From Acidobacteriota bacterium (GTDB lineage Bacteria > Acidobacteriota > Thermoanaerobaculia > Gp7-AA8): 64,000 nucleotides of DNA. Location of the stretch: NCBI GenBank assembly GCA_021781455.1, contig JAJXWV010000041.1, positions 75,484 through 139,483 of the forward strand. The letters are read 5' to 3'. This document shows, in pieces, positions 1-64,000 of the stretch. Each line of letters begins with the position of its first letter. The stretch's first letter is position 1. A program made the translations under genes and the position numbers. The notes under the pieces are model-generated. The model was not told the origin of the DNA. It searched no databases and saw only the letters and a list, made by a program, of their open reading frames with translations.

Positions 1-91
1 AATGCACCCGCCAGAATTGTGGGGCCACGGCGAAGAGACTCGAGGCGAAAGTGAGAAAGACCGTGATCAGTAGCGCGGTACGGAAGCGCAT
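1..91 (-). CDS. 5' end of a secreted hypothetical protein (partial; continues beyond the left edge)
   Basis: Minus-strand ATG at 91..89. It is followed by MRFRTALLITVFLTFASSLFAVAPQF, a hydrophobic signal-peptide-like N-terminus. The reading frame is open to position 1. Confidence 0.35.
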   Translation of the reverse strand, partial: MRFRTALLITVFLTFASSLFAVAPQFWRVH

Positions 92-101
92 GCACACCCT
101 T

Positions 102-178
102 CTGAGTGCTGAGTCCTGAGTGCTGGGTCCTGAGCGGTGTTCTCCACACTCAGGACTCAGGACTCAGGACTCAGGACT
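102..178. repeat. Family A inverted heptamer array, copy A1. Left arm CTGAGTG/CTGAGTC units, 14-nt spacer, right arm four CTCAGGA units.
   Basis: ctgagtgctgagtcctgagtgctgggtcctgag cggtgttctccaca ctcaggactcaggactcaggactcaggact. The arms are reverse complements of each other. Confidence 0.8.
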
Positions 179-184
179 CTCTTT

Positions 185-2056
185 TCAGATTTTCGGTTTG
201 ATGTCGAGGTCGATCTTCAGCGCGCCGTCGACGATGTAGTCGAGCGAATGCGCCTGATGCGCGGCGGCGAAGTATTTCACCGGAGCCTGGGCGGAATTCG
301 AAGTGTCGCCGCTTACAACGGCATTCATCGTCGGCGGCAGCATCGGCAGATAGGCGCCAGCTGCGACCGCACCTTCGCCCGACGAGTACAGCCCCACGGT
401 CAGATCCGTCGAAGGGCGCAGCCTTTTCAGGACCGCCAGCACCTGTTCGAGCGTCCGCGGATCGGGCGGGACGAGCGAGAAGTCGACCTGGTTGAGCACC
501 GTGCCACTGCCGATCAGCAGATAGGCGCTCCCGGTCGACTGATTCTCCGGGATCTTCACGTCGAACGTCTCCACGAACGGATCGCCGCGGAACGGCTTGA
601 GCGTGGCCCGGACCTTCACCGTGTCGCCCGGCGAGATGCGGCCGTTGTCGGGCGGGATGAGCGAGGCGTCCATGAGCCTGGCGGTGCGAAGGTGGTCGTC
701 GTGATGGAGATGGAGCTTGATCCCTTCGATCCGCACGTCGCGGAACTCGTTGGACATCAGGTAGCCCGAGACCACGGCCAGGTACGCCGGGATGGCGCTG
801 CGCGCCTGAGCGCCCGCCCATCCTTCGCGAAGGTGGATCGGAGGGAAACCCTTCAGGTCGATTTCCGAGTCCATCATCACGGTCCGCTCGCCGGCTGCTT
901 TCTGGGCATTGGCAACGACCGTGTCGGCGGCCATGGCCAGGATCAGCGGCGAGAGCTGGGAATGGCGAACGACGTTGACGTGATAGGTCTTTTCGGGGCC
1001 CGATCCGTCGACGGTGAGAGTCACGGGAATCGTGTGCGCCTTCTTCCCCACCTCGCCCATGATGCCGCTGGAGCGGTCCTGCTCGATCTCGCCGATGACC
1101 GGACCGGTGTTGGCCACCTTGAACGAGCTGGCCAGGCTGGGCATCACCGTGACGATCTCGGACTCCGCCATCGGGAAGCTGATCTCGCCGATGTCGAGGA
1201 AGGGATGGCCGAATGCGTAGACGTGGTCGCCGTCGATGTGCGTGACGGTTCCGGTGGCCGCGACGGTGAAGTCGCCGTCGAGCAGCACGGCGGCGATGGA
1301 GTCGCCGGGGGCGAAGCCCTTGCCTGGGGCGGGCGTGGTCGTGGCGCCCGTCGACGTGACGCCGCTCGGCACCGCCACGAATCCCATCTGATCGAGGTAA
1401 CGCCCGAACCTCTGGACGGTTTCCGGAGCGAAGCTCGACAGCGAGAGAGGCACGGCAATCGGTTTCGCGCCGGAAAGTGTGCTCATCTCCGTCGCGCCGA
1501 AGCTCGTGGCGATCTTGTCGAACACGGCGTCCGGCTTCGCGCTGGCCATCGCCTCGAGGAACTCAGGCGCTGAGATGCGCGGAGTGGCCGCGGCGAGGAC
1601 CCCGGAGGGCGTGCCGGCGCTGGCGATCTTGAGCATCTCGTCGATCGGGGTGATGCCGGCGATGGGCTCCTTGGCGAACTGCCAGCCATAGGCCAGCGCA
1701 CCGATGACCTTGCCGTCGATGTAGATCGGCGATCCGCTCATTCCGGCGATCACGCCGGAGCGCCGGACCTCGGGCGAGTCGACCTTGGCCAGGATGATGT
1801 TCTGGTCCGGGCCGATGTTGCGGAGGACGCCGATGATCTCGACATCGAAGCGCACCACCTTACTGCCTTCGAAGACGGTCAGGCCGTAGCCCTTCATGCC
1901 CTTCCGCACCTGCGAGAGGGGCATGGTCGAATCGGCCGTTGCGGCTGTGGCGATCAGGAAGAGGGCACAGATTGTCGGGATGAGCTTGCGCACGGAAGGA
2001 TCAACAGGTGCTCGAGAACGCGCGATTCCCGCCCGTTCCGTCGGCGTTCTGCGCAT
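185..2056 (-). CDS. Secreted serine peptidase (SpoIVB/S55-like GMSGSP active-site motif) with an N-terminal signal anchor
   Basis: The 664-aa minus ORF contains GMSGSPIYIDGKVIGALAYGW, which resembles the catalytic-serine motif of SpoIVB-type peptidases. Start is set at the internal Met (MRRTPTER...LIPTICALFLIATAATA signal) at 2056; the ORF-track start is 2179. This gene is last in the same strand block as the efflux operon. Confidence 0.55.
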   Translation of the reverse strand: MRRTPTERAGIARSRAPVDPSVRKLIPTICALFLIATAATADSTMPLSQVRKGMKGYGLTVFEGSKVVRFDVEIIGVLRNIGPDQNIILAKVDSPEVRRSGVIAGMSGSPIYIDGKVIGALAYGWQFAKEPIAGITPIDEMLKIASAGTPSGVLAAATPRISAPEFLEAMASAKPDAVFDKIATSFGATEMSTLSGAKPIAVPLSLSSFAPETVQRFGRYLDQMGFVAVPSGVTSTGATTTPAPGKGFAPGDSIAAVLLDGDFTVAATGTVTHIDGDHVYAFGHPFLDIGEISFPMAESEIVTVMPSLASSFKVANTGPVIGEIEQDRSSGIMGEVGKKAHTIPVTLTVDGSGPEKTYHVNVVRHSQLSPLILAMAADTVVANAQKAAGERTVMMDSEIDLKGFPPIHLREGWAGAQARSAIPAYLAVVSGYLMSNEFRDVRIEGIKLHLHHDDHLRTARLMDASLIPPDNGRISPGDTVKVRATLKPFRGDPFVETFDVKIPENQSTGSAYLLIGSGTVLNQVDFSLVPPDPRTLEQVLAVLKRLRPSTDLTVGLYSSGEGAVAAGAYLPMLPPTMNAVVSGDTSNSAQAPVKYFAAAHQAHSLDYIVDGALKIDLDIKPKI

Positions 2057-2182
2057 GGTGTCTTTCTCTCCACGGCGGACGGGAAGCATAACGGCTGCCC
2101 AGGGAACCGCGTCCGGCATCGAGCCGGACCGAAGCCGCCGGGCTGGAAGGCCGCTGGCCGGCGGGCAGGATGCCCGCACTCC

Positions 2183-3406
2183 TCACTCGTAGCGGAGCGC
2201 TTCGATCGGGTCGAGCTTGGAGGCTTTGGCGGCTGGATAGATTCCGAAAAGAATGCCGAGAAAAGCGCAGAAGCCGAAGGCCAGGGCGATCGCCCAGATG
2301 GGCGTGTGCACCGGAGGCAGCTCGACGAACTTCTTCAGACCGAACCGGGCAGCTGTTGCCAGGCCGTAACCGCCGGCCACGCCAATGACGCCGCCGAGGG
2401 CCGAGAGGGCGATGGCTTCGATGAGGAACTGCACGAGCACGTCGCGCCGACGCGCCCCGATCGACTTGCGGATTCCGATCTCCCGGGTCCGTTCGGTGAC
2501 CGAGACCAGCATGATGTTCATGATCCCGATGCCGCCGACGAGCAGCGCGATGCCGACCACTGCGGCCATGATCAGCGTGATGTTCAGCAGCACGGTCGAG
2601 ATCGTCTTCATCAGCTCTTCCTGAGCGATGATGCGGAAATCGTTGGGATCGCCTTTCTTGAGGTGATGGCGGGCGCGAAGCACCTCGGTGACCTGCTCGC
2701 GCGCCAGATCGAGATCGCTGCCGGGGCGCATCTGGAACGCCAGCACGAGCTTGCGCATGTTCTCGCTCCCGAAGATCACCGTGGCGGTGGAGAACGGGAT
2801 CAGGACGATGTCGTCCTGGTTGTTTCCGAACGTGCCACCCTTCTTCTCCATGATTCCCACCACCGTGAAGGTGGTGTTATTGATCTGGATGAGCTTGCCG
2901 ATCGGATTGGTGCCGAGCTTGAGCTTCTCCACGACGTCCAGCCCGATCGTGCAGACGTCTTTGCGGCCATCCTGGTCGATGGGTGTGAAGAAGCGTCCGT
3001 GCTCGACCCAGTGGTTGACGATCTCCTGGTAGACGTCGCTGACCGCATACAACTGCACCTGGTGATGAGCGTCGCCGTACTTGAGCGAGGCGTTGGCGAT
3101 GTAGATGGGGGTGAACTCGCCGATGGCCGTCGTGGCGCGGCGCACGGCATTGGCGTCGTCGATGGTGAGGTCGGGCAGTTTCTGCAGAAACGGGTTCCGC
3201 TGCTCGCCGGGATCGGGATAGACCTCGATGAAGTTCGATCCGATGCCCTGCAGGTTCTGGGAGATGTTGTACTGCATTCCCTGGACGAGCGAAACGACGG
3301 CGATGACCGAAGCCACCCCGATCATGATGCCGAGCACGGTCAGGATCGAGCGGAGCTTGCTGGCCCAGATGGCACGCAGGGCGATCTTTATGTTTTCGAG
3401 GAGCAT
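2183..3406 (-). CDS. macB: MacB-type ABC transporter permease (FtsX fold, MacB periplasmic domain)
   Basis: MLLENIKIALRAIWASKLRSILTVLGIMIGVASVIAVVSL ... DPIEALRYE, the typical MacB/LolE permease architecture. Start is moved to Met at 3406 because the upstream 30 codons of the ORF-track model are the family A repeat translated (STQHSVLSTKK). The start is 5 nt after the stop of the four-helix-bundle gene. Confidence 0.85.
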   Translation of the reverse strand: MLLENIKIALRAIWASKLRSILTVLGIMIGVASVIAVVSLVQGMQYNISQNLQGIGSNFIEVYPDPGEQRNPFLQKLPDLTIDDANAVRRATTAIGEFTPIYIANASLKYGDAHHQVQLYAVSDVYQEIVNHWVEHGRFFTPIDQDGRKDVCTIGLDVVEKLKLGTNPIGKLIQINNTTFTVVGIMEKKGGTFGNNQDDIVLIPFSTATVIFGSENMRKLVLAFQMRPGSDLDLAREQVTEVLRARHHLKKGDPNDFRIIAQEELMKTISTVLLNITLIMAAVVGIALLVGGIGIMNIMLVSVTERTREIGIRKSIGARRRDVLVQFLIEAIALSALGGVIGVAGGYGLATAARFGLKKFVELPPVHTPIWAIALAFGFCAFLGILFGIYPAAKASKLDPIEALRYE

Positions 3407-3410
3407 CTTT

Positions 3411-3818
3411 TTAGTGCTGAGTACTGAGTGCTGAGTACTGAGTGTGATTGCGCGGGCCTGCAATCGAGGCCCGTAAACCGCCGATGATCCGGCCAACTTC
3501 TTCAGCTCGTTCGAGGAGCACTTTCAGCGCCGGTTCGCTGATGTAGTCGACATCGAAGGCAATGTAGAGCTGTGTTCTCAGCTCGGCACAGGAGCCCTTC
3601 GCCACCGAAAGGAACTGGTGAAATTCCGAGCGGCGTGCGCGCTCGAATCCCTCCGCGATATTGGAAGGAATGGAGACGGCTGCTCGCCGAATCTGATCCT
3701 GCAAAGAACGGTCAGTCCAGAACGGCCTGCGGCGAGTGACGACGTAGACATCGCGCACGAGCGTTCGGGCCTTTTGCCATGCGATGAGATCCTCGAAGCG
3801 ATCAACTCGTTTTGCCAT
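3411..3818 (-). CDS. Four-helix-bundle protein (TIGR02436 / 23S rRNA intervening-sequence protein family)
   Basis: 135 aa. MAKRVDRFEDLIAWQKARTLVRDVYVVTRR...IPSNIAEGFERARRSEFHQFLSVAKGSCAELRTQLYIA matches the conserved core of the family (IPSNIAEG, GS..EL..QL). The gene sits between the macB ATPase and permease genes and is flanked on both sides by family A arrays. Confidence 0.8.
   Translation of the reverse strand: MAKRVDRFEDLIAWQKARTLVRDVYVVTRRRPFWTDRSLQDQIRRAAVSIPSNIAEGFERARRSEFHQFLSVAKGSCAELRTQLYIAFDVDYISEPALKVLLERAEEVGRIIGGLRASIAGPRNHTQYSALSTQH
3413..3445. repeat. Family A heptamer array, copy A2, CTGAGTA/CTGAGTG orientation. Left arm of the pair that brackets the four-helix-bundle gene.
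   Basis: gtgctgagtactgagtgctgagtactgagtg. It overlaps the 3' end of the four-helix-bundle CDS (encoding ...YSALSTQH). Confidence 0.8.
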
Positions 3819-3873
3819 GAGTTGATTGTCCCTCGGTCTACGAGAATCGGCGAAAACTCTACCCCGCGAAGAC

Positions 3874-3937
3874 TCACTCAGTACTCAGCACTCAGTACTC
3901 AGCACTCAGTACTCAGCACTCAGTACTCAGTACTCGG
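3874..3937. repeat. Family A heptamer array, copy A3, CTCAGTA/CTCAGCA orientation. Right arm of the pair around the four-helix-bundle gene.
   Basis: ctcagtactcagcactcagtactcagcactcagtactcagcactcagtactcagtactcgg, nine tandem heptamers that end at the macB ATPase stop codon. Confidence 0.85.
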
Positions 3938-3938
3938 C

Positions 3939-4631
3939 TCAGACGATCTTCCCATCCCGAATGTGGATGATCCTCTTCGCTTCGTGGGCCACGTCGTCTT
4001 CGTGGGTGACCATGATGATCGAGTTCCCGCGGTTGTGGAGCTCGCGGAAGAGGTCGAGGATCTCGCGGCCCGTCTTGGAATCGAGGTTTCCGGTGGGCTC
4101 GTCCGCCAGCAGCAACGACGGGCGATTGACGAGAGCTCGGGCGATGGCCACGCGCTGGCGCTGACCGCCGGAGAGCTCGTTCGGCTGGTGGTTCATGCGT
4201 TCGCGCAGGCCGACCGCCGCCAGAGCCTCTTCGGCCAGATCGCGGCGCTCGTGACGCGGGATTTTGGCGTAGATCAGCGGAAGCTCCACGTTCTGCAGGG
4301 CCGTCGTGCGCGGCAGGAGATTGAAGGTCTGGAAGACGAACCCGATCTTCTTGTTGCGGATCGCCGCCAGCTCGTCGTCGTCCATCGACTCCACGGGCGT
4401 GCCGTCGAGCAGGTACTTCCCGTCGGTGGGCCGGTCGAGGCAACCGATGATGTTCATCAGCGTCGATTTTCCGGAGCCTGACGGACCCATGATGGCCACG
4501 TACTCGCCGTTCTCGATGATCAGGTCGACGCCGCTGAGGGCATAGATCTGCTGCGGACCGAGCTCGTACACGCGCTTCAGCCCGTGCATCTCGATCAGGT
4601 TCGCCGGAGCCGATTCTGCGACAGCGCTCAT
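3939..4631 (-). CDS. macB: MacB/LolD-type ABC transporter ATP-binding protein
   Basis: Walker [11 protein letters not shown]-loop, signature [15 protein letters not shown], Walker [14 protein letters not shown]-loop MVTHE. 230 aa. Confidence 0.9.
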
Positions 4632-5858
4632 GATTGGGTGGTTTCCTTCGTCGTGGTGTTTTCTTTCGTGATCTCGACGGCATCGCCGTCGTGCAGCTTC
4701 TTGAGCGTGCGGAACGGGCCGGTCACGATGGAATCGCCGCTCTTGATGCCGGAGGTGATGGCCACGTGCGTGGCATCGCTGATTCCGGTCTGCACCTCGA
4801 CCATACGAACTTTCCCGTCGTTCACCACAAATACGTACTTTTTCCGGGGAAGATTCTCGTCCGAGGAGTCTTCTTCACCTTTTTTTGCTCCCGGGACGCG
4901 CTCGACGACGCTTTGGATCGGCACCGACACCGTGTTCGGGGCCACGTTGGTCACGATCGAGACCTGGGAGCTCATACCCGGCCGGAGGCGGTCGTCGGGG
5001 TTGTCGATCAGCACCTTGACGGTGAAGTAGCGCACGCCGCTGCCGGCGCTCTGGCGGATGTTCGCGGAGCTGCCGATCTCGCTGACGTGTCCCGAGTATT
5101 CCTTGTCCGGCACGGCGTCCACGTGAATTCTGCCGGCCTGGCCGACGCGGATCCCGACGATGTCGGTCTCCCCCACCTCGGCGTTAACCAGGATCTGCGA
5201 GAGATCGGCGATGACGGCGATGACCGAGCCGGGATTGTTCATCGTGCCGGTGATCACCACTTCACCCTCGCGGGCGCTGAGCTGGACCACCTTGCCGTCG
5301 ATCGGCGAGCTGATGGTGGTGTGGGAAAGGTCGGTCTCGGCCTGCACGAGCGCGTCCCGGGCCTGACGTACCCCCTGCTCGGCCGAGCTGTATCCGGCGC
5401 GGGCATTGTCGTAGGCCAGTTTGGCCTGGTCGAACAGCTCCTGCGAGTTGATGCCCTGCTTCTGAAGGTTCACGGCGCGGTCATAGGCGAGTTTGGCGGT
5501 GGCGAGTGCCACGCGGCTGCGCTCCACTTCGATGCGACCGTTCTCGACCATCGATCGCATGCGGTCGCGCGCCGCGACGAACGAGGCGCGCTCGAGATCG
5601 ACGAGCTTCTGCCCCTTCTTCACGTAATCGCCTTCGTTGAAGTAGAGCTTCTCGATCTTGCCGATCACGTAGGCGCTGATGTTGACCTGCAGCTTCGGGT
5701 CGATCTCGCCGGGCGCGGTGACCACGGCCTCGATCTTCCGAGGCACGGCCTTCTCGGCGTAGACCTTTTCGGCGTTGCCGCCTCCGCTGCGGATGCTGAA
5801 ATAAACGATCGCGCCAATGAGGACGACGGCCGCCGCGATGATCAGCGGTCGCTTCACT
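4628..5858 (-). CDS. macA: Efflux periplasmic adaptor subunit (HlyD/MacA family)
   Basis: N-terminal TM anchor ([20 protein letters not shown]), coiled-coil region, beta-barrel and MP domains ([12 protein letters not shown]...[18 protein letters not shown]). Start is set at GTG 5858, overlapping the Yip1 stop by 4 nt. The ORF-track start at 6106 would overlap the Yip1 gene. Confidence 0.8.
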
Positions 5859-6615
5859 TCATCCTCGACGCCTGCAACACCGCGAAGGCCACCTTGACGG
5901 CTACCGCGAGCACCCACAGCGAGATCACGATCGTCGCCGACTTGCTCCTGGACAGCTTCGACATCGCCGCGTAGCCGATGATGAGCAGCACGAGGGCCCA
6001 GATCGTGAAGATGTCCAGTGAGCCGAGGAGCGCCGCCTGGACGGGCTGCAGCCTGTGATCGACGAGGAAGGAAAGGTTCGAGCGGACGGGATTGCTGAGA
6101 TCCCACGCCGTGAGGTCCCTCCGGTTCAGAAGAACGATTGTGGCCACGGCGGCGTGGAGCAGGAGCGGGTACCAGCCGTAAACCAGAATCGAGAAGGCCT
6201 GCTTGTAGTCGCCTTCTCCTCCAAAAAGCCGGAAGGCGATGAGGAAGATGCCCGCCACGATGGCCAGAACGATCAGCTGCAGAACGGGGGACGCGTACGT
6301 GGCGGCCTTGGCGACGGCCGCCCCGAAGCGGACGGCGCGTGCCATCTGGTCGGGCGTCATCTCCGACGCCCGTGGCGACTGTTGGATGCTGTCGCGCGTG
6401 ATGGATGCGAAATCGATGTGCCGGACAAGCAGCACGTTCGCCGTCAGCGAGATGGCGATCAGGATCAGCAGCGGGACGAGGATGTCGGGCCGGCGCGCGA
6501 TCGATTCGAGCGTCTCCACGGGCGAGAAGAACACGCCCATGATCCGCTGAAAAGAGTTGACCTTCGTCCCGGCCGCATTTGGCTGCGGGGCAACCGGCTC
6601 GACGTCTGCCGTCAT
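5854..6615 (-). CDS. Yip1-domain integral membrane protein
   Basis: 253 aa with five hydrophobic segments after an N-terminal soluble segment (FFSPVETLESIARRPDILVPLLILIAISL...), typical of the Yip1 family. It is translationally coupled to the upstream tolC and the downstream macA. Confidence 0.65.
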   Translation of the reverse strand: MTADVEPVAPQPNAAGTKVNSFQRIMGVFFSPVETLESIARRPDILVPLLILIAISLTANVLLVRHIDFASITRDSIQQSPRASEMTPDQMARAVRFGAAVAKAATYASPVLQLIVLAIVAGIFLIAFRLFGGEGDYKQAFSILVYGWYPLLLHAAVATIVLLNRRDLTAWDLSNPVRSNLSFLVDHRLQPVQAALLGSLDIFTIWALVLLIIGYAAMSKLSRSKSATIVISLWVLAVAVKVAFAVLQASRMK

Positions 6616-6616
6616 C

Positions 6617-8326
6617 TCATTGTCCGCCTTCCAGATGGGCGTGACTTGCGTAGTTCAGCCAATTGTATCGGTCCCAACTCGAGAAGATGTGCGGCTCGTC
6701 GACCGGCGCAACGTCGGTCTTGATGCCCTGAACGTCGAGCAGATCGCCGACCTGGCGGTGATAAGCGGCCACGGCCTTGTTGTACCCGACGAGGGCCTGA
6801 AGCTCGTTCGCGCGTGCGGTCGAGAGCTGCTGCTGGATCTGCAGCACTTCGAAGTTCGTGGCCATGCCGTTCTCGTAGCGCTTGCGCTCGGCGGCCAGGT
6901 TCTCCTCGGCCGCCTCGCGCGCGGTGCGCGTCGCCGAGATCTGGCGCGCGGTCGTGTCGATGGCCCGGGCCGTCTGCCGGACGGCCGTGGCGATCGTCTG
7001 CCGGGTCTGGTCCTCGCTGACGCGCGATTCTTCCCAGTCCAGCCGCGAGCGCCTCGCTTCCGCTTTTGCGGCAATGTTGAGGATCGGCATGCCGACGTTG
7101 AACCCCACCGTCCATGCCGGAAAGTCAATGCCGGCAACCTGCGAGAGTGCGTGCGTGTACCCGGTGGTCAGGGTCTGGCCAGTGGGCTGTCCGGTCACGG
7201 GATCGTTCAGGAACTCCGTTCCCGCGAGACCGGAGGCCGAGTAGTTTGCGACGAAGTCGACCCGCGGCAGGACCTGGTTCTTCGCGTAGAGGTACTGAAC
7301 CCGCTTGTTCGCCGTGCCCAGCTGCGTTTCCTTCAGCTCCGGACGGAGATCGTAGGCGCGGGCGACCGCCTGCGCGACATCGACCGTCATCGGAGTGTAG
7401 GTGACGTTGTCGGTAGGGATGATTGGCCGGCCCCAGTCGCCAGGAGCCAGATTCAACAATGCGCGCAGGCGATCCTCTGCATCGCGAACTGCCGCGACCG
7501 CGTTGATCAGGTCTTCTTCGGTCGTGGCGATCTGCACTCGCGGCTGGAGGATGTCCAGCGGCGCAGAGGCGCCCACATTGATCCGGATCTGGGTGATGCG
7601 GGCCTGGTCTCTAGCCAGGAACACCGCCTCCTTCGCCACGTCGACGAACCGCCGCGCGTAGACGAGATCGAGATAGGCCTGCTCGGTCGCGGAAACCGTG
7701 TCCATCAACATGCCCCGGAACGCCTCGCGGCTGATCCCGAGGTTGTTGCGCGCGATCGTGATGCCGCGGCGCGTGATGTCCACGCCGAAGTTCCGCAGCA
7801 ACGGCTGCGTGAACTGGAAGTTCAGCGAGCTGGTGATCGAGGGGTTCACCGTGCTGAATCGGTTGTTCGATCGGTTCCACGCATTCGAAAAGCCGACGCT
7901 ATACGAACCGCCCGTCGGGATCTCCTGCGAGACAGCCGCGTTGGCCACCGTCGCGCTGCTCGATGAAGACTGCACCTGCGACGCGACGGCAGACTTCGTG
8001 CTCGACCGCTGCAGCAATCCGCTGCCCAGCCAGTCGAAGATGCCGTGCGACTCGATGAGGAGCTGGCCGGATTTGTCGTACTCGTACTTCTGCAGGTCGA
8101 CGCCGAGGTTCTGGCGCACCGACGTGTCGATGGCGTCATTCATCGAGAGTTTGATCGCCTGCGGATTGTTGATGTCCTGGTCGGTGTCGGCCGTGACCGG
8201 CGGGGTCTCGCGCGGCACCTCGACCGTGGTGGTCGTTGCGGTAGTCGTCGTCGGCGGCGTCTGCGCAGCCAGAGTTCCGGCCGTAACGGCACAGACGATG
8301 ATCAGCAACCGTCGAAACGCGGTCAT
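6617..8326 (-). CDS. TolC-family outer-membrane efflux protein
   Basis: Signal peptide MTAFRRLLIIVCAVTAGTLAAQ, a Thr/Pro-rich linker, then two repeats of the OEP helical/beta-barrel pattern (...AEENLAAERKRYENGMATNFEVLQIQQQL...). Start is moved to Met at 8326. Confidence 0.8.
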   Translation of the reverse strand: MTAFRRLLIIVCAVTAGTLAAQTPPTTTTATTTTVEVPRETPPVTADTDQDINNPQAIKLSMNDAIDTSVRQNLGVDLQKYEYDKSGQLLIESHGIFDWLGSGLLQRSSTKSAVASQVQSSSSSATVANAAVSQEIPTGGSYSVGFSNAWNRSNNRFSTVNPSITSSLNFQFTQPLLRNFGVDITRRGITIARNNLGISREAFRGMLMDTVSATEQAYLDLVYARRFVDVAKEAVFLARDQARITQIRINVGASAPLDILQPRVQIATTEEDLINAVAAVRDAEDRLRALLNLAPGDWGRPIIPTDNVTYTPMTVDVAQAVARAYDLRPELKETQLGTANKRVQYLYAKNQVLPRVDFVANYSASGLAGTEFLNDPVTGQPTGQTLTTGYTHALSQVAGIDFPAWTVGFNVGMPILNIAAKAEARRSRLDWEESRVSEDQTRQTIATAVRQTARAIDTTARQISATRTAREAAEENLAAERKRYENGMATNFEVLQIQQQLSTARANELQALVGYNKAVAAYHRQVGDLLDVQGIKTDVAPVDEPHIFSSWDRYNWLNYASHAHLEGGQ

Positions 8327-8543
8327 GTTGTAAGTCCTCCTAGACACGCCTCTTGTACGTAAGGCTCAGGGTGAGAGTTTCGAGAGTCGAAGGGGCGGCC
8401 GATTCGAGCGTGCATTGTACCGGCAGCATCCGATTTCAGTACGACACGGGATGGAAAACGTGGAACGGGCGTTCAACGCCGCCCAAAGTGATGACTTCCC
8501 GCCGCTTCCGCGGTTGCGCCGCGTAGGCCCAGGCGCTTCGCGC

Positions 8544-9725
8544 TCAGGCGGGCGCGGCAATCCCTTCTGGATCGACGGCCCGCGCGGTCTCCGGGATCGG
8601 ATCGCCGGCGAAGTGACATGCAGCGAACTGACCAGGGCCGTACCCGACCAGAGGCGGAACCTGGTCGTGGCAGATCGGGAACTGCGCGATCGGACAGCGG
8701 GTGTGGAAGACGCAGCCGCTGGGCGGATTGATCGGCGTCGGGATGTCGCCCTTGAGCAGGATCCGCTTCTTCTTCACGGTCGGATCGGGCACCGGCACAG
8801 CGGACAGCAGCGCCTTTGTGTACGGGTGCAGCGGATTCTCGTACAGGGCCTCGCGGCCGGCGATCTCCATGATCTTGCCGAGGTACATCACGGCCACGCG
8901 CGTGGAGATGTGCTCGACGACCGAGAGATCGTGGGCGATGAAGAGGTACGTCAGACCTAACTCCTCCTGCAGATCCTGGAGAAGGTTGACGACCTGCGCC
9001 TGCACTGAGACGTCGAGCGCGGAGACGGGCTCGTCGAGCACGAGAAACTTCGGATTGGTGGCCAGGGCCCGGGCCACGCCGACCCGTTGCCTCTGACCGC
9101 CTGAGAACTCGTGTGGATAGCGCCTGCGATATTCCGGCTGCAGCCCCACGCGCTCCAGCAGTTGCGCGACACGCTCGTCGCGCTGGGAGCCGTTCATCCC
9201 GCCGTGGATGATCAACGGCTCGGCGATGATCGTTCCCACGGTCATGCGCGGGTTCAGCGACGCGTACGGGTCCTGAAAGACGATCTGCATGTCGCGGCGC
9301 AGGCGGCGCATGCCGCCCGAGTCGAGCGCGATCACGTTCGTGCCCTCGAACTCGATCGTGCCGGACGTCGGCTCGATGAGCCGCAGGATGCAGCGGCCGA
9401 CGGTGGTCTTGCCCGATCCTGACTCGCCCACGAGGCCGAGAGTCTCGCCATGGCCGACTCCGAAGCTCACGCCGTCGACGGCCTTCACCTGTGCCACGGT
9501 CCGGGCAAGCACTCCCCGCTTCACCGGAAAGTATTTCGTCAGGTCACGGACGATCAGCAGCTGCTCGTGGTTTCCCGCCGGGAGGACCGGCGCGGTCTGA
9601 GACTGCGATCGCTCGCGTGGGTCATGCGGCTTTGGGCCGGCCGGCATGTCGCCTGCCGATCCCGCGCGCGCGGGCGCGGAGCCGTCGCCGAAGAAGGGAC
9701 GATCCTTCGCGTCAGGCACGGCCAC
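8544..9725 (-). CDS. Oligopeptide/dipeptide ABC transporter ATP-binding protein (OppF/DppF-like, with C-terminal oligopeptide TOBE domain)
   Basis: Walker [10 protein letters not shown], signature [15 protein letters not shown], Walker [12 protein letters not shown]-terminal [12 protein letters not shown]. The N-terminal ~60 codons are low complexity, so the true start may be internal (for example Met at about 9647). Confidence 0.8.
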
Positions 9726-9752
9726 CGCCCTCCCGAATGTTCAACATCTTTC

Positions 9753-10889
9753 TCATGAGCCCATGCGCTCCGGATCCGCCTCGTCCCCATGCAGATAGCA
9801 CCTCGCGATGTGCCCCTCCCCGACCGCCATCAGGGCCGGTTCATTTCCGAGGCAGATCTCCATCACGTCCGGACAGCGGGGGTTGAACTTGCAGCCGCGC
9901 GGGAGCGCGTCGATCGGAGGCACCATGCCCTTGATGGTCGGCAGCCTTCCCGACGGGGGGTTGTAGCTGGAATCGGCTTCGGCTGCGGTTCCGGACACCT
10001 CGCCCTTTGCCATGCTGGGCAGAGACCTCAGAAGTCCGCGCGTGTACGGGTGGGCCGGACTGGCGAATAGATCGCCGACGGTCGCTTCCTCGACGACGCG
10101 TCCCGTGTACATCACGATCACCCGGCTGCAGAACTCCGCCACCACGCCGAGGTCGTGCGTGATCAGCAGAATGGCCAGCCCGAGCCTGCGCTGAAGCCGC
10201 GCCAGCAGCTCCATGATCTGAGCCTGGATCGTGACGTCGAGCGCGGTGGTCGGCTCGTCCGCGATCAGCAGCTCCGGATCGCAGGAGAGTGCCATGGCGA
10301 TCATGACGCGCTGTCGCATGCCGCCGGAGAGCTGGTGCGGGTAGTCGTCGAGCCGCTTGATCGGGTCGGGAATCGAGACCAGATCGAGCATCTCCCCCGC
10401 CATCCGCCACGCTTCTTTCCTCGACACCTTCTTGTGGATGCGAATCGCCTCGGCCACCTGCGTGCCGATCTTGAACACCGGATTGAGCGACGTCATCGGC
10501 TCCTGGAAAACCATGGCGATGTCGTTGCCGCGCACTTTCCGCATGTCGCGCTCGGACAGCTCGGCGAGGTTGCGGCCGCGAAAGCGAACCTCGCCGCCGG
10601 TGATCTTCCCGGGAGAAGCGACGAGGCGCATGATCGACATCGCGGTGACGCTCTTGCCGCATCCCGACTCGCCGACCAGCGCCACGGCCTCACCCCGCCG
10701 CACGTGGAAGGAGACGCCGTCGACGGCGTGGACGCCGCCTCCGGAAGAGAGGAACGTCGTGCGCAGATTCCGGACATCGAGGAGCGCCTCGTCAGGAGTC
10801 GTATCGAGATCCGCAATTCGCGAACCCGGCATTCCGACGGGCTGACTCGATGTCGGTGGTGCGGCCGTCACGGTCGCGGATGGTAGCAA
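9753..10889 (-). CDS. Oligopeptide/dipeptide ABC transporter ATP-binding protein (OppD/DppD-like)
   Basis: Walker [11 protein letters not shown], signature [15 protein letters not shown], Walker [14 protein letters not shown]-terminal PPSG...RCP motif. The start may be the internal Met near 10832. Confidence 0.8.
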
Positions 10890-10986
10890 GAACGGTGCTG
10901 GTCGAGCTCATCGCGGCGCAGTGAGGAATCAGCGCATCGAAGGAAACCGGCCAGGATTCGCTCCGCCGATCCTCGTACACCCGGCA

Positions 10987-12660
10987 CTAACGCCGGAAAC
11001 GCGAAAGAGTCGCCCGCGCCTCAGGGACACCGAGGACGAGCGCGACCGCGAAGTAGAGGGCACCGAAAATTCCGCAAACGATCAGGCCGTCGCGGACGTG
11101 CGGGAAGATGCGCGGCAGGTGCGCGCCGATCCTTGCGAGGATGTAGTTGTTGAACACGGCCCCGCTGATCCCGGCGACGAGCGCCGCCGTCCAGAGCCGG
11201 GCGAGGTACGAGGATCTCATGTGTACCGATCCGATTCGCTTCGCCAGCGAGTGCCGCAGCAGCGCAAACTCGAGCCATCCCGCCACGCCGGCCGTCGCCG
11301 TGAGCGCGATGACGCCGAGCGCTTTCTGGCCTTCCTTGAGCATCGGCAGCGGAACATGCGCAAAGTTCAAGGCGTCGATCAGCAGCGGTCGGAGCGGGAG
11401 GGCGAAGAGGTATCCGAGGACTCCGGTGAGCGCGACGCGGATCATCGCGTACCGCAGAGGCGTCCGGGTGTCGCGCAGTGCGTAGAAAGCGGAGGAGTAG
11501 AGCCGTCCGAGCGTCACCGTCAGCAGGCCGACGGTCGATCCGATGAGGATGTACCAGACGTAGCGGGTATCGTTCTGGCTGAACCGGCCGCCCTGGTAGA
11601 GCGCGGCGACGATGACGTTGCCGATGCAGATGAAGGCCGCGACGGAAGGCACGACGAAGAAGGCGATCTGGCGCAGTCCGCGCTCCATCCGCCGCCGCAG
11701 GATTGCCTTGATCTCCTCTTCCGTTCCGAGAGCGCTCGACATCTGCGGCAGCTCCGCAGCCGCCACTGACATGCCGAAAAGGCTGATCGGCAGTAACGCG
11801 ATGATCTGCGCATAGGAGAGCGCCGCCACGGCGGCGGTCCCGAGGAGCGATGCCAGGAGGCTGTCGAGATAGGCGCTGAGCTGCACGACGCCGCGGCCGA
11901 CCAGCACCGGCGTGAAGTTCCGCAGTACTTCACGAACCGGCTCCAGGGTCGTGTCGATGACGAAGCGCAGGTGCTTCGCGTACTTGAAAACGAACGGCAC
12001 GAGAATGCCGAATTGCACCACCGCCCCGACGACATAGCCCCAGCAGACCGCGTTCACGAAGGAGAAGGAGCGGTCGCTCATCCGATGACCGAAGACGAAC
12101 ATCGTGGAGATGAGCGTGACGTTCATCAGCACCGGTGCCACGTAGGACAGGAAGAACTTGTGGTGGCTGTTCAGGATGCCCAGGCACCAGGCATAGAGGA
12201 CGAGCAGCCCGATGCCGGGGAAGAGCACGCGCACGGCGGAGATCGTCATGTCGCGAACTTCCCCTTTGAATCCGGGAGCGATGACGAACAACAGCACCGG
12301 CGCGAAGATCACGCCGAGCGCGACCAACGTCACGACTACGACTGCGAGCAGTGCCGCGATGACCCCGGCGACGCGTCCCGCAAGCTTCTCGTCCCCCTCC
12401 GCCAGCAACCGTGCATAGACGGGGATGAAGGACGCAGACAGGACGCCTTCCCCGAGGAGGTTCTGGAGAAAATTCGGAATGCGGACCGCCGCCTTGTAGA
12501 TCCCCGCCGCATCGGTGCTGCCGAAATAGTGCGCAAAAACCTTCTCGCGCACGAGACCGGTCAGGCGGCTCAGCAGAATGCCGGCAGCGACGAGGGCAGC
12601 AAAACCGCCCGCTCTGGCGCGCGGCCTGGCGCTTTCGGTCATCGGAACAGTCTCAGCCAT
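10987..12660 (-). CDS. murJ: Lipid II flippase MurJ (MviN)
   Basis: 557 aa, 14 predicted TM segments. Conserved MurJ N-terminus LSRLTGLVREKVFAHYFGSTDAAGIYKAAVRIPNFLQNLLGEGVLSASFIPVY. Confidence 0.9.
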   Translation of the reverse strand: MAETVPMTESARPRARAGGFAALVAAGILLSRLTGLVREKVFAHYFGSTDAAGIYKAAVRIPNFLQNLLGEGVLSASFIPVYARLLAEGDEKLAGRVAGVIAALLAVVVVTLVALGVIFAPVLLFVIAPGFKGEVRDMTISAVRVLFPGIGLLVLYAWCLGILNSHHKFFLSYVAPVLMNVTLISTMFVFGHRMSDRSFSFVNAVCWGYVVGAVVQFGILVPFVFKYAKHLRFVIDTTLEPVREVLRNFTPVLVGRGVVQLSAYLDSLLASLLGTAAVAALSYAQIIALLPISLFGMSVAAAELPQMSSALGTEEEIKAILRRRMERGLRQIAFFVVPSVAAFICIGNVIVAALYQGGRFSQNDTRYVWYILIGSTVGLLTVTLGRLYSSAFYALRDTRTPLRYAMIRVALTGVLGYLFALPLRPLLIDALNFAHVPLPMLKEGQKALGVIALTATAGVAGWLEFALLRHSLAKRIGSVHMRSSYLARLWTAALVAGISGAVFNNYILARIGAHLPRIFPHVRDGLIVCGIFGALYFAVALVLGVPEARATLSRFRR

Positions 12661-13009
12661 TCGTGGTGAATTCGATCTGCGTGCAGAGGATATCGGAACG
12701 CGGCCGGCAATCGCCTGTCATTCCGAGGCGGCGAAGCGAGGCGAGGAATCCCGCCTTCTTCACCTCCGCCCACTGCTCGACTGAAGTGGCGAGGAAAGAA
12801 ACGGTGACGCGCAATCAGCGGACTGCCTGTCGCCCTGCCGTTTTGTGCAAGGAAATCTTCGCGTGGCGCGCAGAAACTTCGAGCCAGCAGTACAGGGGGT
12901 TCGCAAACTCCGGTACCGTCGCTGTGCTACTAACCACCAAATTCTTCGCGCCGCCAAGAGATTCTGTCGGGCGCTACGTGCCCTCAACACTGATGAACCA
13001 ACGCGAGTT

Positions 13010-13158
13010 CGGCGGCCTGACGGCCGCCGCTAAATTGTGTCGGCGGCTACGCCGCCTGTTCTCGCCCTGACCGAAGAGTCGGCCACGGTCAAAGCCGGCG
13101 AAGCCGGCGACATCATTTAGCGGCGGCCGTCAGGCCGCCGGCGGCCGTCAGGCTGCCG
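13010..13158. repeat. Family I hairpin element, locus 1. Two inverted copies of AATTTAGCGGCGGCCGTCAGGCCGCCG about 80 bp apart, plus a third partial copy.
   Basis: cggcggcctgacggccgccgctaaatt at 13010-13036 and atttagcggcggccgtcaggccgccg at 13115-13140. Each unit contains a GGCGGCC-loop-GGCCGCC hairpin. The region lies between the divergent murJ and FAD-oxidoreductase genes. Confidence 0.75.
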
Positions 13159-13371
13159 AACCGGGAACACGCATTACATGATTGAGGGCGCGTAGCGTCC
13201 GACAGCATTTCGGTTGCGGGCAAGCGCAGCGAGCGGTCTCTGTCTCTCCGTGTTCTCTGTGGTGAATTCTTGCCAGCCTCTCCGGACGACACGCACCTGC
13301 CCCCCGCGCTCTGCTCCGCGCTCTCATTGCGGAATTCGCTCCCGCACCGACGCGATACCATAGCTCTGCCC

Positions 13372-14520
13372 ATGATCGCGGATCGTCCAGTTCGCATTGC
13401 CGGTGCCGGTCCGTCGGGGCTCGCTGCGGCCATCTCGCTCGCCCGCGCAGGACGGGCGGTCGAGGTTCATGAGGCAAAAAGCGACGTCGGAATGCGTTTC
13501 ATCGGCGACCTTCAGATCATCGAAGGCGCCTCCGAGCGCGAGCCCGTCCCCGACTTTCTGGAGCGCATCGGCATCGCCCGCGATTTCTATTTCCGGCCTG
13601 CAGAGTGGGCCACCTTCTACGATCATCGCGGCGTGGCGCGCGTGATCCGCAGCTCCCAGCCGTTCGGCTGGTTCATCCGGCGCGGCGCCGAGGAAGGGAC
13701 GCTCGACCGCGGCCTGCTCGCCCAGGCGCGCAACGCCGGAGCGACGGTCCTCTTCAACAGTAGGCTGGCCGCGGAGAGCGCCGACATCGTCGCTACGGGC
13801 CCGGCCTCGCCCGACGGTCTCGCCCGCGAGATGACCTGGCGAACCGGCGAACCGGAACGGATCGACGTCTTCTTCAATCATCGACTGGCTCCGGGTGGGT
13901 ACTCGTACCTGTTCATCCTCGACGGCATTGCCACGTTCGGCTGTGCGATCGTGGCCGACTTCAAGAGAATCGACGACTACTTTCAGCACTCCGTCGCTGC
14001 CGCGCAGCGGATGCATCGATTCGAGATCCCGGCGGACGCGCGCGTCGGCTACTCGTACATGAACTTCCACCTGAAGCGACACGCCACCGCGAGCGGCGCG
14101 CGCTACGTGGGCGAGGCGGCCGGCTTTCAGGACTACCTCTTCGGCCTCGGCCTTCGCTATGCCCTGACCAGCGGTCATCTCGCGGCTCGGAGCATTCTCG
14201 AGAACCGCGACTTCGACGAGCTCTGGCAGCGCGAGCTCGCCGCCAAACAGGAGACCAGCCTCGTCAATCGCTTTCTGTACGAAGCGGGAGGCAACGCCGG
14301 GCTGTCGATGTTCGTCCGCCAGGCGGGACGCGCACGCGATTTCCATCGTTATCTCAGCGGCTGGCATCAGCGGCGCTGGTGGAAAGCGCTGCTCTCGCCC
14401 ATGATCCGGCGTTTCTGGCGCCACAAAGGCCGCTGCCAGCACAAACCCGCCGAACACTGGTGCCGCTCGCGCGATACCGAGATGAAAGTGCCGCCCCTCG
14501 GGCCGGTCCAGTCGCCATGA
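13372..14520 (+). CDS. FAD-dependent oxidoreductase (geranylgeranyl-reductase-like flavoprotein)
   Basis: Dinucleotide-binding motif VRIAGAGPSGLAAAISLARAG near the N-terminus. Start is placed at MIADRP (13372). The stop overlaps the next gene's ATG (ATGA). Confidence 0.6.
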   Translation: MIADRPVRIAGAGPSGLAAAISLARAGRAVEVHEAKSDVGMRFIGDLQIIEGASEREPVPDFLERIGIARDFYFRPAEWATFYDHRGVARVIRSSQPFGWFIRRGAEEGTLDRGLLAQARNAGATVLFNSRLAAESADIVATGPASPDGLAREMTWRTGEPERIDVFFNHRLAPGGYSYLFILDGIATFGCAIVADFKRIDDYFQHSVAAAQRMHRFEIPADARVGYSYMNFHLKRHATASGARYVGEAAGFQDYLFGLGLRYALTSGHLAARSILENRDFDELWQRELAAKQETSLVNRFLYEAGGNAGLSMFVRQAGRARDFHRYLSGWHQRRWWKALLSPMIRRFWRHKGRCQHKPAEHWCRSRDTEMKVPPLGPVQSP

Positions 14521-15461
14521 TCACGGTCGACGACGCGTATGACCTTTGCCGGAAGACCGCGCACAAACACGGCGCGAACTTCTCGGTGGGCTTTCGGTTT
14601 CTGCCGCGCCTGAAGCGCCGCGCAGTCTATGCCGCGTATGCGTTCTGCCGATGGGCCGACGACATTGCCGACGAGGACGACGATCTCCGCCTCAGCGGAG
14701 CTCCCGGTGCCGAGAGCATCGGGATGCCGTTCAAGGACGGCCGAGTCGTACAGGCCGGGAGCCTCTGCTCCCGAGATCAGTCGCGCATGGAGAATCTCGA
14801 TGCCTGCCGGCGCGAGCTCGACGCCTGTTACGAAGGACGGCCGTCCCACCCGATCACCATTGCCCTCGCCGACGCGCTGCAGCACTTCGCGATTCCGAAG
14901 AGCGCGTTCCTCGCCCTCATCGACGGTTGCCGGCAGGACATGGTCAAGACGCGCTACGAGACCTTCGACGAGCTGCTGCACTACTGCGATCTCGTGGCCT
15001 CGTCGATCTCGGACATCTCGCTGGCCATTTTCGGCTATCGCACTCCCGCAGCCATTGATCACGGCCGCAGCCTCTCGACGGCGCTTCAGCTCACCAACGT
15101 CACACGCGACGTGGGCGACGACCTGGCCCGGAACCGCGTATACCTTCCACAGGAGGAGCTGCGGAGGTTTGGCGTGACCGAGCAGGAACTTTTCGAGCGC
15201 AGAGAGAACCATCGCCTCCGGTCGCTGATCGAGTTCCAGATCGCTCGTGCCGAGGAGTACTTCAGGGCAGCCGAGCCGCTGCTGAAGGAACTGGCCTTCG
15301 ACGCACGCTTTCCCACGTTGCTCATGGGCGGCGTGTATGCCACCGTGCTTGCCAACCTGCGCAAGGACCCGCTGATGGTCATCCGCAAACGATTTTCTCT
15401 GTCGCGCCTGCAGAAGGTGCTCGTGATCACCACTCGCCTGCTGCGGCCGCACTTCGTGTAA
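14517..15461 (+). CDS. Squalene/phytoene synthase family protein (HpnD/CrtB-like)
   Basis: YAFCRWADDIADE (first Asp-rich motif) and LTNVTRDVGDDLARNRVYLPQEEL (second Asp-rich motif) are the trans-isoprenyl diphosphate synthase head-to-head signatures. The ATG at 14517 overlaps the upstream stop. Confidence 0.8.
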   Translation: MITVDDAYDLCRKTAHKHGANFSVGFRFLPRLKRRAVYAAYAFCRWADDIADEDDDLRLSGAPGAESIGMPFKDGRVVQAGSLCSRDQSRMENLDACRRELDACYEGRPSHPITIALADALQHFAIPKSAFLALIDGCRQDMVKTRYETFDELLHYCDLVASSISDISLAIFGYRTPAAIDHGRSLSTALQLTNVTRDVGDDLARNRVYLPQEELRRFGVTEQELFERRENHRLRSLIEFQIARAEEYFRAAEPLLKELAFDARFPTLLMGGVYATVLANLRKDPLMVIRKRFSLSRLQKVLVITTRLLRPHFV

Positions 15462-15470
15462 CGGCCTGCC

Positions 15471-16286
15471 GTGCGAGAACGTCTACAGAACGTGAACATC
15501 CGAAGCCACGGAAGCCGCCGGACCGCAGCCATTACGGCGCTGCTCCTGGGCGCCGCCTGCGGACTGTTCGCGCAGACGCCGGTCATGACGACCGTCGTGG
15601 TGCCGGTGGTCGGCACGGTCGACGGCATGAACGGTTACCGGTGGAAGACCGACATCGAGCTGAAGAACGACCTCCCGACCGAGGCCACGGTCTCTCTGAC
15701 GCTGCCGACCGTCGCCGATCAGCCGGTCATCATCACCACCGTTCCTCCGGGCGAATCGGTCAGCTTTCCAGACGTCATCAATCAGGCATTCGGAATCGAC
15801 ACCGCCCTCTCCCCCCTGGTCGTGCAGACACTGGGAAAACGCTCCATCGGAATCTCGGCGACGGTCTACGGCGTGCGAGGAACCGAGGTGTCGCCCCCGC
15901 AGCCGATCGCGATCGACTACGGCAATTCTTTCTTTCCGCAGCGCGTACTGGCAGGGCTCTCGTTCAGCGATTCCTACCGCACCAACGTCGGCGTCGTGAA
16001 CCTCGGCGATCGCGAGGCGACATTCACTGTCGCCCTGCAGCGAATCCCGGGACGCAATCTCGCCGTCGCGCATGTCACGCTTCCGCCCGACTCGATCTGG
16101 CATCACCCGATCCAGTCGATGTTTCCCCTCATCAGCAGCGGCAGCGATTTCCAGCTCGTCATCGAGACCGGTGACCCGGCGACGTACGTCTACGCGTCGG
16201 TGGTCGAGAACCAGACCAATGTGGCGCGGTTCATCCAGCCGTCGCTGGGCGTGACGTCGATCGAGGCCGCGAGCGTCGGCCACTAG
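15471..16286 (+). CDS. Secreted hypothetical protein
   Basis: N-terminal signal peptide (RTAAITALLLGAACGLFAQTP). No recognisable catalytic motifs. Codon usage is consistent with the host. Confidence 0.5.
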   Translation: MRERLQNVNIRSHGSRRTAAITALLLGAACGLFAQTPVMTTVVVPVVGTVDGMNGYRWKTDIELKNDLPTEATVSLTLPTVADQPVIITTVPPGESVSFPDVINQAFGIDTALSPLVVQTLGKRSIGISATVYGVRGTEVSPPQPIAIDYGNSFFPQRVLAGLSFSDSYRTNVGVVNLGDREATFTVALQRIPGRNLAVAHVTLPPDSIWHHPIQSMFPLISSGSDFQLVIETGDPATYVYASVVENQTNVARFIQPSLGVTSIEAASVGH

Positions 16287-16420
16287 GCTCCGCCTCGCGA
16301 GAGCAGGGACGCGCAGCAGCGCGTCCGCAGCTCTCGTCGTCCCCTCCCCACGGGAGTTGCGAACGCACCTGCTGCCCTCACGCTGGACAGCGCTCTCAGC
16401 CGGATCTATTCTCACCTCCG

Positions 16421-16579
16421 ATGGACGAGCCTGAATACCTGATCTGCCTTCAGTGTGAAACGCCCACGTATCAGTTCGAGTACTTGAACGGGCGCCTCGT
16501 CACGGTCGTCTGCAACACGTGCGGCAACGACGATCCGACGGATTTCATGACTGAAGCGGAGTTCGACCAGGAGGCGTGA
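16421..16579 (+). CDS. Small zinc-ribbon protein (52 aa, CxxC...CxxC)
   Basis: MDEPEYLICLQCETPTYQFEYLNGRLVTVVCNTCGNDDPTDFMTEAEFDQEA. It is too short for the ORF track. It lies immediately upstream of udk on the same strand. Confidence 0.45.
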   Translation: MDEPEYLICLQCETPTYQFEYLNGRLVTVVCNTCGNDDPTDFMTEAEFDQEA

Positions 16580-16671
16580 CCTCTCGCTTCGCCAGGGTCG
16601 CGCGCCGCACCGGGTCACCGGTGGCGGCCGGCTTCCTGCGATCCCGGCGGCCGACCATCCCCGAACTTCAT

Positions 16672-17292
16672 ATGAAAACGACACCCGTCATCATCGGTAT
16701 CGCTGGCGGTACGGGATCCGGTAAGACCACGGTTGCTCGTGCGATCTATGACAAGGTCGGACGCGACCGCATCGAGTGGATCTCCCACGACTCCTACTAC
16801 CGCAACTTCGACGGACTCACACCGGACGAGCGCCACAAGATCAACTTCGACCATCCCGACTCGCTGGAGACGGAGCTGCTGGTGCGCCACCTCGACGTGC
16901 TCTCCAAAGGCTCCTCGGTGGAAGTGCCGGTCTACGACTTCACGACGCATTCTCGAAAAGCCGAGACGCAGAGAGTCGAGCCGCGCAAAGTGATCATCGT
17001 GGAAGGCATCCTCGTGCTCGCGGAAGCCGAATTGCGGAAGCGCATCGACATCAAGCTCTTCGTCGACACTCCGGCAGACATTCGCTTCGTGCGCCGCCTG
17101 ATGCGCGACATCCGCAGCCGCGGGAGAAGCCTCGAGTCGGTCGTCGAGCAATACGTGACCACCGTGCGGCCGATGCACGAGGAGTTCGTGGAGCCGTCGA
17201 AGCGCCACGCCGACCTGATCATTCCGGAAGGCGGTGAGAACCAGGTGGCGCTCGACGCGATCATTTCCAGGGTCGAGCACCTCCTGGTGTGA
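16672..17292 (+). CDS. udk: Uridine kinase
   Basis: MKTTPVIIGIAGGTGSGKTTVARAIYDKV ... FVDTPADIRFVRRLMRDIRSRGRS, the P-loop and uridine kinase signature. The ORF-track start at 16576 is an upstream extension. Confidence 0.9.
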   Translation: MKTTPVIIGIAGGTGSGKTTVARAIYDKVGRDRIEWISHDSYYRNFDGLTPDERHKINFDHPDSLETELLVRHLDVLSKGSSVEVPVYDFTTHSRKAETQRVEPRKVIIVEGILVLAEAELRKRIDIKLFVDTPADIRFVRRLMRDIRSRGRSLESVVEQYVTTVRPMHEEFVEPSKRHADLIIPEGGENQVALDAIISRVEHLLV

Positions 17293-17606
17293 CGAGTGGC
17301 CCACTGCATGGACCCGTGTGGCGCCTCGATACCGGGCGTAGAGGCGTCGTCGGGTCGCAGCAAGCTCGACAATTCGTCGCACGAGAGTTATTGCGAGCTT
17401 AACGGCAGTCGAACTTACGTTAGGCCAACGACTTCCCGCCCGCTGACAAGATGCGGAATGGAGCCCACCGGGAGGCGGTTGAACACGCGTGCGACGCGAG
17501 TCGACACTGTTTCATTGACCCTGCGCGCCCACGACACCTAGAATGGACGGGCCAGGTCAGCCACTCGCATCATTCCACGCAGGAGCAGAAGGGGGGGAAT
17601 TCGGGG

Positions 17607-17813
17607 ATGCCTCTCGTCCACGTCAAAGAAGACGAAAGCTTCGAGAATGCGCTCCGCCGATTCAAGCGGAAATGTGAGAAATCCGGGATCCTCTCGGAAC
17701 TCAAAAAGCGCCAGCATTACGAAAAGCCGAGCACGAAGCGCAAGAGAAAAGCCATCGCTGCCCGCAAGAAAGTGCTTCGCAAGCTTGCAGAAGAGCGTCG
17801 CACTGGCTACTAG
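17607..17813 (+). CDS. rpsU: 30S ribosomal protein S21
   Basis: [48 protein letters not shown]..., the canonical S21 sequence. RBS aggag 10 nt upstream of the ATG at 17607. Confidence 0.95.
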
Positions 17814-17838
17814 CCCCAACAGCACGCAGAACCAAAAA

Positions 17839-17863
17839 GGACTCGCCCCGCGAGTCCTTTTTT
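17839..17863 (+). terminator. Rho-independent terminator after rpsU
   Basis: ggactcg cccc gcgagtcc followed by tttttt. Confidence 0.8.
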
Positions 17864-17876
17864 GTTGGCTGAGACA

Positions 17877-17965
17877 AATGGGACCGATGGGACCACTGGG
17901 ACCGATGGGACGCGTGGGACAGTCTCATAGGTCCCATTCGTCCCATCGGTCCCATTCGTCCCATT
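17877..17965. repeat. Family C inverted nonamer array (GATGGGACC units x5, spacer, GTCCCATYG units x4)
   Basis: atgggaccgatgggaccactgggaccgatgggacgcgtgggacag tctcatag gtcccattcgtcccatcggtcccattcgtcccatt. Confidence 0.85.
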
Positions 17966-18029
17966 TTGTCGACCGCGACACGTTCCTCTCTCGATCCCAA
18001 TTTCGGAATACACACCGCGTACCTCGACT

Positions 18030-20417
18030 TTGATCGGATTGCACGTGTCCACCCCCCGAACCAGCCTCACCACGCTCGAGCTCGATCGCGTGCTGACCCT
18101 CGTGGCTCTCGAGGCGAAGAGCGAGCCCGGCAAGCGGGCCGTCCTGCGGAAACAGCCCTTGCCCACGATCGAAGCATGCGAGCGCGCTCAGGTCGAGCTG
18201 GCCGAAATGGTGCGCTTCTACCTCACCGACGGTCTGCTGCCCCTCGCCGGCCTCACCGAGGTCGAACCGCTTTTTGTCCGGGACACGGTGCTCGAGCTCG
18301 AAGACTCGTGGCAGATCGTGCGCGCCATCCGCGCCACCCAGGCCATTCGCGAGACGTTTCTCCGCGTCGACACCTACCCCCGCCTCACTGCGATTGCGCG
18401 CACCCTCCCCGACCTCGGCGGACTGATCACGAAGACCAACAAGTACTTCACGCGCGACGGCAAGCTGCGCGAGGACGCATCGCCGGAGCTGCGCTCGATC
18501 CGCACTCGCGTCCACCAGAAGCGTTCTGCGATCCAGCGCGTCCTCAACGACGTCATGAACCGCAACGCCGACGCCGTTCAGGAGCCGCTCGTCGTCCAGC
18601 GCGGCGACCGCTACTGCATTCCGGTGCGGAGTGACCACCGGAACTCCGTGCCCGGCATCCTCCACGAGCGATCGGGCTCGGGCGCTTCGTTTTTCATCGA
18701 GCCGATGGCCAGCGTCGAGCTGAACAACGATCTCGCCGAGCTCCTCCTGCAGGAACGCGAGGAGATCGGGCGGATCACGCGGGTGATCGCGCAAATGCTG
18801 CTCGACGAGGCTCAGTCGATCAGCGCGGCCGTCGAATCTGCCGCCGATTTCGACTGCCTGCAGGCTTGCGCGATCTTCCACCGCACCGTCGAGGCCACGC
18901 GTCCCGCGTTCAGCGCCGACCGCCGGCTCCACGTCATCGATGGCCGGCACCCGCTCATCGACGAGCGGCTGATGGACGCGCGCGTCACCGCGTTGGGTGA
19001 AGAGGCGAGCGACCAGAAAGTCGTTCCCATCACGATCAGCCTCGACGCTGATGCGCCTGCCCTCGTCGTCAGCGGACCGAATGCCGGCGGCAAGACCGTG
19101 GCGTTGAAAACGGCCGGACTGCTCGTAGCCATGGCCATGAGCGGCCTTCCCGTCCCGGCATCGGACGGAACGGTCATTCCGATCGTCGACGCCCTGCACG
19201 TCCTGATCGGAGACGACCAGAGCGTGCTCGAGCACCTCTCCACGTTTTCGGCCTATCTGCTGCGCCTGAAACGCGTGCTCGATCGGGCCACGGACCGTTC
19301 GCTGGTCCTTCTCGACGAGCTGGGCTCGGGAACCGATCCCGAGGAAGGCGCGGCGCTCGCGGCCGCGGTCATCGAGCATCTCCTCGCTGCGGGAGCGCTG
19401 CTGATCGCCACGACGCATCTCTCGGCGCTGAAGACTTTCGCCGTCAACGACGGGCGCATCGTGAACGCCTCGATGGAATTCGACTCAGCAACCGGCCATC
19501 CGACTTATCACCTGATCTCCGGGATTCCCGGACGCAGCCGGGCCATCGACGTGGCCCAGATGATCGGCCTTCCCTCCTCGGTCATCGCCAGCGCGCGCGA
19601 GCGCCTCGGCGACCGGTATGGCGAGACCGATCAGCTCCTGGCACAGCTGCAGGCCCGAATGTCCGAGGTGTTGCGGCAGTCGGACGCGCTGGCCGATTCC
19701 AGGCGTGCCCTCGAATCCGAGCAGGTGCGTCTCGCCGCCGCCACCGAAAAACTCGAAAAGGAACGGATGCGCGCCGGCACGGCTTTTCGGGAAGAGCTGG
19801 AGAGATTGCGCGACGACGTCGGCAGGCAGGTCAGCAACGAGCTGCGGCAGCTTCGCGAGCTCGATCGCAATGCGCGCGCGGCCGTGAACACCGCGGAAGT
19901 GCTCAAGAACGTCACGCAGCCGGTCGACAAGGCCATGCAGTTTCTGCCTGCCGAGCAGCGCGAGGTCCGCGCCGGCGAGCGCGCGGAGCATCGCAGATTC
20001 AAGGTGACCGGCGAGATTGTGTCGATCGACGGCAGCAAGGCCGTGCTCAAGGTCAATGGCCGCAAGATGACGGTCGAGCTGCGCGACCTGGTGCCGCTGG
20101 CTTCCGCTCCGCAGCCGAAGAAGCAGTCGAAATACGCGGCCGCCCAGCCCTCTCACGGTGACGACGCCGTGGAGATCTCGGCGGAGCTCAACCTGATTGG
20201 TCAGCGCGTCGAGGAAGCGCTGGACGAGTCCGATCGGTTCCTCGACCGCTCCCTGCTGGAAGGGCGCCAGGCCGTGCGCATCATCCACGGCTTCGGCACC
20301 GGGAGGCTCCGCTCCGCGATTCGCGAGCACCTGCGCAAGCATCCAGCGGTGAAGTCGTGGAGACCTGGAGATGACAACGAAGGAGGAGACGGTGCGACGG
20401 TCGCCGTTCTCGGCTGA
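18030..20417 (+). CDS. mutS2: Endonuclease MutS2 (MutS domain plus C-terminal Smr domain)
   Basis: Walker A VVSGPNAGGKTVALKT, Walker B LVLLDELGSGTDPEEG, C-terminal Smr domain (LNLIGQRVEEALDESDRFLDRSLLEGRQAVRIIHGFGTGRLRSAI). It lies between rpsU and dnaG. Confidence 0.9.
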   Translation: MIGLHVSTPRTSLTTLELDRVLTLVALEAKSEPGKRAVLRKQPLPTIEACERAQVELAEMVRFYLTDGLLPLAGLTEVEPLFVRDTVLELEDSWQIVRAIRATQAIRETFLRVDTYPRLTAIARTLPDLGGLITKTNKYFTRDGKLREDASPELRSIRTRVHQKRSAIQRVLNDVMNRNADAVQEPLVVQRGDRYCIPVRSDHRNSVPGILHERSGSGASFFIEPMASVELNNDLAELLLQEREEIGRITRVIAQMLLDEAQSISAAVESAADFDCLQACAIFHRTVEATRPAFSADRRLHVIDGRHPLIDERLMDARVTALGEEASDQKVVPITISLDADAPALVVSGPNAGGKTVALKTAGLLVAMAMSGLPVPASDGTVIPIVDALHVLIGDDQSVLEHLSTFSAYLLRLKRVLDRATDRSLVLLDELGSGTDPEEGAALAAAVIEHLLAAGALLIATTHLSALKTFAVNDGRIVNASMEFDSATGHPTYHLISGIPGRSRAIDVAQMIGLPSSVIASARERLGDRYGETDQLLAQLQARMSEVLRQSDALADSRRALESEQVRLAAATEKLEKERMRAGTAFREELERLRDDVGRQVSNELRQLRELDRNARAAVNTAEVLKNVTQPVDKAMQFLPAEQREVRAGERAEHRRFKVTGEIVSIDGSKAVLKVNGRKMTVELRDLVPLASAPQPKKQSKYAAAQPSHGDDAVEISAELNLIGQRVEEALDESDRFLDRSLLEGRQAVRIIHGFGTGRLRSAIREHLRKHPAVKSWRPGDDNEGGDGATVAVLG

Positions 20418-20443
20418 GACCCGCTCAGGGCTTGGTTCCGCGG

Positions 20444-20511
20444 TTCCGCGGTTCCGCGGTTGCGCAGTGGACGTCGACCGCGGAACCGCGCAACCGCGCA
20501 ACCGCGCAACC
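20444..20511. repeat. Family B inverted octamer array (GGTTSCGC x4, spacer, GCGSAACC x4), copy B1
   Basis: ggttccgcggttccgcggttccgcggttgcgc agtggacgtcgacc gcggaaccgcgcaaccgcgcaaccgcgcaacc. It lies immediately 5' of the dnaG start. The ORF-track N-terminal extension RNRATAQPRNHA is this repeat translated. Confidence 0.85.
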
Positions 20512-20516
20512 ATGCC

Positions 20517-22256
20517 ATGGCTCTAGTCGATCTCAACGACGCCGTGATCTCCCAGGTCCGCCAGGCGGCGGATCTCGTGGAGTTCGTCTCGCAGGTGACG
20601 CCGCTGAAACTGGCCGGCAAGAGTCACAAGGGGCTCTGCCCGTTTCATCGCGAGAAGACGCCGTCCTTCCATGTCGACCGGGCCAAGGGCTTGTTCTACT
20701 GCTTCGGATGCGGAGTCGGTGGAGACGTCTTCAAGTTCCTCACGCTGACGGAGCGCTTCACGTTTCCGGAGGCCGTCGAGCACGTGGCCGCGCGGGTCGG
20801 GATCGAGCTCCCACGCAAGCGGAGGACGGCTCGGGAGAGCGACAAGGACGACCTGCTGGAAGTCCTGGACGAGGCTTCCGAGGCCTTCCATCAGGCGCTG
20901 CAGTGGACGCCTAACCCGGCCGACGATTACCTGCACAACCGGGGCGTTCCCGAGGCCATCGTAAAGAAGTACGGCTTCGGCTACGCGCCCGATTCGTGGG
21001 ATTACATCTTCACGAGGCTTGCGCGAAAGCACGGCGAGAAGAAACTCGAGGCATCGGGACTGATTCAGCCGCGCAAGAGCGGAGGTGGTTTCTACGATCG
21101 CTTCCGCAACCGGCTCATCATCCCGATCCACTCGGAGACGGGAGCCCTCGTCGGTTTCGGCGGCCGGACGCTCGACGGCAGCGATCCGAAGTACCTGAAC
21201 TCGCCGGAGTCGGAGATCTTCAACAAGTCGCGGCTGCTGTACAACCTGCACCGCTCGAAGGACGCCATGCGGCGCATCGATCGCGCGATCCTGGTGGAGG
21301 GGTACTTCGATGCCATCGCCATCGACCACGCGGGAGTGCCGGGCGTGGTGGCCTCGATGGGGACGTCGCTGACGACGGGCCAGGCCTCCCTGATGCGCCG
21401 CTACGCGCGGCGTGTGGTGATCGCGTACGACGGAGACGACGCCGGGAAGAACGCCACGCTCCGCGCGGCTCCGATCCTGCTCGCCGCCGGCATCGACGTG
21501 CAGGCGCTCGATCTGATGGGCGAAAAGGATCCCGACTCCCTGGTTCAGAAGTTTGGCGTGGACCGCTTTCTGGAGGTCCTCGGAAACGCCACCGACATCT
21601 TCCAGTTCGCGTTGAAGCTGTGGGCGGCCGACCCGGGGCAGCTGACGGGCCGCGAGAAGTCGGAGCGCGTGGAGATGTTCGTGCCACTGCTCAGCGCAGT
21701 AGCCGATCCGGTGGTCCGCAACGACGCCGCCCAGCGGATCGCCGATGCTTTCCGGCTGGAGTTCGACACGGTGTGGTCGCGGGTCCGCGGCAGGTCGCAA
21801 ACGGTGGTGACGGAACGGCAGGCGTCAGCGCCCGGATCGACGGCGGAAAAGATGCTGCTGACGGCGGCCATTCAGGGACGATTGCCGCAGGAGGTGGCCG
21901 GGCGGCTTCGCGAGGAGTACTTCGGGGATCCGGCGTGCCAAACGCTCTTTTCTATCATAAAAACCGGGCTGCTGTCAGGCGATCCTCTTGATTTCGCAGC
22001 GATAGCGACCCATCTTAGGGGCGAAGCCGAGCTTACCCTGCTCTCCGAGCTGACGCTCAGCGAGGATGTCGACGACGCGACCCTTCAAAAGATCGACGAG
22101 AACCTGCGGCCCATGGAGCGGCACTTTCTCGAGCGGAGACAGCTCGAAATCCAAAGAGACATGGTGGAGGCACAAAAGAGAGGTGATGCGCAGCGGCTGG
22201 ACGAGCTGGCCGCCGAGAAGCACGACCTGTCCCGTATCTCCAGCAGGTTGAAATAA
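20517..22256 (+). CDS. dnaG: DNA primase
   Basis: Zinc-binding domain CPFHREKTPSFHVDRAKGLFYCFGCGVGGDVFKF, a TOPRIM domain (EGYFDAIA...DGDDAGKNAT) and a C-terminal helical domain. Confidence 0.9.
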   Translation: MALVDLNDAVISQVRQAADLVEFVSQVTPLKLAGKSHKGLCPFHREKTPSFHVDRAKGLFYCFGCGVGGDVFKFLTLTERFTFPEAVEHVAARVGIELPRKRRTARESDKDDLLEVLDEASEAFHQALQWTPNPADDYLHNRGVPEAIVKKYGFGYAPDSWDYIFTRLARKHGEKKLEASGLIQPRKSGGGFYDRFRNRLIIPIHSETGALVGFGGRTLDGSDPKYLNSPESEIFNKSRLLYNLHRSKDAMRRIDRAILVEGYFDAIAIDHAGVPGVVASMGTSLTTGQASLMRRYARRVVIAYDGDDAGKNATLRAAPILLAAGIDVQALDLMGEKDPDSLVQKFGVDRFLEVLGNATDIFQFALKLWAADPGQLTGREKSERVEMFVPLLSAVADPVVRNDAAQRIADAFRLEFDTVWSRVRGRSQTVVTERQASAPGSTAEKMLLTAAIQGRLPQEVAGRLREEYFGDPACQTLFSIIKTGLLSGDPLDFAAIATHLRGEAELTLLSELTLSEDVDDATLQKIDENLRPMERHFLERRQLEIQRDMVEAQKRGDAQRLDELAAEKHDLSRISSRLK

Positions 22257-22424
22257 TTATTGTCCTCTGATCATTACCAGACTGTCCTCTGCGGACGAAC
22301 CTTTGACGAAGCTGCCGACCAAATCCGGTGATTGCGTCAAGGTCTCGATGCAGACCGTACGTTAGCGTTCGAACCGTAGTGCCGAGGGCGACCTGAGAGC
22401 TGCCCGGAGAGGAGCGTCAACGCC

Positions 22425-24257
22425 ATGACATCACGCCTGCGCACTTCGAACCTCGAACAAGAGACCAACTTTGATGAGGGGGTTGGAGATTTGAGCGTCG
22501 AAGAGAAGTACGCTGAGGTGAAGCAGCTCATTATCATCGGGAAGGAAAAGGGCTTTCTCCTCTACGACGAGATCTACGAGGTCCTCCCGGAAGAAATCAC
22601 GAGCCTCCCCGAAGAGCTCGACGAGATCTACATCCGCTTCAACGATCTGGGCATCGACGTCGTCGAAGATGCCGAGAAACCGCTCCAGACGTCCACCAAG
22701 GGCATCGTCACCATCGACGGGACCATCGAAGAAAAGGAGATGGACCAGCGCGAGGAGGTCCAGCAGGACATCATCGCGGCCTCCAGTGGCATCGTCGACA
22801 AGACCAATGACCCCGTGCGCATGTACCTGCGCGAGATGGGGACGGTCAAGCTCCTCGATCGGCAGGGCGAAGTCGACATCGCCAAGCGCATCGAGAAGGG
22901 CGAACGCCGGGTCTTCAAGGCGCTCTCCGCGAACCGCATCATCCGCGAAGAGATCCTGAAGATCTACGACGCCGCCAAGAAGGACACGCGCGTCATCAAG
23001 GAGACCATCGACCTGGCCATGCCGGACGATGACGGCAGCGTGGCCGTGGAGATGGAGAACGGCGAGCCGAAAATGCCCGCCGCCACCGTCAACAAGATCA
23101 ACGAGATCCTGCTCATCTTCGAGAAGATCGCCAAGCTCGACAAGAAGATCAAGGACGCCAACGGCAAGATCGCCGATCCGAAGAAGCTCAGCCAGCGCGC
23201 CCTGGCCGCCGCGCACAAGAACATCGAGAAGCTGGAGATGGATCTGGCCAACGAACTGCGCCAGATCGACTTCACGCCGCAGACGCGCAATCGGATGATC
23301 AACAAGCTCAAGGACATCGACAACGAGCTGTCGATGGCCTCGTCCATGATCCGCAAGGACGAGCAGGCCTTCAAGCGCGAGAAGGACAAGACCCGCCGCG
23401 ACTTCTACCGCCGCCGCCTGCAGAAGTACCAGGAAAAGCTCGTGGAGCTGGAAGCCTTCTACGGCACCACCCACGACGAGCTGAAGAAGACCATTCGCGA
23501 GATCCGCTCAGGCGAAGAGGAAGCCGATCAGGCCAAACAGGAGCTGATCGTGGCCAACCTCCGCCTGGTGGTCTCCATCGCCAAGAAGTACACCAACCGC
23601 GGGCTGCAGTTCCTCGACCTCATCCAGGAAGGCAACATCGGCCTGATGAAGGCCGTCGAGAAATTCGAGTACCGCCGCGGCTACAAGTTCTCCACCTACG
23701 CCACGTGGTGGATCCGCCAGGCCATCACCCGCGCCATCGCCGATCAGGCCCGCACCATTCGCATCCCGGTGCACATGATCGAGACCATCAACAAGCTCAC
23801 CCGCACTTCCCGCGCCCTGGTGCAGGAGCTCGGCCGCGAGCCGCAGGCCGAAGAGATCGCCCAGCGCATGGACATGCCGGTGGCCAAGGTTCGCAAGATC
23901 ATGAAGATCGCCCAGGAGCCGATCTCGCTCGAGACGCCCATCGGCGAAGAGGAAGATTCGCATCTCGGGGACTTCATCGAGGATCGCGCCGTGGTCTCCC
24001 CCATCGACCACGTCATCGTCTCGAACCTCAAGGAGCAGACCAACAAGGTCCTGCGCACCCTCACCCCACGCGAGGAGCAGGTGCTGAAGATGCGCTTCGG
24101 CGTCGGCGACGGTGCCGAGCACACCCTCGAGGAGGTGGGACGCTCGTTCAACGTCACCCGTGAGCGCATCCGCCAGATCGAGTCGAAGGCGCTCCGCAAG
24201 CTCCGCCATCCGTCGCGCTCGAAGAAGCTTCGTCCCTTCCTCGACGCCACCTTCTGA
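22425..24257 (+). CDS. rpoD: RNA polymerase sigma factor RpoD (sigma-70)
   Basis: Region 1.1 acidic N-terminus, region 2 ([43 protein letters not shown]), region 4 ([28 protein letters not shown]). Confidence 0.95.
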
Positions 24258-24391
24258 TTCTCACGATCCGAAAACGAAACAGGGCGGCCTCCGGGCCGCC
24301 CTTGTTATTGCCTGCCGTTCCCAGCGTTCCTCCAACGATCGCGAAGGAAATCGCCGGCCACACGTCTTTGCATTCGCATCGGGACACGACC

Positions 24392-25150
24392 ATGCGTGAC
24401 CGGCCGCGCTTGCTTCATGATCGTTTTTGTTTACGATGCCCGCAACCAATACCCGTTCTCGAGGCGACTTCCTTGAAACTGCTCGCGAGTGCGCTGTTTT
24501 CTCTCCTGGCTTTGCCTCTCTTCGCGGCCCAGCCCTATCACCTTCAGCTCGAGGCCAACCCGGCCGCTCCGTTCCCCTTCCTCAGCCGGTTCGGGACCGT
24601 GACCATCGACGTCTACGGCGGCGGCGTCCGCGCCGAAACGATCTGGCTGAACGGGTTCAGCCGCAACGGCGGCCAGGCTGTGACGGTCGAGAACCCTCTC
24701 GGCCGGATGTACACCGACCTTCCGCTGCCGGAGATCGCGAAACTGGTGCGAAAGCTCGGCGGCTCGTCGCTGGGGCCGCTCTCCGGCCCTCCGGAGAGGG
24801 TCACCGCCGCAGTCGCCGGTAAAGTTCGTGGCATCGATGCAGAGCGATACCGCCTCGTCTACGGTCCGCAGGCGTGGATCGATGTCTGGACGACGAAAGC
24901 GGTTCCTGACAACCCGCAGTTCCGCGCCATCGCCAACGAGTTCGTGGCCGGCGTTTCGCCCCCCGCCGCGGAGATCGCGCGCAGGCTTCCCGGCACACCG
25001 ATCTACGTCGAGTTGAACTTCCGCCGTTTCCACAAGCTGCCTCTGCTGCGGCTCAAGTCGCTGTCGTTCGAGAATAAGGGCGAGTCCGATGCTCTCAGCG
25101 TCGGGATGCTCTATTTCAAGGCGCTGATGCTCGATGCGCTCTGGAAGTAG
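24392..25150 (+). CDS. Hypothetical exported protein
   Basis: An internal hydrophobic stretch LKLLASALFSLLALPLFAAQP resembles a signal peptide. An alternative TTG start at 24473 would put it at the N-terminus. Confidence 0.4.
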   Translation: MRDRPRLLHDRFCLRCPQPIPVLEATSLKLLASALFSLLALPLFAAQPYHLQLEANPAAPFPFLSRFGTVTIDVYGGGVRAETIWLNGFSRNGGQAVTVENPLGRMYTDLPLPEIAKLVRKLGGSSLGPLSGPPERVTAAVAGKVRGIDAERYRLVYGPQAWIDVWTTKAVPDNPQFRAIANEFVAGVSPPAAEIARRLPGTPIYVELNFRRFHKLPLLRLKSLSFENKGESDALSVGMLYFKALMLDALWK

Positions 25151-25603
25151 CCTTTCGCCTTTGTGCTCTATATGTTACGGCGAGTGCGGCCGCAGCCCCA
25201 GTTCCCTTCCTGACGGGCACGCCGATTGAAATAGTAAATCGCGAGCGTTTTTTCAGTTGTGATTTCGAGAGAAAAACGTATCATATTAACCATGCATGAA
25301 TGGGGAGGCGTCCGGCGGGCTGCAATAATCGCCCGGCGCAGCTGTTTCCATCCGTGTACGCTTCCTGTGCGGCATACGCCGCATGATCTTTAAAAATACG
25401 ACGAGTTCCCGCTCCTCCCCTCTGCCTCGGGGCGAGATGGAGCGGTCGATCCGGTCCGCGACTTCGGCGAGGTGGGTCATGACCATGGACGTGACGCTTG
25501 TCGCGGGTCCGCCGGAAATTCATGGGGGAGGAGGTACAAAAATTCGCATGGATTGTTCTAATACACCTAAGGGGGCTACGACCTCGTAGCTTCCACCCCG
25601 AAA

Positions 25604-25631
25604 GGGCGCCCGTAACACGGCGCCCTTTTTC
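25604..25631 (+). terminator. Rho-independent terminator at the end of an AT-rich non-coding stretch
   Basis: gggcgcc cgtaacac ggcgccc ttttt. Upstream at about 25255-25285 there is a promoter-like TTGTGA-N17-TATCAT. Confidence 0.55.
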
Positions 25632-25752
25632 AATTTCTGAGAGTTTCCGGCGGCGCCTGACGGCGCCGCTTTCTGTTTGGCCGGAGTGCGGACGTCCCGT
25701 CCGCACCCGCGGGACGTCTCGTCCCGCGGTCCTGGCGCGCCATCGACGATGC

Positions 25753-26019
25753 CTAGTCGAGCCGCGGAATGACCACTCGCCCGCCCTCGAGCGGAAGGGA
25801 CGGGCTGGCCGGCCGGAGAATCGCCCTGAGGCGCTCCTGGAGGACTTCCACCGAGGTGAACTCGGAATCGAGCAGCTTGTGGAGCGCCTCGACGCCGGCA
25901 GCACGGATCCGGCTCGGCTTGCGCGTCAGGCAGGCGTTGGTCTTACAGCGCGGCGTGCAGTACTTGCGCGTCGATCGCGTCTTCGGAAAGAGACTGCCGC
26001 AATACGAGCAGGTGCCCAT
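25753..26019 (-). CDS. Small zinc-ribbon protein (88 aa)
   Basis: MGTCSYCGSLFPKTRSTRKYCTPRCKTNACL, an N-terminal C4 ribbon followed by a basic/helical tail. Three 16-bp palindromes lie directly upstream. Confidence 0.45.
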   Translation of the reverse strand: MGTCSYCGSLFPKTRSTRKYCTPRCKTNACLTRKPSRIRAAGVEALHKLLDSEFTSVEVLQERLRAILRPASPSLPLEGGRVVIPRLD

Positions 26020-26043
26020 CCCGTCCTCCCCCCTCCCACGGAC

Positions 26044-26142
26044 TACCGTTGATCAACGATTGGCGGCGGAGCGCCGTGGCCAACGGCCGGTTCTCACGAG
26101 CCGGCCGGTAACCGTTGATTAACGGTTCAACCGTTGATCGGC
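26044..26142. promoter_or_regulatory. Three copies of a palindromic operator-like motif, ACCGTTGATYAACGGT
   Basis: taccgttgatcaacgat (26044-26060), aaccgttgattaacggtt (26110-26127), aaccgttgatcgg (26129-26141). They lie 25-120 bp upstream of the zinc-ribbon gene start. Confidence 0.55.
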
Positions 26143-26586
26143 GACAAAAGTACGCCGGCCGGTCGCGATCGTCAACTAGTGGACGAAGGGGCGGCGTTCG
26201 CAGATTCGCATATTCGCCGCCGCAGTTTTACCCCATGGGCAACAGGCAGGGATCGTACGTTTCTGACAACCACCCGCCAATTTGCGTTGAACGCATGCCG
26301 CAGATTGTTTTCCTCACGCTCTTCCTCGGCCCGACCTCGGGATCAGGGTTGATCGCTGCTGGGCGGCCGGGCCCTGGTGACGCTGGATCGTCCTCCGTGG
26401 TCAGCGCAGGTCGACTTCGGTCCTGAACTGACGCCGCAGGCTCTCGTCGTGATCGGTTTCGACGCGAACGGTGTCGAGATCGCACGCGCGTCGCAGAGCC
26501 TCAATCTTCCGCGCCCGGTCGCAGAAGTCGATTGAGCCGAATTCGTACGATCACTCTTGCTGATCCGTGCCACTTCCGCGTGAGTG

Positions 26587-28899
26587 TTACCGTCGCACCG
26601 GCCGGGATCGGGGCACGGCGTCGAGGTCGCGCAGGAATGCCCGCGGCGCGGCGCCGTACGGGCGCTCGATGCCGAGGCGAACGTACGCCAGGTACGCATG
26701 ATCGCCGGCGATGCAGAGAGAATCGCGGGACAGGACGATGGCGTTGTCGGCTCGTCCATCGAAGCGCAGCGCAATTGTGTCCGACTGCACAATCGACGCT
26801 TGCGCGTCGAGAGTGGCGCGATGGATCTCGATTCCGGTCGTCGTCATGACCGGCCAAGCAATCGTGTACGCCGATGCATTCCAGGCGATCGGAACGACGC
26901 CGGGAGCCACGCCGAAGAAATTCGCCGAGCCGGTCCAGATCGCGTGTCCGTTCTGCTGCGGCGTGCCGTCGAGCAGCTCGCCATTCCGCGAAACAGCGCT
27001 CGAGCGGACCGAGTAGCGTGCGTCCTGCAGCGGTTGGCTCATCCACGTGACGATGGCGCCGTCGCCGTTCGCAGCGATCGAAATGCTCTCCTGATCATCG
27101 GGATCGACCGCGATCGCGATTCCGCCCGGCGCGTCGAGCGGCCGGCCGTCCGCGGCGAATCGCCCGGCGTAGACGTCGCCTTGACTTGCGAGGGGACACT
27201 CGAACGGACAGTGGAGAATTCCGGGCTCGAGCTGCACCCAGCCGATCCAGTACATTGAGCCGTCGAACGCGATCGCGGGCTGCTGATGCCGCTGCGGACC
27301 GACTGTGATCGTGGAGGCATCATCGAGCGTTCCGTTCGCGCGCACGCGCCTGATCCGGATCTGTCCCGAACCGTCGGCAGCCTGCCAGGCCACGACCCAG
27401 TCGCGTCCGTCGCTCGCGACAACCGGGCTGTCCAAGCTCGCGGTCGTCTGCGCCCCCTCGTCGATGACGATGTCCGCCGTATCCAGCGGCACCGCGGATG
27501 TGGAGAAGCGGCGCGCTTTGACGCGGCAATTCTGCTGAGCGCCTTCTTCCCAGACGACGAGGTGCGCTATGCCATTGAATGCCGTCGATACCTGCACCGC
27601 GGTCGAGTTCCACGAGGTCGGGCGCAGGCCGGTCGCGATCCGAATGCCGTTGCCGGTCGCCGGGACGCCCTCCGCCGTCAGGTGGCCGACATACAGATCA
27701 GAATTGGCGAATGGACCATAGGCCGTACTGAATGGACGGTACTCGGACCACGCCGCGAACCATCCGTCAGGATCGCGCGAGATCGCTGGCGCGGTCTGGT
27801 ACGAGGCGCCGCTTGCCGCCGCAATGGCGGTGCCGGTTGTCAAATCGTCGTGCAGCAGTGCGACTCGAAAAATCCGGTCGGTCGACGTGACCCATGTGAC
27901 GAGCCGCGCGTCAGGCGAGATGCCGAACCCGGAGACGTGATCGGCGATGACCACAGGCGCTCCCACGGCAACCAGATTGCTGTCGAGTCTCTGCGCGGTA
28001 ACCGTGGCCTTGCTGTCGACCGAGAACACGGATGCCTCGCCATCTGAAGAGACGAGAGCCGAGACCGGCGGAACCGTAACTCTCGCCATAATCGTCCCGT
28101 CGCGCGCGATGCGGACGAGTTGTGGAGAGCCAGGCGGCCACCCAACCGCTGCTGACGCGATGATCCACGATACGCCGTCGAAAACGATAAGGTTGTTTGT
28201 GGTGCTCGACGCCGCGATCGTGATGCCAAGATTGCTGCCGTCCGGCCGCACGATGGCGCCGAGGGTCGATTGTGTGTCACCGTTCCAGACGACGAGAAAA
28301 TTGGTGCCGTCCGTCGACACTGCCACGCCGTCGCCGATCCACCCCTGCGTCCTTGCGATCGGCACGTCGGGGACGATGACGTTCAGATCGTCGTCGAGAA
28401 TCAGCGCGCTGATACTGTGGTAGAGGCTGTACGCAATCAGCAGCTGGCCGCCATTCCAGGCGATCGCAACACGGTCCTCGGTGCCACTCGCGAGCGGCGG
28501 CAGATAGTCGACGATTGCTCTCCTTTCGGCAACATTTCCCTGCGGCGTGACACGTGCGACCCAGATCTGTGAATCCAACCGGTCGTTCCAGACGACGACA
28601 TAGTCTCTGCCGTTCCACGCAACCGCCGGAGGAACATCGCTGTAGGCCGTCGTGATCGTCAGCGGAATGGGATCGAGGACCTCACCGCCGCCCGAGACGC
28701 GCGTCGCCACGATGGCGTAGCCGCGCGAAACGACGAGGTAGTCCTGCCCGTCGGTGGCGATGGCCGGAGTCAGGCCGGCTGCGACCGGCGCCGGCGCCAC
28801 AGTGGAAATCGGCCATTCGGTGCCCGCCGCGCTCATCGCGGTCGCGATCAGCGCAAAGAGAATCGCCCATCGGATGACCACACGTGGATTGTGGCTCAT
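26587..28899 (-). CDS. Secreted repeat protein, probably a multi-bladed beta-propeller (about 13 repeats of ~55 aa)
   Basis: Signal peptide MSHNPRVVIRWAILFALIATAMSAAG. The body is recurring modules with the motif DG/NG-x-D/N-[YFW]-x-VV-W (DGQDYLVVS, NGRDYVVVWND, DGTNFLVVWNGD, DGRDWVVAWQAADG, FNGIAHLVVWEEG, NGDGAIVTWMS ...). Confidence 0.6.
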   Translation of the reverse strand: MSHNPRVVIRWAILFALIATAMSAAGTEWPISTVAPAPVAAGLTPAIATDGQDYLVVSRGYAIVATRVSGGGEVLDPIPLTITTAYSDVPPAVAWNGRDYVVVWNDRLDSQIWVARVTPQGNVAERRAIVDYLPPLASGTEDRVAIAWNGGQLLIAYSLYHSISALILDDDLNVIVPDVPIARTQGWIGDGVAVSTDGTNFLVVWNGDTQSTLGAIVRPDGSNLGITIAASSTTNNLIVFDGVSWIIASAAVGWPPGSPQLVRIARDGTIMARVTVPPVSALVSSDGEASVFSVDSKATVTAQRLDSNLVAVGAPVVIADHVSGFGISPDARLVTWVTSTDRIFRVALLHDDLTTGTAIAAASGASYQTAPAISRDPDGWFAAWSEYRPFSTAYGPFANSDLYVGHLTAEGVPATGNGIRIATGLRPTSWNSTAVQVSTAFNGIAHLVVWEEGAQQNCRVKARRFSTSAVPLDTADIVIDEGAQTTASLDSPVVASDGRDWVVAWQAADGSGQIRIRRVRANGTLDDASTITVGPQRHQQPAIAFDGSMYWIGWVQLEPGILHCPFECPLASQGDVYAGRFAADGRPLDAPGGIAIAVDPDDQESISIAANGDGAIVTWMSQPLQDARYSVRSSAVSRNGELLDGTPQQNGHAIWTGSANFFGVAPGVVPIAWNASAYTIAWPVMTTTGIEIHRATLDAQASIVQSDTIALRFDGRADNAIVLSRDSLCIAGDHAYLAYVRLGIERPYGAAPRAFLRDLDAVPRSRPVRR

Positions 28900-29073
28900 G
28901 CCTCCGATTTCTACCGCATTCCGGAACGGCGCAGGTGCGAACCGCGTCACGAGACGTCGTGGTTGTCCGGGACGCCGCACACGTGTGCCTCCAAAGCGGT
29001 CCCCGCACCGGTCATCGTGGCCGCGTACTCATCGCTTGTGGTCCCGCTGGGGTTGATCCTGTCCGTGAATTCA

Positions 29074-29149
29074 CGTCGGGAATCTCCGCCTTTTGCGTTG
29101 CGCTATGCTGACGTTCATTGCCTCGGTGGCGGACGCTGCGAACTTACAG
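29074..29149 (+). pseudogene. Degenerate direct copy of the tRNA-Leu upstream region plus tRNA positions 1 to about 38 (att-like repeat or pseudo-tRNA)
   Basis: cgtcgggaatctccgcc-ttttgcgttgcgctatgctgacgttcattgcctcggtggcgga-cgctgcgaacttacag aligns with 33395-33498 (cgacgggaatctccgcgaactctctcaggcttttgcgttgcgttatcctgacgtccgttgcctcggtggcggaatggcagacgctgcggacttaaaatcc). It has one 13-nt and one 9-nt indel and is otherwise about 85% identical. Confidence 0.7.
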
Positions 29150-29229
29150 TAAAAAGCACAGCGCCGTCACGACATGACAGCAAACGCATCCGCTGGTAAT
29201 GGGCGACGCCGTCTTTCCCGTCCCGTCCA

Positions 29230-31620
29230 TCAGTGGAAAACGACTTCGTTTGTTGCGCCGACTCGCAGGTGCGGCAGGCCAGCGACGAGATACGGGACGG
29301 TAAACACGTCTGTGCCTGTGGCAAAGTCGTGCGGAAGGGACGCCGGATCCGGGCCCAGGATTACATCGACGATATCCGTTGTGTAGATGTCGTACACCTC
29401 AACAGCCGCCCGACCAATAAGCATGAACGGAGCACGCCGGAAACGCTGGTGCTGCGCAAACGCTGATTGTGGAATTCTCACACCGTTCACGACAAGCCCG
29501 ATAATCGCTGTCGATTGCTTTAGCGACGGCGCTACAGCGATTCGGATTGCTCTCGTCGCGCTGAGCCCTGGTGGAGCGATTTCAGTCGGGAGCCCGCCTG
29601 GATCAGCAGACACGGCCGGTATTACATAAAGTGGTGATGCACCGACAAGCACGGTGTACTCTGGAGCGCCATGGTTAAGATGAAACCGGATATCGCCGTT
29701 CTCATCGACAGCCGCGTGCTCGGTGACTGTTCCATCGGCCAGGCACCAGTATGCGAGACTGTACTTGCCAGTCCCAACATGGGCGTGGCGTTCGGCCGCA
29801 GGCCGCAAGGCGATGCTCACCTCCTGCACATCCTTAAGGATTTCGACCGTGTCGCACGCGGACTTATAGTTAGCGGCCTCCGCACAGATACGAGTAGTTT
29901 TCCCGGACGGCAGCGAGTCTACGACTACCCGTCCGTTCGAGTCCCGCTCTCCAGGCATCATGTATAGACCTTGGGTGTCACCCTTGTCTCGGAACACGGT
30001 CGCAATCGCTCTGGCGTCCGGGAGCGGTGATCCGGTTACTGCATCTGTGACCGTCACTTCGACCTTGTTGATTGGAACGTCGATATCGTAACCAGCCCCC
30101 GCCGCGACTTCACTTTCAGGAACGTGAATGTACTCGAACGAGTGATCGCAAGCCTTGACCTGAATGTTGGTCTTGCCGGGTGATGCAGTTAGGTAAGCGC
30201 CGTACTCGCCACTCGGTGTGGAAACGGCTGAACCCGTGCGGAATAAGAGTTGTGCGACGACCGGCTTTCCACCCCGCGTTATGCGGCCGGCGACGTAGAA
30301 ACCTCGTCCTGACATCGTCAGCCTGATTGATTCGCCAGGCGCAGTCTCGACGGTGTCCATAGCCGCGGTGTGCGAGCCACGTGAAACGGTGACTAGGTAA
30401 GCGCCGGGCGTCAGTCCAGCAAATTGCGTGACCGCGCTCGAAGCAGTAGCCCAGTCACCTCGCTTCTCCTGAATGACCGTGCACCGCTTCGGTGTATCCA
30501 CGGTCAGCCTGATCGAATGCAGGTATTTTCCGCAGTCGTATACGGCAATGTTCGGCCGCTCCGCCTGATCAGCGTTTGCCCGAAGAGGGTCGGTTACGGC
30601 ATCGCATGAGACTCGATTCGGTTGCGACCACCCAGCTATGTCCGTCACTGTCACGTCTAACGCCGAGCCAACGTGTACAGGTATCAGGTCCGAAATCACT
30701 AGTCCGCCCGGGGTAATACTGACCGGAACCTGCTGCGCAAGCCACCGAGCGCCGCCGATCAGAAGTGTGGCATCCCCGGGTGGAACGTCATCGAATACAA
30801 AGATGTTGTTTAGTAGATTCTGAGAATACATCGGCGCAAGAATTGGCGCGTGTGGACGACCGCGGCCATCCCTGAGTGTCACGTCGGGTACGGCTTGCTT
30901 GCCTAAGAGTGCCAAGAATTGCTGTGAGTAGAGCTGCGCGCACACAACTCCGCCTTCGGTGGTCGCCACCAGTCCTTGTCCTGTGAACGGGTCCACCGGG
31001 CGAAGCGCCGTCATGACGTACTGGGTGTTATTGATGGCGCGTACGAGCAGAGTCTTGCCCGCGCCGACGGTCGCCAAGCTTCCGATCCTCGTCGGCTTTC
31101 CTCCGTGAACGATGACGGGCAATAACGGTGTGTCTGCGGGCACCAGGATTGACGTCGCACCGCGGGGTACTGGAATCACAGCTCCGCGGTTCTTAGCCGT
31201 CTCCCCTTCAAGTATGGCCACGTCATCAGCGGTGGCCAAATCCTTGTTGACCACCGACAGGTCGAGAGTTGCAGCGGCCGCGAGATCGAGGCTGACTCCT
31301 TTCACAGCTTGCGCGTCGGTTGTACCGGTGATGAAACCGTGATTAGCACTGATCAACCCTCGCGGGTGACGCGCGTAAACACCGAAACCGTTAGGCGGAA
31401 TCTCAATGAGCTTATCTGCAGGCAGACAACGCACCTGACCAGCAGTAGCGAAAACGCTGAATGGGTTCGCCAGGTCCATGGGGTAAAAACAGACCTCGGA
31501 ACCCGGTAAACGTTCTCCGGCGTAGCGGATGCGAAAATCGACGCGCCCGTGGACCACGAGAGCGACGAGGGTAATCGCCACGGACATTGCGGATGCTTTG
31601 AGAGCCGTTCGACAGGTCAT
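29230..31620 (-). CDS. Large secreted hypothetical protein (796 aa)
   Basis: N-terminal signal anchor (AMSVAITLVALVVHG). No catalytic motif recognised. Noticeably lower GC than flanking housekeeping genes. Confidence 0.6.
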   Translation of the reverse strand: MTCRTALKASAMSVAITLVALVVHGRVDFRIRYAGERLPGSEVCFYPMDLANPFSVFATAGQVRCLPADKLIEIPPNGFGVYARHPRGLISANHGFITGTTDAQAVKGVSLDLAAAATLDLSVVNKDLATADDVAILEGETAKNRGAVIPVPRGATSILVPADTPLLPVIVHGGKPTRIGSLATVGAGKTLLVRAINNTQYVMTALRPVDPFTGQGLVATTEGGVVCAQLYSQQFLALLGKQAVPDVTLRDGRGRPHAPILAPMYSQNLLNNIFVFDDVPPGDATLLIGGARWLAQQVPVSITPGGLVISDLIPVHVGSALDVTVTDIAGWSQPNRVSCDAVTDPLRANADQAERPNIAVYDCGKYLHSIRLTVDTPKRCTVIQEKRGDWATASSAVTQFAGLTPGAYLVTVSRGSHTAAMDTVETAPGESIRLTMSGRGFYVAGRITRGGKPVVAQLLFRTGSAVSTPSGEYGAYLTASPGKTNIQVKACDHSFEYIHVPESEVAAGAGYDIDVPINKVEVTVTDAVTGSPLPDARAIATVFRDKGDTQGLYMMPGERDSNGRVVVDSLPSGKTTRICAEAANYKSACDTVEILKDVQEVSIALRPAAERHAHVGTGKYSLAYWCLADGTVTEHAAVDENGDIRFHLNHGAPEYTVLVGASPLYVIPAVSADPGGLPTEIAPPGLSATRAIRIAVAPSLKQSTAIIGLVVNGVRIPQSAFAQHQRFRRAPFMLIGRAAVEVYDIYTTDIVDVILGPDPASLPHDFATGTDVFTVPYLVAGLPHLRVGATNEVVFH

Positions 31621-31629
31621 CGGCAGATC

Positions 31630-32136
31630 TCAGCAGTTCTGGCAGAAGCACGCCCCGTGGATCTCGATTCCGTCCCTGCAATAGTTCAGATAGTACACTG
31701 ACTGGCACGAGCGGTTGTCGGGATAGGGCAACGATGGGTTGCACAGCCAAAACGCGTCGCAGGTAGTCGGAAAGCAGTTCGACAGCGGCGTGGCGGAGTC
31801 GGATTGTGGAGTTTGGTTCGCTGCAATGGTCGACCAGACTATATCAGTTTTGGCGGTCTCCGTGACTTTCGTTGAATGCCGCAGCCATACACTAGTGGCC
31901 TGTATTGGTTGAATTGGTACCAGTGGCGCCGGGATCGGCGACGTGAGCGAGGCGCGCCGACGCAGGCATAGCGGTGACTATGCTGAGGAGGCGCAACGAA
32001 GCTCACGGCGTCGAGACCAAGCCAGGTGGTACCAATTCAGCCGATACAGGCCACTAGGTGCGCCAGTCATGGTTGGCGTGACAATCAGAAGTGATATTGA
32101 TATTGCGAGGAGAACCATGATCTGCGATCTGTTCAT
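31630..32136 (-). pseudogene. Secreted Cys-rich protein gene interrupted by a single in-frame TAG (signal peptide 52 codons, TAG, then 115 codons with 10 Cys)
   Basis: RBS aaggaggg then ATG. MNRSQIMVLLAISISLLIVTPTMTGAPSGLYRLNWYHLAWSRRRELRCASSA - TAG (31980..31978) - SPLCLRRR...NCFPTTCDAFWLCNPSLPYPDNRSCQSVYYLNYCRDGIEIHGACFCQNC-stop, all in one frame. Coordinates and codon counts are consistent (507 nt). Confidence 0.5.
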
Positions 32137-32574
32137 GTTTCCCTCCTTGGTATGAGCTAACTGGTTGATGAGCGCTGTACCCCGGGCTGAACACAGTGAC
32201 GGAAGGAGTGCATGCCTGGCTAACGCCCGGCCGCACGCCCACAACATGGGATCTCCACCATAGGAGGATCGTGATACGCCGTACCGGTGGGCGTGAGGTC
32301 GCATGATGATCGCTTGTAGGACTCTCGCGTGGTATCGCCTGGTCGTTACTGTAAGGCATTCGGTGAGGACGCGGCGTGACGTGCTCGGCTGCTTCGGGAG
32401 ATCGGGATAGAGTTCGAAAATCCAACCCGTGAAACGGTTGTTGCCGATGAATTCTCCAACCGCGGACAGCGCCTGAAGCGTCGTCCGTTCGGTCGGAATC
32501 CCTGCCGCCACTCCGAATGACCTGGTGCCGCCGTCCCGCGTTGCAGAAGTCGACAACGCGCTGGGAATCTCGCC

Positions 32575-32964
32575 GTGGCGAACCTCCCGGTCCTCGACCT
32601 GAGCAAGTACCTCCTGACCGTCGAAAACGAGGGTGAGCTCTTCGAGTACGTTCTCCGCATCGCGAAGCATGAGGTGGCTCGTGATGGCGCTGTCGATGTC
32701 GGTGATGCGGAGATGCTCGACATTTCGCGATGGCTGCATCGACAAATTCGCCTCATCGAAAACGCGGAGAAGCCGCTTTCATTCAAACGGCTAAAGTCGA
32801 TCCTCTCGCGCTTCGAATCCACGTTCGCGCACCCGCACAAAGGCAATCGAATCGACATCTACCGCCACGGCAGATGGACGCAGGTTCATTACCGTGGCGA
32901 TGGCAGCGAGGTTCAGCGGAATACGATTCGAAAGATTCGGCAGGATCTCAAGCCTGAGCGATGA
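32575..32964 (+). CDS. Hypothetical protein. The C-terminal ~60 aa loosely resemble HicA-family mRNA-interferase toxins.
   Basis: KRLKSILSRFESTFAHPHKGNRIDIYRHG...GSEVQRNTIRKIRQDL resembles the HicA pattern K..I..L...G......GSH..F.HP.G....V..H.....GT...I.KQ.GL. The true start may be Met at 32713. No HicB-like partner is seen. Confidence 0.3.
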   Translation: MANLPVLDLSKYLLTVENEGELFEYVLRIAKHEVARDGAVDVGDAEMLDISRWLHRQIRLIENAEKPLSFKRLKSILSRFESTFAHPHKGNRIDIYRHGRWTQVHYRGDGSEVQRNTIRKIRQDLKPER

Positions 32965-33459
32965 CGATGGCAACGATTCGATGATCTTCTACGACGCTCG
33001 TGACCGAGTACCCGAATTCGTGCACAGATATCGCCGCACGCTCGACCGTCTCGCAAAGCTGTGAACGAGCAACATGAGCAACGAAGAAATCGTGAATGGC
33101 CCGCTTGCTCGTAGGAACGTCGGCGATTCGCTGCTGGCCGCGTGACCTGAAGGCGCTTTGAGCGGCGCCGGTCCGCCCTGCGACGGCGAATCTGTCATGC
33201 CGATTCTGGGTGAACTGGACCCTTCGCGAATGCTACATGCATTTTCGAGGCCGCCATGCCAATCGCGAGTCCTTGAAAAGCTGGGCATACCCACCTCGTC
33301 ACCGCGTTGTTATTGCGTCGAGTCGAGCGTCTGTACGAACACTGTCCGTGAATTGTTCTTGCTCTCGGCGAAACTCAGCATGAACAGACGCTACTCGCGA
33401 CGACGGGAATCTCCGCGAACTCTCTCAGGCTTTTGCGTTGCGTTATCCTGACGTCCGTT

Positions 33460-33547
33460 GCCTCGGTGGCGGAATGGCAGACGCTGCGGACTTAAAATCC
33501 GCTGCTCCGTGAGGGGCGTGCCGGTTCGAGTCCGGCCCGAGGCACCA
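33460..33547 (+). tRNA. tRNA-Leu (anticodon UAA), with long variable arm
   Basis: gcctcgg tg gcgg aatggcag acgc t gcgga cttaaaa tccgc + 17-nt variable arm + gccgg ttcgagt ccggc ccgaggc a cca. Cloverleaf folds with T-loop TTCGAGT and encoded CCA. Confidence 0.85.
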
Positions 33548-33551
33548 GACG

Positions 33552-33650
33552 AGCGGGAAGCGGGCAGCGGGTAGGACGACGGTGCTCGCCACCATCCGCG
33601 CCTCCTACCCGCTACTCGCTACCCGCTACCCGCTACCCGCTTCGTTATCA
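33552..33650. repeat. Family G inverted heptamer array (GCGGGWA x3, spacer, CGCTACC x5)
   Basis: gcgggaagcgggcagcgggtagga cgacggtgctcgccaccatccgcgcc tcctacccgctactcgctacccgctacccgctacccgc. It directly follows the tRNA-Leu 3' end. A half-copy occurs at 42906-42930. Confidence 0.8.
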
Positions 33651-33686
33651 TTCGCCGCTGCCACTTTCCACCCCACCGGAGGAATC

Positions 33687-34862
<1,176 letters not shown>

Positions 34863-34865
34863 CCT

Positions 34866-34953
34866 CTATTTAGGATCTGAGATTGATGATTGATGAACCG
34901 ATGAAGGAGTGGGCTCATCGGTTCATCAATCATCAATCTCAAATCTCAAATAG
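34866..34953. repeat. Family F inverted heptamer array (TTGATGA-type units)
   Basis: ctatttaggatctgagattgatgattgatgaaccgatga aggagtgggc tcatcggttcatcaatcatcaatctcaaatctcaaatag. It sits between the convergent ACAD and HEAT-repeat genes. Confidence 0.85.
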
Positions 34954-34958
34954 CGGCG

Positions 34959-35567
34959 CTACTCCATCTCCTCGAGCGCCTGACGCGCCTGTTCCCAGAT
35001 CTCCGGCGCCATGCGCTTGACGCGGCTGTCGGCGACGATGCGGCGGAGGGGTGGGACAGCGTCCGGAACGCGGAAGACGTCATCGTCGCGGATGGCCTGG
35101 ACGGCTACGAACTGCACCGGCCCGTAGGCATCGCTCAGGGCCGGAACGAGGGCGGCGGCGGCTTCCGGGGTGTGCAATGCGACCAGCGCGTTGGCGGCGG
35201 CGTAGCGGATGGTGGCGTCCTCGCTCGTGACCATCCTGCCGAGCGCTGCGATGACGGCAGGATCGGGTTTCGCGGAGCCGAGAGCCGAGACGTAGACCGT
35301 GGCGTTCGGCTCGGCAGCATCCAGCCGGGCCAGCAGCGCTCCGGGATCCGCTTTCGCTACTTCGCTCAGGACGTGAGTGAGGGCCTCCACGACCTGGTGA
35401 GGATGGTGGTCGCGTGTCTCGGTGCCGTTCATCGCTTCGGCCACGGCGTCGACCGCATCGGGACCGAGGGAAGCGATCTCGCCGAGGTCCGGATTGTCGC
35501 GGCGCAACGCGTCTACCGGACTGGCCACGATCCGGGCGACGATCTCGCGGGCGCGAGCGCTGGTCAT
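34959..35567 (-). CDS. HEAT/armadillo-like repeat hypothetical protein
   Basis: Alpha-helical repeat composition (AVIAALGRMVTSEDATIRYAAANALVALHTPEAAAALVPALSD). It is the last gene of the three-gene minus-strand block with the M61 peptidase. Confidence 0.45.
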   Translation of the reverse strand: MTSARAREIVARIVASPVDALRRDNPDLGEIASLGPDAVDAVAEAMNGTETRDHHPHQVVEALTHVLSEVAKADPGALLARLDAAEPNATVYVSALGSAKPDPAVIAALGRMVTSEDATIRYAAANALVALHTPEAAAALVPALSDAYGPVQFVAVQAIRDDDVFRVPDAVPPLRRIVADSRVKRMAPEIWEQARQALEEME

Positions 35568-36059
35568 CTACTCCTCTTTCTGCGTCATCCGTTGGCGCCT
35601 GGCGAGACGCTGCAGAAAATCGAATGCAATTCCGCCGCTGGTCTTCTTCAGCGACAGGAGGTAGGTCGCAATCGCCACGGCTCCTCCGATCCATGCCAGC
35701 GCGCCGACTTCGCGCGAATGCGGGAAGAACGGCCAGATCGTAAAGAGCAGGGCACCGACACCACCGACCGCGAGCATCATCACCCGCTGCACTCTCGGCG
35801 CGTCGACGTCTCGGTCGCAGGTCAGGGTGACAGTGGTCTCGGAGTCCTGGTGCGGCAGCCATGAAACGGTGCACTCGACCGAGCCGGTTGCGGCGACGCC
35901 GCGCCTGAGCGGAAGCACGAACCGCCGCCGCCGCTCGCCGGACTCGCGAAGTTGCCCGCCGTACAGGTCGATGAGCTCGGCAATGGACTCGTCGATTCCT
36001 TCTTCCGGGATGCGGTCTTCGGTGAAGCTCACCGGGACTGCGGGGCTCGAGTCTGTCAT
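35568..36059 (-). CDS. Hypothetical membrane protein
   Basis: Two C-terminal TM helices (MMLAVGGVGALLFTIWPFF, LAWIGGAVAIATYLLSL). The start overlaps the upstream peptidase stop. Confidence 0.45.
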   Translation of the reverse strand: MTDSSPAVPVSFTEDRIPEEGIDESIAELIDLYGGQLRESGERRRRFVLPLRRGVAATGSVECTVSWLPHQDSETTVTLTCDRDVDAPRVQRVMMLAVGGVGALLFTIWPFFPHSREVGALAWIGGAVAIATYLLSLKKTSGGIAFDFLQRLARRQRMTQKEE

Positions 36060-37768
36060 TCCGTTCTCCTGAGCCAGGCGGCGCGAATCTCGTTGACCGG
36101 CTCGATGACGCGCAGTTTCACGTCGACACTGCCATCGCGGCGAAGCGTTGCGCGATGCCGCGTCAGCCGTCCGCTCCGCGACGCCGTGATCTCGATCTCG
36201 CTCCCCTCGCCTGCTGCGGCAACGATGCGCTGGACGTCGGCCTCCGAACGCGTGCGCATCGAGTCAATGGCCAGGAGCTCATCCCCCGGCAGGAGACCGG
36301 CGGCCATGGCCGTTCCCCCTCTGACGACCGAATCGACGATCAACGCACCCTCGGCGATTCGAAGTTTTGCGCCGAGCGCCGGATCGCGCGGCGCTGCCTC
36401 GAAGGCAACACCGGCCGCGGCAAACAATTCCTCGTAGGGCGGCCGCTCCGTTCCGTGAACGTAGCGCTGGAAAAATTCATCGAAGCCATTCCCGCCGAGA
36501 AGCCTGACCGCGCACTCGAAGCCGTCCTCCTCGAGGCCACGCCTGCTCTGGCCGTACTCGGACCACAGATGGCGCACGACTTCGTCCAGCGACCTGCCCG
36601 CCCTGGAGCGCAGGGCCAGGTCGAGCATGGCCGCGATCACCTCGCCCTTGTCGTAGAACGAGAACCAGCTGTTTCCCTTGTCATGCGGCCGTGACGGGTC
36701 CTGCAGCCATCCGTCGAAGCTGGCTTGCGCGAGCGACAGGTGGCGCGAGGCGGTCGACGATTCGATCACCCCGATCACCCTGGCGAGATGGTCGAGGTAC
36801 TTCTGCTCGTCGATCACGCCTGCCCGCTCCATGGTCAGCGCCGCGAAATAGGAGGTGACGCCTTCCATCGCCCAGAGCAATCGGGTCGGCGCCTCGGTCG
36901 TGTAGTCATATGGCACGAATGCCGCCGGGACGATCCGCTTGACGTTCCAGAGGTGGAAGAGCTCATGGGCGATGATCGAGAGCAGGTGCTCGTAGCCTTC
37001 GTCTCCCCGCTTCGCTCCGTAGACCGCGTCGCGGCGGGCGACGATGGAGGACGAATCTTCGTGCTCGACACCGTGCCAGCGGTCGCCGACGTGGATGAGG
37101 AAGCGGTACTCCCGCGCGGGGATTTCTCCGAAGATGGCTGACTGGGCACGGGCGATGGCACGCAAGGGCTCGACGTATTGCAGCGTGTCGATCCCCTCGT
37201 CGCCGAGGAAGACCAGGTGGATCGCCGAACCGCAGTCGTCGAACGTGTGATGGGTCATGCGGGGAGCCGCAATCGCAGGCGAGTCGATCAGATGGTCGTA
37301 GTCGCGCGCTTCGAATCGATGCTCGAGGCGATCGCCCCGTGCGGCCGTCGAGAGGTGAGGCAACTGGGTCTCGACTCGCCACTGCCCCGGTGTGCGAACG
37401 AGAAGCACAGCCGGCTCTTCGCGCAGACCTTCGACCATCATGAAGAGGTTCGAGCCGTTGAAGTAGGCCTCGTCCGGGTCGAGGAAGCTCGATCCGGCGT
37501 CGAGCACGCCTGCGTAGTAGCGATAGCGCATTACCACCCGATCGCCGGCACGCACGTCGATCCGCCACGAGGCTTTGCCGTCCTTCCAGACCGCCGCACC
37601 GGCGCTCCATTCGCGCACGTTCATGGCGAAGTTCTCGATCTGGTAGCGCCCCGGCCGCCACGACGGCAGGACCAGCCGTGGACGATCGGCGGGCGCGAGA
37701 AAACGGATCTCGATGTCGTAGAGCCGTTCGGCGGGATCGCTCCACGAGATTTCGTATTCAACGGGCAT
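36056..37768 (-). CDS. M61-family glycyl aminopeptidase with C-terminal PDZ domain
   Basis: Zinc motif HELFHLWNVKRI (HExxH). A C-terminal PDZ-like segment (GDELLAIDSMRTRSEADVQRIVAAAGEGSEIEITASRSG). Confidence 0.8.
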   Translation of the reverse strand: MPVEYEISWSDPAERLYDIEIRFLAPADRPRLVLPSWRPGRYQIENFAMNVREWSAGAAVWKDGKASWRIDVRAGDRVVMRYRYYAGVLDAGSSFLDPDEAYFNGSNLFMMVEGLREEPAVLLVRTPGQWRVETQLPHLSTAARGDRLEHRFEARDYDHLIDSPAIAAPRMTHHTFDDCGSAIHLVFLGDEGIDTLQYVEPLRAIARAQSAIFGEIPAREYRFLIHVGDRWHGVEHEDSSSIVARRDAVYGAKRGDEGYEHLLSIIAHELFHLWNVKRIVPAAFVPYDYTTEAPTRLLWAMEGVTSYFAALTMERAGVIDEQKYLDHLARVIGVIESSTASRHLSLAQASFDGWLQDPSRPHDKGNSWFSFYDKGEVIAAMLDLALRSRAGRSLDEVVRHLWSEYGQSRRGLEEDGFECAVRLLGGNGFDEFFQRYVHGTERPPYEELFAAAGVAFEAAPRDPALGAKLRIAEGALIVDSVVRGGTAMAAGLLPGDELLAIDSMRTRSEADVQRIVAAAGEGSEIEITASRSGRLTRHRATLRRDGSVDVKLRVIEPVNEIRAAWLRRTE

Positions 37769-37935
37769 CGGGGCGGGAATGATACTTCGCGTGAGTGGGA
37801 GCCGCGATTGCGCGACGGCGGCCGCACCAAGCGCAGAATGAAGCGGTTCGAAGGAAGAACAAGTCGCCCACGCCCTTCTTAGTTCTTGGCTCTCCGGGAT
37901 TGGGTCCGGCGAAATTTCGAAGAGGGCACTCCAGG

Positions 37936-38147
37936 CGGCGTAGCCGCCGTAAGAATTTAGCGGCGGCCGTCAGGCCGCCGGAGCAAGCGATCGCATCGGC
38001 GTACGAGGGCACGAAGTGCCCGACAGGAGGCCGGGGAAGCAGACCCGGGATCTGTCGCGCGCTACGCGCGCTCGGACGCTGGGTCGGTCCGATCGGACGG
38101 CGGCCTGGCGGCCGCCGCTAAATTATGCCGGCGGCTCCGCCGCCTCG
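37936..38147. repeat. Family I hairpin element, locus 2. Inverted copies of AATTTAGCGGCGGCCGTCAGGCCGCCG separated by about 115 bp.
   Basis: aatttagcggcggccgtcaggccgccg (37954-37980) and cggcggcctggcggccgccgctaaatt (38098-38124). Like locus 1, a ...ATGCCGGCGGCTCCGCCGCC... extension follows the second copy. The region lies between the divergent M61 peptidase and Ser/Thr kinase genes. Confidence 0.75.
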
Positions 38148-38304
38148 ACAAAGCCCCACTGGCGAGTTAGACGTCAGGCGACTGGGGGTGAGGGGTTCTC
38201 CGCAAACGATCGACTCAGTGGCCATGCAGCAAACGCTCCTTCTCCATGACGGCCCGTCGCGACGGCTAACTCCGGATGCTCGTGTAGAATGCGACGACTC
38301 GCGC

Positions 38305-40761
38305 ATGTCAGATCTTCTGCAGGCGCTCGACCGCTTTGAAATCGTCCGCATCCTCGGAAAAGGCGGCATGGGGACGGTATACCTCGCTCGCGACCCGCGC
38401 CTCGGCCGCTCGGTTGCCCTCAAGGTCCTCAACACCGAGGAGCTCGCCACCGATGAGCAGCGGACGCGGTTCTTGCGCGAGGCCCGCGTGGCTGCAGCCA
38501 TCCGTCACCCAAACGTCGCCACGATCTACGAGGTCGGCGAGACCGACGACGGGCGCCCTTACATCATCATGGAGTACTGCGAGGGCGAAACGCTGGCTCA
38601 GCGGCTGCGGCGCCGACCGCTCGATTCGGGCGAGTTCCTGGCGATCGCGCGCCAGATCACGGCGGGAGTCGCGGCGGCCCACGACAACCACGTCCTGCAC
38701 CGAGACATCAAGGCGGCAAACATCGTCATCGAGCCGACCGGAGCCGTCAAAATTCTCGATTTCGGTCTGGGGAAGCTGCTCGACCGCGATTTCTTTCCGG
38801 GAGAAAAGGCCTCGTTCGAGTCGACCAGCGGGCACTTCTTCGGCACGCTGCACTACCTCGCGCCCGAACAGGCCCGCGGACAGGCCGCGGACGTCCACAG
38901 CGATCTCTTCTCCATCGGCGTCGTCCTCTATCAGATGGCCTCCGGTCACCTGCCGTTCAACGCCGACTCGCCCCTGCTGGTTCTGGAGAAGATTCGCGAC
39001 AGCGAGCCCGAGGCGTTCGTTCCGGTCGATCCGGCGTTTCCTCCTTCCGCTGCGAAGATCATCGGCAGGCTCCTCCAGAAGAATCCTCAGGAGCGGTACC
39101 AGAGCGCGCACGAGCTCCTGGAAGAGCTGGACGGCATCGACGCGCCGACGCTGCGGTACTCGACGCGCCAGACGCGTTCGATGATCGGCCGCACGATCCA
39201 CCGGCCGCACCTCGGCCGCATCGCGCTCATCACCGCCGCTCTGCTGGCCGTGGCCGTCGGCTTCTTCTTCGTCTTCGAGTACGGCAACAAGCCTTCGCTC
39301 GTGACCGTGGCGGCGCCCGCTGCCCCTGGAGTGATCCACTCGATGGCCGTGCTTCCGCTCGAAAATCTCGCCAACAACCAGAAGGACGACTTTCTCTCCG
39401 TCGGTCTGGCAGACGCGCTGGTCACCAAGCTCCAGCAGATTCCAACGCTGCAGGTACGGCCGACGTCCGCAGTGCTGCAGTTCCGTGACGGAAAGACGGA
39501 CGTGAAGACGGCCAGCCAGAAGCTGCAGGTCGACGCCGTCTTGGAGGGTCACTTCCTCGCCGCGGGAGATCTGGTACGAGTGAACCTGCAGCTCACGGAT
39601 GCCAGGACCGGGTACAACGTGTGGGCCGATTCGATCGACGGCAAGCGCGGGAACCTGGTGAAGCTCATCGACGATGTCTCGGCGCGGACTCTCAGCGGCA
39701 TCGACCAGACGCTCGGGCTCGGCGAGCTGCGACAGACGGCCTCCGAGCCGCGCTCGAACAATCCGAAGGCCTTCGAGGCATACCTGAAGGCCCGCGCCCG
39801 CAACGGCACGCTCGTGCCGGCCGACTTCAACGCCGAAGTGGCTTCGCTCAAGCGGGCCATCGAGCTCGATCCGAATTTCGCGGCCGCGTATGCCGACCTG
39901 GCGATCACGCTTTCCCTCGGCACGGCTCGAAGCCTCACCCACGATCCGAACGTGCTGCAGAAAGCGGAGTGGTACGCCCGGCAGGCGGTGCGGCTGGACC
40001 CGAACCTTGCGGAAGCGCATCTCGCGCTGGGACGTGTGTTCGTCCGCTTTCCGGGCCGGTTCCGCGAGTCCGTGCGCGAGAACCTCGCCGCGCTGCGCCT
40101 CAATCCGAGCGAGCCACAGGCTCTCTGGACGATGACCGGCTACTTCGTCTCGACCGGCGAGCTGGAAAAGGCGCAGTGCGTCGGTGAACGGCTGGTGCGG
40201 ATCGATCCGATGTCGAACGAGGCCAAAACGCGTGGCTACTGGTACGTCAACGCGGTCGACCCGGAAGGAGCGCTGGAGAACGCGAAGGCGGCGATGGCCT
40301 CAAAGGACTCGGAACTGGCCGGCCACGACATCCGCGGTGTCGCGTACATCCTGCAGGGAAACATCGTTGCGGCGCAGGCCGAAGCCGATGCCGCTTCGGC
40401 GCTCGTGCCGTCGAGCTATCTGGGAAAGAGTCTGCGCGCCATGACGGCTGCGGCGCGTGGTGACCGTGCAGGGGCCGAGGCGGCCATCCGCTCCTTCGAG
40501 GCAGACGCAGAGCGGAACCACTGGGCGGCCATCCGAGTGGCCCTCTGCTATGCGAAGCTCGGCGACCGCGATCTCGCCATTCAGTGGCTGAAGAAATCAG
40601 CGGAGCTCGGCCACCACAGCTGGTACGAGCTGATCAAACATCCCTGGTTCCAGCCGCTGCAGAGCGACCCCGAGTTCCAGCAGATCGTGGCCGGAATCAA
40701 GGCCGATCTCGACGACGTCCGCGACGACGTGGTCGGCGTGTATCAGCTGATTTGCCACTGA
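38305..40761 (+). CDS. Ser/Thr protein kinase with C-terminal TPR-repeat domain
   Basis: Kinase subdomains GKGGMGTVYLA...VALKVL, HRDIKAANIVI, DFGL, APE. A TM segment (IALITAALLAVAVGFFFVF) and then TPR-like repeats. The start at MSDLL (38305) is one of two candidates; the other is 38224. Confidence 0.85.
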   Translation: MSDLLQALDRFEIVRILGKGGMGTVYLARDPRLGRSVALKVLNTEELATDEQRTRFLREARVAAAIRHPNVATIYEVGETDDGRPYIIMEYCEGETLAQRLRRRPLDSGEFLAIARQITAGVAAAHDNHVLHRDIKAANIVIEPTGAVKILDFGLGKLLDRDFFPGEKASFESTSGHFFGTLHYLAPEQARGQAADVHSDLFSIGVVLYQMASGHLPFNADSPLLVLEKIRDSEPEAFVPVDPAFPPSAAKIIGRLLQKNPQERYQSAHELLEELDGIDAPTLRYSTRQTRSMIGRTIHRPHLGRIALITAALLAVAVGFFFVFEYGNKPSLVTVAAPAAPGVIHSMAVLPLENLANNQKDDFLSVGLADALVTKLQQIPTLQVRPTSAVLQFRDGKTDVKTASQKLQVDAVLEGHFLAAGDLVRVNLQLTDARTGYNVWADSIDGKRGNLVKLIDDVSARTLSGIDQTLGLGELRQTASEPRSNNPKAFEAYLKARARNGTLVPADFNAEVASLKRAIELDPNFAAAYADLAITLSLGTARSLTHDPNVLQKAEWYARQAVRLDPNLAEAHLALGRVFVRFPGRFRESVRENLAALRLNPSEPQALWTMTGYFVSTGELEKAQCVGERLVRIDPMSNEAKTRGYWYVNAVDPEGALENAKAAMASKDSELAGHDIRGVAYILQGNIVAAQAEADAASALVPSSYLGKSLRAMTAAARGDRAGAEAAIRSFEADAERNHWAAIRVALCYAKLGDRDLAIQWLKKSAELGHHSWYELIKHPWFQPLQSDPEFQQIVAGIKADLDDVRDDVVGVYQLICH

Positions 40762-40764
40762 CAC

Positions 40765-40867
40765 GAGTGCTGAGTACTGAGTGCTGAGTACTGAGTGGTG
40801 GAACCGGAAGCAGGCCTTTGTTGTGCTCGTGACACTCAGTACTCAGCACTCAGTACTCAGCACTCAG
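40765..40867. repeat. Family A inverted heptamer array, copy A4
   Basis: gagtgctgagtactgagtgctgagtactgagtg + 37-nt spacer + ctcagtactcagcactcagtactcagcactcag. It starts 4 nt after the kinase stop. Confidence 0.85.
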
Positions 40868-40936
40868 ATCCCTTACTCGCCTCGATTCGTGACAGCCCTT
40901 ACCTCCTCCACCCGGTTCTGCGCCACAATTTGGATA

Positions 40937-41779
40937 ATGTCCCAATCTGCGGAGGAGGATCACGTGACCACGCGAACGATGATCGACTGCGAGACGGCTG
41001 CGGGCACCTGGCTGGAACGGCGATTCGACTGTCGACCGTCTGAAGGCGCCACGTTCGAGGCCGCGGTCCGCGAGCGCTTCGCCGCCGATCCGGCGATGCT
41101 GCACATGGCCGATGTCGTCCATGGAGCGATTTTCCCGGAGGATCTCTCCACGGCCGAGTCCCTCGGCCTGCGCCTCTGCCTCGGTGCCGCTGGAGACCTC
41201 GAGCTCGATTCCGCGGCGGTGTTCGATCACACGTGCTTCATCTTCGACGCGCTGCTGGCAAGCGCCAACGCCAAGATTGCTGCGCAGGAGCCGGTGTCCA
41301 CTGATCCTCTGCTCGAACCGGTCAGCGGACTGCCGAATAGTTTTCTCTTTCACGATCGCCTGGCGCAGGCCATCGCCAACGCTCATCGCCGCGATTCGGA
41401 GCTGGCGCTCTGCAGCGTTCAATTCGATTTCGCGAACACCGGCGAAGACCTGCCGCGAATCCTTCGCGAGCTCGCCGATCGCCTCAAGCACTCCGTGCGC
41501 GAAGTCGACACCGTGGCCCGCGTTGCGCGCGACGAGTTTGCGATCGTCGTCACCTCGCTGCGCCGGAGGCTCGACGCCTCGCATGCCCTGCAGACCATGT
41601 GGGACATGGCCTCGGAGCCGTTCGACGTCGGCGACCGCTGCTACCAGATTCCGGTCCGCATCGGCGTGGCCTTCTATCCGGCTCACGGTCATGACCCCGC
41701 ATCGCTGCTGGAATCCTCGCGCGCGGCCGCAGCGGCAGCGGATCCGGTCAGGGTGTTCGGAGAAGAAGAGGGCGGCTGA
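40937..41779 (+). CDS. GGDEF-domain protein with degenerate active site (RDEF instead of GGDEF), likely catalytically inactive
   Basis: GLPNSFLFHDRLAQAI ... ELALCSVQFDFAN ... VARVARDEFAIVV ... RIGVAFYP follows the diguanylate-cyclase fold order, but the signature residues are replaced. Confidence 0.6.
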   Translation: MSQSAEEDHVTTRTMIDCETAAGTWLERRFDCRPSEGATFEAAVRERFAADPAMLHMADVVHGAIFPEDLSTAESLGLRLCLGAAGDLELDSAAVFDHTCFIFDALLASANAKIAAQEPVSTDPLLEPVSGLPNSFLFHDRLAQAIANAHRRDSELALCSVQFDFANTGEDLPRILRELADRLKHSVREVDTVARVARDEFAIVVTSLRRRLDASHALQTMWDMASEPFDVGDRCYQIPVRIGVAFYPAHGHDPASLLESSRAAAAAADPVRVFGEEEGG

Positions 41780-41821
41780 CCCTCTCGTCACTTTGAGCCG
41801 GCGCGGACGGCGGCCGGGACC

Positions 41822-42832
41822 TCAGCAGTTCGTCTTACCCGGCTTCCCTTCCGTCACTTCGAACATGCGGTGCAGCGCGCGCTCGGCAGGGATGCGGATG
41901 TCTTCCGGCACTTCGATCTCGTACTGCATCTTCTCGAGAGAGTCACGGACGTCTTCGAGCGAGGTGACCTTCATGAACGTGCAGAGCTTGCAGCCCTTCA
42001 CGAATTGCTTGTCCGGCACTTCCATCGCCAGGCGGTCGGAGAGACCGCATTCGGTCACGACGAGGAACCGCTTCGCCGACCGCTCCTTCGCATACCTGAC
42101 CATGCCCGAGGTCGAGAGCACGGCATCGGCCAGCCTGGCCACGTCCGGCCTGCACTCGGGATGAACGAGGATCTCGATCCCCGGGTCTGCCTCCCGAATG
42201 CGGCTGATCTCCTCCGGCGTGATCTGCTGGTGCACGTAGCAGAAGCCGTCCCACGGGATGATGTTCTTCTCCGGCACCTGCTCGGCGGCGTGGCTGGCGA
42301 GGTTCCGGTCGGGAACGAAGAGGATGTTCCTGTTGGGCAACGAGCGAACGACTTTCGCCGCGTTTGCCGATGTACAGATGACGTCCGAGAGCGCCTTCAC
42401 GGCCGCGGTGGTGTTGACGTAGCTGACGACGGCCAGATCGGGATACTGCTTCTTCAGCTCTTCGATGCGTGCGGCCAGATCCTCGGCAGGTGCGGAGTCG
42501 GCGAGCTGGCATCCTGCCAGGAGATTCGGCAGCAGCACCGTGCGCGTGGGGTTGAGGATCTTCGCCGTTTCGGCCATGAAGTGAACGCCGCAGAAGCAGA
42601 TGACATCGGCGTCCTTCACGCGCGAAGCCATCAGCGCCAGTTCCAGCGAGTCGCCGACGAAATCTGCGACCTTCAGGATTTCCGGCCGGTAGTAGTTGTG
42701 CGCGACGATGACCGCGTTCCGCTGTGCCTTGAGCGCGCGAATCTCCACATGGAGTGCCTCGAACTCACGGACGTCTTCGGTGGTGTAGTCGTACGTCTTG
42801 ACGCGGCTCAGTTCTTCCAGGAGCGTCGGCAT
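41822..42832 (-). CDS. nadA: Quinolinate synthase A
   Basis: VIVAHNYYRPEI, CGVHFMAETAKIL, FVPDRNLASH and HPECRPDV are typical NadA type-I motifs, including the three Fe-S Cys. Confidence 0.9.
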   Translation of the reverse strand: MPTLLEELSRVKTYDYTTEDVREFEALHVEIRALKAQRNAVIVAHNYYRPEILKVADFVGDSLELALMASRVKDADVICFCGVHFMAETAKILNPTRTVLLPNLLAGCQLADSAPAEDLAARIEELKKQYPDLAVVSYVNTTAAVKALSDVICTSANAAKVVRSLPNRNILFVPDRNLASHAAEQVPEKNIIPWDGFCYVHQQITPEEISRIREADPGIEILVHPECRPDVARLADAVLSTSGMVRYAKERSAKRFLVVTECGLSDRLAMEVPDKQFVKGCKLCTFMKVTSLEDVRDSLEKMQYEIEVPEDIRIPAERALHRMFEVTEGKPGKTNC

Positions 42833-42922
42833 TGCCGTTCCTCAACGGAAGGCGAACGTCGCGCATTTCAACATGGAAAGCGGACGCGCTTGTCCTTCGA
42901 CTCCCGTCCTACCCGCTGCCCG

Positions 42923-43210
42923 CTACTCGCCACGCGCTTGTCTGAGCAGCACCACCGTCGCTCCCCAACCGCCGCCGGTCGGATCCGCGTCGTGGAATTC
43001 TTCGACGAAGTCGAGCTTCCCCAGCAGTGACTGCACGTTTGCGCGCTGCACGCCGATGCCGCGGCCATGGATCAGACGCACCTGCCGGAAGCCGCGCGCC
43101 CGCGCTTCGCGCAGGTACTCCTCGACGACGTCGCGAATTTCGCCTGGCCTAAACGGATGCAGGTCGAGCGTGTCCTCGATCGGGATCTCGACCGGCTCGT
43201 CGTCGTTCAT
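42923..43210 (-). CDS. Smr-domain protein (small MutS-related nuclease domain, about 95 aa)
   Basis: MNDDEPVEIPIEDTLDLHPFRPGEIRDVVEEYLREARARGFRQVRLIHGRGIGVQRANVQSLLGKLDFV, the Smr fold with a conserved LDLHG-like motif. The ORF-track N-terminal extension is discarded. Confidence 0.7.
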   Translation of the reverse strand: MNDDEPVEIPIEDTLDLHPFRPGEIRDVVEEYLREARARGFRQVRLIHGRGIGVQRANVQSLLGKLDFVEEFHDADPTGGGWGATVVLLRQARGE

Positions 43211-43683
43211 TCGAATTCGCGTTTCGGCGCCGCCTGCTCTCGTCCGACGCGCCCCGCCGAGATGTCGGCCACGAAGTAGTTCTCGCCGCGCATCGGAACG
43301 CCGGCCAGGCGACGCAGCATGGCGATCTGGCCGACGTGCGTCAGCGCATCCGCCACCGGTCCCTGAAAGATCCGCTCGACCGGAGCAACCAGCGGCCTGT
43401 CGGATGCGAGGAAGTCGTCGAACCTCCGCAGCGCGTCGTAGAAGCGGTCGCATTCGATGCTCCACGACTGCGGCGTGGAGTCCCGCCACTCCGGCAGTCC
43501 CGCGGCCATCGTCAGCGCCCACTCCAGCAGATCGGCGATGTGGGCCAGGATCGCTACTGGCGTGCGCGTGCCGCCGGCGAAGGATGCGAACGATTCCGGA
43601 GCGTCGCGCACCGCTTTTCCACCCCTGTACGCGAGCGTGGCCACGGTATGGCGCAACAAGTTACGGCGGGCGTCGCTGGGCAT
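43207..43683 (-). CDS. DinB/YfiT-like (DinB_2 superfamily) protein
   Basis: MPSDARRNLLRHTVATLAYRGGKAVRDAPESFASF...HIADLLEW...ALTHVGQIAMLRRL. Only the C-terminal 158 codons of the ORF-track model are kept. Its start overlaps the Smr gene. Confidence 0.55.
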   Translation of the reverse strand: MPSDARRNLLRHTVATLAYRGGKAVRDAPESFASFAGGTRTPVAILAHIADLLEWALTMAAGLPEWRDSTPQSWSIECDRFYDALRRFDDFLASDRPLVAPVERIFQGPVADALTHVGQIAMLRRLAGVPMRGENYFVADISAGRVGREQAAPKREFE

Positions 43684-43737
43684 CGGAGCGGCAATTCTAT
43701 GCGATACTCTCGGCTTCAGTTCGAAGCTGAGGTCTCG

Positions 43738-44904
43738 ATGGTCCTGTTCAATCACGCCACTCGTGAGATGACCGCCAAGATCGTCTATTACGGTCCCGGC
43801 CTGTGCGGGAAGACGACGAATTTGATGGTCATCTTCGACAAGCTCGATCCCAAGCAGAAGGGAAAGATGCTTTCCCTCGCCACCAAGACGGATCGAACGT
43901 TGTTTTTCGACCTTTTGCCCGTCGATATCGGCAAGGTCGGCAATTTCAACCTCAAGATCCAGCTCTACACCGTCCCCGGGCAGGTCTTCTACAACGAGAC
44001 GCGCAAGCTGGTCCTCAAGGGCGCGGATTCGGTTGTGTTCGTCGCCGACTCGCAGCCCGCCATGGTCGACGCCAATCGCGAGAGCTTCGCCAACCTCATG
44101 GAGAACCTCGAAGCCAACCACATCGACGTCCAGGACACCCCGATCATCATCCAGTACAACAAGCGCGACATCCCCGGCGTGCTCCCGGTCGACCAGCTTC
44201 AGGAGCTCCTGGCGTTCGACGGTTATCCCTTTGCGGAGGCTTCCGCAGTCAAGGGTGAAGGGGTCATGGAGACCTTCAAGCTGGCCTCCAAGATCACCGC
44301 CAAGCACCTCATGAACCGGCTCAAGGGTGGCAAGAACGAGCCCGTTCGCAAGGTCGAGGTCAAGCCGGCGCCCGCACCCGCAGCGGCAAAGGGTAAGAAA
44401 GCCGCGCAGCCGCCCGCGGAAGCGCCCGCCCAGGAGGCTCCGCTGCACGGCCTGGCGTTCTCGGACGAACCGATTCCGACCGAAGCGCCGTCGAACCCCT
44501 TCGCCGACTCCGTTCCGTTCCCGGAGTCCGACGTCAATCCCCTCGACGCCGGCTACGAGAAGATGGAAGAGGTCTCCCTCGAGCAGCTTCTGATGGAAGG
44601 CCGCGAGCGCCCCGCGACGATGTCCGGCGCCGTACCGATTCCGGTCGAAGTCGAGGAAGTAGAAGAGCTCGCAGCCGACGAAATGGTCGCGGTCGTCGAG
44701 GAGTCGCCGGTGGCAGTGATGGAGCAGCCCCCACGGCCACCCCGGAAGGCCTCGGGCGACCGCGTCGAGGCACTGGAAGCCGAGGTCAAGGAGCTCAAGG
44801 CCCGCCTCAGCGCCCTGCGCGACGAGCGGCGCATCGCGCTCGAGGCCATCCTCCAGGACCTGAAGGAGCTGACTGAACGAGTTCGCACCCAGCTCGACGC
44901 ATGA
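43738..44904 (+). CDS. MglA-family Ras-like GTPase (about 195 aa) fused to a ~190-aa low-complexity/coiled-coil C-terminal extension
   Basis: MVLFNHATREMTAKIVYYGPGLCGKTTNL...TDRTLFFDLLP...LYTVPGQVFY...IIQYNKRD is collinear with Myxococcus MglA (P-loop, switch regions, NKxD). This is followed by KPAPAPAAAKGKKAAQPPAEAP..., an acidic stretch, and a heptad-like EALEAEVKELKARLSALRDERRIALEAILQDLKEL. Confidence 0.8.
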   Translation: MVLFNHATREMTAKIVYYGPGLCGKTTNLMVIFDKLDPKQKGKMLSLATKTDRTLFFDLLPVDIGKVGNFNLKIQLYTVPGQVFYNETRKLVLKGADSVVFVADSQPAMVDANRESFANLMENLEANHIDVQDTPIIIQYNKRDIPGVLPVDQLQELLAFDGYPFAEASAVKGEGVMETFKLASKITAKHLMNRLKGGKNEPVRKVEVKPAPAPAAAKGKKAAQPPAEAPAQEAPLHGLAFSDEPIPTEAPSNPFADSVPFPESDVNPLDAGYEKMEEVSLEQLLMEGRERPATMSGAVPIPVEVEEVEELAADEMVAVVEESPVAVMEQPPRPPRKASGDRVEALEAEVKELKARLSALRDERRIALEAILQDLKELTERVRTQLDA

Positions 44905-44968
44905 CCAGACGAAACAAGGACCGCGCGGCCCTCATCTCCGCGCAATGAACATTGGAGGACTGAACGAC

Positions 44969-45760
44969 ATGCGGCGCATTCTCCCCATTGCACTCGCCCT
45001 CTCGGTTGCACTCATCGGTTGTAAGGCCAAGGAGATGATGGACAAGGCGTCCATCGCCAGCGATCTCCACAAGCGCGGCACGGTGGACCTCATGAAAGAG
45101 GTTTCCGAGGACAAGTACACGCCGCCCGCCGACGGAAAGCTCACGGATGCTCAGGTGCAGATGTACCTGAAGGTGCGGGACCACGAGAAGCAGATCGCGC
45201 AGGTCGCAAAACAGGAACTGCAGCAGCATGCCGACGCCGCCAAAAAAGCCGGCGACAAGTCGATCGGCGGAATGATGGAAGGGTTCAAGGGCCTGAGCGC
45301 GCTCGGCGAGCTGGCCACCGCGGACGTCCGCGCCGCGAAGGACCTCAAGTACAACACGCAGGAATACCTGTGGGTCAAAGGCAAGATCCTCGAGGCCAGC
45401 ACCTCGGCGGCCGCGGAGAAGATGACCGAGGCCATGAACGCCAACATGGACGCGTCGTACCAGCAGATGAAGAAGTCCTACGACGAGGCCAAGGACGAGC
45501 AGACCAGGAAGGTCTACGCAGACATGCTCGCCAACTTCGACAAGTCGAAGCAGGAGATGGCCCAGAAGAAGGAGAAGGAAGATCCCGCATTGGCGTACAA
45601 CAGACAGCTCCTTTCGAAGTACGAGGGCGCGCTGAATGCCTGGGCGCAGGAAATGGCGAAATACGAAGACAAGCCCGGCGAAGCGCAGAAGAACGTCGAT
45701 CAGTGGTCGAAGGACGTGGACAAGAGCATCCAGGACGCGAAGGCGAAGGCGAAGCAGTAG
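44969..45760 (+). CDS. Lys/Glu-rich coiled-coil lipoprotein
   Basis: Signal peptide plus lipobox MRRILPIALALSVALIGC. The rest is K/E/A/Q-rich helical sequence. It is followed by a bidirectional terminator hairpin aaaacggcggccgcgggccgccgtttt (45784-45809). Confidence 0.6.
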   Translation: MRRILPIALALSVALIGCKAKEMMDKASIASDLHKRGTVDLMKEVSEDKYTPPADGKLTDAQVQMYLKVRDHEKQIAQVAKQELQQHADAAKKAGDKSIGGMMEGFKGLSALGELATADVRAAKDLKYNTQEYLWVKGKILEASTSAAAEKMTEAMNANMDASYQQMKKSYDEAKDEQTRKVYADMLANFDKSKQEMAQKKEKEDPALAYNRQLLSKYEGALNAWAQEMAKYEDKPGEAQKNVDQWSKDVDKSIQDAKAKAKQ

Positions 45761-45813
45761 GCCTCCCCCAAGCTGGTTTTCGAAAACGGCGGCCGCGGGC
45801 CGCCGTTTTCTCT

Positions 45814-45937
45814 AGTGCTGATTCCTGAGTGCTGAGTACCGAGTTCCGCCGTGCGATCGAGCGCCTCGTTCCGCGTCTCGTACCTGTCGCCCCAATCGCC
45901 GACTCAGTACTCAGCACTCAGTACTCAGTACTAAGAT
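45814..45937. repeat. Family A inverted heptamer array, copy A5 (57-nt spacer)
   Basis: agtgctgattcctgagtgctgagtaccgag ... ctcagtactcagcactcagtactcagtact. Confidence 0.8.
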
Positions 45938-45946
45938 TCGCCCGCC

Positions 45947-47074
45947 ATGACCCACTTCCCTGCTCACCTGGAGTGCTCCGCCTGCTCGACAGCCTTTGCC
46001 ATTCACGACCTGCTGAACCTTTGCCCGCAGTGCAAGGGGCCGCTGCTGGTGCGGTACGACATCAAGCCTGATCCGCAGCTGCGCGCGAGAATTCGCGACC
46101 GTGCCGCCGACATGTGGCGGTATCGCGAGGTCCTGCCTGTCGATGACGATCGCGACATCGTCACCCTCGGCGAAGGCGTGACGCCGGTCCTCCAATCGAA
46201 CGAGTTTTCCAACGTCCTGATCAAGGACGAATCGAAGAACCCCACCCGCTCCTTCAAGTCGCGCGGGATGGCCGCTGCGGTGTCCATGGCCCGCAAGTTA
46301 GGCGCACGCAGCCTGGCCGCTCCCACGGCCGGCAACGCCGGCGCGGCGCTCTCTGCCTATGGCGCCCGCGCCGGGCTTCCCGTCTTCGTGGCCATGCCTC
46401 GTGACACACCGCAATCGATCGTCGACGAGTGTCGCAGCTACGGAGCACAGGTCGAGCTCGTGGCCGGCGTCATCACCGACGCCGGTAAGCGCGTGCAGCA
46501 GTACATCGCCGACAACGGTGGCTTCGACCTCTCGACGCTCAAGGAGCCCTACCGCGTCGAGGGAAAGAAGATCATGGGCTACGAGCTTCTCGACGACCTC
46601 GGCCGCCTGCCGGATGCGATTCTCTACCCCACCGGTGGTGGCACCGGCCTGATCGGAATGTGGAAGGCCTTCGAGGAGATGCAGAAGCTCGGCTGGATCG
46701 GAAGCGAGCGGCCGCGGATGTTCAGCGTGCAGTCGAGCGGCTGCGCTCCGATCGTGCGCGCGTTCCGCGAAGGGCTCGACCACGCGCCGGAATGGGAGTC
46801 GCCGCACACGGGCGCGTGGGGCCTTCGCGTCCCGCGGGCCATCGGCGATCGCCTGATGCTGCGCGCGCTGCGCGATTCGCATGGCGGTGCCGTGGCGGTC
46901 GAAGAGGACTCGATCGAAGCCGCCGCCGCCGCGCTGCGCGAGCGCGAAGGCGTCGATGCCGGTCCCGAGGCAGGGGCGGCCATGCTGGCGCTGAAGACAC
47001 TGCTCGATCAGGGCGTTCTCCGCCGCGACGAGACGGTCGTCGTCTTCAACACGGGCGGAAACAAGTACCACTGA
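45947..47074 (+). CDS. Threonine-synthase-like PLP-dependent enzyme with N-terminal zinc ribbon
   Basis: N-terminal CSACSTAF...CPQCKGPL ribbon. PLP-lysine motif KDESKNPTRSFKSRGM, glycine-rich loop YPTGGGTGLIGMWK. Confidence 0.7.
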   Translation: MTHFPAHLECSACSTAFAIHDLLNLCPQCKGPLLVRYDIKPDPQLRARIRDRAADMWRYREVLPVDDDRDIVTLGEGVTPVLQSNEFSNVLIKDESKNPTRSFKSRGMAAAVSMARKLGARSLAAPTAGNAGAALSAYGARAGLPVFVAMPRDTPQSIVDECRSYGAQVELVAGVITDAGKRVQQYIADNGGFDLSTLKEPYRVEGKKIMGYELLDDLGRLPDAILYPTGGGTGLIGMWKAFEEMQKLGWIGSERPRMFSVQSSGCAPIVRAFREGLDHAPEWESPHTGAWGLRVPRAIGDRLMLRALRDSHGGAVAVEEDSIEAAAAALREREGVDAGPEAGAAMLALKTLLDQGVLRRDETVVVFNTGGNKYH

Positions 47075-47440
47075 GGGGGGCTGATACGGCCGTGGATGCG
47101 CGAGTGGCCAGCGGTGCGCCTGCACGCCGTTCGTCGGCGCGTCGATGGGTGACCTCAATCACCGGCCGGCGCTGACTCCCTCCATACGTTGACAGCACCG
47201 GAAGCGGTCCCGCCCACAATCCCGAACGCGGGACGTTCGGACAGTTCATCCCTGCGATTCCATACTCGCAGTTCATCGGGAAGACATCGGGCAGCACGAC
47301 TCCTGTGCTCACTCTGCAGCAGATCGCGTACAGAGCTTTTCTCCGTGAACTCTATGCCTCTGCGTCTCTGTGGTTGAAACTTTGGACCGAGGCTCGAGTG
47401 GTTGGGGATTTCTGCACAGCCTCGTGACGGTCTCACCATC

Positions 47441-48106
47441 TCACCAGCTGATCGTCCACTCGCATTCCGGGGCGTGCTCGGCCATACACCGGGTGTGGAT
47501 GACCGTCGGCGATACCCCCGTCATTTCGGCGATCTGCTCGATCCAGCCGGTCACTCGTGCGCACATGACCGGCTGCGGCGAGGGAAAGTCCGTCAGCCGG
47601 ATCACGGCGGACGTCGGCGTCTTCTGGTCGGCCGACATCCGCCCGGCGCTGTTCATCGTCGACCACATGGCGGTCGCCTTTCCGAGGACCACGTTCGTGC
47701 TGAGGACGCGGACGAAGACCCGGTACACGCCCTCCACGCCAGCCTTCGCCGAGAAGCGTCCTGCCCGTCGCGCGAACTGCGGCACCGGTTCACCGGCGGC
47801 ACTTGCAGCCTGGATAGTCAACGCGTTGAGCAGCGACATGGGATAGGTATTGGTGGCGAGGATCAGGCGCTTCGAGAGATCGTTGCGGTACGGCTGCGGC
47901 GCAGCCTGCAGAAGAGCCATGACTTTCTCGGGAGGCAGTGCCTGATCGAGAAACTTGAGGAAGCTGATGACTGTCTGCCCCTTCACGGACACTTCATCCG
48001 GCATGCGAGGCCTCTCGATCAAACCGTGAGTATGTTGGACCAGCTGCGATTTTACTCGCGCTGGAGCGCCGAATGTGGAGCGATAAGGATGATGGATGAA
48101 GCTCAT
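47441..48106 (-). CDS. Hypothetical protein
   Basis: 221-aa ORF convergent with the preceding gene. No motif recognised with confidence. C-terminal Cys/His cluster HTRCMAEHAPECEW. Confidence 0.4.
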   Translation of the reverse strand: MSFIHHPYRSTFGAPARVKSQLVQHTHGLIERPRMPDEVSVKGQTVISFLKFLDQALPPEKVMALLQAAPQPYRNDLSKRLILATNTYPMSLLNALTIQAASAAGEPVPQFARRAGRFSAKAGVEGVYRVFVRVLSTNVVLGKATAMWSTMNSAGRMSADQKTPTSAVIRLTDFPSPQPVMCARVTGWIEQIAEMTGVSPTVIHTRCMAEHAPECEWTISW

Positions 48107-48245
48107 CGCAGCGCGACTGGGCAGCCCTCATCCCTCAGACCTCATCCCTCGACATGGTCACTTATAATGCCGCCCGCACGAACCGGGGGGCGCGTGCTTC
48201 CTGCCTGTCACCTCGGCTCGCCGTCTCTGAACGCGGAGGTATTCC

Positions 48246-49646
48246 TTGGCAGACCAGCAATTCGATGTCGTCATCATCGGCAGCGGGCCCGGCGGATACG
48301 TCGGCGCCATCCGCGCCGGGCAGCTCGGCCTCAAAGTGGCCGTCGTCGAGAAGGATCCGTTCGTCGGCGGAACGTGCACCCACCGCGGCTGCATCCCCAC
48401 GAAAGCGCTCCTCGAGAACGCGGACATCTGGTCGAAGATCCAGAAGTCGAAGGAGTTCGGCATCACCGTCGGCGACGCCCATCTCGACTTCGCGGCAGGC
48501 CAGGAGCGCAAGCAGAGCGTCGTCGACAAGAGCGCGAAGGGAATCGAGTTCCTGTTCAAGAAGAACAAGGTCGAGCGCCTGACCGGGTTCGGCCGCGTGG
48601 TCTCACCGGGCATCGTCGAGGTCAAGGGCGCCGACGGAGCGGTGCAGCGCCTGCAGACGAAGGACATCATCCTGGCGATGGGCTCGACTCCCCGCGATCT
48701 TCCCCACATCAAGGCCGACGGAAAGCGCATCCTCAATTCCGATCACATCCTCAAGATCGGCGACGTTCCGAAGTCGATGCTGGTCATCGGCGCCGGAGCC
48801 GTGGGATGCGAGTTCGCCTCGATCTTCGCGCGCTTCGGGACGAAGGTCACCATCGTCGAAGTCCTGCCGCAGCTGCTCCCCATCGAAGACGAGGAGATTT
48901 CGAAGGAGTTCACGCGGCTGTTCAAGAAGAAAGGCATCGACGTCTACACAGACGCGAAAGTCGAGTCTGCAGAAGTGCACGACAACGGGGTTCGTTGTGT
49001 GGTCTCCGCCAAAGGCAAGCAGCTGACGTTCGACGTCGAAGTCGTCCTTTCCGCGACCGGACGCCGCGCCGTCACGGAGAATTGCGGCCTTGAAGCCGCC
49101 GGCGTGAAGGTCGAGCGCGGATTCGTGCAGGTCGACGAGCTCATGCGCACCGGCGTGGCCGGCATCTACGCCATCGGCGACATCGTCCCCACTCCGGCCC
49201 TCGCCCACTGCGCCTCGGCCGAAGGGATTCTCGTCGTCGAGCACATCAAGGGCCTCGAGGTCCGGCCGCTCAACTACGACCACATTCCGAATTGCACCTA
49301 CACGGACCCGGAAGTCGCTTCGGTCGGCCTCACTGAGAAGAAGGCCCGCGAGCGCGGGTACGACGTGAAAATCGGCAAGTTCCCCTTCACCGCCAGCTCG
49401 AAGGCCCGCATTCTCGGCGACGCGAACGGCCTGGTGAAGTACGTCTGCGACGCCAAATACGACGAAATCCTCGGCGTCCACATCGTCGGCCCGCATGCCA
49501 CCGAGCTCATCGCTGAGGCGTGTGTCGCGCTCGAGCTGGAAGCGACGAGTGAATCGATCGCCCGGACCGTCCATGCTCATCCGACACTCTCCGAGGCCAT
49601 GATGGAAGCGGCCGAAGATGTGCAGGGACACGCTATTCACATCTAA
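48246..49646 (+). CDS. lpdA: Dihydrolipoyl dehydrogenase
   Basis: FDVVIIGSGPGGYVGAIRAGQLG, redox-active disulfide GGTCTHRGCIPTKAL, NAD-binding VIGAGAVGCEFA, C-terminal HAHPTLSEA. Confidence 0.95.
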   Translation: MADQQFDVVIIGSGPGGYVGAIRAGQLGLKVAVVEKDPFVGGTCTHRGCIPTKALLENADIWSKIQKSKEFGITVGDAHLDFAAGQERKQSVVDKSAKGIEFLFKKNKVERLTGFGRVVSPGIVEVKGADGAVQRLQTKDIILAMGSTPRDLPHIKADGKRILNSDHILKIGDVPKSMLVIGAGAVGCEFASIFARFGTKVTIVEVLPQLLPIEDEEISKEFTRLFKKKGIDVYTDAKVESAEVHDNGVRCVVSAKGKQLTFDVEVVLSATGRRAVTENCGLEAAGVKVERGFVQVDELMRTGVAGIYAIGDIVPTPALAHCASAEGILVVEHIKGLEVRPLNYDHIPNCTYTDPEVASVGLTEKKARERGYDVKIGKFPFTASSKARILGDANGLVKYVCDAKYDEILGVHIVGPHATELIAEACVALELEATSESIARTVHAHPTLSEAMMEAAEDVQGHAIHI

Positions 49647-49767
49647 GAGTGCTGAGTACTGAGTGCTGAGTACTGAGTGGCGAGTACTGAGTGGCGAGTA
49701 CTGAGTGCTGAGTGGCGACGCCGCCGCTCGGCATTGACTCAGTACTCAGCACTCAGTACTCAGCACT
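49647..49767. repeat. Family A inverted heptamer array, copy A6 (long left arm with GAGTGGC variants)
   Basis: gagtgctgagtactgagtgctgagtactgagtggcgagtactgagtggcgagtactgagtgctgagtggc gacgccgccgctcggcattga ctcagtactcagcactcagtactcagcact. Confidence 0.85.
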
Positions 49768-49772
49768 TCGCG

Positions 49773-50186
49773 ATGACAGAACAGACGACGAGCCCACACG
49801 TCGACACACGGGGCCTGACGCGCGATCAGCTTCTGCAGATCGAGTACTACCTCCGTCTGACGCGTGCGCTGGAGGAGCGGCTGGTGGCGCTGTTCCGGCA
49901 GTCGAAGGTGATCGGAGGCCTCTATCGCTCCCTCGGGCAGGAGGGCGAGTCCGTGGCCGCCGCCTATGCGCTCGATTACAAGCAGGGCGACGTCGTGCAG
50001 CCGCTGATCCGCAACATGGGCGCGATCCTCGTGGCGGGTGCAAGACCTCTGGACATCGTGCGGCAGTACATGGCCAAGGGCGACTCGCCGACTCGCGGGC
50101 GCGAGCTGAACATCCATTTCGGACATCCGGCGCGGGACGGATTCATCGGCCAGATCTCGATGCTCTTGATCAGTGCCGATCACTGA
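49773..50186 (+). pseudogene. Truncated 2-oxoacid dehydrogenase E1 component alpha subunit. Only the N-terminal ~137 codons remain. The 3' part and the E1 beta gene are absent.
   Basis: LTRDQLLQIEYYLRLTRALEERLVALFRQSKVIGGLYRSLGQEGESVAAAYAL...GDSPTRGRELNIHFG is collinear with the first third of PdhA/BkdA1. The frame stops at 50186, where family A copy A7 begins. The E2 gene follows 100 bp later. Confidence 0.7.
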
Positions 50187-50250
50187 GAGCTGAGCACGCG
50201 TCGAATGACTCGGTAACGACACTCAGTACTCAGCACTCAGCACTCAGCAC
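50184..50250. repeat. Family A heptamer array, copy A7 (weak left arm, right arm ctcagtactcagcactcagcactcagcact)
   Basis: ctgagagctgagcac gcgtcgaatgactcggtaacgaca ctcagtactcagcactcagcactcagcact. Confidence 0.75.
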
Positions 50251-50289
50251 TTCGATTGCATATGCTTCTTGTCCTGCAGGAGTGAGCAA

Positions 50290-51723
50290 ATGGCCATAGA
50301 TGTCGTAATGCCCCAGATGGGCGAATCGATCGCCGAAGGAACCGTCTCGCGCTGGCTGAAGAAGCCGGGAGACAAAGTCGATCGCGACGAGCCGCTGCTC
50401 GAGATCTCGACCGACAAGGTCGACACCGAGATCCCCTCGCCCGCCGCCGGGACGCTGGCCGAGGTGCTGGTGCAGGAAGGGCAGACGGTGCCGGTGAACT
50501 CGGTCGTGGCGCGGATCGCCGCGGAAGGCGAGGCGACGGCCCCGGCGCCGAAGCCCGCCTCCGCCCCCCAACCCGCCCCACCCGCCCCCGCCGCCGCTCC
50601 GCCCCGCCCGCAACCAGCGCCGCCGCAGCCCAGCCAGGCGATCCGACAGGAAGTGCGTCAGGAGGCGTTCGCGGCCGCGGCGACTCCGAAGCCCGAGATG
50701 CGCACGCCGCCGCCTCCCACGCCGGCGATTGCGGCGACCGAACCCGGCGAAGACGAGAACGTCACCTCACTCGACGAGCGGCGGAGGACCAGGTCGTCGC
50801 CGCTGGTGCGCAAGATTGCCCAGGAGAACAACGTCGACGTCTCCCAGCTGCATGGCACCGGCGTCTCGGGCCGCGTCACGAAGAACGACATCCTCGACTT
50901 CCTGCAGCAGCCGCGTTCCGCCCAACCAGCCGCCGCAGCTCAGCAGTTGGCGCCGCAGCCTCAGCCGATCGCGCCGGCGCAGCGCGTGCCCGAGCGCGTT
51001 CCCGCGCCGCAGTTCGCCCCCGGGGAAAGCGTTCGCATCGAGCCGCTCTCGGTGATGCGCAAGAAGATCGCCCAGCACATGACGCTTTCGAAGCAGACCT
51101 CGGCGCACGTCACCACGGTGTTCGAATACGACTTCACCGCCATCGAGAAGCTCCGCCGGCAGCACAAGCAGAGCTACGCCGAGCGAGGCGTGAAGCTGAC
51201 CTACCTGCCGTTCATCGTCGACGCCGTGATCGCCGGTCTGCGCCAGTTCCCGATCATCAACGCTTCGATGGACGAGAACAGCATCATCTACCACCGCGAG
51301 CTGAACATCGGGATCGCCGTGGCGCTCGACTGGGGACTCATCGTCCCGGTCGTGAAGCACGCCGACGAGAAGAACATCCTCGGCCTGGCCCGCGCTATCA
51401 GCGATCTCGGTGAGCGGGCGCGCACCAAGAAGCTTTCGCCCGATGAGGTGCAGGGCGGCACGTTCACCATCACGAATCCTGGCATTTTCGGCGGGCTGTT
51501 CGGAACTCCGATCATCAATCAGCCGCAGGTGGCCATCCTCGGCGTCGGTGGCGTGAAGAAGCGGCCGGTGGTCGTGGAGACCGACGACGGTGATTCCATC
51601 GCCATCCATTCGATGTGCATCATGTCCCTGACTTTCGACCATCGCCTGATCGACGGCGCCGTGGCTGACCAGTTCATGGCCTACCTCCGCGACATCCTCG
51701 AAGGCGGCCAGTTCTCGATGTGA
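50290..51723 (+). CDS. Dihydrolipoamide acyltransferase (E2) of a 2-oxoacid dehydrogenase complex
   Basis: Lipoyl domain EISTDKVDTEIPSP (lipoyl-Lys), a Pro/Ala linker, a peripheral subunit-binding domain (SPLVRKIAQENNVDVSQLHGTGVSGRVTKNDI), and the catalytic domain with DHRLIDGA. Confidence 0.95.
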   Translation: MAIDVVMPQMGESIAEGTVSRWLKKPGDKVDRDEPLLEISTDKVDTEIPSPAAGTLAEVLVQEGQTVPVNSVVARIAAEGEATAPAPKPASAPQPAPPAPAAAPPRPQPAPPQPSQAIRQEVRQEAFAAAATPKPEMRTPPPPTPAIAATEPGEDENVTSLDERRRTRSSPLVRKIAQENNVDVSQLHGTGVSGRVTKNDILDFLQQPRSAQPAAAAQQLAPQPQPIAPAQRVPERVPAPQFAPGESVRIEPLSVMRKKIAQHMTLSKQTSAHVTTVFEYDFTAIEKLRRQHKQSYAERGVKLTYLPFIVDAVIAGLRQFPIINASMDENSIIYHRELNIGIAVALDWGLIVPVVKHADEKNILGLARAISDLGERARTKKLSPDEVQGGTFTITNPGIFGGLFGTPIINQPQVAILGVGGVKKRPVVVETDDGDSIAIHSMCIMSLTFDHRLIDGAVADQFMAYLRDILEGGQFSM

Positions 51724-51786
51724 CCAAGTGTCATTCTGACTTCTGACGGGAATGCTCGCCTCTCCTCTCTCCTTAACCCCTTTGCC

Positions 51787-52944
51787 ATGCGCGTTTGCGA
51801 GCTCCACAAGCTTCACCTCGTCACTTACGAGAATGGGATGAAGCTGCAGCAGAAGCTCGTCGAGCTGCGTCAGACCGAGCAGATCCCCGATCAGCTGCTG
51901 CTCCTCGAGCATCCGCCGGTGATCACGCTCGGCCGTGGCGGCAACGCTGCGAACCTGCTCGCGAGCGGCGAGCGGCTGCGAGCCGAACGCGTCCGCTTTT
52001 TCGAGACCACGCGCGGTGGCGACATCACCTACCACGGCCCCGGCCAGGTCGTCGGATATCCGATCATCCACCTCGGCGAAGGCAATCGCGACGTTCGCAA
52101 GTACGTCACCAAGCTCGAGGAAGTGCTGATCCGAACCGTGGCGCACTACGGCATCACCGCCGCACGCGTGGAGGGGAAGCGCGGCATCTGGGTCGGCAAC
52201 GACAAGATCGCCGCGATCGGCGTGCGCATCGCACGATGGGTGACCTCGCACGGTTTCGCCCTCAACGTCGGCACCAATCTCGATCACTTCCGTCTGATCA
52301 CGCCGTGCGGCCTGCACGGCACCGGCGTCACTTCGATCGAGCGCGAGATCGGACGGACCATTCCAATCGAGGAAGTCCGGGATCTCCTGGCTGCAAAGTT
52401 CGCCGAGGTCTTCGAGCGGGAGATGGTCCCGCGGCCGGAGAACATCCGGCTGATCAAGATCGTGCTGCACGACGCCGGCAATCGCGTGCTGCTACTGCAT
52501 CGCAAGCCGGAACGGGGCAATTTCTGGCAACCCATCACCGGGGCAATCGAGAAGGATGAGGCGCCGCTCGAGGCCGCCCGCCGCGAGCTTCTCGAAGAGA
52601 CGGGCACGGCCGGCGAGCCGCGGCCGATGGGCATCACCCAGTCGTTTCTGATCGAGTCGACGTTCCTCTCCTCGCGGCTCGGTGCTCTCGTCATCGCCAG
52701 CGAGGTCGGCTTCGAGATGCCCGTCGACTCTTCGATTCCGATCCGCATCGATCCCGAGGAGCATGACGGCCACGGCTGGTTCACCTTCGGCGAGGCCTAC
52801 GAGAAGATCCGCTGGACCGACGACCGTGAAGCGCTCGAGGAGCTGGAAACGCGGTTGTGCGGCCCCGCGATGGCACAGTTCCGCGATGACGACGAAGAAG
52901 AAACCGCGCAACCGCGGAGCCGCGGAACCGCGCAACCAGTATGA
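51787..52944 (+). CDS. lipB: Octanoyltransferase LipB fused to a C-terminal Nudix hydrolase domain
   Basis: LipB part: HPPVITLGRGG, TTRGGDITYHGPGQVVGYPII, KIAAIGVRIARWVTSHGFALNV (with the catalytic Cys in PCGLHG). Nudix box: GAIEKDEAPLEAARRELLEETG (Gx5Ex7REUxEExGU) at residues about 250-272. The C-terminal tail ETAQPRSRGTAQPV is a family B octamer array translated. Confidence 0.8.
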   Translation: MRVCELHKLHLVTYENGMKLQQKLVELRQTEQIPDQLLLLEHPPVITLGRGGNAANLLASGERLRAERVRFFETTRGGDITYHGPGQVVGYPIIHLGEGNRDVRKYVTKLEEVLIRTVAHYGITAARVEGKRGIWVGNDKIAAIGVRIARWVTSHGFALNVGTNLDHFRLITPCGLHGTGVTSIEREIGRTIPIEEVRDLLAAKFAEVFEREMVPRPENIRLIKIVLHDAGNRVLLLHRKPERGNFWQPITGAIEKDEAPLEAARRELLEETGTAGEPRPMGITQSFLIESTFLSSRLGALVIASEVGFEMPVDSSIPIRIDPEEHDGHGWFTFGEAYEKIRWTDDREALEELETRLCGPAMAQFRDDDEEETAQPRSRGTAQPV

Positions 52945-53819
52945 GCACCGATCCCAAACCACTGAACCGCCGCGCCGGCATCCGCCCGGAGTGGCTGAAG
53001 ATCCGCGTTCCCGGCGATCTCGATCAGCTTCCGGTGTCGAAGCTGATGAGCGACCTGGCCCTCAACACCGTCTGCCAGGAAGCGCGTTGCCCTAACATCT
53101 TCGACTGCTGGAATGCCGGCACCGCCACCTTCATGGTCCTCGGCGAGATCTGCACGCGGCGCTGCACCTTCTGCGCGGTCGGCAAGGGCAAGCCGCTGAG
53201 GTCGGACCAGGATGAGCCGCGGCGGGTGGCCGAGGCCGTCGGCCGGATGGGAATCCGGCACGCGGTCATCACGATGGTCAATCGCGACGACATGCCGGAT
53301 GGCGGCGCCGGGCACGTCGCCAGAACGGTCCTGGCCGTCCGCGACGGCAGCGGTGCGACCGTCGAAGTTCTCGTTTCCGACCTGGAAGGCAATCGCGACG
53401 CCTTACGCGTCGTGCTCGCCTCCCGCCCGGAAGTGTTCGCGCACAACATCGAAACGGTTCCCCGGCTCTATCCCGCCGTAAGGCCGGTCGCGAAGTACGA
53501 GCGCTCGCTCGAAGTCCTGCGCTGGGCAGGCCAGGAACGCTATGAAGGCATGCTCACGAAGTCGAGCCTGATGCTCGGCCTCGGCGAAACCGAGCAGGAG
53601 ATCCTCGCCGTTGCCGCCGACCTGCGCAGCGCCGGCGTCGACGTCTTCACCATGGGCCAGTACCTCGCGCCCACCGGCAACCACCATCCGGTGCGCCGCT
53701 ACTGGTCCCCCCATGAGTTTGCCGAGCTGGGCAGGCGCGCACGCGAGCTCGGCTTCCATCACGTCGAATCCGCTCCGCTGGTGCGCAGTTCCTATATGGC
53801 GCACCGTGCGCTCGCTTGA
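52941..53819 (+). CDS. lipA: Lipoyl synthase
   Basis: Auxiliary cluster CQEARCPNIFDC, radical-SAM cluster CTRRCTFCAV. The ATG overlaps the lipB stop. Confidence 0.95.
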   Translation: MSTDPKPLNRRAGIRPEWLKIRVPGDLDQLPVSKLMSDLALNTVCQEARCPNIFDCWNAGTATFMVLGEICTRRCTFCAVGKGKPLRSDQDEPRRVAEAVGRMGIRHAVITMVNRDDMPDGGAGHVARTVLAVRDGSGATVEVLVSDLEGNRDALRVVLASRPEVFAHNIETVPRLYPAVRPVAKYERSLEVLRWAGQERYEGMLTKSSLMLGLGETEQEILAVAADLRSAGVDVFTMGQYLAPTGNHHPVRRYWSPHEFAELGRRARELGFHHVESAPLVRSSYMAHRALA

Positions 53820-53894
53820 GTCGGTTCCGCCCTGATCCCTCGCCGCTCACGCGGCTCGGGATAAATCCGAAAAGTGCCGTAAAATCGCCCGCCA

Positions 53895-54173
53895 ATGCCG
53901 CGCGTCACATTCGTGGATGAGCAGAAAGCGGCAGAGTTTCCCGCCGGAAAGACCATCCTGTCCTGCGCCGGAGAAATGGGCGTACAAGTCAGTCACGTCT
54001 GCGGCGGAGACGGCGCGTGCGGGACTTGCAGGATCGAAGTCGTTGTGGGTTGGGACAACCTCACGCCGCCGACGCCCGATGAGACATACAAAGAGCTCGA
54101 GCCACCTCACCGCCTCTCCTGCCAGTCGAAACTGGTCGGGGACGTGGTGGTCAAGGTGGCCAAGATTGATTGA
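53895..54173 (+). CDS. 2Fe-2S ferredoxin
   Basis: CGGDGACGTC...C spacing of plant/adrenodoxin-type [2Fe-2S] ferredoxins. 92 aa. Confidence 0.75.
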   Translation: MPRVTFVDEQKAAEFPAGKTILSCAGEMGVQVSHVCGGDGACGTCRIEVVVGWDNLTPPTPDETYKELEPPHRLSCQSKLVGDVVVKVAKID

Positions 54174-54238
54174 GACCAGAGACCGCAGACCACAGACCGC
54201 AGGATCCACTGCGGTCCGTGGTCTGTGGTCTGCGGTCC
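54173..54238. repeat. Family E inverted heptamer array (GACCRCA x4, spacer, TGYGGTC x4)
   Basis: gagaccagagaccgcagaccacagaccgcag gatccac tgcggtccgtggtctgtggtctgcggtc. Confidence 0.85.
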
Positions 54239-54254
54239 ACAAAGGAGTGAACGA

Positions 54255-54764
54255 ATGACCGCAGTGGCATCGACCCCGACCGCCTTACTCGACACGCAGC
54301 AGCTCAGCCTTCTGATGCAGTACACGATCGAGGCCTACAAGATCTTCCAGAAATTCGCCGAAAACCTGCCCAACCCGATGAGCGCGGCGATGTTCAAGGA
54401 CTTCGCCGTGGACGAGCGCCTCGACCGCGACCTGCTCGAAGCGAAGATCAGCTCCGTCGGCAGCCGCGTGCGCACCGCACTCGGCGCCGATCTGCAGTTC
54501 CAGGAAGTGCTGGAAGGCGACCTCTCCTATCGGGAGTCGGCCGAGTTTCTGATCGCCCGCGAAAGGACCATGCAGCGCCGTCTCGAGGAGCTCAGCCGCA
54601 ACGCGGCGGATGCGGACCACAACCTGCTGATCTTCTTCATCGCCGTGAAGCGCTCGCACATCGTCGAGCTCGAGCGTGAGCTGGCGCTGATCCGCAACGA
54701 CCCCGAGTGGTGGCGGCGCGAAGACGCCGAAACGCGCATCGTCCACGGCTCCGCCGGCCGATGA
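54255..54764 (+). CDS. Hypothetical helical protein
   Basis: 170-aa ORF, MTAVASTPTALLDTQQLSLLMQYTIEAYKIFQKF.... Predicted all-alpha. Codon usage is consistent with the host. Confidence 0.45.
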   Translation: MTAVASTPTALLDTQQLSLLMQYTIEAYKIFQKFAENLPNPMSAAMFKDFAVDERLDRDLLEAKISSVGSRVRTALGADLQFQEVLEGDLSYRESAEFLIARERTMQRRLEELSRNAADADHNLLIFFIAVKRSHIVELERELALIRNDPEWWRREDAETRIVHGSAGR

Positions 54765-55048
54765 ACCTCTCCCTCTCCCCCGCGGCAGCCGCGCACCTTC
54801 CCGGCGATCTGGAAGGGCGGCTGCTGCGCATCGCCTTCACCACCGGCTGCGGCGGCAGCGGCTATCGCCTTGGCTACGCCGACGAGCCGGTCGAAGGCGA
54901 CGAGATCGTGAGTGTGGACGGCATTCGAGTGGCACTCGACAGCATGGCCGTCTCGAAGCTCGACGGCGCGGTCATCGACTACGACGCGGAAGAGGACGGC
55001 TATCTTCTGGAGCATCCCGATGCCGTGAGCGTCATCTGGTGCGGCTGA
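54761..55048 (+). CDS. HesB/IscA-family Fe-S cluster insertion protein
   Basis: LLRIAFTTGCGGSGYRL...VDGIRVALD...IDYD, the A-type carrier fold. The terminal ...CG lacks the usual second Cys pair, so it may be a variant. Confidence 0.6.
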   Translation: MNLSLSPAAAAHLPGDLEGRLLRIAFTTGCGGSGYRLGYADEPVEGDEIVSVDGIRVALDSMAVSKLDGAVIDYDAEEDGYLLEHPDAVSVIWCG

Positions 55049-55060
55049 TCGCTTCTTCAA

Positions 55061-55125
55061 CCACAGAGGACACAGAGAGCACAGAGTGAAGAAGCGTCTC
55101 TGTACTCTCTGTGTCCTCTGTGGTG
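55061..55125. repeat. Family D inverted array (CACAGAG-cored 9-mers)
   Basis: ccacagaggacacagagagcacagag tgaagaagcgt ctctgtactctctgtgtcctctgtgg. Confidence 0.85.
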
Positions 55126-55177
55126 AAAAGAAAACGGCGGCCTTCGCCGCCGTTCAAACAAAGACACTCTTTGCGAC

Positions 55178-56183
<1,006 letters not shown>

Positions 56184-56203
<20 letters not shown>

Positions 56204-56405
56204 CGGGTCCAAAATCGTCTTCGAGGTCATCTGTGTCTCCGTAGAAATATCCTCGAGCGCATTCGCTCGAGCAGAATCGGCGGCCGGTGCCGCGGAAAGC
56301 GCAATCGGGACAGAAGTGCTTCTGACAAATCACGCAACGTTCGAGGCGTGCCGTTTCTTCGGTCGCGCCGCACGTGACGCAGACCCGTTCCTGTTCCGCC
56401 GTCAT
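56184..56405 (-). CDS. Small Cys-rich (zinc-ribbon-like) hypothetical protein
   Basis: 73 aa with CVTC...[12 protein letters not shown]...CSSEC and an acidic C-terminus. It overlaps the hemB start by about 20 nt. Confidence 0.4.
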
Positions 56406-56495
56406 ACCGAAATATCCCGTGTACTGCCGTGTTTGAGTATAGCCTTGACGGTCCGCCGGGCTGTCCCTAGAATCCCGGCGCTCACTTCCTCCCCT

Positions 56496-56572
56496 GGCGG
56501 TGTAGCTCAGCTGGTTAGAGCGGGCGTCTCATAAGCGCTAGGTCACTGGTTCGATTCCAGTCACCGCCACCA
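56496..56572 (+). tRNA. tRNA-Met (CAU anticodon, elongator type). The tRNA-Ile(k2C) alternative is not excluded.
   Basis: ggcggtg ta gctc agctggttag agcg ggcgt ctcataa gcgct aggtc actgg ttcgatt ccagt caccgcc acca. Fully paired acceptor stem, CCA encoded. Confidence 0.8.
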
Positions 56573-56625
56573 AATTCGCTTTCCCCACTTCTGTCGCGAC
56601 TGCACCTGTGGTCCGACGGCCACGA

Positions 56626-56705
56626 GGTTGCGCGGTTGCGCGGTGGACGGCGACGATCGTCGGGTCTGACACCGCGCAACCCCGCAACCGCGGAACCGCG
56701 CAACC
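56626..56705. repeat. Family B inverted octamer array, copy B3
   Basis: ggttgcgcggttgcgcggtgg acggcgacgatcgtcgggtctgacac cgcgcaaccccgcaaccgcggaaccgcgcaacc, directly downstream of the tRNA-Met. Confidence 0.85.
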
Positions 56706-56719
56706 GGTTGGGCGGGCGG

Positions 56720-57202
56720 TTACTGGGCGGGGTACGTGATGAACGCGCCGTTCGAGTAGACGATGTCGCAATCGAAGCTGTTGATCGGACCCTGCGTGTA
56801 GCTCGTTTGAAAGACGCCGTCCGCACCTGCTGATTGAATCGCATAGCTCTGCGCCGGCCCGGCGCCGATGCCCTCGTCCAGATTGAATTTCAGCGCGCGT
56901 GTCCATCCATCGACGTGAGGAACCGACCGCATGTAGGTCGGTGTGAGCAGAAGGTCCACGCTGGACGATGGAATCTCGATGGCCGGCAATGTGAACCCGG
57001 CTGCGTTGTAGCCGCGCATATCGGAGTTGCGCGCTTCCCATGCCATGGCAATGCCCCGCATGTCCGCCATGGTCCGTCTCTGCCGGGCGCGCTGAATCCC
57101 GTTGAAGTAGTTGATCATGGCGATGGCCGCCAGGATGGCAATGATCGCGACGACGATCAACAACTCCACCAGCGTGAAGCCGCGCGCATGCTTCGATTTC
57201 AT
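56720..57202 (-). CDS. Type IV pilin / T2SS pseudopilin-like protein (prepilin N-terminus)
   Basis: MKSKHARGFTLVELLIVVAIIAILAAIA, a class III signal with the G/F cleavage site and conserved Glu+5. Confidence 0.8.
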   Translation of the reverse strand: MKSKHARGFTLVELLIVVAIIAILAAIAMINYFNGIQRARQRRTMADMRGIAMAWEARNSDMRGYNAAGFTLPAIEIPSSSVDLLLTPTYMRSVPHVDGWTRALKFNLDEGIGAGPAQSYAIQSAGADGVFQTSYTQGPINSFDCDIVYSNGAFITYPAQ

Positions 57203-57242
57203 CTCTCCTCCGATTCTCTGCGGATGAGACTAATCTTAGGCG

Positions 57243-58583
57243 ATGCTGGTCGAAGTGGTCCGACACTTTTTCGAGGTCCATCGGATCGAGCCCTGTGGAG
57301 TCGTGGCCGCCGTCTCCGGCGGGGCCGATTCCACCGCGCTCCTTCTTACGCTCACACGGTTGCGTGACGATGGATTTCGAATCACGTGCGCTCACGTCAA
57401 CCATCACTTACGCGACGTAGATGCCGATAACGACGAGGCTTACGTCCGCGCCCTCTGTACCAGGCTCAAGATCTCTTTTTCCGTTTCTGACGGGACTCTC
57501 GACCCGGCGGACGTCCGCCGCCACGGCATCGAGGCCGCTGCACGCATGGTCCGGGAGCGCTGTCTCGAGGCGGTCCGGCGCTCCGACGGCGCTCGGTTCA
57601 TCGCCACGGCCCACCAGAAAAACGACCAGGCCGAGACGATCGTCATGCGCCTCTTCACCGGCAGCGGCATCGCCGGCCTCCGCGGTATCCATCCCCTCCG
57701 CGACGACGGCTTCATCCGTCCCCTTCTCGAAGTCTCGCGCAGTGAGATCGAATCCTTTCTGCGCGAGCGAGGGATCGAGCCGCGCGTCGATCGGATGAAC
57801 TCGGATCCTCGTTTCCTTCGCGTACGCGTCCGCCAGGCGCTGCGCGAGTTCGATCCTTCGGTCATCGACAGCCTGGCGTCGGTCGCGGAACAGGCTCGCG
57901 AACAGTGGCCGCTGTTCGAGCGAGCGATTGACGCCGCCGACCGCGACTGTACCGAGGTCGGCGCCCACGGGACGCGGTTTCACCGCTGGCCTGAAAACGC
58001 CTGGCTGCGTCAGGCGTTGCTCCATCGCCACATCCGTCGCCTCGATCCGCACTCGCGCGACGTCTCCGCTGCCGACCTCCGCCGAATTGCCTCCGAGCTC
58101 GAGTCGCTCACCCGGCTTCACGTCACCAAAACGCTGGAGCTTCTCCGCGAGGGGGAAACGATCGTCCTCCAGCGGATCCCGCCACACCAGGAGGTCGAGG
58201 CCTACGAGCTCGCCCTGAAGCTCGACGGCGAGGTCTTCATTCCGGCGGTTCATTCCGTCATTCGGCTCGAACGGACGCCTCACGCACCGCCGGCTGACAG
58301 CGACCGAACGCGCCAGCTCATCCAGTTGCGCCGCGGTACCGCGCCAGACTTCGTCGTTCGGAACCGCCGTCCCGGCGACCGTTTCCGCCCCCTCGGCTTT
58401 CCAGTCGAGAAGAAGCTCAAGGATTTCTTCATCGATCGCAAAATCCCCGCCGCGGAGCGCGATCTCATCCCGCTGGTCGCCTGCGGCGGAGCGATCGCCT
58501 GGATCGCCGGCGTTGAGGTTTCGGAGTGCTTCAAAGTCGACGGCGGTGGGGATCTGTACCTTCTGACTCTGCAGCGGACCTGA
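57243..58583 (+). CDS. tilS: tRNA(Ile)-lysidine synthetase
   Basis: PP-loop VAAVSGGADSTALL, followed by the TilS substrate-binding and C-terminal domains. Confidence 0.85.
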   Translation: MLVEVVRHFFEVHRIEPCGVVAAVSGGADSTALLLTLTRLRDDGFRITCAHVNHHLRDVDADNDEAYVRALCTRLKISFSVSDGTLDPADVRRHGIEAAARMVRERCLEAVRRSDGARFIATAHQKNDQAETIVMRLFTGSGIAGLRGIHPLRDDGFIRPLLEVSRSEIESFLRERGIEPRVDRMNSDPRFLRVRVRQALREFDPSVIDSLASVAEQAREQWPLFERAIDAADRDCTEVGAHGTRFHRWPENAWLRQALLHRHIRRLDPHSRDVSAADLRRIASELESLTRLHVTKTLELLREGETIVLQRIPPHQEVEAYELALKLDGEVFIPAVHSVIRLERTPHAPPADSDRTRQLIQLRRGTAPDFVVRNRRPGDRFRPLGFPVEKKLKDFFIDRKIPAAERDLIPLVACGGAIAWIAGVEVSECFKVDGGGDLYLLTLQRT

Positions 58584-58647
58584 CCGGCTCGATGTTCGCG
58601 CGCAAGGGCCGACCATGTAGAATCGCTGCCGGTCCAGAGACCTAGGC

Positions 58648-59175
58648 GTGACTCTCAAAGAATCGGTCGAACCGCTGTTTACCCAGGAGGCGATCGCCCG
58701 CCGCATCGGCGAGCTCGCCATCGACATCCGCCGTGACGCCGGAGACGGCGAGGTCTTCCTCCTCGGCATTCTCAAAGGCGCCTCCTGCTTCCTGGCGGAT
58801 CTCATGCGCGCCATCCCAGGACCGGTGGGTTATGCCTACATTGACGTGGTCCGCGATCCGGCGGATACCGAGACCGCCACCGCTCTCGAGATCGACTTTC
58901 TCAGCCACACCGATATCTCGGGCCGCTCCGTTTACGTGCTCAAGGACGTGATCTCGACCGGGGTCATCGAGAACTACCTTCTCGCGCAGCTGCGCCTGCA
59001 CAACCCCGCCTCGCTGAAGCTGGTCGCCCTTCTCGACCGGCCGGAACTGCGCACCGTGGACATCGGGCCGGACTACCGCGCCTTCGAAGTCAAGGAAGGC
59101 CTCTACGCCGGGTACGGACTCGAGTTCGAGAATGCCTTCGGCAATCTCCCCTACATCGGCAAGATCCGGCGATAG
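58648..59175 (+). CDS. hpt: Hypoxanthine phosphoribosyltransferase
   Basis: Type I PRT motif VYVLKDVISTG, about 175 aa, in the conserved tilS-hpt-ftsH arrangement. Confidence 0.75.
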   Translation: MTLKESVEPLFTQEAIARRIGELAIDIRRDAGDGEVFLLGILKGASCFLADLMRAIPGPVGYAYIDVVRDPADTETATALEIDFLSHTDISGRSVYVLKDVISTGVIENYLLAQLRLHNPASLKLVALLDRPELRTVDIGPDYRAFEVKEGLYAGYGLEFENAFGNLPYIGKIRR

Positions 59176-59419
59176 ATGACCGGAGGTGCGGCGTTCAGCC
59201 CGCCGCTCGGCAGCCTCCGGACCGGCCAGTGTTCTCCTTCAGCGGCCGGGCAGGATGCCCAGCCGCCGGCCGGCTGGAAGCCGGCACTCCGGTCCGAAAG
59301 CGGATCGGAGTCGGCCGTGCTCAACTCAGAATTCAACGGCTCTGGTCAGCGTTACGGTTCCGCGTTAGTGTACGAATGGCACGCGTGACGCATCGGCGTG
59401 CTCTTCTGGAGGCAATCCG

Positions 59420-61390
59420 TTGAATTCCACTGTCAAAACCGCGCTCCTCTGGGTGGTCATCATCGTTCTGGTGTTCCTCCTGTGGAGTCTGTTCCAGACG
59501 ACCAAGGGGACGAGTGAGCCGATCGCATTCAGCGCGTTCCTCGACAAGGTCAATTCGGGACAGGTCGAGAAGGTCACGATCCGCGGCGACGAAATCCGCG
59601 GCGATACGAAGGCCACCGCTCCGGGCGGCAAGCGTGAGTTCCACCTCAACGCCCCGTCCAACTACCCACAGATGTACGACCAGCTCCGCGCCAAGGGCGT
59701 CATCATGGAGTTCGAGCCGAAGGGCGACGCTCCATTCATCACCGCCCTGATCGGCTGGGCTCCGGTGCTCTTCCTCATCGGCCTCTGGATCTTCTTCATG
59801 CGCCAAATGCAGGCTGGCGGAAACAAGGCTCTGTCATTTGGCAAGTCGAAGGCGAAGCTCCTCACCGGAACCGCCAAAAAGGTTACCTTCAAGGACGTCG
59901 CCGGCGTCGACGAGGCGAAGCTCGAGCTGCACGAGATCATCGAGTTCCTCAAGGAGCCGCAGAAGTTCACGAAGCTCGGCGGCAAGATCCCGAAAGGCGT
60001 GCTGCTGATGGGGCCGCCGGGAACCGGCAAGACCCTTCTCGCGCGCGCCATCGCCGGCGAGGCGAACGCGCCCTTCTTCTCGATCTCCGGTTCGGATTTC
60101 GTCGAGATGTTCGTCGGCGTGGGAGCTTCGCGCGTCCGCGACCTTTTCGAACAGGGCAAGAAGAACGCGCCCTGCATCATCTTCATCGACGAGATCGATG
60201 CGGTCGGACGTCATCGCGGTGCGGGCCTGGGCGGCGGTCACGACGAGCGCGAGCAGACGCTCAACCAGCTCCTGGTGGAGATGGACGGCTTCGAGTCGAA
60301 CGACGGCGTGATTCTGGTCGCCGCCACCAACCGCCCCGACGTCCTCGATCCCGCGCTTCTCCGCCCGGGCCGCTTCGACCGGCGCGTCGTCGTCGATCTT
60401 CCCGATCTGAAGGGGCGCGAAGGAATCCTCCGCGTCCACACCCGAACCATCCCGCTGGCGGAGGACGTCGATCCGAGCATCCTCGCGCGCGGCACGCCTG
60501 GATTCTCGGGCGCCGACCTGGCGAACCTCGTCAACGAGGCGGCGCTCAACGCCGCGCGTTACGACAAGAAGAAAGTGCAGATGGTCGACTTCGAGTTCGC
60601 CAAGGACAAGGTCCTCATGGGCGTCGAGCGCAAGTCGATGGTCATGAGCGATCGCGAGAAGAAGAACACCTCCTACCACGAGTCGGGTCACACCATCGTG
60701 GCGGCGATCCTCCCGGCGGCCGACCCGCTGCACAAGGTCACGATCATTCCCCGCGGCCGCGCCCTCGGCCTCACGCAGCAGCTGCCCACTGAGGACAAGT
60801 ACTCGTATTCGAAGCGCTATCTCGAAGCGATGCTGGCCGTGCTGATGGGCGGACGCATCGCCGAAGAGGTCTTCCTCAACGAGATCACCACCGGCGCCGG
60901 CAACGACATCGAGCGTGCCACCGGCATGGCCCGGCGCATGGTCTGCGAATGGGGCATGTCAGACCTTGGGCCGGTCACCTTCGGAAAGAAGGAAGAGGCC
61001 ATCTTTCTGGGGCGCGAGTTCGCCCAGCACCAGGACTTCTCCGAGGCCACGGCCATCGACATCGACAAGGAAGTGCGGCGCATTCTCGACAAGGCCTACA
61101 CCACGGCCAAGGAGATCATCGTCACGAACAAGACCGCCCTCGACAAGATCGCGCGCAAGCTCCTCGAGCGCGAGACGCTCGAAGGATGGGAAGTCAACCA
61201 GATCCTCGTCGAGGAGACGGGCGTCGACTACATCAAGCAGAAGGAGTACTACCCCGAAGAGGCGGCCCCCGGCGAGAAGATGACCATTGCGCCGGGATCC
61301 GGGCCGTCGACGGACGTGCAGTCGCCTGTTCCGACGCCGCCCGCGAACCCCAGCCCCGCCCCGGCGCCGGCTCCCGAGCGGAAGACTTAG
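59420..61390 (+). CDS. ftsH: ATP-dependent zinc metalloprotease FtsH
   Basis: Two N-terminal TM helices, AAA+ Walker [12 protein letters not shown], zinc site HESGH, Pro-rich C-terminus. Confidence 0.95.
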
Positions 61391-61656
61391 GGCTATCCTT
61401 CGATATCCATGGAACGCCGGCTTCGTGCCGGCGTTTTCATCTTCGGCAATGACCGCCACCAGACCGAGCACGTCTTCTTCGTGATGAAAGACGGGCAGGT
61501 GTACAGAAACAACCGCTGAAGTTCGCTGCGCAGATCCTGAACTTCACTTCCTCACGCCGAAGTATCTGCGGTTCAAATCCGCGGATACTTCCGCTGCTCC
61601 CTCGCTGCGCGCCTCCAGGAGACTTTCAGTGGTTAAGAAGGTTCGCGTGTTCGTTG

Positions 61657-61768
61657 CCCCTCTCCCCGCTGCGGCGGGGAGAAGGTGCCGAAGAGGGAGG
61701 GGTCTCCTTTGAACGCGAACGAAACCCCTCACCCCGGCCCTCTCCCCGCTGCGGCGGGGAGAGGGGGA
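61657..61768. repeat. Family H: two copies of the REP-like hairpin CCCTCTCCCCGCTGCGGCGGGGAGARGG, about 80 bp apart
   Basis: cccctctccccgctgcggcggggagaaggtg (61657-61687) and ccctctccccgctgcggcggggagaggggg (61739-61768). Each forms a ctccccgc/gcggggag stem. Confidence 0.75.
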
Positions 61769-61838
61769 ACGATCGAACATCTCTTCTCGCGGATATCGCG
61801 TCCTCGCGAACCGAGTGCTCGGGATAGACTGAAAACCG

Positions 61839-62906
61839 ATGCGCAAACGCGTCTACGTCGCACACACCGGCGGCACGATCGGCATGCGCCGCACCGAGCA
61901 CGGATACGGCACCGAGCGCGGTTACCTGCAGCAGCAGATGGCGGAGATGCCCGAGCTGCGGAACGAATCCATGCCGGACGTGGATCTCCACGAGTACGAG
62001 CCGCTGCTCGATTCCTCGAACATGACGCCGCGCGACTGGATGAAGATCGCCTACGACATCGAGGAGCACTACGACGGGTACGAGGGATTCGTCGTTCTGC
62101 ACGGCACTGACACGATGGCGTACACGGCATCGGCCCTGCCGTTCATCCTCGGCGGGCTGGCCAAACCGGTCATCATCACCGGTTCGCAGATCCCGCTCTG
62201 CGAGATCAGGAACGACGCGCGAGAGAACCTCATCACCTCGCTCCTCATCGCATCGCAGTACGACATCCCGGAAGTCTGTCTCTATTTCGGCGGACGTCTG
62301 CTCCGCGGCTGCCGCGCCGTAAAGGTCAGCGCCAGCGGGTTTGCCGCGTTCGACTCACCGAACTTTCCGCCGCTCGGAAACGTCGGGATCGGAATCGACG
62401 TCGAATGGAATCTCGTGCGCCGCCCGAAAGAGGCCGAGATGCTCCGGGTCGAGGACCTCGGCGCTCCGGTCGTCTCGACGCTCCGGCTGTTTCCCGGCAT
62501 CTCGCCTGGTCTCGTCCGCAACGTGCTGCGCCCACCGCTGCAGGGGCTCGTCCTGGAGGCCTACGGCGTCGGCAACGGCCCTGATCAGGATTCCGAGTTC
62601 CTGCGCGTCGTGAACGAGGCGACCGCCCGCGGCGTGGTCATCGTCGACTGCACGCAATGCCTGGAAGGCTCGGTCGATCTCACCGAGTACGCCACCGGAT
62701 CGGCGCTGGCGAGCGCTGGCGTGATCAGCGGATTCGACATGACCAGCGAAGCGGCTCTCGCCAAGATGTACTACCTCTTCAGCCGCGGCGACTCACCCGA
62801 CCAGGTGAAGGCGACCATGCAGGATGACTTGCGCGGCGAGCTCACACCACGCGAGGTCAAGCACAGTCCGCACTCGCCAGGACGGTGGAAGACGGGGATC
62901 GCCTAA
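61839..62906 (+). CDS. ansA: L-asparaginase, type I
   Basis: VYVAHTGGTIGM (catalytic Thr motif), VVLHGTDTMAYTASAL, GVVIVDCTQC. Confidence 0.9.
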   Translation: MRKRVYVAHTGGTIGMRRTEHGYGTERGYLQQQMAEMPELRNESMPDVDLHEYEPLLDSSNMTPRDWMKIAYDIEEHYDGYEGFVVLHGTDTMAYTASALPFILGGLAKPVIITGSQIPLCEIRNDARENLITSLLIASQYDIPEVCLYFGGRLLRGCRAVKVSASGFAAFDSPNFPPLGNVGIGIDVEWNLVRRPKEAEMLRVEDLGAPVVSTLRLFPGISPGLVRNVLRPPLQGLVLEAYGVGNGPDQDSEFLRVVNEATARGVVIVDCTQCLEGSVDLTEYATGSALASAGVISGFDMTSEAALAKMYYLFSRGDSPDQVKATMQDDLRGELTPREVKHSPHSPGRWKTGIA

Positions 62907-63355
62907 ATCAGCCCCAGCCTCGTGCAGTGAATGTAATCCGTGTACACCGGCTCTTCTCCCCCGCTGCGGATGAGGCTCGCGATCTGGCCGCGGTGATAAC
63001 TGCCGTGGAGCGGGACATGCCAGAGCACGTCTTCCGCGCGGCTCGTCCACGCTTCGCCGCGCGTGTTGGTGTAGTGGATCTCCGCGTTCAAGTCGGCGGA
63101 AGCGAGAAAATCGCGCCACGCCGCCGGCAGCGGGTCGAGTTGCGCGGCACAGCTCTCCAGCGAGAATGCCGGCCAGACCGACATCTTCTGCGGTTCGCCG
63201 CGCAGACGCGACAGCCAAAGCCACTCGGTCGCCACGATGTGGCCCATGAGCTCCGTGCATCGCCGCGGCGCGTGCTCGGCCGTTCGAAGGCGGACCAGGT
63301 CCTCCCGGTTGGCCCAGTGGTCATAGGCGAGCAGGCGGGCGATGGCGTCTTTCAT
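62903..63355 (-). CDS. DinB-family (DinB_2) protein
   Basis: MKDAIARLLAYDHWANREDLVRL ... LHGSYHRGQIASLIR, the four-helix-bundle metal-binding His pattern of the DinB/YfiT superfamily. Confidence 0.65.
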   Translation of the reverse strand: MKDAIARLLAYDHWANREDLVRLRTAEHAPRRCTELMGHIVATEWLWLSRLRGEPQKMSVWPAFSLESCAAQLDPLPAAWRDFLASADLNAEIHYTNTRGEAWTSRAEDVLWHVPLHGSYHRGQIASLIRSGGEEPVYTDYIHCTRLGLI

Positions 63356-63494
63356 GCTCTACGCATAGTAGCGCCGCCGAGGAAGTCCGGAGTGCTCGGT
63401 CCTGAGTGGGACGAGGCGACTCACGACTCAGGGCTGGCCACTGACAAATGCACCGTGCGTAGAGCCTCGCAGCGCGGCTGCTAGAATCGCGACA

Positions 63495-64000
63495 GTGGCC
63501 AAGAAACCCGCCTCCTTCTTCTCCTGCACCGAATGCGGATCCCAGTCGCCGAAGTGGCTCGGCCGCTGCCCTGACTGCAACGCCTGGAACTCGTTCATCC
63601 AGGAGGAGACCGCTCCGCCGTCGACACAGCCCTTCGCTCTGAGCTCCGCCACGGCGCCCACTCCGATCGACGCAGTGTCCGCGGATTCGGCTCCGCGAAT
63701 CTCCACGAACCTCGCCAACCTCGATCGCGTGCTCGGCGGCGGGCTGGTCATCGGCGGCGTCACGCTCGTCGGTGGAGAGCCGGGCGTCGGCAAGTCGACG
63801 CTCCTGCTGCAGGCCTGCGAAGAGCTGGCGAAACAAGGCCGCGTGCTCTACGTCTCCGGCGAGGAGTCGCCACGCCAGCTCGCCATGCGCGCAAAGCGGC
63901 TCGGCACGACGAATCCCAATATCCATGTCTACACCGAGACTTCGGTCGAGCGCATCGTCGCGGAGATCGAGAAGATGCGACCGGTCGCCGCGATCATCGA
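63495..64000 (+). CDS. radA: DNA repair protein RadA (5' part; continues beyond the right edge)
   Basis: Zinc finger FSCTECGSQSPKWLGRCPDCNAWNSF, then Walker A GGEPGVGKSTLLLQ. GTG start at about 63495. No stop inside the window. Confidence 0.85.
   Translation, partial: MAKKPASFFSCTECGSQSPKWLGRCPDCNAWNSFIQEETAPPSTQPFALSSATAPTPIDAVSADSAPRISTNLANLDRVLGGGLVIGGVTLVGGEPGVGKSTLLLQACEELAKQGRVLYVSGEESPRQLAMRAKRLGTTNPNIHVYTETSVERIVAEIEKMRPVAAII

Follow-up and report, generated by a model that had tools for sequence, protein, structure and literature searches.

Inverted pairs of short tandem-repeat arrays in intergenic gaps of an acidobacterial genome, and their link to a four-helix-bundle gene cassette

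This study concerns hairpins whose arms are tandem arrays of a 7–9-nt unit and its reverse complement, found in a 64,000-nt stretch (the window) of a genome of the Acidobacteria, class Thermoanaerobaculia. With moderate confidence, they are interpreted as stem-loop elements designed like the ORF-bearing intervening sequences (IVS) of 23S rRNA but placed between protein and tRNA genes. Most common among them is a gene-less form of a cassette that is widespread and carries a small four-helix-bundle gene; the window holds one intact copy (3413-3935) and five gene-less sites of the CTGAGTR family.

Results

Paired runs of a 7–9-nt unit and its reverse complement occur at 14 intergenic sites of the window, and at two more that overlap gene ends. 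TRF, a repeat search and a separate hairpin scan agree on all positions, which are those given in an earlier, sequence-only reading of this DNA; its unit families A to G are also correct. That reading had placed arrays in almost every gap, but they occupy 14 of the ~40 gaps of at least 20 nt, or about one third. Seventeen hairpin clusters were detected (arms of at least 18 nt, complementarity of at least 80%, loops of up to 120), ten of them periodic under a strict test of the arms. Chance expectation had been named beforehand as the decisive comparison, and 30 second-order Markov simulations of the window gave a mean of 1.5 clusters and no periodic one, so the periodic hairpins are non-random. 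RNA folding gave stable structures (-44 to -93 kcal/mol; z-scores of -4 to -15 against dinucleotide shuffles), the one exception being the half-site at 50183-50253 (z = -1.8).

The arrays are located at gene 3' ends and inside operons rather than at promoters, and many stems stop 0–13 nt ahead of the next start codon. Equal copy numbers in both arms had been assumed, but by TRF they are often unequal (9.7 vs 4.4 at 49647-49767; 4.4 vs 8.6 for the 3413/3876 pair). The distance between arms ranges from 1 to >400 nt, and the supposedly short spacer is, in the 3413/3876 pair, a 408-nt gene that had been overlooked, and with it the connection to PF05635/S23p and IVS. The neighbours proposed earlier hold for rpsU, ferredoxin, the IscA-like gene, lpd, the kinase and both tRNAs; the gene preceding 52902-52937 encodes a lipoate-protein ligase/NUDIX fusion and not an acyl-CoA dehydrogenase. 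Family A accounts for seven array sites at six loci of this one genome and family B for three; the loops of members of one family are unrelated, the five family A sites checked show no target-site duplication, and neither a transposase adjoining any array nor a reverse transcriptase was seen. Four long inverted repeats (13007-13161, 31892-32057, 37933-38145 and 61651-61772) are of other, non-tandem kinds. The sites are as follows.

102-134 / 148-179: family A hairpin, (CTGAGTS)n and (ACTCAGG)n, 13-nt loop, -55 kcal/mol, z -9; separating the stop of a Peptidase_S55 gene (185-2179, minus strand) from the start codon of its neighbour (ATG at 91, minus strand); relatives L203 and L208 have a hairpin at the equivalent position, with unrelated loops
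3411-3818, minus strand: four-helix-bundle gene, 408 nt, 135 aa; TIGR02436, PF05635 (23S_rRNA_IVP, 'S23p', Avd-like), weak bAvd
3413-3444: cassette array, (AGTGCTG/AGTACTG)n, which overlaps the four-helix-bundle stop codon and ends 6 nt before 3406, the first base of the called permease coding sequence
3876-3935: partner of the preceding array, (ACTCAGT/ACTCAGC) x8.6, beginning 3 nt past the ATPase stop, with the start codon of the four-helix-bundle gene 57 nt downstream; the orthologous array in L203 has 4.5 copies
17873-17920 / 17922-17966: family C hairpin, period 9, (ATGGGACCG)n and (GGTCCCATN)n, -63 kcal/mol; preceded by rpsU and its canonical terminator (17840-17868), followed by mutS2
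20429-20472 / 20473-20516: family B hairpin, period 8, (GGTTCCGC)n and (GCGSAACC)n, filling the whole mutS2-dnaG gap up to the dnaG start codon (20517)
33552-33576 / 33603-33643: family G hairpin, period 7, (AGCGGGN)n and (CTACCCG)n, 5 nt past tRNA-Leu
34862-34904 / 34915-34957: family F hairpin, 43-nt arms with (GATTGAT/GATGA) units, -61 kcal/mol, z -11.7, in the gap of convergent genes
40765-40797 / 40833-40867: family A hairpin, 33-nt arms that are 100% complementary, 35-nt loop, -70.5 kcal/mol, separating a Ser/Thr kinase gene and a GGDEF gene
45813-45844 / 45902-45933: family A hairpin, 57-nt loop, with a canonical terminator (45790-45812) immediately before and the thrC start codon 13 nt on; this site is also occupied by a hairpin in the L204 ortholog, where the loop is 6 nt long and the units are GTC/GTG variants
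48122-48150: solo array, partnerless, (CCCTCAT/CCCTCAG)n, upstream of lpd; missing from L204
49647-49714 / 49737-49767: family A hairpin, 9.7 and 4.4 copies, -93 kcal/mol, z -14.7; its first base follows the lpd stop codon and its end is 5 nt before the E1alpha start codon; in this gap L204 has the same arms with another loop, and L206 a (GGGGTAG)n hairpin
50183-50197 / 50220-50251: family A half-site, degenerate left arm (CTGAGAGCTGAGCAC) and (CACTCAG) x4.6, at the junction where E1alpha is truncated (131 conserved residues kept, E1beta missing)
52850-52869 / 52902-52937: family B site, weak left arm and (AACCGCGS) x4.5, inside the lipoate ligase/NUDIX gene at its 3' end, immediately ahead of lipA
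54173-54202 / 54209-54237: family E hairpin, period 7, (AGACCRC)n and (GYGGTCT)n; its first base doubles as the final base of the ferredoxin stop (ferredoxin 53895-54173)
55060-55086 / 55098-55124: family D hairpin, period 9, (CACAGAGNN)n, with the IscA-like gene before and a canonical terminator (55135-55160) after
56626-56645 / 56670-56706: family B hairpin, (GGTTGCGC)n and (GCGSAACC)n, 53 nt past tRNA-Met

The split CTGAGTR pair 3413-3444 / 3876-3935 encloses the four-helix-bundle gene, and the cassette interrupts an ABC pair, lying between the genes for a MacB-type ATPase (3939-4631, minus strand) and its permease (2183-3406, minus strand). The encoded protein scores 112 bits against TIGR02436 (cut-off 24) and 123 bits against PF05635, and matches PDB 2GSC (E 5e-15). 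The gene is functional, with a dN/dS of 0.067 against the copy in L203. The cassette is also present in the relatives L203 and L209, in other phyla, as in a Phycisphaerae MAG (L064), and in two viral contigs, where the unit differs (GAACGTT). Among 74 metagenomic loci, comprising relatives of the gene with enough flank, an inverted period-7 pair (unit match of at least 6/7) surrounds the gene in 41, and at least one array lies beside it in 66. Array density within 350 nt of the gene is 1.27 vs 0.16 per kb, an 8-fold enrichment, and all arrays flanking the gene have period 7. Arrays had been seen to run into ORF ends and give recurrent peptide tails, and the same kind of tail ends most of the close homologues: in 23 of 28 retrieved, the C-terminus is a translated heptamer array (TQHSALSTQH and similar). 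Approached from the other side, 118 genomic loci selected because they contain a CTGAGTR array have the gene directly adjacent in one case and within 5 kb in two, so most such arrays are gene-less, and many are single.

Two gene-less hairpins retain pieces of the gene. In L208, the loop of a (GGGCATG)n hairpin, which occupies the gap equivalent to that of the window's intact cassette, codes for 26 residues from the C-terminus of the protein (E 2.5e-5), and in L031 the loop of a (GTAAGTC)n hairpin encodes its N-terminal part (E 9e-7). These are two of the 60 ORF-less loops long enough for testing; because the others are too short or unrelated, an origin by deletion is proven for these two cases only.

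Related genomes have hairpins in equivalent gaps with different units and loops, as in the ABC ATPase/permease gap, the lpd/E1alpha gap and the 3' end of the S55 peptidase gene, and ortholog comparison indicates quick turnover of both, for which the copy-and-diverge or templated mechanism suggested earlier is one candidate. The unit class is the same as that of the nearest neighbour in 28 of 43 cases, units switching often between close gene copies, and array length varies between arms and between orthologs. Tandem-arm hairpins are missing from two or three equivalent gaps in L209 and L210, and the L203 hairpin at 4108-4265 has no counterpart in L001. The suggested link to rearrangement stands: the truncated E1alpha ends at an array, and two assemblies diverge inside an array. 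The polarity of the CTGAG family is fixed, (CTGAG..)n coming first and (..CTCAG)n second in at least 43 cases against none, and the unit is spread over Acidobacteriota, Cyanobacteria, Chloroflexota, Planctomycetota, Nitrospirota and others. Fixed polarity together with a multi-phylum unit implies either shared ancestry or a sequence-specific constraint. None of the other fetched loci yielded families B, C or E; families D and G gave isolated pattern matches there.

Discussion

One of the nearest known designs is that of the ORF-bearing 23S rRNA IVS of Leptospira, Coxiella burnetii, Brucella and Haemophilus (PMC4990558). In both, a PF05635/S23p four-helix-bundle ORF that is prone to decay lies in the loop between flanking inverted repeats, and the distribution is sporadic across phyla. 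In the Coxiella IVS, the stem has the S23p ORF in its loop and includes two or three tandem copies of the heptamer GACAGAT, depending on the strain; the first repeat is where RNase III cleaves (PMC4990558). Tandem heptamers in the stem are a further likeness. The differences are that IVS occupy helix 9, 25 or 45 while the window elements lie between protein and tRNA genes, that the stems in the window are long arrays of 4–10 units, and that RNase III cleavage, seen in IVS, is inferred for the window elements. Ribosomal RNA is absent from the window and from 20 cassette loci, so the cassettes are not IVS in the strict sense. No paper was found that connects the gene with paired arrays in intergenic gaps; in the Coxiella paper both occur within one IVS.

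The paired architecture itself, thought at first to have no established description, has been reported twice, and both reports left it unexplained. Geobacter metallireducens has paired sites of 3–5 tandem 7–9-nt repeats on opposite strands in three classes (GTTGCTYN, TCTCCGTS[Y] and MTYCTGA; 8–24 pairs each), one pair lying between proB and proA (PMC2700814). It shares with the window two opposite-strand arrays at variable distance, next to or between genes, and several classes per genome; class 3 resembles a (TTCTGMR)n hairpin of L203 and class 1 a (GTTGCCG)n hairpin of L211. The comparison is with the published description, which reports no four-helix-bundle link (PMC2700814). Xanthomonas campestris and X. 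axonopodis pv. citri have 70–75 convergent GGGAATC pairs per genome, studied as G-quadruplex formers (PMC4692102); the wider category of 5–11-nt long simple sequence repeats (Mrazek 2007, cited in PMC4679880) belongs with them. These are also intergenic inverted heptamer pairs, mostly between co-directional genes, conserved in position across species and variable in length and sequence, but the G-rich unit is unrelated to those of the window and a cargo gene is not noted. X. campestris encodes a four-helix-bundle protein, XCC0516 (PDB 2GSC).

Comparable too are the TAACTGA direct repeats of Beggiatoaceae, Cyanobacteria and Bacteroidetes, proposed as translation signals and nearly all direct, with one inverted set among 170 (PMC4679880). 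TAACTGA repeats and cyanobacterial STRR resemble the window elements in having heptamer arrays directly upstream of start codons, a CTGA core and a patchy cross-phylum distribution. In enterobacteria, REP and BIME are intergenic or intercistronic palindromes whose RNA stems can stabilise upstream mRNA; a REP is a single imperfect palindrome of ~35 nt whose head is conserved and which RAYT transposases move. The window elements are likewise intergenic, intercistronic and stem-forming, but their arms are tandem arrays with several unrelated units, and no RAYT was seen. The earlier view of them as neither CRISPR nor classical REP, but a real class of elements built on one plan from several different units, is supported.

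It could be argued that the hairpins are intercistronic RNA structures selected by the host, with the four-helix-bundle gene an occasional passenger; this is rather unlikely, but it is the strongest of the alternatives. The stem would confer differential mRNA stability, protect 3' ends, direct processing or control the downstream start codon, and would evolve in place, slippage making the units and compensatory or templated changes keeping the arms complementary. Recurrence of hairpins with different units in the same gaps could just as well reflect a host requirement for a stem at those places, and frequent unit switching (same class as the nearest neighbour in just 28/43) and the many stems ending 0–13 nt before a start codon are also in its favour. 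Yet selection for pairing alone gives no polarity, whereas that of CTGAG is at least 43:0, and an identical unit is shared by many phyla. Furthermore, arm changes between orthologs are not compensatory, and the stems are dispensable, since L209, L210 and L001 are without hairpins that are present elsewhere in the same gaps.

The same polarity, with the conserved core (CTGAG, AGT), would suit sequence-specific recognition, and the arrays might be double-stranded DNA sites for an oligomeric nucleoid or global regulator, two assemblies being held head to head. The Geobacter metallireducens sites were read in this way, as binding sites for IHF/HU or a global regulator (PMC2700814), and the cargo family, which forms pentameric rings (PDB 2GSC), could itself be the putative binder. 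This is improbable, given that unrelated 7-, 8- and 9-nt units in one genome would require several binders, that arm spacing varies from 1 to >400 nt, and that the arrays lie at gene 3' ends and inside operons rather than at promoters. A shade less probable again are elements comparable to Drosophila foldback elements, to which the multi-copy families A and B, the fixed polarity and the presence/absence polymorphism among relatives would lend themselves; the unrelated loops, the lack of target-site duplications at the five family A sites, the unequal and changing array lengths and the lack of an adjoining transposase all speak against them. Rho-independent terminators, a role first suggested for the arrays, or generic low-complexity sequence of a GC-rich genome are very improbable: GC-rich stems do follow stop codons, but no hairpin is followed by a U-tract and three adjoin canonical terminators (17840-17868, 45790-45812, 55135-55160), so the hairpins are not terminators, several lie within operons directly before the next start codon, and simulation produced no periodic hairpins.

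Against these alternatives, the IVS-like design is preferred, and the elements may work as follows. A full cassette consists of a heptamer run, a short leader, the PF05635/TIGR02436 gene and a complementary run that usually overlaps the stop codon, and loss of the gene by internal deletion would explain gene-less forms at least in part. At the DNA level, slippage would add and remove units, and loops and units are replaced quickly. The 8–9-nt families B, C and D probably belong to the same class, the gene link being found for period-7 arrays alone. When transcribed within an operon, the arrays would pair into a dsRNA stem of 25–35 bp with periodic mismatches, and by analogy with IVS stems this may be cut by RNase III. 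Such cutting would separate the flanking cistrons and free the cargo mRNA where present, and the elements are presumably selfish rather than host-serving.

Tandem-arm hairpins of the window and their gene context

Short-period arrays are numerous in the window (TRF), and a repeat search together with our own hairpin scan showed that they come as reverse-complementary pairs, a run of a 7–9-nt unit being followed by a spacer (the loop) and a run of the reverse-complement unit. Short spacers separate the arms at 13 two-arm sites, in two of which the left arm is weak or degenerate; a single split pair and a single solo array complete the set. The unit families, A–G, agree with those of the sequence-only reading.

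Tandem arrays of the window by unit family
Family A, CTGAGTR: 102–179; 3413–3444 with 3876–3935; 40765–40867; 45813–45933; 49647–49767; 50183–50251
Family B, GGTTSCGC: 20429–20516; 52850–52937; 56626–56706
Family C, ATGGGACCG: 17873–17966
Family D, CACAGAGNN: 55060–55124
Family E, AGACCRC: 54173–54237
Family F, GATTGAT-like: 34862–34957
Family G, AGCGGGN: 33552–33643

The window has 17 long hairpins against a mean of 1.5 in 30 second-order Markov simulations of it, and hairpins with periodic arms, of which there are 10, never arose in the 30 simulations, so that in frequency the arrays exceed random expectation. The RNA folding energy of the sites is −44 to −93 kcal/mol (z −4 to −15), and the stems, at 25–35 bp, are long enough for RNase III. 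Arrays occupy 14 of the roughly 40 gaps of at least 20 nt, about one third rather than the 'almost every' intergenic gap first claimed, and a further two overlap gene ends; nor do the arms always hold the same number of copies, as had been proposed, since these numbers are often unequal (TRF). The three family B sites share one polarity. A pattern search of 1.3 Mb of fetched loci from other genomes found no family B, C or E array, one isolated match to the family D pattern and four to that of family G.

The contig of the window belongs to a MAG (GCA_027325785.1). Close homologues of the window proteins are annotated as Thermoanaerobaculia, Acidobacteriota, and the order of genes around the hairpins is as follows.

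Order of genes, terminators and hairpins (hairpins named by unit family)
rpsU, terminator, hairpin C, mutS2, hairpin B, dnaG
tRNA-Leu, hairpin G
Ser/Thr kinase gene, hairpin A, GGDEF gene
Terminator, hairpin A, thrC
lpd, hairpin A, E1alpha fragment, half-site, E2
Lipoate ligase/NUDIX gene (array B inside its 3′ end), lipA
Ferredoxin gene, hairpin E
IscA-like gene, hairpin D, terminator
tRNA-Met, hairpin B

The rpsU–dnaG cluster (17451–22256) has the gene for MutS2 (MutS_V and Smr) between the two, and hairpins C and B fill both gaps. The 3′ ends of tRNAs repeatedly lie 5–55 nt before the start of tandem-arm arrays (window 33460–33643 and 56496–56706; positions 4–115 of L125, a fetched locus), and in L125 the array runs into a gene-bearing cassette of the kind described below.

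A terminator role had been suggested for the stems. Intrinsic (Rho-independent) terminators consist of a GC-rich stem and, directly after it, a U-tract. At the window sites there is no T-run in the 12 nt after any stem, textbook terminators stand directly beside three of them (17840–17868, 45790–45812 and 55135–55160), and several end 0–13 nt upstream of the next start codon. For these reasons the stems, GC-rich but without a U-tract directly after, are not the terminators of these genes.

A gene-bearing cassette and its relatives

The arrays at 3413–3444 and 3876–3935 are the reverse-complementary arms of one family A stem. Its 'loop', not noticed in the sequence-only reading, is a 135-aa gene on the minus strand (3411–3818), the cargo of the cassette, which lies between the gene for a MacB-type ATPase and that for its permease and has its stop codon within one array. 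The product matches PF05635 ('23S rRNA-intervening sequence protein', 123 bits) and TIGR02436 ('four helix bundle protein', 112 bits; cut-off 24), the nearest solved structure is XCC0516 of Xanthomonas campestris (2GSC), and PADLOC gave no match for it. There is also a weak match to bAvd. The Avd of a diversity-generating retroelement is encoded beside a reverse transcriptase with template and variable repeats; the window protein scores 27.5 bits with the DivGenRetAVD model, below its cut-off of 80, and has ABC transporter genes and no reverse transcriptase as neighbours, so this identity was rejected.

The cargo gene is under purifying selection, with a dN/dS of 0.067 between the window and L203, an orthologous locus, and the ratio is similar (about 0.07) for both flanking ABC genes. 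Its dS is 1.39 (window 3411–3818 versus L203 10001–10408), against 0.45–0.52 for the flanking genes; either it has been replaced from other copies or it is mutating faster than its surroundings.

Repeat-encoded tails (TQHSALSTQH, TQSSVLSPQS, THHSSLITHH and similar) end 23 of the 28 closest homologues retrieved (60–86% identical); these are heptamer arrays read as protein, and many of the homologues are on contigs of about 1 kb. A wider sample comprised 80 loci from a metagenome scan and 6 further cassette loci, 86 in all, of which 74 have at least 150 nt on both sides of the gene. A period-7 array upstream with its reverse complement downstream (at least 6/7 unit match) is present in 41 of these 74, and an array on at least one side in 66; visual inspection shows degenerate arrays upstream of the gene at nearly all the loci. 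Array density within 350 nt of the gene is 8-fold that elsewhere in the same loci, and every array near the gene has period 7. The units vary and include CTGAGTG/A, CTGAGGA, CTGAGTC, ATGAGTG/C/A and ATGAGCA. A leader motif, GAGGGACAAT, occurs in just 5 of 82 loci. Unit class and protein similarity covary weakly (65.7% identity within a class, 63.8% between; 2 of 2000 permutations), and the nearest neighbour shares the unit class in 28 of 43 cases, a covariation that is compatible with both shared descent and specific recognition and does not separate them.

The cassette is also found in a Phycisphaerae MAG, and two viral contigs (IMG/VR) carry a 45%-identical gene with inverted (GAACGTT)n flanks (L212, 1410–1866; L213, 297–752). 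The viral collection holds two relatives of the gene in total, and phages are therefore not the main carriers. In a genome scan, (CTGAGTR)×3 followed by CTGAG occurred in at least 118 loci, the matches listed including Acidobacteriota, Nostocales, Chloroflexota, Planctomycetota, Nitrospirota, Gemmatimonadota, Chlorobi, Bacteroidota and others. A four-helix-bundle gene is adjacent in one of the 118 listed loci and within 5 kb in two more, so that the gene cannot be predicted from the array. It is in the other direction, from gene to array, that the association is strong.

Turnover, polarity and gene remnants

When the window genome was compared with a relative about 90% identical (GCA_041643075.1, loci L203 and L204), the hairpins were found to be kept at the same sites, with shifts in copy number between orthologous arrays (8.6 versus 4.5 units) and differences in unit variants that are not compensated in the opposite arm. 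The loops are unalignable despite the conserved, ~90%-identical flanks; that their contents are replaced so fast suggests recombinational exchange through the arrays, the speculative reading taken up in the Discussion. One (TTCTGMR)n hairpin of L203 is at a site where the window genome has none, and in L206, from a more distant relative, the gap between lpd and E1alpha is occupied by a (GGGGTAG)n hairpin. The gap between the ATPase and permease genes, compared among relatives with a permease 73–93% identical, varies as follows.

Contents of the ATPase–permease gap
Window and L203: CTGAGTR cassette
L209: CTGAGTC cassette
L208: gene-less (GGGCATG)n hairpin
L211: (GATTGAG)n hairpin
L210: non-tandem palindrome

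Translation of the 92-nt L208 loop gives SATLSEAESVARIIGKLRMTVGRQRG, a match to the C-terminal end of the protein family (E 2.5e-5), and a (GTAAGTC)n hairpin of a Chloroflexia MAG (L031) still has the start codon together with some 45 residues of the N-terminus (E 9e-7). These are the two significant matches among 60 ORF-less loops tested; the other 58, most of them very short, and the window's own loops gave none. Gene-less hairpins can thus derive from cassettes.

The 1.38 Mb of fetched loci contain 91 periodic-arm hairpins, 79 of them of period 7. All those of CTGAG type have one and the same order, (CTGAG..)n, loop, (..CTCAG)n, with no example of the opposite one (at least 43:0). The left arms of 33 non-CTGAG heptamer hairpins (loci L005–L211) contain AGT in nine cases and ACT in two, small numbers which hint that the polarity rule may extend past the CTGAG family.

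Possible rearrangements at arrays, and other palindromes

Of a 2-oxoacid dehydrogenase E1alpha, the ORF at 49773–50186 encodes only the 131 conserved residues at the N-terminus, and it is 88% identical to residues 13–130 of the 340-aa protein of L206, where the operon lpd–E1alpha–E1beta–E2 is intact. In this part of the window (49773–50251) the rest of E1alpha and the whole of E1beta are missing, the junction being a CTGAG-type half hairpin, and the loss is either a recent deletion at the array or an assembly error. Two MAG assemblies of the same population (L001, GCA_027325785.1; L002, GCA_027388875.1) are identical to the right of L001 position 9896 and wholly different to its left. This break corresponds to window position 3924, within the heptamer array 3876–3935, and is either recombination between arrays of different loci or a chimeric join. 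The arrays either promote rearrangement or mislead assemblers.

Other palindromes were seen alongside the tandem-arm hairpins. A non-tandem family with the core CGGCGGCCTGACGGCCGCCGCTAAAT (window 13007–13161 and 37933–38145; L001 650–800) has 45–48-nt arms, about 90% complementary, at least three copies in the genome and a REP- or MITE-like look. Another palindrome, GTCATCCTGAGCCGGCGAAG...GGATCTC..., is found repeatedly between genes in these Thermoanaerobaculia genomes (L001 19629–19842; L203 800–1251; L210 2373–2501 and 5586–5703), and in L210 it fills gaps that hold tandem-arm hairpins in relatives. At 61651–61772 there is a non-tandem inverted repeat with 32–35-nt arms (CCCTCTCCCCGCTGCGGCGGGGAGA), each a small palindrome, and a 52-nt spacer. 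A 57-nt inverted repeat with a 31-nt core that is 94% complementary (31892–32057) lies in a region of lower GC (29000–33400; 58–61%, compared with about 64% elsewhere), which may be foreign or mobile DNA.

Comparison with known systems

One close match is the intervening sequence (IVS) of 23S rRNA. Like an IVS, the window cassette encloses a PF05635/S23p ORF in a stem formed by pairing inverted repeats, as do the 41 relatives with arrays on both sides; an IVS, whose stem-loop RNase III cuts out of the transcript, is inserted in 23S rRNA, at helix 9, 25 or 45, whereas the cassette lies between ABC transporter genes. Rfam finds tRNAs only (two in the window) and no rRNA, either in the window or in 20 cassette loci, so that neither a known RNA family nor an rRNA setting is in evidence. 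An IVS proper is thus excluded by location, the layout of ORF and stem being otherwise the same. PF05635 itself was named after ORF-bearing IVSs, and in that of Coxiella burnetii a decaying S23p ORF lies within the loop of the stem, the 5′ side has two or three tandem GACAGAT heptamers, their number depending on the strain, and RNase III cleaves at the first repeat (PMC4990558).

The arrays also agree with the definitions of the 'paired sites' of Geobacter metallireducens (PMC2700814) and the convergent heptamer pairs of Xanthomonas (PMC4692102; some of these intragenic): two opposite-strand arrays of at least three tandem 7–9-nt units, variably spaced, mostly intergenic and in multiple copies. 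The G. metallireducens genome has three classes, with 3–5 tandem repeats at variable distance, for which the authors guessed binding of an IHF/HU-type regulator (PMC2700814). Xanthomonas genomes each have 70–75 convergent GGGAATC pairs, conserved in position and variable in length (PMC4692102), and TAACTGA direct repeats occur upstream of start codons in Beggiatoaceae, Cyanobacteria and Bacteroidetes (PMC4679880). In the searchable literature no paper ties intergenic paired arrays to four-helix-bundle genes, and the only described link between such a gene and heptamer arrays is the study of the Coxiella IVS.

More familiar repeat classes do not fit. MITEs have terminal inverted repeats, a target-site duplication and internal sequence common to the copies; here the loops are unrelated and no target-site duplication is seen at the five family A sites. 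REP/BIME elements are built on a single conserved palindrome of about 35 nt linked to a RAYT transposase, but these arms are tandem arrays of several unrelated units. CRISPRs, with constant 24–48-nt direct repeats and unique spacers of similar length, are dismissed by units of 7–9 nt that run head to tail and have an inverted partner.

Discussion

The best-supported reading of the family A hairpins is that they are gene-less members of an IVS-like stem-loop class, the full form of which would carry the four-helix-bundle gene, and the other heptamer families are probably gene-less members likewise. No result here links the 8–9-nt families to that gene. We infer that the transcribed stems would be substrates of RNase III, and as such they may act as processing sites within operons. 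That stems recur in the same gaps speaks for a function in the host or for permissive sites, while the fixed polarity, the unit shared across phyla and the fact that some relatives do without the stems point to descent from an element that spread. As machinery for such spread, no transposase, reverse transcriptase or target duplication was found.

A bolder proposal, which we consider unlikely, is that the heptamer arrays are working parts of an undescribed DNA-moving route, used either as portable homology arms or as sites that the ring-forming four-helix-bundle protein recognises, with the cassette or loop being copied from hairpin to hairpin ('array homing') and the gene-less hairpins serving as landing pads. 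If true, this would explain the fixed arm polarity and the presence of one unit in many phyla, the unalignable loops of orthologous hairpins with ~90%-identical flanks, and a synonymous divergence in the cargo gene that is three-fold higher than in its neighbours, and it would provide a function for the large PF05635 family and for bacterial heptamer repeats generally.

Many bacterial genomes have an excess of tandem heptamer repeats. The four-helix-bundle proteins of PF05635 are very abundant and have, to our knowledge, no known function, and we know of no explanation for the origin of 23S rRNA IVSs. Each of the three has been known for 15–30 years, and they have remained unconnected. The evidence unites the three in a single object, a cassette in which a gene lies inside a stem with tandem-repeat arms, together with its gene-less derivatives. 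In practical terms, the arrays break or mis-join metagenome assemblies and add repeat-encoded tails to annotated proteins, and in the window one of them marks the apparent deletion in the 2-oxoacid dehydrogenase operon. Vague questions also become testable, such as whether RNase III cuts the stems, whether the protein binds its own arrays and whether loops move between hairpins. The cassette and its gene-less derivatives live in ordinary operons across many phyla.

Follow-up and report, generated by a model that had tools for sequence, protein, structure and literature searches.

Intervening sequences (IVSs) that carry an ORF have been described in the 23S rRNA of Leptospira, Coxiella burnetii, Xanthomonas and Brucella (passages of PMC4990558; Ralph & McClelland 1993 as cited there). 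In Coxiella the S23p ORF of the IVS lies in a stem that is cut by RNase III, and tandem heptamers GACAGAT lie 5' of the ORF (PMC4990558). A comparable gene is found in a cas operon: in Pleurocapsa PCC 7327 a 23S_rRNA_IVP gene is located between cmr3 and cmr2, 85 nt after the one and 5 nt before the next (Zhang & Ye 2013, PMC3936711). The cas-operon genes were read there as a functional association with nucleases, and neither flanking arrays nor a cassette nature was described (PMC3936711).

Heptamer arrays have been reported separately. GGGAATC arrays of Xanthomonas campestris form 70-75 inverted pairs in operon junctions (Rehm et al. 2015, passages of PMC4692102), and TAACTGA direct repeats occur in Beggiatoaceae and cyanobacteria (MacGregor 2015, PMC4679880). 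The roles proposed for such arrays are G-quadruplex or translational ones, and the passages concerned draw no link with genes of four-helix-bundle (4HB) proteins (PMC4692102, PMC4679880). In row 15 of Table S2A an array is placed 6 nt after accB, over the annotated start of XCC0516 (passages of PMC4692102). XCC0516 is the 4HB protein of PDB 2GSC, and those passages make no remark on its link with an array. Within the searchable literature we found no description of a general 4HB cassette, for TIGR02436, PF05635 or S23p, with heptamer or inverted repeats.

Here we describe a 135-aa 4HB gene that separates the ATPase gene from the permease gene in a macAB-type efflux operon, in a window (the whole stretch of DNA analysed) of 64,000 nucleotides from an Acidobacteriota bacterium (Table 1). 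All genes of the operon are on the minus strand. A sequence-only reading had already placed a TIGR02436-type gene at this site, and coordinates and HMM search agree with it (TIGR02436, 112 bits, cut-off 24; PF05635, 123.1 bits, cut-off 33.8). Two details of that reading were corrected. The 4HB stop codon (TAA, 3413..3411) is 4 nt and not 5 nt before the permease ATG (3406..3404), and the spacing is also 0-5 nt in the loci L005, L006, L007, L008, L009 and L011. The ATPase stop, said to lie within the right arm, is a TGA (3941..3939) in a degenerate outermost unit, CTGAGCC, past the last good unit; orthologues have it outside the array, by 0-8 nt.

The leader of the 4HB gene is conserved in L005, L006 and L011 by sequence comparison. 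A consensus scan of 2100-8500, which is weak because promoters of Acidobacteriota may differ, gave no promoter-like site on either strand; it likewise gave no terminator-like site on the operon (minus) strand, again as weak evidence. The Rfam scan of the window gave two tRNAs only, with no rRNA and no RNA family in the arms.

Table 1. Features of the efflux operon, the 4HB cassette and the short family-A hairpins in the window.
Position	Strand	Feature	Basis
100..179	.	Short family-A hairpin immediately after the S55 peptidase gene, (CTGAGTS)n ... (ACTCAGG)n	TRF, regex
2183..3406	-	MacB-type permease gene, 407 aa	PF12704 MacB_PCD + PF02687 FtsX
3404..3410	-	Junction: 4 nt (AAAG), then permease ATG	sequence
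3411..3818	-	4HB gene, 135 aa, TIGR02436/PF05635	HMM + predicted structure
3413..3444	-	3' arm, (AGYACTC)n, 4.4 units, within the end of the 4HB ORF, TAA directly after	TRF, regex scan, inverted-repeat search
3819..3862	-	4HB gene leader, Shine-Dalgarno-like GAGGGA (3834..3829) 10 nt 5' of ATG	sequence
3863..3906	-	Pairing part of 5' arm + 12 nt of unique sequence; partner 3413-3456	inverted-repeat search, MFE, duplex energy
3875..3935	-	5' arm (mRNA sense), (GAGTRCT)n, 8.6 units	TRF, regex scan, stop count per frame
3939..4631	-	MacB-type ABC ATPase gene, 230 aa	PF00005 ABC_tran; best NCBIfam match = MacB residues 3-222 (N-terminal part)
4628..5857	-	MacA-like membrane-fusion (periplasmic adaptor) gene	ORF; RND/YknX-type adaptor Pfam domains, 409-aa called gene, L001
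5854..6615	-	Yip1-family membrane protein gene	ORF; PF04893 in L001
6617..8347	-	Outer-membrane factor gene (OEP/TolC-like), first gene of the operon	ORF; PF02321 OEP on identical called gene, L001
40765..40869	.	Short family-A hairpin, GTACTGA/GTGCTGA units as in cassette arms	TRF, regex
45814..45934	.	Short family-A hairpin between terminator-like hairpin and thrC	comparison with relatives
49647..49766	.	Short family-A hairpin	TRF, regex
50183..50253	.	Family-A hairpin, degenerate left arm	regex

The 4HB gene had been read as bracketed by CTGAGTA-type and CTCAGTA-type arrays, and TRF and the regex scan found both, as CTGAGTR and YACTCAG on the forward strand. The window has 36 occurrences of the pattern CTGAGTRCTGAGTR (at most one mismatch), where shuffles lead one to expect 0.04, and the same locus is present in independent assemblies, L001 among them; chance or artefact is thus ruled out as the source of the arrays. 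The two arms share an inverted repeat of 32 nt at 100%, and a longer one, 44 nt at 91%, reaches into unique sequence, with an inner CGCGGG/CCCGCG helix of 6 bp beyond the 32-bp perfect stem. The MFE fold pairs the arms (z = -7.3). TGA occurs three times in each of the three frames of the 5' arm, and no stop occurs in any frame of the 3' arm. As was noticed before, the 3' end of the gene is made of repeat units: its last 10-11 codons (..TQYSALSTQH) are units of the array.

These characters are matched with those of a 23S IVS in three respects: a PF05635/TIGR02436 ORF lies in the loop of a long inverted-repeat stem, in sense orientation in a transcribed host unit; tandem heptamers are 5' of the ORF (GACAGAT in Coxiella, GGACNGA-type arms in Azospirillum L177, 8.6 units upstream here); and the distribution is sporadic, suggesting horizontal spread. 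The differences are also clear. The host is a protein-coding operon junction instead of helix 45 (or 25) of 23S rRNA, with the same geometry as the junction of the cas-operon 23S_rRNA_IVP genes; the ORF is preceded by a good Shine-Dalgarno site and evolves under purifying selection, whereas the Coxiella ORF is decaying and probably untranslated; and it runs through the 3' arm, with a putative coupling to the next gene. The 23S IVS is excised by RNase III, and by analogy RNase III may cut here too. We consider it quite probable that the insert is an IVS-like 4HB gene cassette, which lives in mRNA at the stop/start junction of the efflux operon.

The 4HB protein matched the sequence of PDB 2GSC with E = 5e-15. 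Its AF2 model (pLDDT 89.7) has four helices, at residues 12-28, 37-60, 63-89 and 95-120, and residues 121-135, the repeat-encoded tail, are disordered in the model. Foldseek ranked 2GSC (Xcc0516) first, with a target-normalised TM-score of 0.90-0.93 and 36-38% identity, then 2RLD (BT_0352) and then bAvd. Avd, an accessory protein of diversity-generating retroelements (DGRs), forms a basic pentamer with RNA and a reverse transcriptase as its binding partners. Our protein has the same fold and superfamily (Foldseek 4DWL and 8UB7, query-normalised TM-score 0.67-0.69; weak matches to PF22296 and NF033474), but NF033474 reached 27.5 bits against a cut-off of 80, and the operon has no reverse transcriptase, template or variable repeat. 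Identity with a DGR Avd was therefore rejected; the neighbours are OEP, Yip1, MFP, ATPase, permease and S55 peptidase genes, with no reverse transcriptase among them.

The motif of the family is given as GxxRxxxSxxxNxxE (PMC3936711). The RxxxSxxxNxxE part is present as RAAVSIPSNIAE (residues 45-56), with S49, N53 and E56 invariant in our alignment A3, and the leading G is not in this protein. PDB 2GSC has five chains, and the pentamer was described by Lin et al. 2006 (as cited in passages of PMC4990558). By analogy our protein, which is basic (pI 10), is probably pentameric, and its role might, as a guess from its relative Avd, be nucleic-acid binding. No catalytic motif was found in the 120-residue helical bundle. 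Profile matches were limited to 4HB/Avd-type families, with no HUH/Y1 (IS200-like) transposase. A defence gene was also considered and rejected, as the PADLOC defence-system models gave 0 matching families.

We identified the gene at the same ATPase/permease junction in 12 syntenic loci from relatives (carriers include L005, L006, L007, L009 and L011, plus L133, L140, L158, L162, L165 and L166), and the arms accompany it in these orthologous loci. Synonymous sites of the orthologous 4HB genes are saturated (pS 0.64-0.82 against pN 0.09-0.33), and dN/dS is 0.05-0.25 where computable. Judged from these rates, the protein is under purifying selection. Long-term selection of this kind suggests a protein useful for itself or for the host, and the label of selfish passenger is insufficient. 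Across the 12 loci, the pairing score of arms from the same locus was 60.2 against 38.9 ± 3.7 for permuted partners, reached by 0 of 20000 permutations, and odd repeat units are mirrored in both arms. The arms change in concert, and complementarity is kept while the unit sequence drifts. Since the arms are near-perfect Watson-Crick partners including rare unit variants, DNA-level copying between them fits no worse than selection for an RNA helix.

The earlier reading had proposed looking for macB loci without the insert, and such loci exist. In the permease scan of species-representative genomes the matches listed reached 51% identity, the window's own species not being among them, and outgroups were taken at 51% because the matches listed reached just that identity. 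The nearest outgroup operons of the same layout among the matches listed, L012 and L013 of more distant Thermoanaerobaculia, have OEP-Yip1-MFP-ATPase-permease with ATPase and permease genes adjacent, and with no insert or arrays. A 4HB gene was found in 0 of 80 more distant macB loci among the matches listed. A recent insertion at macAB is ruled out by the 12 orthologous carriers together with saturated dS. As reconstructed from these loci, the cassette was acquired once, in the ancestor of a Thermoanaerobaculia subclade, and then vertically inherited. No gene for a transposase, integrase or reverse transcriptase accompanies the cassette at this locus, where no movement was seen.

Such persistence could also be expected if the 4HB protein had been domesticated to assist or regulate the MacAB-type pump, with the arms as its expression control. 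The gene has been kept at one site across 12 diverged loci with low dN/dS, the permease start follows its stop in tight coupling, and in the metagenome sample MacB_PCD is found in 6 of 42 downstream neighbours, though five of the six (L133, L140, L158, L162 and L165) are orthologues of the window's own operon. But close homologues with the same arms are present in more than 50 unrelated gene contexts, in cas operons and in rRNA, the outgroup operons do without the gene, and no family annotation or structure ties the 4HB protein to transport. We regard a pump accessory as highly improbable.

Outside this operon, the arm-gene-arm unit is also present at many unrelated operon junctions and within a 23S rRNA gene, and in Nostoc plasmids it forms an insertion polymorphism. 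A search for other 4HB genes with inverted heptamer arms, as suggested by the earlier reading, found them at 58 of 78 related metagenomic 4HB genes against 0 of 78 in the internal control; the other 20 have no detectable arms. The query by which this sample was picked for similarity contained the repeat-coded tail, which would bias the sample slightly to loci with similar arms. Arms of the same locus scored 40.9 against 24.3 ± 1.0 for permuted ones (0 of 5000 reached it). According to the ORF-based context, which is approximate, the upstream gene is on the same strand in 58 of 66 loci, and the downstream gene starts within 13 nt of the 4HB stop in 32 of 47. The neighbours belong to 62 Pfam families upstream and 56 downstream, representing dozens of unrelated operons, and the 25 most frequent families of each side include no transposase family. 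The arm units of the 4HB loci include GAGTRCT, AGGACTG, AGTGATG, AGCAATG, AGTCAGG, GGGAAAA, GGACNGA, AAGGTTY, TTAGCTG and the 8-mer GGGCAGGA. No universal sequence motif was found in these units, and the constants are only the period and the mirror symmetry.

MAGs labelled Acidobacteriota and Chloroflexota have the cassette at operon junctions, as do replicons of Cyanobacteriota, Bacteroidota and Gemmatimonadota; a true 23S IVS is found in an alphaproteobacterial plasmid. Of the eight examples taken from cultured bacteria, seven have both arms, and the eighth, of Nostoc PCC 7120, has the downstream arm only. In Azospirillum lipoferum AZO_p2 (L177) the 4HB ORF is within LSU rRNA (Rfam 2139 bits), with inverted heptamer arrays on both sides. 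A copy with arms lies between cmr2 and cmr3 of Picosynechococcus PCC 7003, and a plasmid copy in Calothrix lies antisense to the genes beside it.

The Nostoc plasmids pNPUN02 and pNsp_c have flanking genes that are 86-92% identical, and their 4HB genes, only 36% identical, lie at adjacent junctions of one operon with different arms. The reciprocal empty sites are bare. The insert of pNPUN02 spans ATCAGGAGTCAGG... to ...CTGGATTCTGA between TCTAG and TTATG, with inverted repeats reaching the insert ends. Both filled/empty pairs (two junctions) show no target-site duplication. The earlier suggestion that the arms are a vehicle is thus upheld in one part, since arm-4HB-arm is the inserted unit in the Nostoc plasmids. 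On the other side, neither a linked transposase nor a target-site duplication was seen, though an enzyme may act in trans, and at the macAB locus no recent mobility was seen.

These sites also bear on another explanation, in which the arms are ordinary intercistronic hairpins of the host, serving as mRNA stabilisers or processing sites, and the 4HB gene landed in a loop or the arrays arose independently. Short hairpins of the same family do lie at other gene junctions of the window, conserved in position. Hairpins without a 4HB gene are present in the gltBD, groESL and atp operons of Xanthomonas (passages of PMC4692102), and a hairpin alone separates the macB ATPase gene from the permease gene in Segatella copri L043. 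However, the empty sites of L012, L013 and both Nostoc junctions have no hairpin. The arms at the 58 armed 4HB genes have widely different units that match within each locus, and the 23S rRNA IVS copy has arms where no such host hairpin belongs. We therefore think that ordinary host hairpins are a very unlikely explanation of the arms.

If the insert is an IVS-like cassette in mRNA, its life in the operon might be as follows. The cassette would be promoterless, and transcripts started at the operon promoter would read through it. Having TGA in all three frames, the 5' arm may stop ribosomes that arrive from the ATPase gene by read-through, and translation of the 4HB gene would begin at a Shine-Dalgarno site of its own. 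As no stop can be encoded in the 3' arm, the ORF runs through the arm and ends 4 nt before the permease ATG. Judged from this geometry, the 4HB gene is probably coupled translationally to the permease gene by termination-reinitiation. Translating ribosomes would open the stem and then start again at the permease gene, and both steps might keep the insertion non-polar. In the untranslated state the arms could pair (32+6 bp, about -76 kcal/mol), and the stem would be a likely substrate of RNase III, as in rRNA IVSs. Cuts in both strands of the stem would remove the stop codon and the permease link from the 4HB message, which is in tension with the coupling.

Besides the cassette, the window has five family-A pairs with short spacers (Table 1), and the two-arm architecture was rightly seen as common to the short intergenic copies. 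The hairpin after the S55 peptidase gene is kept in position in five orthologous loci. The thrC hairpin is present in L180 and absent in L181. We considered a 4HB relic in its 56-nt loop (45845-45900) and rejected it, as the tblastn match (E = 0.004) rests almost wholly on the repeat-coded tail. Like the GGGAATC arrays of Xanthomonas, the arms and family-A hairpins have a period of 7 and are often convergent pairs flush with stop and start codons of co-directional genes; unlike the GGGAATC and TAACTGA arrays, the array pair here encloses a gene. Heptamer arrays occur at 2.71 per 10 kb in the flanks of 4HB loci and at 0.24 in 80 unrelated macB loci. Of the extra arrays at 4HB loci, 43% share a 7-mer with the arms of their own locus, against 28% across loci.

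In work by Nunvar and colleagues in 2010, REP-associated tyrosine transposases are reportedly flanked by inverted REPs. Our locus is like REPIN-RAYT in that one gene lies between inverted copies of a short repeat which is also dispersed as intergenic hairpin doublets, and in its long vertical persistence. It differs because the flanked gene encodes a helical bundle without the HUH/Y1 catalytic motif, and because the repeats are tandem heptamer arrays of variable unit sequence, not a fixed palindrome of 20-40 nt. A similar relationship, with the 4HB protein as trans-acting partner in the binding, maintenance or spread of the dispersed hairpins and itself repeat-flanked, would account for the 11-fold denser arrays, for their matching units and for the gain or loss of short hairpins between relatives. 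It would also account for the GTACTGA/GTGCTGA units of the cassette arms, which are found in 4 of 5 short family-A hairpins, and a basic protein related to the RNA-binding Avd pentamer suits such a partner. XCC0516 of Xanthomonas campestris, moreover, abuts an array of its genome's own GGGAATC family (passages of PMC4692102). The protein, however, is a short helical bundle with no catalytic motif, and hairpins with unrelated 7-, 8- and 9-nt units share the window with one 4HB gene only. The enrichment of matching units is modest, and the association is explained equally by hairpins left over when cassettes were deleted, or by genomes that favour both. We consider a trans-acting partner of this kind unlikely.

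From the IVS-like cassette we may speculate on a wider reading, which as a whole we hold to be rather doubtful. The 4HB cassettes with inverted-heptamer ends would be one widespread, unnamed class of mobile element, which would colonise any highly transcribed junction, rRNA helices (as 'IVS') or operon stop/start sites. This class would supply its trans-acting factor itself, in the Avd-like pentamer, which would bind or template the 7-nt arrays. Thousands of bacterial heptamer hairpins and arrays (family A, GGGAATC and the STRR heptamers of cyanobacteria) might be non-autonomous derivatives or footprints, and the mirrored rare unit variants might reflect a repeat-copying step in the life cycle.

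By our data the rRNA IVS is one habitat of a more general cassette, and reported associations of 4HB genes with CRISPR-cas or other operons may be mere hitch-hiking. Three problems would be joined and opened to testing: the origin and movement of ORF-carrying 23S IVSs, what the large and function-less 'four helix bundle / S23p' family does, and why some bacteria hold mirror-image pairs of tandem heptamer arrays. Experiments are possible, given that culturable Nostoc has plasmids with filled and empty sites and that a Xanthomonas member has been crystallised. On the practical side, the cassette arms break or mis-join metagenome assemblies.

The four-helix-bundle (4HB) gene belongs to a single minus-strand string of seven genes, from the outer-membrane factor to the S55 peptidase (Table). 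A consensus scan of 2100-8500 found no terminator-like site on the minus strand and no promoter-like site on either strand. The sequence-only reading placed this gene between the macB ATPase and permease genes and between arrays of CTGAGTA/CTCAGTA type, which is correct: the arms form a perfect inverted repeat of 32 nt and, at 91%, one of 44 nt that continues into unique sequence. The dimer of the family A unit, from which the arms are built, has 36 occurrences in the window, where 0.04 would be expected. Two details had to be corrected, since the 4HB stop lies 4 nt and not 5 nt before the permease ATG, and the ATPase stop falls in a degenerate outermost unit, not in the array proper. The Yip1-family gene, which adds a fifth component unusual in MacAB-TolC-type systems, is kept in all relatives and in the outgroup operons L012 and L013.

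Features of the macAB neighbourhood and of the tandem-unit hairpins (window positions unless a locus is named)
Feature	Position	Strand	Remark
Outer-membrane factor gene	6617..8347	minus	
Yip1-family membrane protein gene	5854..6615	minus	between outer-membrane factor and adaptor genes
MacA-like adaptor gene	4628..5857	minus	
ABC ATPase gene	3939..4631	minus	
(YACTCAG)n array	3875-3935		plus-strand reading
4HB ORF	3411..3818	minus	135 aa
(CTGAGTR)n array	3413-3444		plus-strand reading
MacB-type permease gene	2183..3406	minus	
S55 peptidase gene		minus	last of string, after permease
Hairpin 3' of S55 peptidase gene	100-179		
Same hairpin in relatives	L005 9571-9652; L006 9548-9623; L007 9530-9603; L009 8517-8612; L011 8541-8646		
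tRNA genes	33460-33544; 56496-56569		
Hairpins after tRNA genes	33552-33642; 56623-56705		unrelated units
Other inverted pairs or single arms	17878-17964; 20431-20514; 42909-42929; 52900-52936; 54172-54236		unrelated units
thrC hairpin	45783-45946		family A

In mRNA sense the 5' arm has 8.6 units of GAGTRCT and carries TGA three times per reading frame, while the 3' arm (AGYACTC) is free of stops in all three frames. Because of this, the 4HB ORF crosses the 3' arm and gains the tail ..TQYSALSTQH, so the 3' end of the gene is made of repeat units as first noticed, and its stop is the first available after the arm, immediately ahead of the permease start. A Shine-Dalgarno motif (GAGGGA) 10 nt 5' of the 4HB ATG is conserved in three orthologous loci (L005, L006, L011). 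Folding of the 556-nt RNA pairs the arms (z = -7.3), and the computed energy of the arm duplex by itself is about -76 kcal/mol. The stop-free arm is also a trap for gene callers: the mechanical permease ORF (2183-3496, minus) gains 30 codons upstream through it (..ITLSTQHSVLSTKKM..).

The protein matches TIGR02436 at 112 bits (cut-off 24), which settles the family membership, and PF05635 at 123 bits. The closest solved structure is Xcc0516 (2GSC, E = 5e-15). In an AlphaFold model based on 32 homologues (pLDDT 89.7) the chain forms four helices and a tail disordered from residue 121, and Foldseek retrieved 2GSC, 2RLD and then phage Avd. The protein is basic (pI 10) and related to Avd, an RNA-binding pentamer, with a score below threshold for the Avd model of diversity-generating retroelements (27.5 bits vs 80); none of the defence models was matched. 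Repeat-coded C-terminal tails are present in many database homologues, e.g. TQHSALSTQH, SSLITHHSSL and SSVLSPQS. At a few metagenomic loci the frame runs about 1 kb or more beyond the 3' arm (L092 125-1531, L109 748-2130, L167 2989-4410), which may mean either that the stop-free arm now and then joins the 4HB ORF with the gene that follows, or that the repeat was sequenced with frameshift errors.

An identical 4HB protein is present in the MAGs GCA_027325785.1 and GCA_027388875.1, and the closest named relatives of the neighbouring proteins are Thermoanaerobaculia. Homologues of 86, 75, 68, 64 and 62% identity occupy the same operon junction, each with both arms, and a metagenome scan added six loci of this junction type (ATPase 79-87% identical). 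Among the 4HB orthologues pS is saturated (0.64-0.82) and pN is low (0.09-0.33), and therefore the gene is old and under purifying selection. The arm unit varies across these loci (GTGCTGA, GTACTGA, GTCCTGA, GGACTGA, GTCCTTA), with the two arms always shifting jointly; own-arm pairing scored 60.2 against 38.9 +/- 3.7 for permuted partners, which reached it in 0/20000. Even lone odd units are mirrored, e.g. GGGGACT in L158 and GGGTGCT in L165, and such mirroring points to DNA-level copying from arm to arm no less than to selection on RNA pairing. In the more distant Thermoanaerobaculia L012 and L013, with the same gene order from outer-membrane factor to permease, the ATPase abuts the permease and arrays are absent; 0/80 distant macB loci among the matches listed had the 4HB gene. 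The picture is that of a single ancient acquisition and vertical descent since then. The earlier proposal of a mobile cassette is thus supported by the uninterrupted outgroup junctions, but closer relatives keep the gene with both arms, and the macAB copy is ancient, fixed and selectively maintained in its protein. The contig DAHYCD010000023.1 of GCA_027388875.1 (L002 9840-10000) matches the window exactly once the 5' arm is reached (window 3875-3945 compared), and GGDEF/EAL, aminotransferase and PFOR genes stand upstream in place of macA and the ATPase. Since the switch falls exactly at the heptamer array, the probable cause is a chimera formed during assembly at a dispersed repeat.

The arms are general. 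We scored 78 4HB loci, 73/80 from the metagenome scan (51-65% identical) and five fetched earlier, for an inverted repeat linking 160 nt upstream with the 3' end or downstream region. Arms were found in 58/78, against 0/78 for the gene interior as control, and the same-locus arm score was 40.9 vs 24.3 +/- 1.0 across loci (0/5000 permutations). Units were diverse (AGTGCTG, AGGACTG, AGTGATG, AGCAATG, AGTCCTT, AGTTTCA and others), so what stays constant is the mirror symmetry and the period of 7 nt. Within an 84-locus set, a same-strand gene lay directly upstream in 58/66 loci with sufficient flank, and the 4HB stop was within 13 nt of the downstream gene start in 32/47. Neighbours belonged to 62 upstream and 56 downstream Pfam families; on neither side do the 25 commonest families include a transposase. 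One MAG, labelled Anaerolinea, has a 64% identical copy with the same GTGCTGA arms in an operon unrelated to macAB, with genes for a MoxR-like ATPase, a metallophosphatase and a VWA protein. Contexts so varied contradict the idea that the 4HB protein is a dedicated MacAB accessory.

The evidence was clearest in cultured strains, which provided filled and empty sites. Nostoc punctiforme pNPUN02 and Nostoc sp. ATCC 53789 pNsp_c have a common operon (genes 86-92% identical in DNA), each with one 4HB cassette at different but adjacent stop/start junctions. The two proteins are only 36% identical and their arms unrelated, (AGTCAGG)n/(CCTGACT)n vs (GGGAAAA)n/(CCCTTTT)n. The reciprocal sites are empty and bare (TCTAG-G-TTATG, GATAA-TTT-ATG), therefore the inserted unit is arm, gene and arm together; this contradicts insertion of the gene into a pre-existing host hairpin. 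The arms extend to the extreme ends of the insert, and no target duplication is visible at the filled/empty junctions. On the Azospirillum lipoferum plasmid AZO_p2 a 4HB homologue bordered by inverted heptamer arrays lies within a 23S rRNA gene (Rfam LSU, 2139 bits); this is a genuine intervening sequence (IVS) built like the macAB cassette. Armed plasmid copies also occur in Riemerella, Picosynechococcus (between cmr2 and cmr3), Gemmatirosa (8-nt units) and Calothrix (antisense to its neighbours).

Parts of this architecture are in the literature. The Coxiella IVS has two to four tandem heptamers GACAGAT immediately 5' of the S23p ORF and its stem is cleaved by RNase III; an older idea quoted there is that the IVS ORF serves mobility (Warrier et al. 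2016, PMC4990558). 23S_rRNA_IVP genes were reported within cas operons, with example gaps of 85 nt and 5 nt, and this proximity was taken as functional association (Zhang & Ye 2013, PMC3936711). The available part of Rehm et al. 2015 (PMC4692102) catalogues GGGAATC arrays of Xanthomonas (70-75 convergent pairs flush in operon junctions). One array of X. campestris ATCC 33913 (622956-622983, Table S2A row 15) lies 6 nt past accB (XCC0517) and covers the start annotated for XCC0516, the 4HB protein whose crystal structure is 2GSC; that part carries no remark on the link, and XCC0516 with its array may be another operon-embedded cassette. The macAB cassette is best classed as an IVS-type element housed in an mRNA operon, and as one case of a wider class not described in searchable literature; we found no statement of a general arm-4HB-arm rule in open-access papers.

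The data establish identity, stem potential, frame properties, conservation, concerted arm change, generality, insertion polymorphism and an rRNA counterpart; on the mechanism we can only propose a model. Read-through from the host promoter would express the cassette, and the 5' arm would terminate stray translation. Translation of 4HB through the stop-free 3' arm would melt the stem and pass ribosomes to the next gene; such a hand-over would make the insertion non-polar, and non-polarity would account for the persistence of such insertions. When untranslated, the stem would probably be an RNase III target by analogy with rRNA. If both occur, processing and coupling must compete, because cutting both arms removes the 4HB stop and uncouples the permease gene.

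Tandem-unit hairpins occur about once per 6 kb of the window, and many have units unrelated to family A, among them the 9-mer ATGGGACCG, the 8-mer GGTTCCGC/ACCGCGCA, and the 7-mers AGCGGGN/CTACCCG and GACCRCA. That the 4HB protein is the partner of the dispersed hairpins, in a REPIN/RAYT-like relation, is an attractive idea but seems to us improbable. The cassette's units are common to 4/5 short family A hairpins, array density is 11-fold higher around 4HB loci (2.71 vs 0.24 per 10 kb), and short hairpins are gained or lost among relatives (L180 has the one at thrC, L181 does not); yet the protein lacks a catalytic signature, and hairpins of unrelated families stand in the window with no second 4HB gene.

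The loop of the thrC hairpin, which stands between thrC and a terminator-like hairpin, measures 56 nt in the window and 9 nt in L180 (5880-6000); the site in L181 (5930-6000) is bare, TTTTTCTT-AAT-ATAAGAT, and therefore short hairpins also act as insertions or deletions. The position of the hairpin 3' of the S55 peptidase gene is kept across relatives, and its unit varies (GAGTCCT, GAGGACT, GAGTGCT, GAGTGTT) with both arms in step. Both tRNA genes of the window have an inverted tandem-array hairpin within about 10-55 nt of their 3' side, an arrangement that suggests a 3' processing or terminator-like role for such hairpins. The unrelated bacterium Segatella copri (NZ_VZBE01000072.1, L043 3879-3966) has a solo hairpin of inverted heptamers, (GTTRAAT)n/(CAYTTAA)n, at the junction of its macB-type ATPase and permease genes; the macAB cassette occupies a junction of this type.

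Follow-up and report, generated by a model that had tools for sequence, protein, structure and literature searches.

The tRNA-Leu(UAA) gene of the window analysed here (the whole stretch of DNA, 64,000 nt from an Acidobacteriota bacterium) is preceded by a low-GC interval, at the far end of which lies a degenerate copy of the gene's own 5' half. This raises the question of whether the interval is an element inserted at the tRNA gene and, if so, how far the inserted DNA extends. The initial annotation had proposed an integrase-mediated insertion into the tRNA, now decayed. This reading is retained: a decayed, integrase-mediated insertion at tRNA-Leu, with the history proposed below and likely in a tandem pair, is considered probable. 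It is supported by absence of the DNA from this locus in 80 related genomes, by the same geometry in three relatives and by the integrase present in one of these (L079). The locus is composed of the following features.

25753-26019, minus strand: Zn-ribbon gene, conserved core flank outside the island (tblastn hits in 52 of 80 loci)
26186-29058, no strand: module A, accessory DNA of near-native composition, without a homologue in the 80 loci
26587-28899, minus strand: secreted repeat-protein gene, an ORF of 770 aa (797 aa from an upstream GTG)
29059-29146, plus strand: left repeat, a degenerate direct copy (alignment to 33342-33494), the non-functional displaced 5' fragment
29147-33341, no strand: module B, low-GC inserted DNA (58.2% GC), the islet of the initial annotation, without a match in the 80 related loci
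29152-29182, minus strand: terminator-like hairpin and T-tail of the 796-aa gene (consensus scan)
29230-31620, minus strand: gene for a 796-aa secreted protein, an intact, near-orphan ORF
31630-32136, minus strand: small secreted Cys-rich gene, interrupted, upstream partner of the 796-aa gene (translation)
31892-32057, no strand: near-perfect 166-nt hairpin (inverted repeat), in frame in the Cys-rich gene and carrying a TAG
32480-33064, plus strand: pseudogene of a 357-aa Fic/Doc-family protein (tblastn with the homologue in L084)
33342-33494, plus strand: right repeat, 118 nt upstream of tRNA-Leu and tRNA nt 1-35 (alignment to 29059-29146)
33460-33547, plus strand: intact tRNA-Leu(UAA) (ARAGORN; Rfam tRNA, 57.3 bits), the putative integration target and regenerated gene
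33687-34862, plus strand: acyl-CoA dehydrogenase gene (Pfam Acyl-CoA_dh domains), conserved core flank

A single tRNA-Leu(UAA) is called by ARAGORN and Rfam, and neither calls a tRNA at 29.07 kb. The two repeats are nevertheless alike in 81 of 88 aligned bases (92%) in a gapped local alignment, with a score of 104 against 18.7 ± 3.0 (maximum 32) in 300 shuffles. A copy had been reported at 29074-29149, about 85% identical to 45 nt of upstream sequence and tRNA nt 1-38, with the intact tRNA 4.3 kb to its right. Both the copy and this spacing are confirmed, but the repeat is longer, running from -118 to tRNA nt 35, inside the anticodon. Relative to the right copy, the left repeat is missing 44, 13 and 8 nt in three deletions, the last of which removes the D-loop GAATGGCA, in agreement with the D-loop loss already described. 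As 65 nt and the anticodon stem have been lost, the left repeat probably cannot serve as an att site. The upstream region and the clade-specific acceptor sequence (GCCTCGG) are common to both copies.

The GC content of module B compares with 64.0% in the remaining window. No other 4.2-kb stretch of the window is as low in GC (3.7 sd below the mean) or as deviant in tetranucleotide content. GC3 is 0.62 in the 796-aa gene and 0.78-0.90 in the genes around it. The scan of GC and codon usage that had been suggested thus bears out the compositional drop, although the figures first given for it (52-58% against 67%) were slightly exaggerated.

The syntenic locus was compared across 80 related Thermoanaerobaculia genomes. 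The conserved order is the Zn-ribbon gene, 100-250 nt, tRNA-Leu(UAA), 20-200 nt and the acyl-CoA dehydrogenase gene. This last gene is 77-87% identical in all 80 loci, and tRNA-Leu is syntenic with it in about 73 of them. The orientation of tRNA-Leu(UAA) flips often among the related genomes. At this locus none of the 80 relatives has a protein or DNA match to 26.19-33.34 kb, and no close relative was found with the site empty of module B alone. By sequence comparison, the variable DNA therefore exceeds the interval first delimited and spans about 26186-33341, so that the whole of 26.19-33.34 kb is marked here as accessory DNA. Conserved DNA on the Zn-ribbon side ends at about 26124-26185. Module A, with 64.7% GC and a GC3 of 0.78, fills the space from the conserved Zn-ribbon intergenic region to the left repeat. 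The beta-propeller and Zn-ribbon genes had both been suspected of belonging to the accessory neighbourhood. The former, here called the repeat-protein gene, is accessory since nothing from this span occurs at the locus in the relatives; the latter is not, being in the same place in 52 of the 80 and typically 100-250 nt from tRNA-Leu. Where it was asked whether tRNA-Leu in relatives abuts the beta-propeller gene, the neighbour is in fact the Zn-ribbon gene. The repeat protein has multi-stretch matches to 2817 cluster representatives without a close orthologue, and only a 25% relative in the JGI metagenomes.

Insertions at this tRNA are also found in three of the related loci, L020, L037 and L079, and in each the displaced 5' fragment lies upstream, as in the window. 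In L020, tRNA nt 1-42 are copied 4.9 kb upstream, beside the clade's native promoter. The intact tRNA there is a hybrid, with four differences from the clade in its 5' half (foreign) and none in its 3' half (native), and the native 3' half and downstream flank run directly on from the foreign 5' half. In L037, nt -1 to 42 are copied 2.6 kb upstream beside a native divergent promoter. In L079, the fragment (nt 1-38) also lies beside the native promoter and is directly adjoined by genes for a tyrosine integrase (PF00589, E 1.9e-20) and an excisionase-like HTH_17 protein. All three fragments end at nt 38-43. These insertions into tRNA-Leu are independent events. L037 and L020 have homologous upstream regions (z 10.4). 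An ORF of the L037 island is a terminase-small-subunit homologue (remnant); a 70% identical relative of it precedes a TerL gene in L089, and the ORF before TerL in L084 shares 30% identity with it (E 2e-16). In L084 the Fic/Doc pseudogene of the window has an intact homologue, and this locus also carries an integrase and a tRNA-Leu(UAA) 9 kb away.

On this basis, module B and the right arm (33342-33494) would be the remnant of a prophage-like integrative element. A tyrosine integrase would have joined the element to the chromosomal tRNA-Leu(UAA) gene by recombination at the anticodon stem-loop. tRNA-targeting elements mostly carry the 3' part of the gene. Elements of the family proposed here would instead carry the promoter and tRNA nt 1 to about 43, and the element therefore would end up upstream of the regenerated hybrid tRNA. 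Integration would displace the older promoter and 5' half, which would now be represented at the far end by 29059-29146, and the right repeat would be the element-borne arm that supplied the new promoter and 5' half. The integrase and excisionase end, which adjoins the displaced fragment in L079, may have been lost by a deletion reaching from the anticodon loop of the fragment to a point slightly beyond the terminator of the 796-aa gene. Only 6 nt separate this terminator from the left repeat, which suggests that DNA once between the displaced fragment and the gene has been removed. Surviving cargo would be the secreted module of the Cys-rich and 796-aa genes and the dead Fic/Doc toxin gene.

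The left arm appears to be of the element type and not the native promoter of the clade, so that the displaced fragment may itself be the arm of an earlier related element. Module A is probably a remnant of that older element, of the same kind as module B, which would make the locus a decayed tandem array with the island probably the newer member of the pair. If the tandem model holds, a third fragment, joined to the native promoter, would be expected near 26186; none was detectable there, with no significant match. Module A is near-native in composition and carries no mobile-element gene, which is a point against reading it as an older element.

No integrase domain (PF00589) was found in a six-frame Pfam scan of 31600-33460, nor in the remaining ORFs of the window. 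The L079 integrase has no tblastn match across the 64-kb window and the L084 integrase none in 26.0-33.7 kb. The loss of the integrase had been asserted previously, with a tblastn search for its remnant in the islet recommended; the Pfam scan and the tblastn searches with these two clade integrases agree with it. Terminase, integrase, repressor and other element genes of L084, L037 and L079 have no PHROG, Pfam or tblastn match in the window, where no excisionase or other phage gene remnant is detectable. The island thus has no recognisable gene of the structural, packaging or lysogeny types by which a prophage is defined. As no integrase or phage remnant is detectable in the window, the mechanism in this genome is proposed by analogy. 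The phage link of module B is indirect, through the Fic/Doc homologue and the similarity of its arm to that of L037.

This similarity of the arms is modest. The upstream 90 nt of the window's right arm are ungapped and collinear with the element-borne arm of L037, with 52% identity against 26 ± 6% for other loci, and the 12-mer CATGAACAGACG is at -81 in both. The local alignment has a z of 5.1; the native upstream region of L002 scores about equally (z 4.9).

The alternative that survives best is a local duplication within the lineage of the tRNA-Leu promoter and 5' part (or the whole gene), one copy of which decayed, with module B entering by illegitimate recombination or at a general insertion hotspot and no integrase acting at the tRNA. 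The 118 nt of upstream sequence and the GCCTCGG acceptor common to both copies would be expected from such a duplication and are a point against the integrative reading; the copies in L020, L037 and L079, in contrast, do not share the upstream region as those in the window do. The resemblance of the promoter-proximal 25 nt to the native promoter of L002, the seven relatives with accessory genes beside tRNA-Leu and no tRNA fragment (L001, L013, L045, L053, L056, L064 and L067) and the lack of an integrase in the window point the same way. However, the copy terminates in the anticodon loop, and its geometry is exactly that of the three relatives in which hybrid tRNAs, native promoters and an integrase indicate site-specific recombination. 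The right arm also matches the L037 element arm at the same offset. A duplication of this kind is thus regarded as unlikely.

Insertion by Campbell-type, RecA-dependent recombination is less probable again, and is considered improbable. Here circular DNA of a closely related strain, carrying the tRNA-Leu promoter region and module B, would have integrated at the homologous tRNA region and thereby duplicated it, and the left copy would then have decayed. The homology of more than 150 nt, including non-coding upstream DNA that varies between species, and the same-lineage appearance of both copies would fit this explanation. It accounts neither for the end of the left copy in the anticodon loop nor for the fragment ends at nt 38-43 in three other genomes. 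A sister-strain donor is also unlikely, since module B has a foreign composition and carries genes without relatives in the clade. It is very improbable that a low-GC block of this metagenome-assembled genome was misjoined at the tRNA-like repeats or the 166-nt hairpin: a second assembly of the same population (L081) ends at 32030, inside the hairpin, leaving the right-hand junction from module B to the tRNA (32.03-33.46 kb) seen in one assembly only, yet it is 99.99% identical over 19230-32030 and so confirms the junction of module A, left repeat and module B, while the left repeat with its three deletions is too degenerate to mislead a k=141 assembler, the Cys-rich gene stays in one frame across the hairpin with the layout of its homologues, and the hairpin arms are imperfect, unlike fold-back artefacts.

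The genes of the decayed element had been described as all on the minus strand. This is so for the 796-aa and Cys-rich genes, but not for the supposed HicA-like ORF, which is at 32575-32964 on the plus strand and forms part of the Fic/Doc-family pseudogene. A HicA identity was rejected, since neither Pfam nor NCBIfam returns a HicA match for the ORF, whose sole hit, to phrog_8887 'toxin', is weak (E 0.019). Over the C-terminal 160 residues of a 357-aa PF02661 protein from a prophage-like region, the ORF at 32575-33064 shows 51-69% identity, and the homologue P0006 carries PF02661. Residues 25-55, 197-320 and 322-357 of the L084 homologue match 32480-32572, 32575-32949 and 32954-33061 by tblastn. 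Residues 56-196, including HAFHNGNKR, have no counterpart in the window. The pseudogene has an in-frame stop upstream, a deletion of 141 codons that includes the Fic motif, and one frameshift near its 3' end. The window ORF has no Pfam match and its residual stretch reads SRQRAGNLA, so that a functional Fic/Doc (PF02661) toxin was also rejected, the motif HxFx(D/N)GNKR being absent. It resembles the Fic/Doc toxin genes of prophage cargo in that its homologue sits in a prophage-like region, and differs from them in lacking the motif codons and having a stop and a frameshift. A likely mis-annotation is thereby corrected.

The 796-aa secreted gene is present as first described and is called as 785 aa in public records. 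Its product has a weak CarboxypepD_reg match (25.8 bits, under the Pfam cut-off of 32.3) and, among 5.8 billion proteins, only two homologues besides itself, both distant. A small signal-peptide Cys-rich ORF directly precedes both distant homologues of the gene. The Cys-rich gene with an internal TAG is also present, the TAG being located in the inserted 166-nt hairpin. A single frame continues across this hairpin, with the signal peptide on one side and the Cys-rich part on the other, as in the homologues. The hairpin has a folding energy of -120.9 kcal/mol (z -11.3). Of the features that define a MITE (terminal inverted repeats, a target-site duplication and many copies per genome), it has inverted arms of 31 nt with 2 mismatches; no clear target duplication is visible in the sequence, and a search of the window, 89 loci and viral contigs turned up a single copy.

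The 5'-fragment configuration found here is a known but minority type. Islander lists 159 islands of 3919 with a 5' fragment, against 3760 with a 3' fragment, and 125 tandem arrays at tDNAs (Hudson, Lau & Williams 2015, PMC4383910). In the window, as in the 5'-fragment subclass of the anticodon-centred attP class of Islander, an intact tRNA and a direct-oriented fragment on the same replicon flank an island of foreign composition. The fragment is an end fragment, starting at tRNA nt 1 and ending at the anticodon stem-loop, and lies 4.3 kb upstream of the gene, the side required for a 5' fragment (PMC4383910). The length, 4.2 kb for module B or 7.2 kb with module A, is within the 2-200 kb range of Islander, but module B is very small for such an island. 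The absence from related genomes that Islander also asks for is seen in the 80 loci, all of which retain both flanks. The Islander filter, which asks for an integrase gene, would reject it because none is left. The repeat also differs in covering 118 nt of upstream sequence, which is attributed to two related tandem elements.

Degenerate islands bounded by att sites and devoid of an integrase, remnants resembling cis-mobilizable elements, are known from the literature on ICE and CIME accretion. The window shares with these its flanking att-derived repeats, the absence of its own recombinase and a probable tandem position with another remnant at the target. It differs in the loss of 65 nt and of the anticodon stem from the left repeat, and nothing suggests present mobility. 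In the tRNA-dependent lysogeny of actinobacteriophages, the phages also integrate in a host tRNA gene, carrying their own complete tRNA and not rebuilding the host gene (Guerrero-Bustamante & Hatfull 2024, PMC10865867). In both cases a temperate element in a tRNA gene must secure the supply of that tRNA; here, in contrast, the host gene is rebuilt as a hybrid, as seen in L020.

The event is of an ordinary kind in an uncommon orientation and opens no new mechanism. It shows clearly, in a soil phylum that has received little study (Acidobacteriota, class Thermoanaerobaculia), what the rarer geometry of tRNA integration looks like, with the promoter and the front half of the tRNA gene coming from the mobile element. 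Such islands are recognisable long after the integrase has been lost, and a very rare secreted two-gene module (the Cys-rich and 796-aa genes) is flagged as travelling on them. It is a speculative and doubtful extension that the Thermoanaerobaculia may host temperate elements that take over transcription of the host tRNA-Leu(UAA), replacing its promoter and 5' half at each integration. If so, hybrid tRNAs would result, sometimes with acceptor-stem mismatches as in L020, and expression of tRNA-Leu(UAA) would depend on element DNA even after the element had decayed. Repeated replacement might then underlie the frequent flips in tRNA-Leu orientation among these relatives.

The two copies of the direct repeat, 29059-29146 and 33342-33494, are identical at 81 of 88 aligned bases in a gapped local alignment (score 104, against 18.7 ± 3.0 with a maximum of 32 in 300 shuffles). 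The left repeat carries deletions of 44, 13 and 8 nt relative to the right, the last of these having removed the D-loop GAATGGCA, and neither ARAGORN nor Rfam calls a tRNA around 29.07 kb. The degenerate tRNA-Leu copy of the initial annotation is therefore present, although the real repeat is slightly longer than described, running from 118 nt upstream of the tRNA through tRNA nt 35, within the anticodon. The low-GC islet between the copies is likewise borne out. The GC content of 29147-33342 is 58.2%, compared with 64.0% elsewhere in the window, making it the lowest-GC 4.2-kb stretch (3.7 sd under the mean); no other stretch deviates as far in tetranucleotide content. Its 796-aa gene has a GC3 of 0.62, where neighbouring genes have 0.78-0.90. 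The features of the interval and its right boundary are as follows.

29152-29182, minus strand: terminator-like hairpin with a T-tail, 6 nt past the end of the left repeat
29230-31620, minus strand: intact 796-aa ORF; N-terminus hydrophobic, CarboxypepD_reg match below threshold
31630-32136, minus strand: small ORF encoding a signal peptide and a C-terminal part with 8 Cys
31892-32057: near-perfect 166-nt hairpin, an in-frame insertion in the small Cys-rich gene
Between the small ORF and the plus-strand ORF at 32575: spacer of about 300 nt
32575-32964, with a frameshifted tail to 33064, plus strand: Fic/Doc-related ORF
Right of 33064: about 280 nt of non-coding DNA
33460-33547, plus strand: tRNA-Leu(UAA) (ARAGORN; Rfam, 57 bits)

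One genome per species was scanned with the downstream acyl-CoA dehydrogenase, giving 80 loci, all from Thermoanaerobaculia or otherwise unclassified Acidobacteriota MAGs, with dehydrogenase proteins 77-87% identical. The common order is mutS2, dnaG, rpoD, a 225-aa gene, an 88-aa Zn-ribbon gene on the minus strand, 100-250 nt, tRNA-Leu(UAA), 20-200 nt and the dehydrogenase gene. The Zn-ribbon gene is present in 52 of the 80, which speaks against its earlier tentative assignment to the accessory neighbourhood. No ORF or DNA match to window positions 26.12-33.45 kb was found in these loci, and the conserved DNA on the Zn-ribbon side, including CCGTTGATCAACGG and GTCAACnnGTTGAC motifs, stops at about 26185; the variable block is therefore about 26186-33341. 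It is composed of module A (64.7% GC), with a 770/797-aa repeat-protein gene, and the low-GC module B, and the degenerate tRNA copy lies exactly at their junction. The repeat-protein gene, inside this block and unmatched in the 80 loci, is accessory as had been guessed. Its 770-aa protein is a member of a large repeat family, with multi-stretch matches to 2817 cluster representatives, and has no close orthologue; a search of JGI metagenomes with it for an empty site or sister strain found only a 25% relative. A larger duplication would be implied by a second dehydrogenase promoter, but the candidate copy at 26203-26236 was rejected as not significant (local score 23, shuffles 19.2 ± 2.6).

The palindrome CCGTTGATCAACGG recurs upstream of the Zn-ribbon gene, accompanied by a GTCAACnnGTTGAC-like motif (26047-26059, 26112-26125, 26131-26141 and 26170-26184). 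Both are kept at the same position in relatives, such as loci L022 and L080, and look like putative operator sites. Accessory genes are also present in relatives that have no tRNA fragment, either between the Zn-ribbon gene and tRNA-Leu (L001, L053, L056, L064 and L067) or between tRNA-Leu and the dehydrogenase gene (L013, L045, L005/L016 and L008). Among them are genes for a 545-aa secreted protein, a 699-aa protein and a 710-aa repeat protein, as well as ABC-transporter-like ORFs. Besides serving as an att site, the locus is therefore a hotspot for insertions in general. The place of tRNA-Leu(UAA) between the Zn-ribbon and dehydrogenase genes is constant in L001-L080, with each orientation found in about half; the orientations are mixed even between neighbours in a rough dehydrogenase tree, and each has its own compact promoter arrangement.

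Every locus was searched for partial copies of its own tRNA-Leu. Three further cases were found (L020, L037 and L079), all with the polarity of the window. In L020, a copy of tRNA nt 1-42 lies 4.9 kb upstream of the intact gene, preceded by the clade-typical promoter region (cgtcaacgtgttacctt) and with one difference from the clade tRNAs, and the insert carries a TIR-WD40 gene. The intact L020 tRNA has 4 differences from the clade in its 5' half and 0 in its 3' half, with the native downstream flank directly after it, and is therefore a hybrid. This hybrid (L020 9858-9946) has an A6.C67 mismatch in the acceptor stem, where the foreign 5' half (GCCCCAG) meets the native 3' strand (CCGGGGC); the displaced native 5' half pairs there. 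L037 has a copy of nt -1 to 42 that lies 2.6 kb upstream and adjoins the native divergent dehydrogenase/tRNA promoter. The L079 fragment, nt 1-38, is 67 nt from the dehydrogenase gene and adjoins the native promoter; its contig, JBBRTB010000008.1, begins inside the element, and the piece examined has no intact tRNA-Leu. Directly beyond this fragment are a 370-aa tyrosine integrase (PF00589, E 1.9e-20), a small RHH-like ORF and an HTH_17 excisionase-like gene.

The DNA upstream of the intact tRNAs in L020 and L037 is homologous (z 10.4) and is followed in each by a divergent ORF related to phage terminase small subunits, that of L020 being a degenerate homologue. The L037 ORF has a 70%-identical relative immediately in front of a TerL gene in L089, and is itself 30% identical (E 2e-16) to the ORF preceding TerL in locus L084. 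Searching the tRNA upstream arms against all loci with blastn found nothing, and the relationship of the L037 and window arms is visible only in a same-offset comparison. In that comparison the right arm of the window is collinear with the L037 element arm, with 52% ungapped identity over the last 90 nt against 26 ± 6% for other loci (next best, 39%), and both have the 12-mer CATGAACAGACG at -81.

The window thus has a direct repeat ending in the anticodon loop and foreign DNA between the copies, at a site that is otherwise conserved and empty. Insertions of the same geometry recur at the same tRNA, with a hybrid tRNA in one relative and an integrase beside the fragment in another. In the proposed mechanism, attP would contain a promoter and tRNA nt 1 to about 43, and a tyrosine integrase would recombine it with the chromosomal anticodon stem-loop, the expected crossover lying in the CTTAAAA anticodon loop. 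Integration would place the element upstream of a regenerated tRNA, pushing the previous promoter and 5' half away. Six-frame Pfam searches, and tblastn with proteins of L079, L084, L037 and L020, found no remnants of integrase, excisionase, terminase or other phage genes in the island, which agrees with the initial annotation as to the integrase. The left-repeat homology ends at nt 35, versus 38-43 in the relatives, and just 6 nt separate it from the terminator of the 796-aa gene; this fits a deletion from the anticodon loop into the element, by which the integrase end may have been lost. It is likely that module B is of integrase-mediated origin. The earlier proposal of an insertion into the tRNA, now decayed, is supported by the repeat geometry, the empty site and the three parallels.

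The displaced fragment has a native promoter in L020, L037 and L079, while in the window the fragment and the intact gene share one element-type arm. This is most simply explained by two successive integrations of related elements, in which module A would be the remnant of the first and its arm would have been displaced by module B. Such a history predicts a third tRNA-Leu fragment at module A's left edge; the best candidate in 26020-26590 is not significant (253 of 500 shuffles score equally or better). Because no such fragment is detectable near 26186, and module A has near-native composition and no mobile-element gene, the chances of this tandem history, with module A the older, are judged to be about even.

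A local duplication with an unrelated gain of module B would account for the upstream sequence common to both repeats, but it leaves the end point in the anticodon loop and the parallel cases unexplained. Misassembly is unlikely. Although 32.03-33.46 kb is supported by one assembly, a second assembly of the same population is 99.99% identical over 19230-32030 and confirms the junction of module A, fragment and module B, and the small gene reads across its hairpin, with the signal peptide and the Cys-rich part on opposite sides. The foreign composition and the orphan genes argue against a Campbell-type insertion through RecA with a sister strain as donor. The feature is best described as the decayed remnant of an Islander-type tDNA island.

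The ORF described initially as HicA-like and on the minus strand has no HicA match; the plus-strand ORF at 32575-32964 is a Fic/Doc pseudogene that shares 51-69% identity with the last 160 residues of a 357-aa protein (L084 9488-10561). P0006, a shorter called form of that protein, has a PF02661 (Fic) match, marked weak. By tblastn, residues 25-55, 197-320 and 322-357 correspond to 32480-32572, 32575-32949 and 32954-33061, in two frames; residues 56-196, including the Fic motif HAFHNGNKR, are absent from the window copy. The intact homologue lies in a prophage-like region (L084 2561-14624) with a LexA-like repressor, Mom, TerS/TerL, HU, Fic/Doc and integrase, 9 kb from tRNA-Leu(UAA). That tRNA (L084 847-934), together with a tRNA-Cys, adjoins the region; no att-like repeats of either tRNA were found around it within the 20 kb examined. 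Viral contigs gave no matches to the Fic/Doc protein, the L079 integrase or the hairpin arm.

The 796-aa protein is a near-orphan: a search of 5.8 billion clustered proteins recovered, apart from its own record, just two distant homologues, at 27% and 26% identity. In each of their loci the gene is immediately preceded by a small Cys-rich ORF with a signal peptide, and the pair is therefore a conserved two-gene module, a small secreted Cys-rich gene followed by a 750-800-aa CarboxypepD_reg-like gene. Only three loci were found in that search: window 29230-32136, L082 174-2842 and L083 2010-4540. The first gene is broken in the window, its internal TAG being supplied by the 166-nt hairpin; the ORF keeps a single frame. 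The hairpin (-120.9 kcal/mol, z -11.3; outer 31-nt arms with 2 mismatches) has no further copies in the window, 89 loci or viral contigs and may represent either a polymorphic site or an insertion of the MITE type; the second assembly (L081) stops at 32030, within its right arm. No paralogy was found between the 796-aa and 797-aa proteins. Modelling of the 796-aa protein with AlphaFold2, on an alignment of 3 sequences, gave an unusable structure (mean pLDDT 36.5).

Intergenic hairpins of another type, built of tandem 7-9-nt units and their complements, are found in the window at 102-179, 3413-3444, 3876-3935, 17878-17965, 20434-20511, 33552-33643, 40765-40867, 42905-42924, 45814-45932, 49647-49767, 50220-50251, 52902-52937 and 56671-56706. 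Their units are CTGAGTN/ACTCAGN, ATGGGACCG/GTCCCAT, GGTTCCGC/ACCGCGCA and AGCGGGN/CTACCCG. The same type occurs beside tRNA-Leu in relatives with quite different units (GAAAATT, GAGGACT, GGGCAGT and others), and looks like a clade-wide class of terminator-like or REP-like repeat elements.

In the Islander collection, 159 islands have a 5' fragment and 3760 a 3' fragment; the site is anticodon-centred in 2083, and 125 tandem arrays are listed (PMC4383910). The geometry in the window mirrors the usual 3' replacement and is a recognised minority type. It behaves as the anticodon-centred, 5'-fragment subclass of these islands, but differs from them in having no integrase. In tRNA-dependent lysogeny (PMC10865867) the host gene is replaced, whereas here it is rebuilt. 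The kind of feature is already known, and the window adds another example. Three aspects are of some interest: the host tRNA-Leu(UAA) with its element-borne promoter, a secreted two-gene cargo that is very rare, and the flips in tRNA orientation across the clade.
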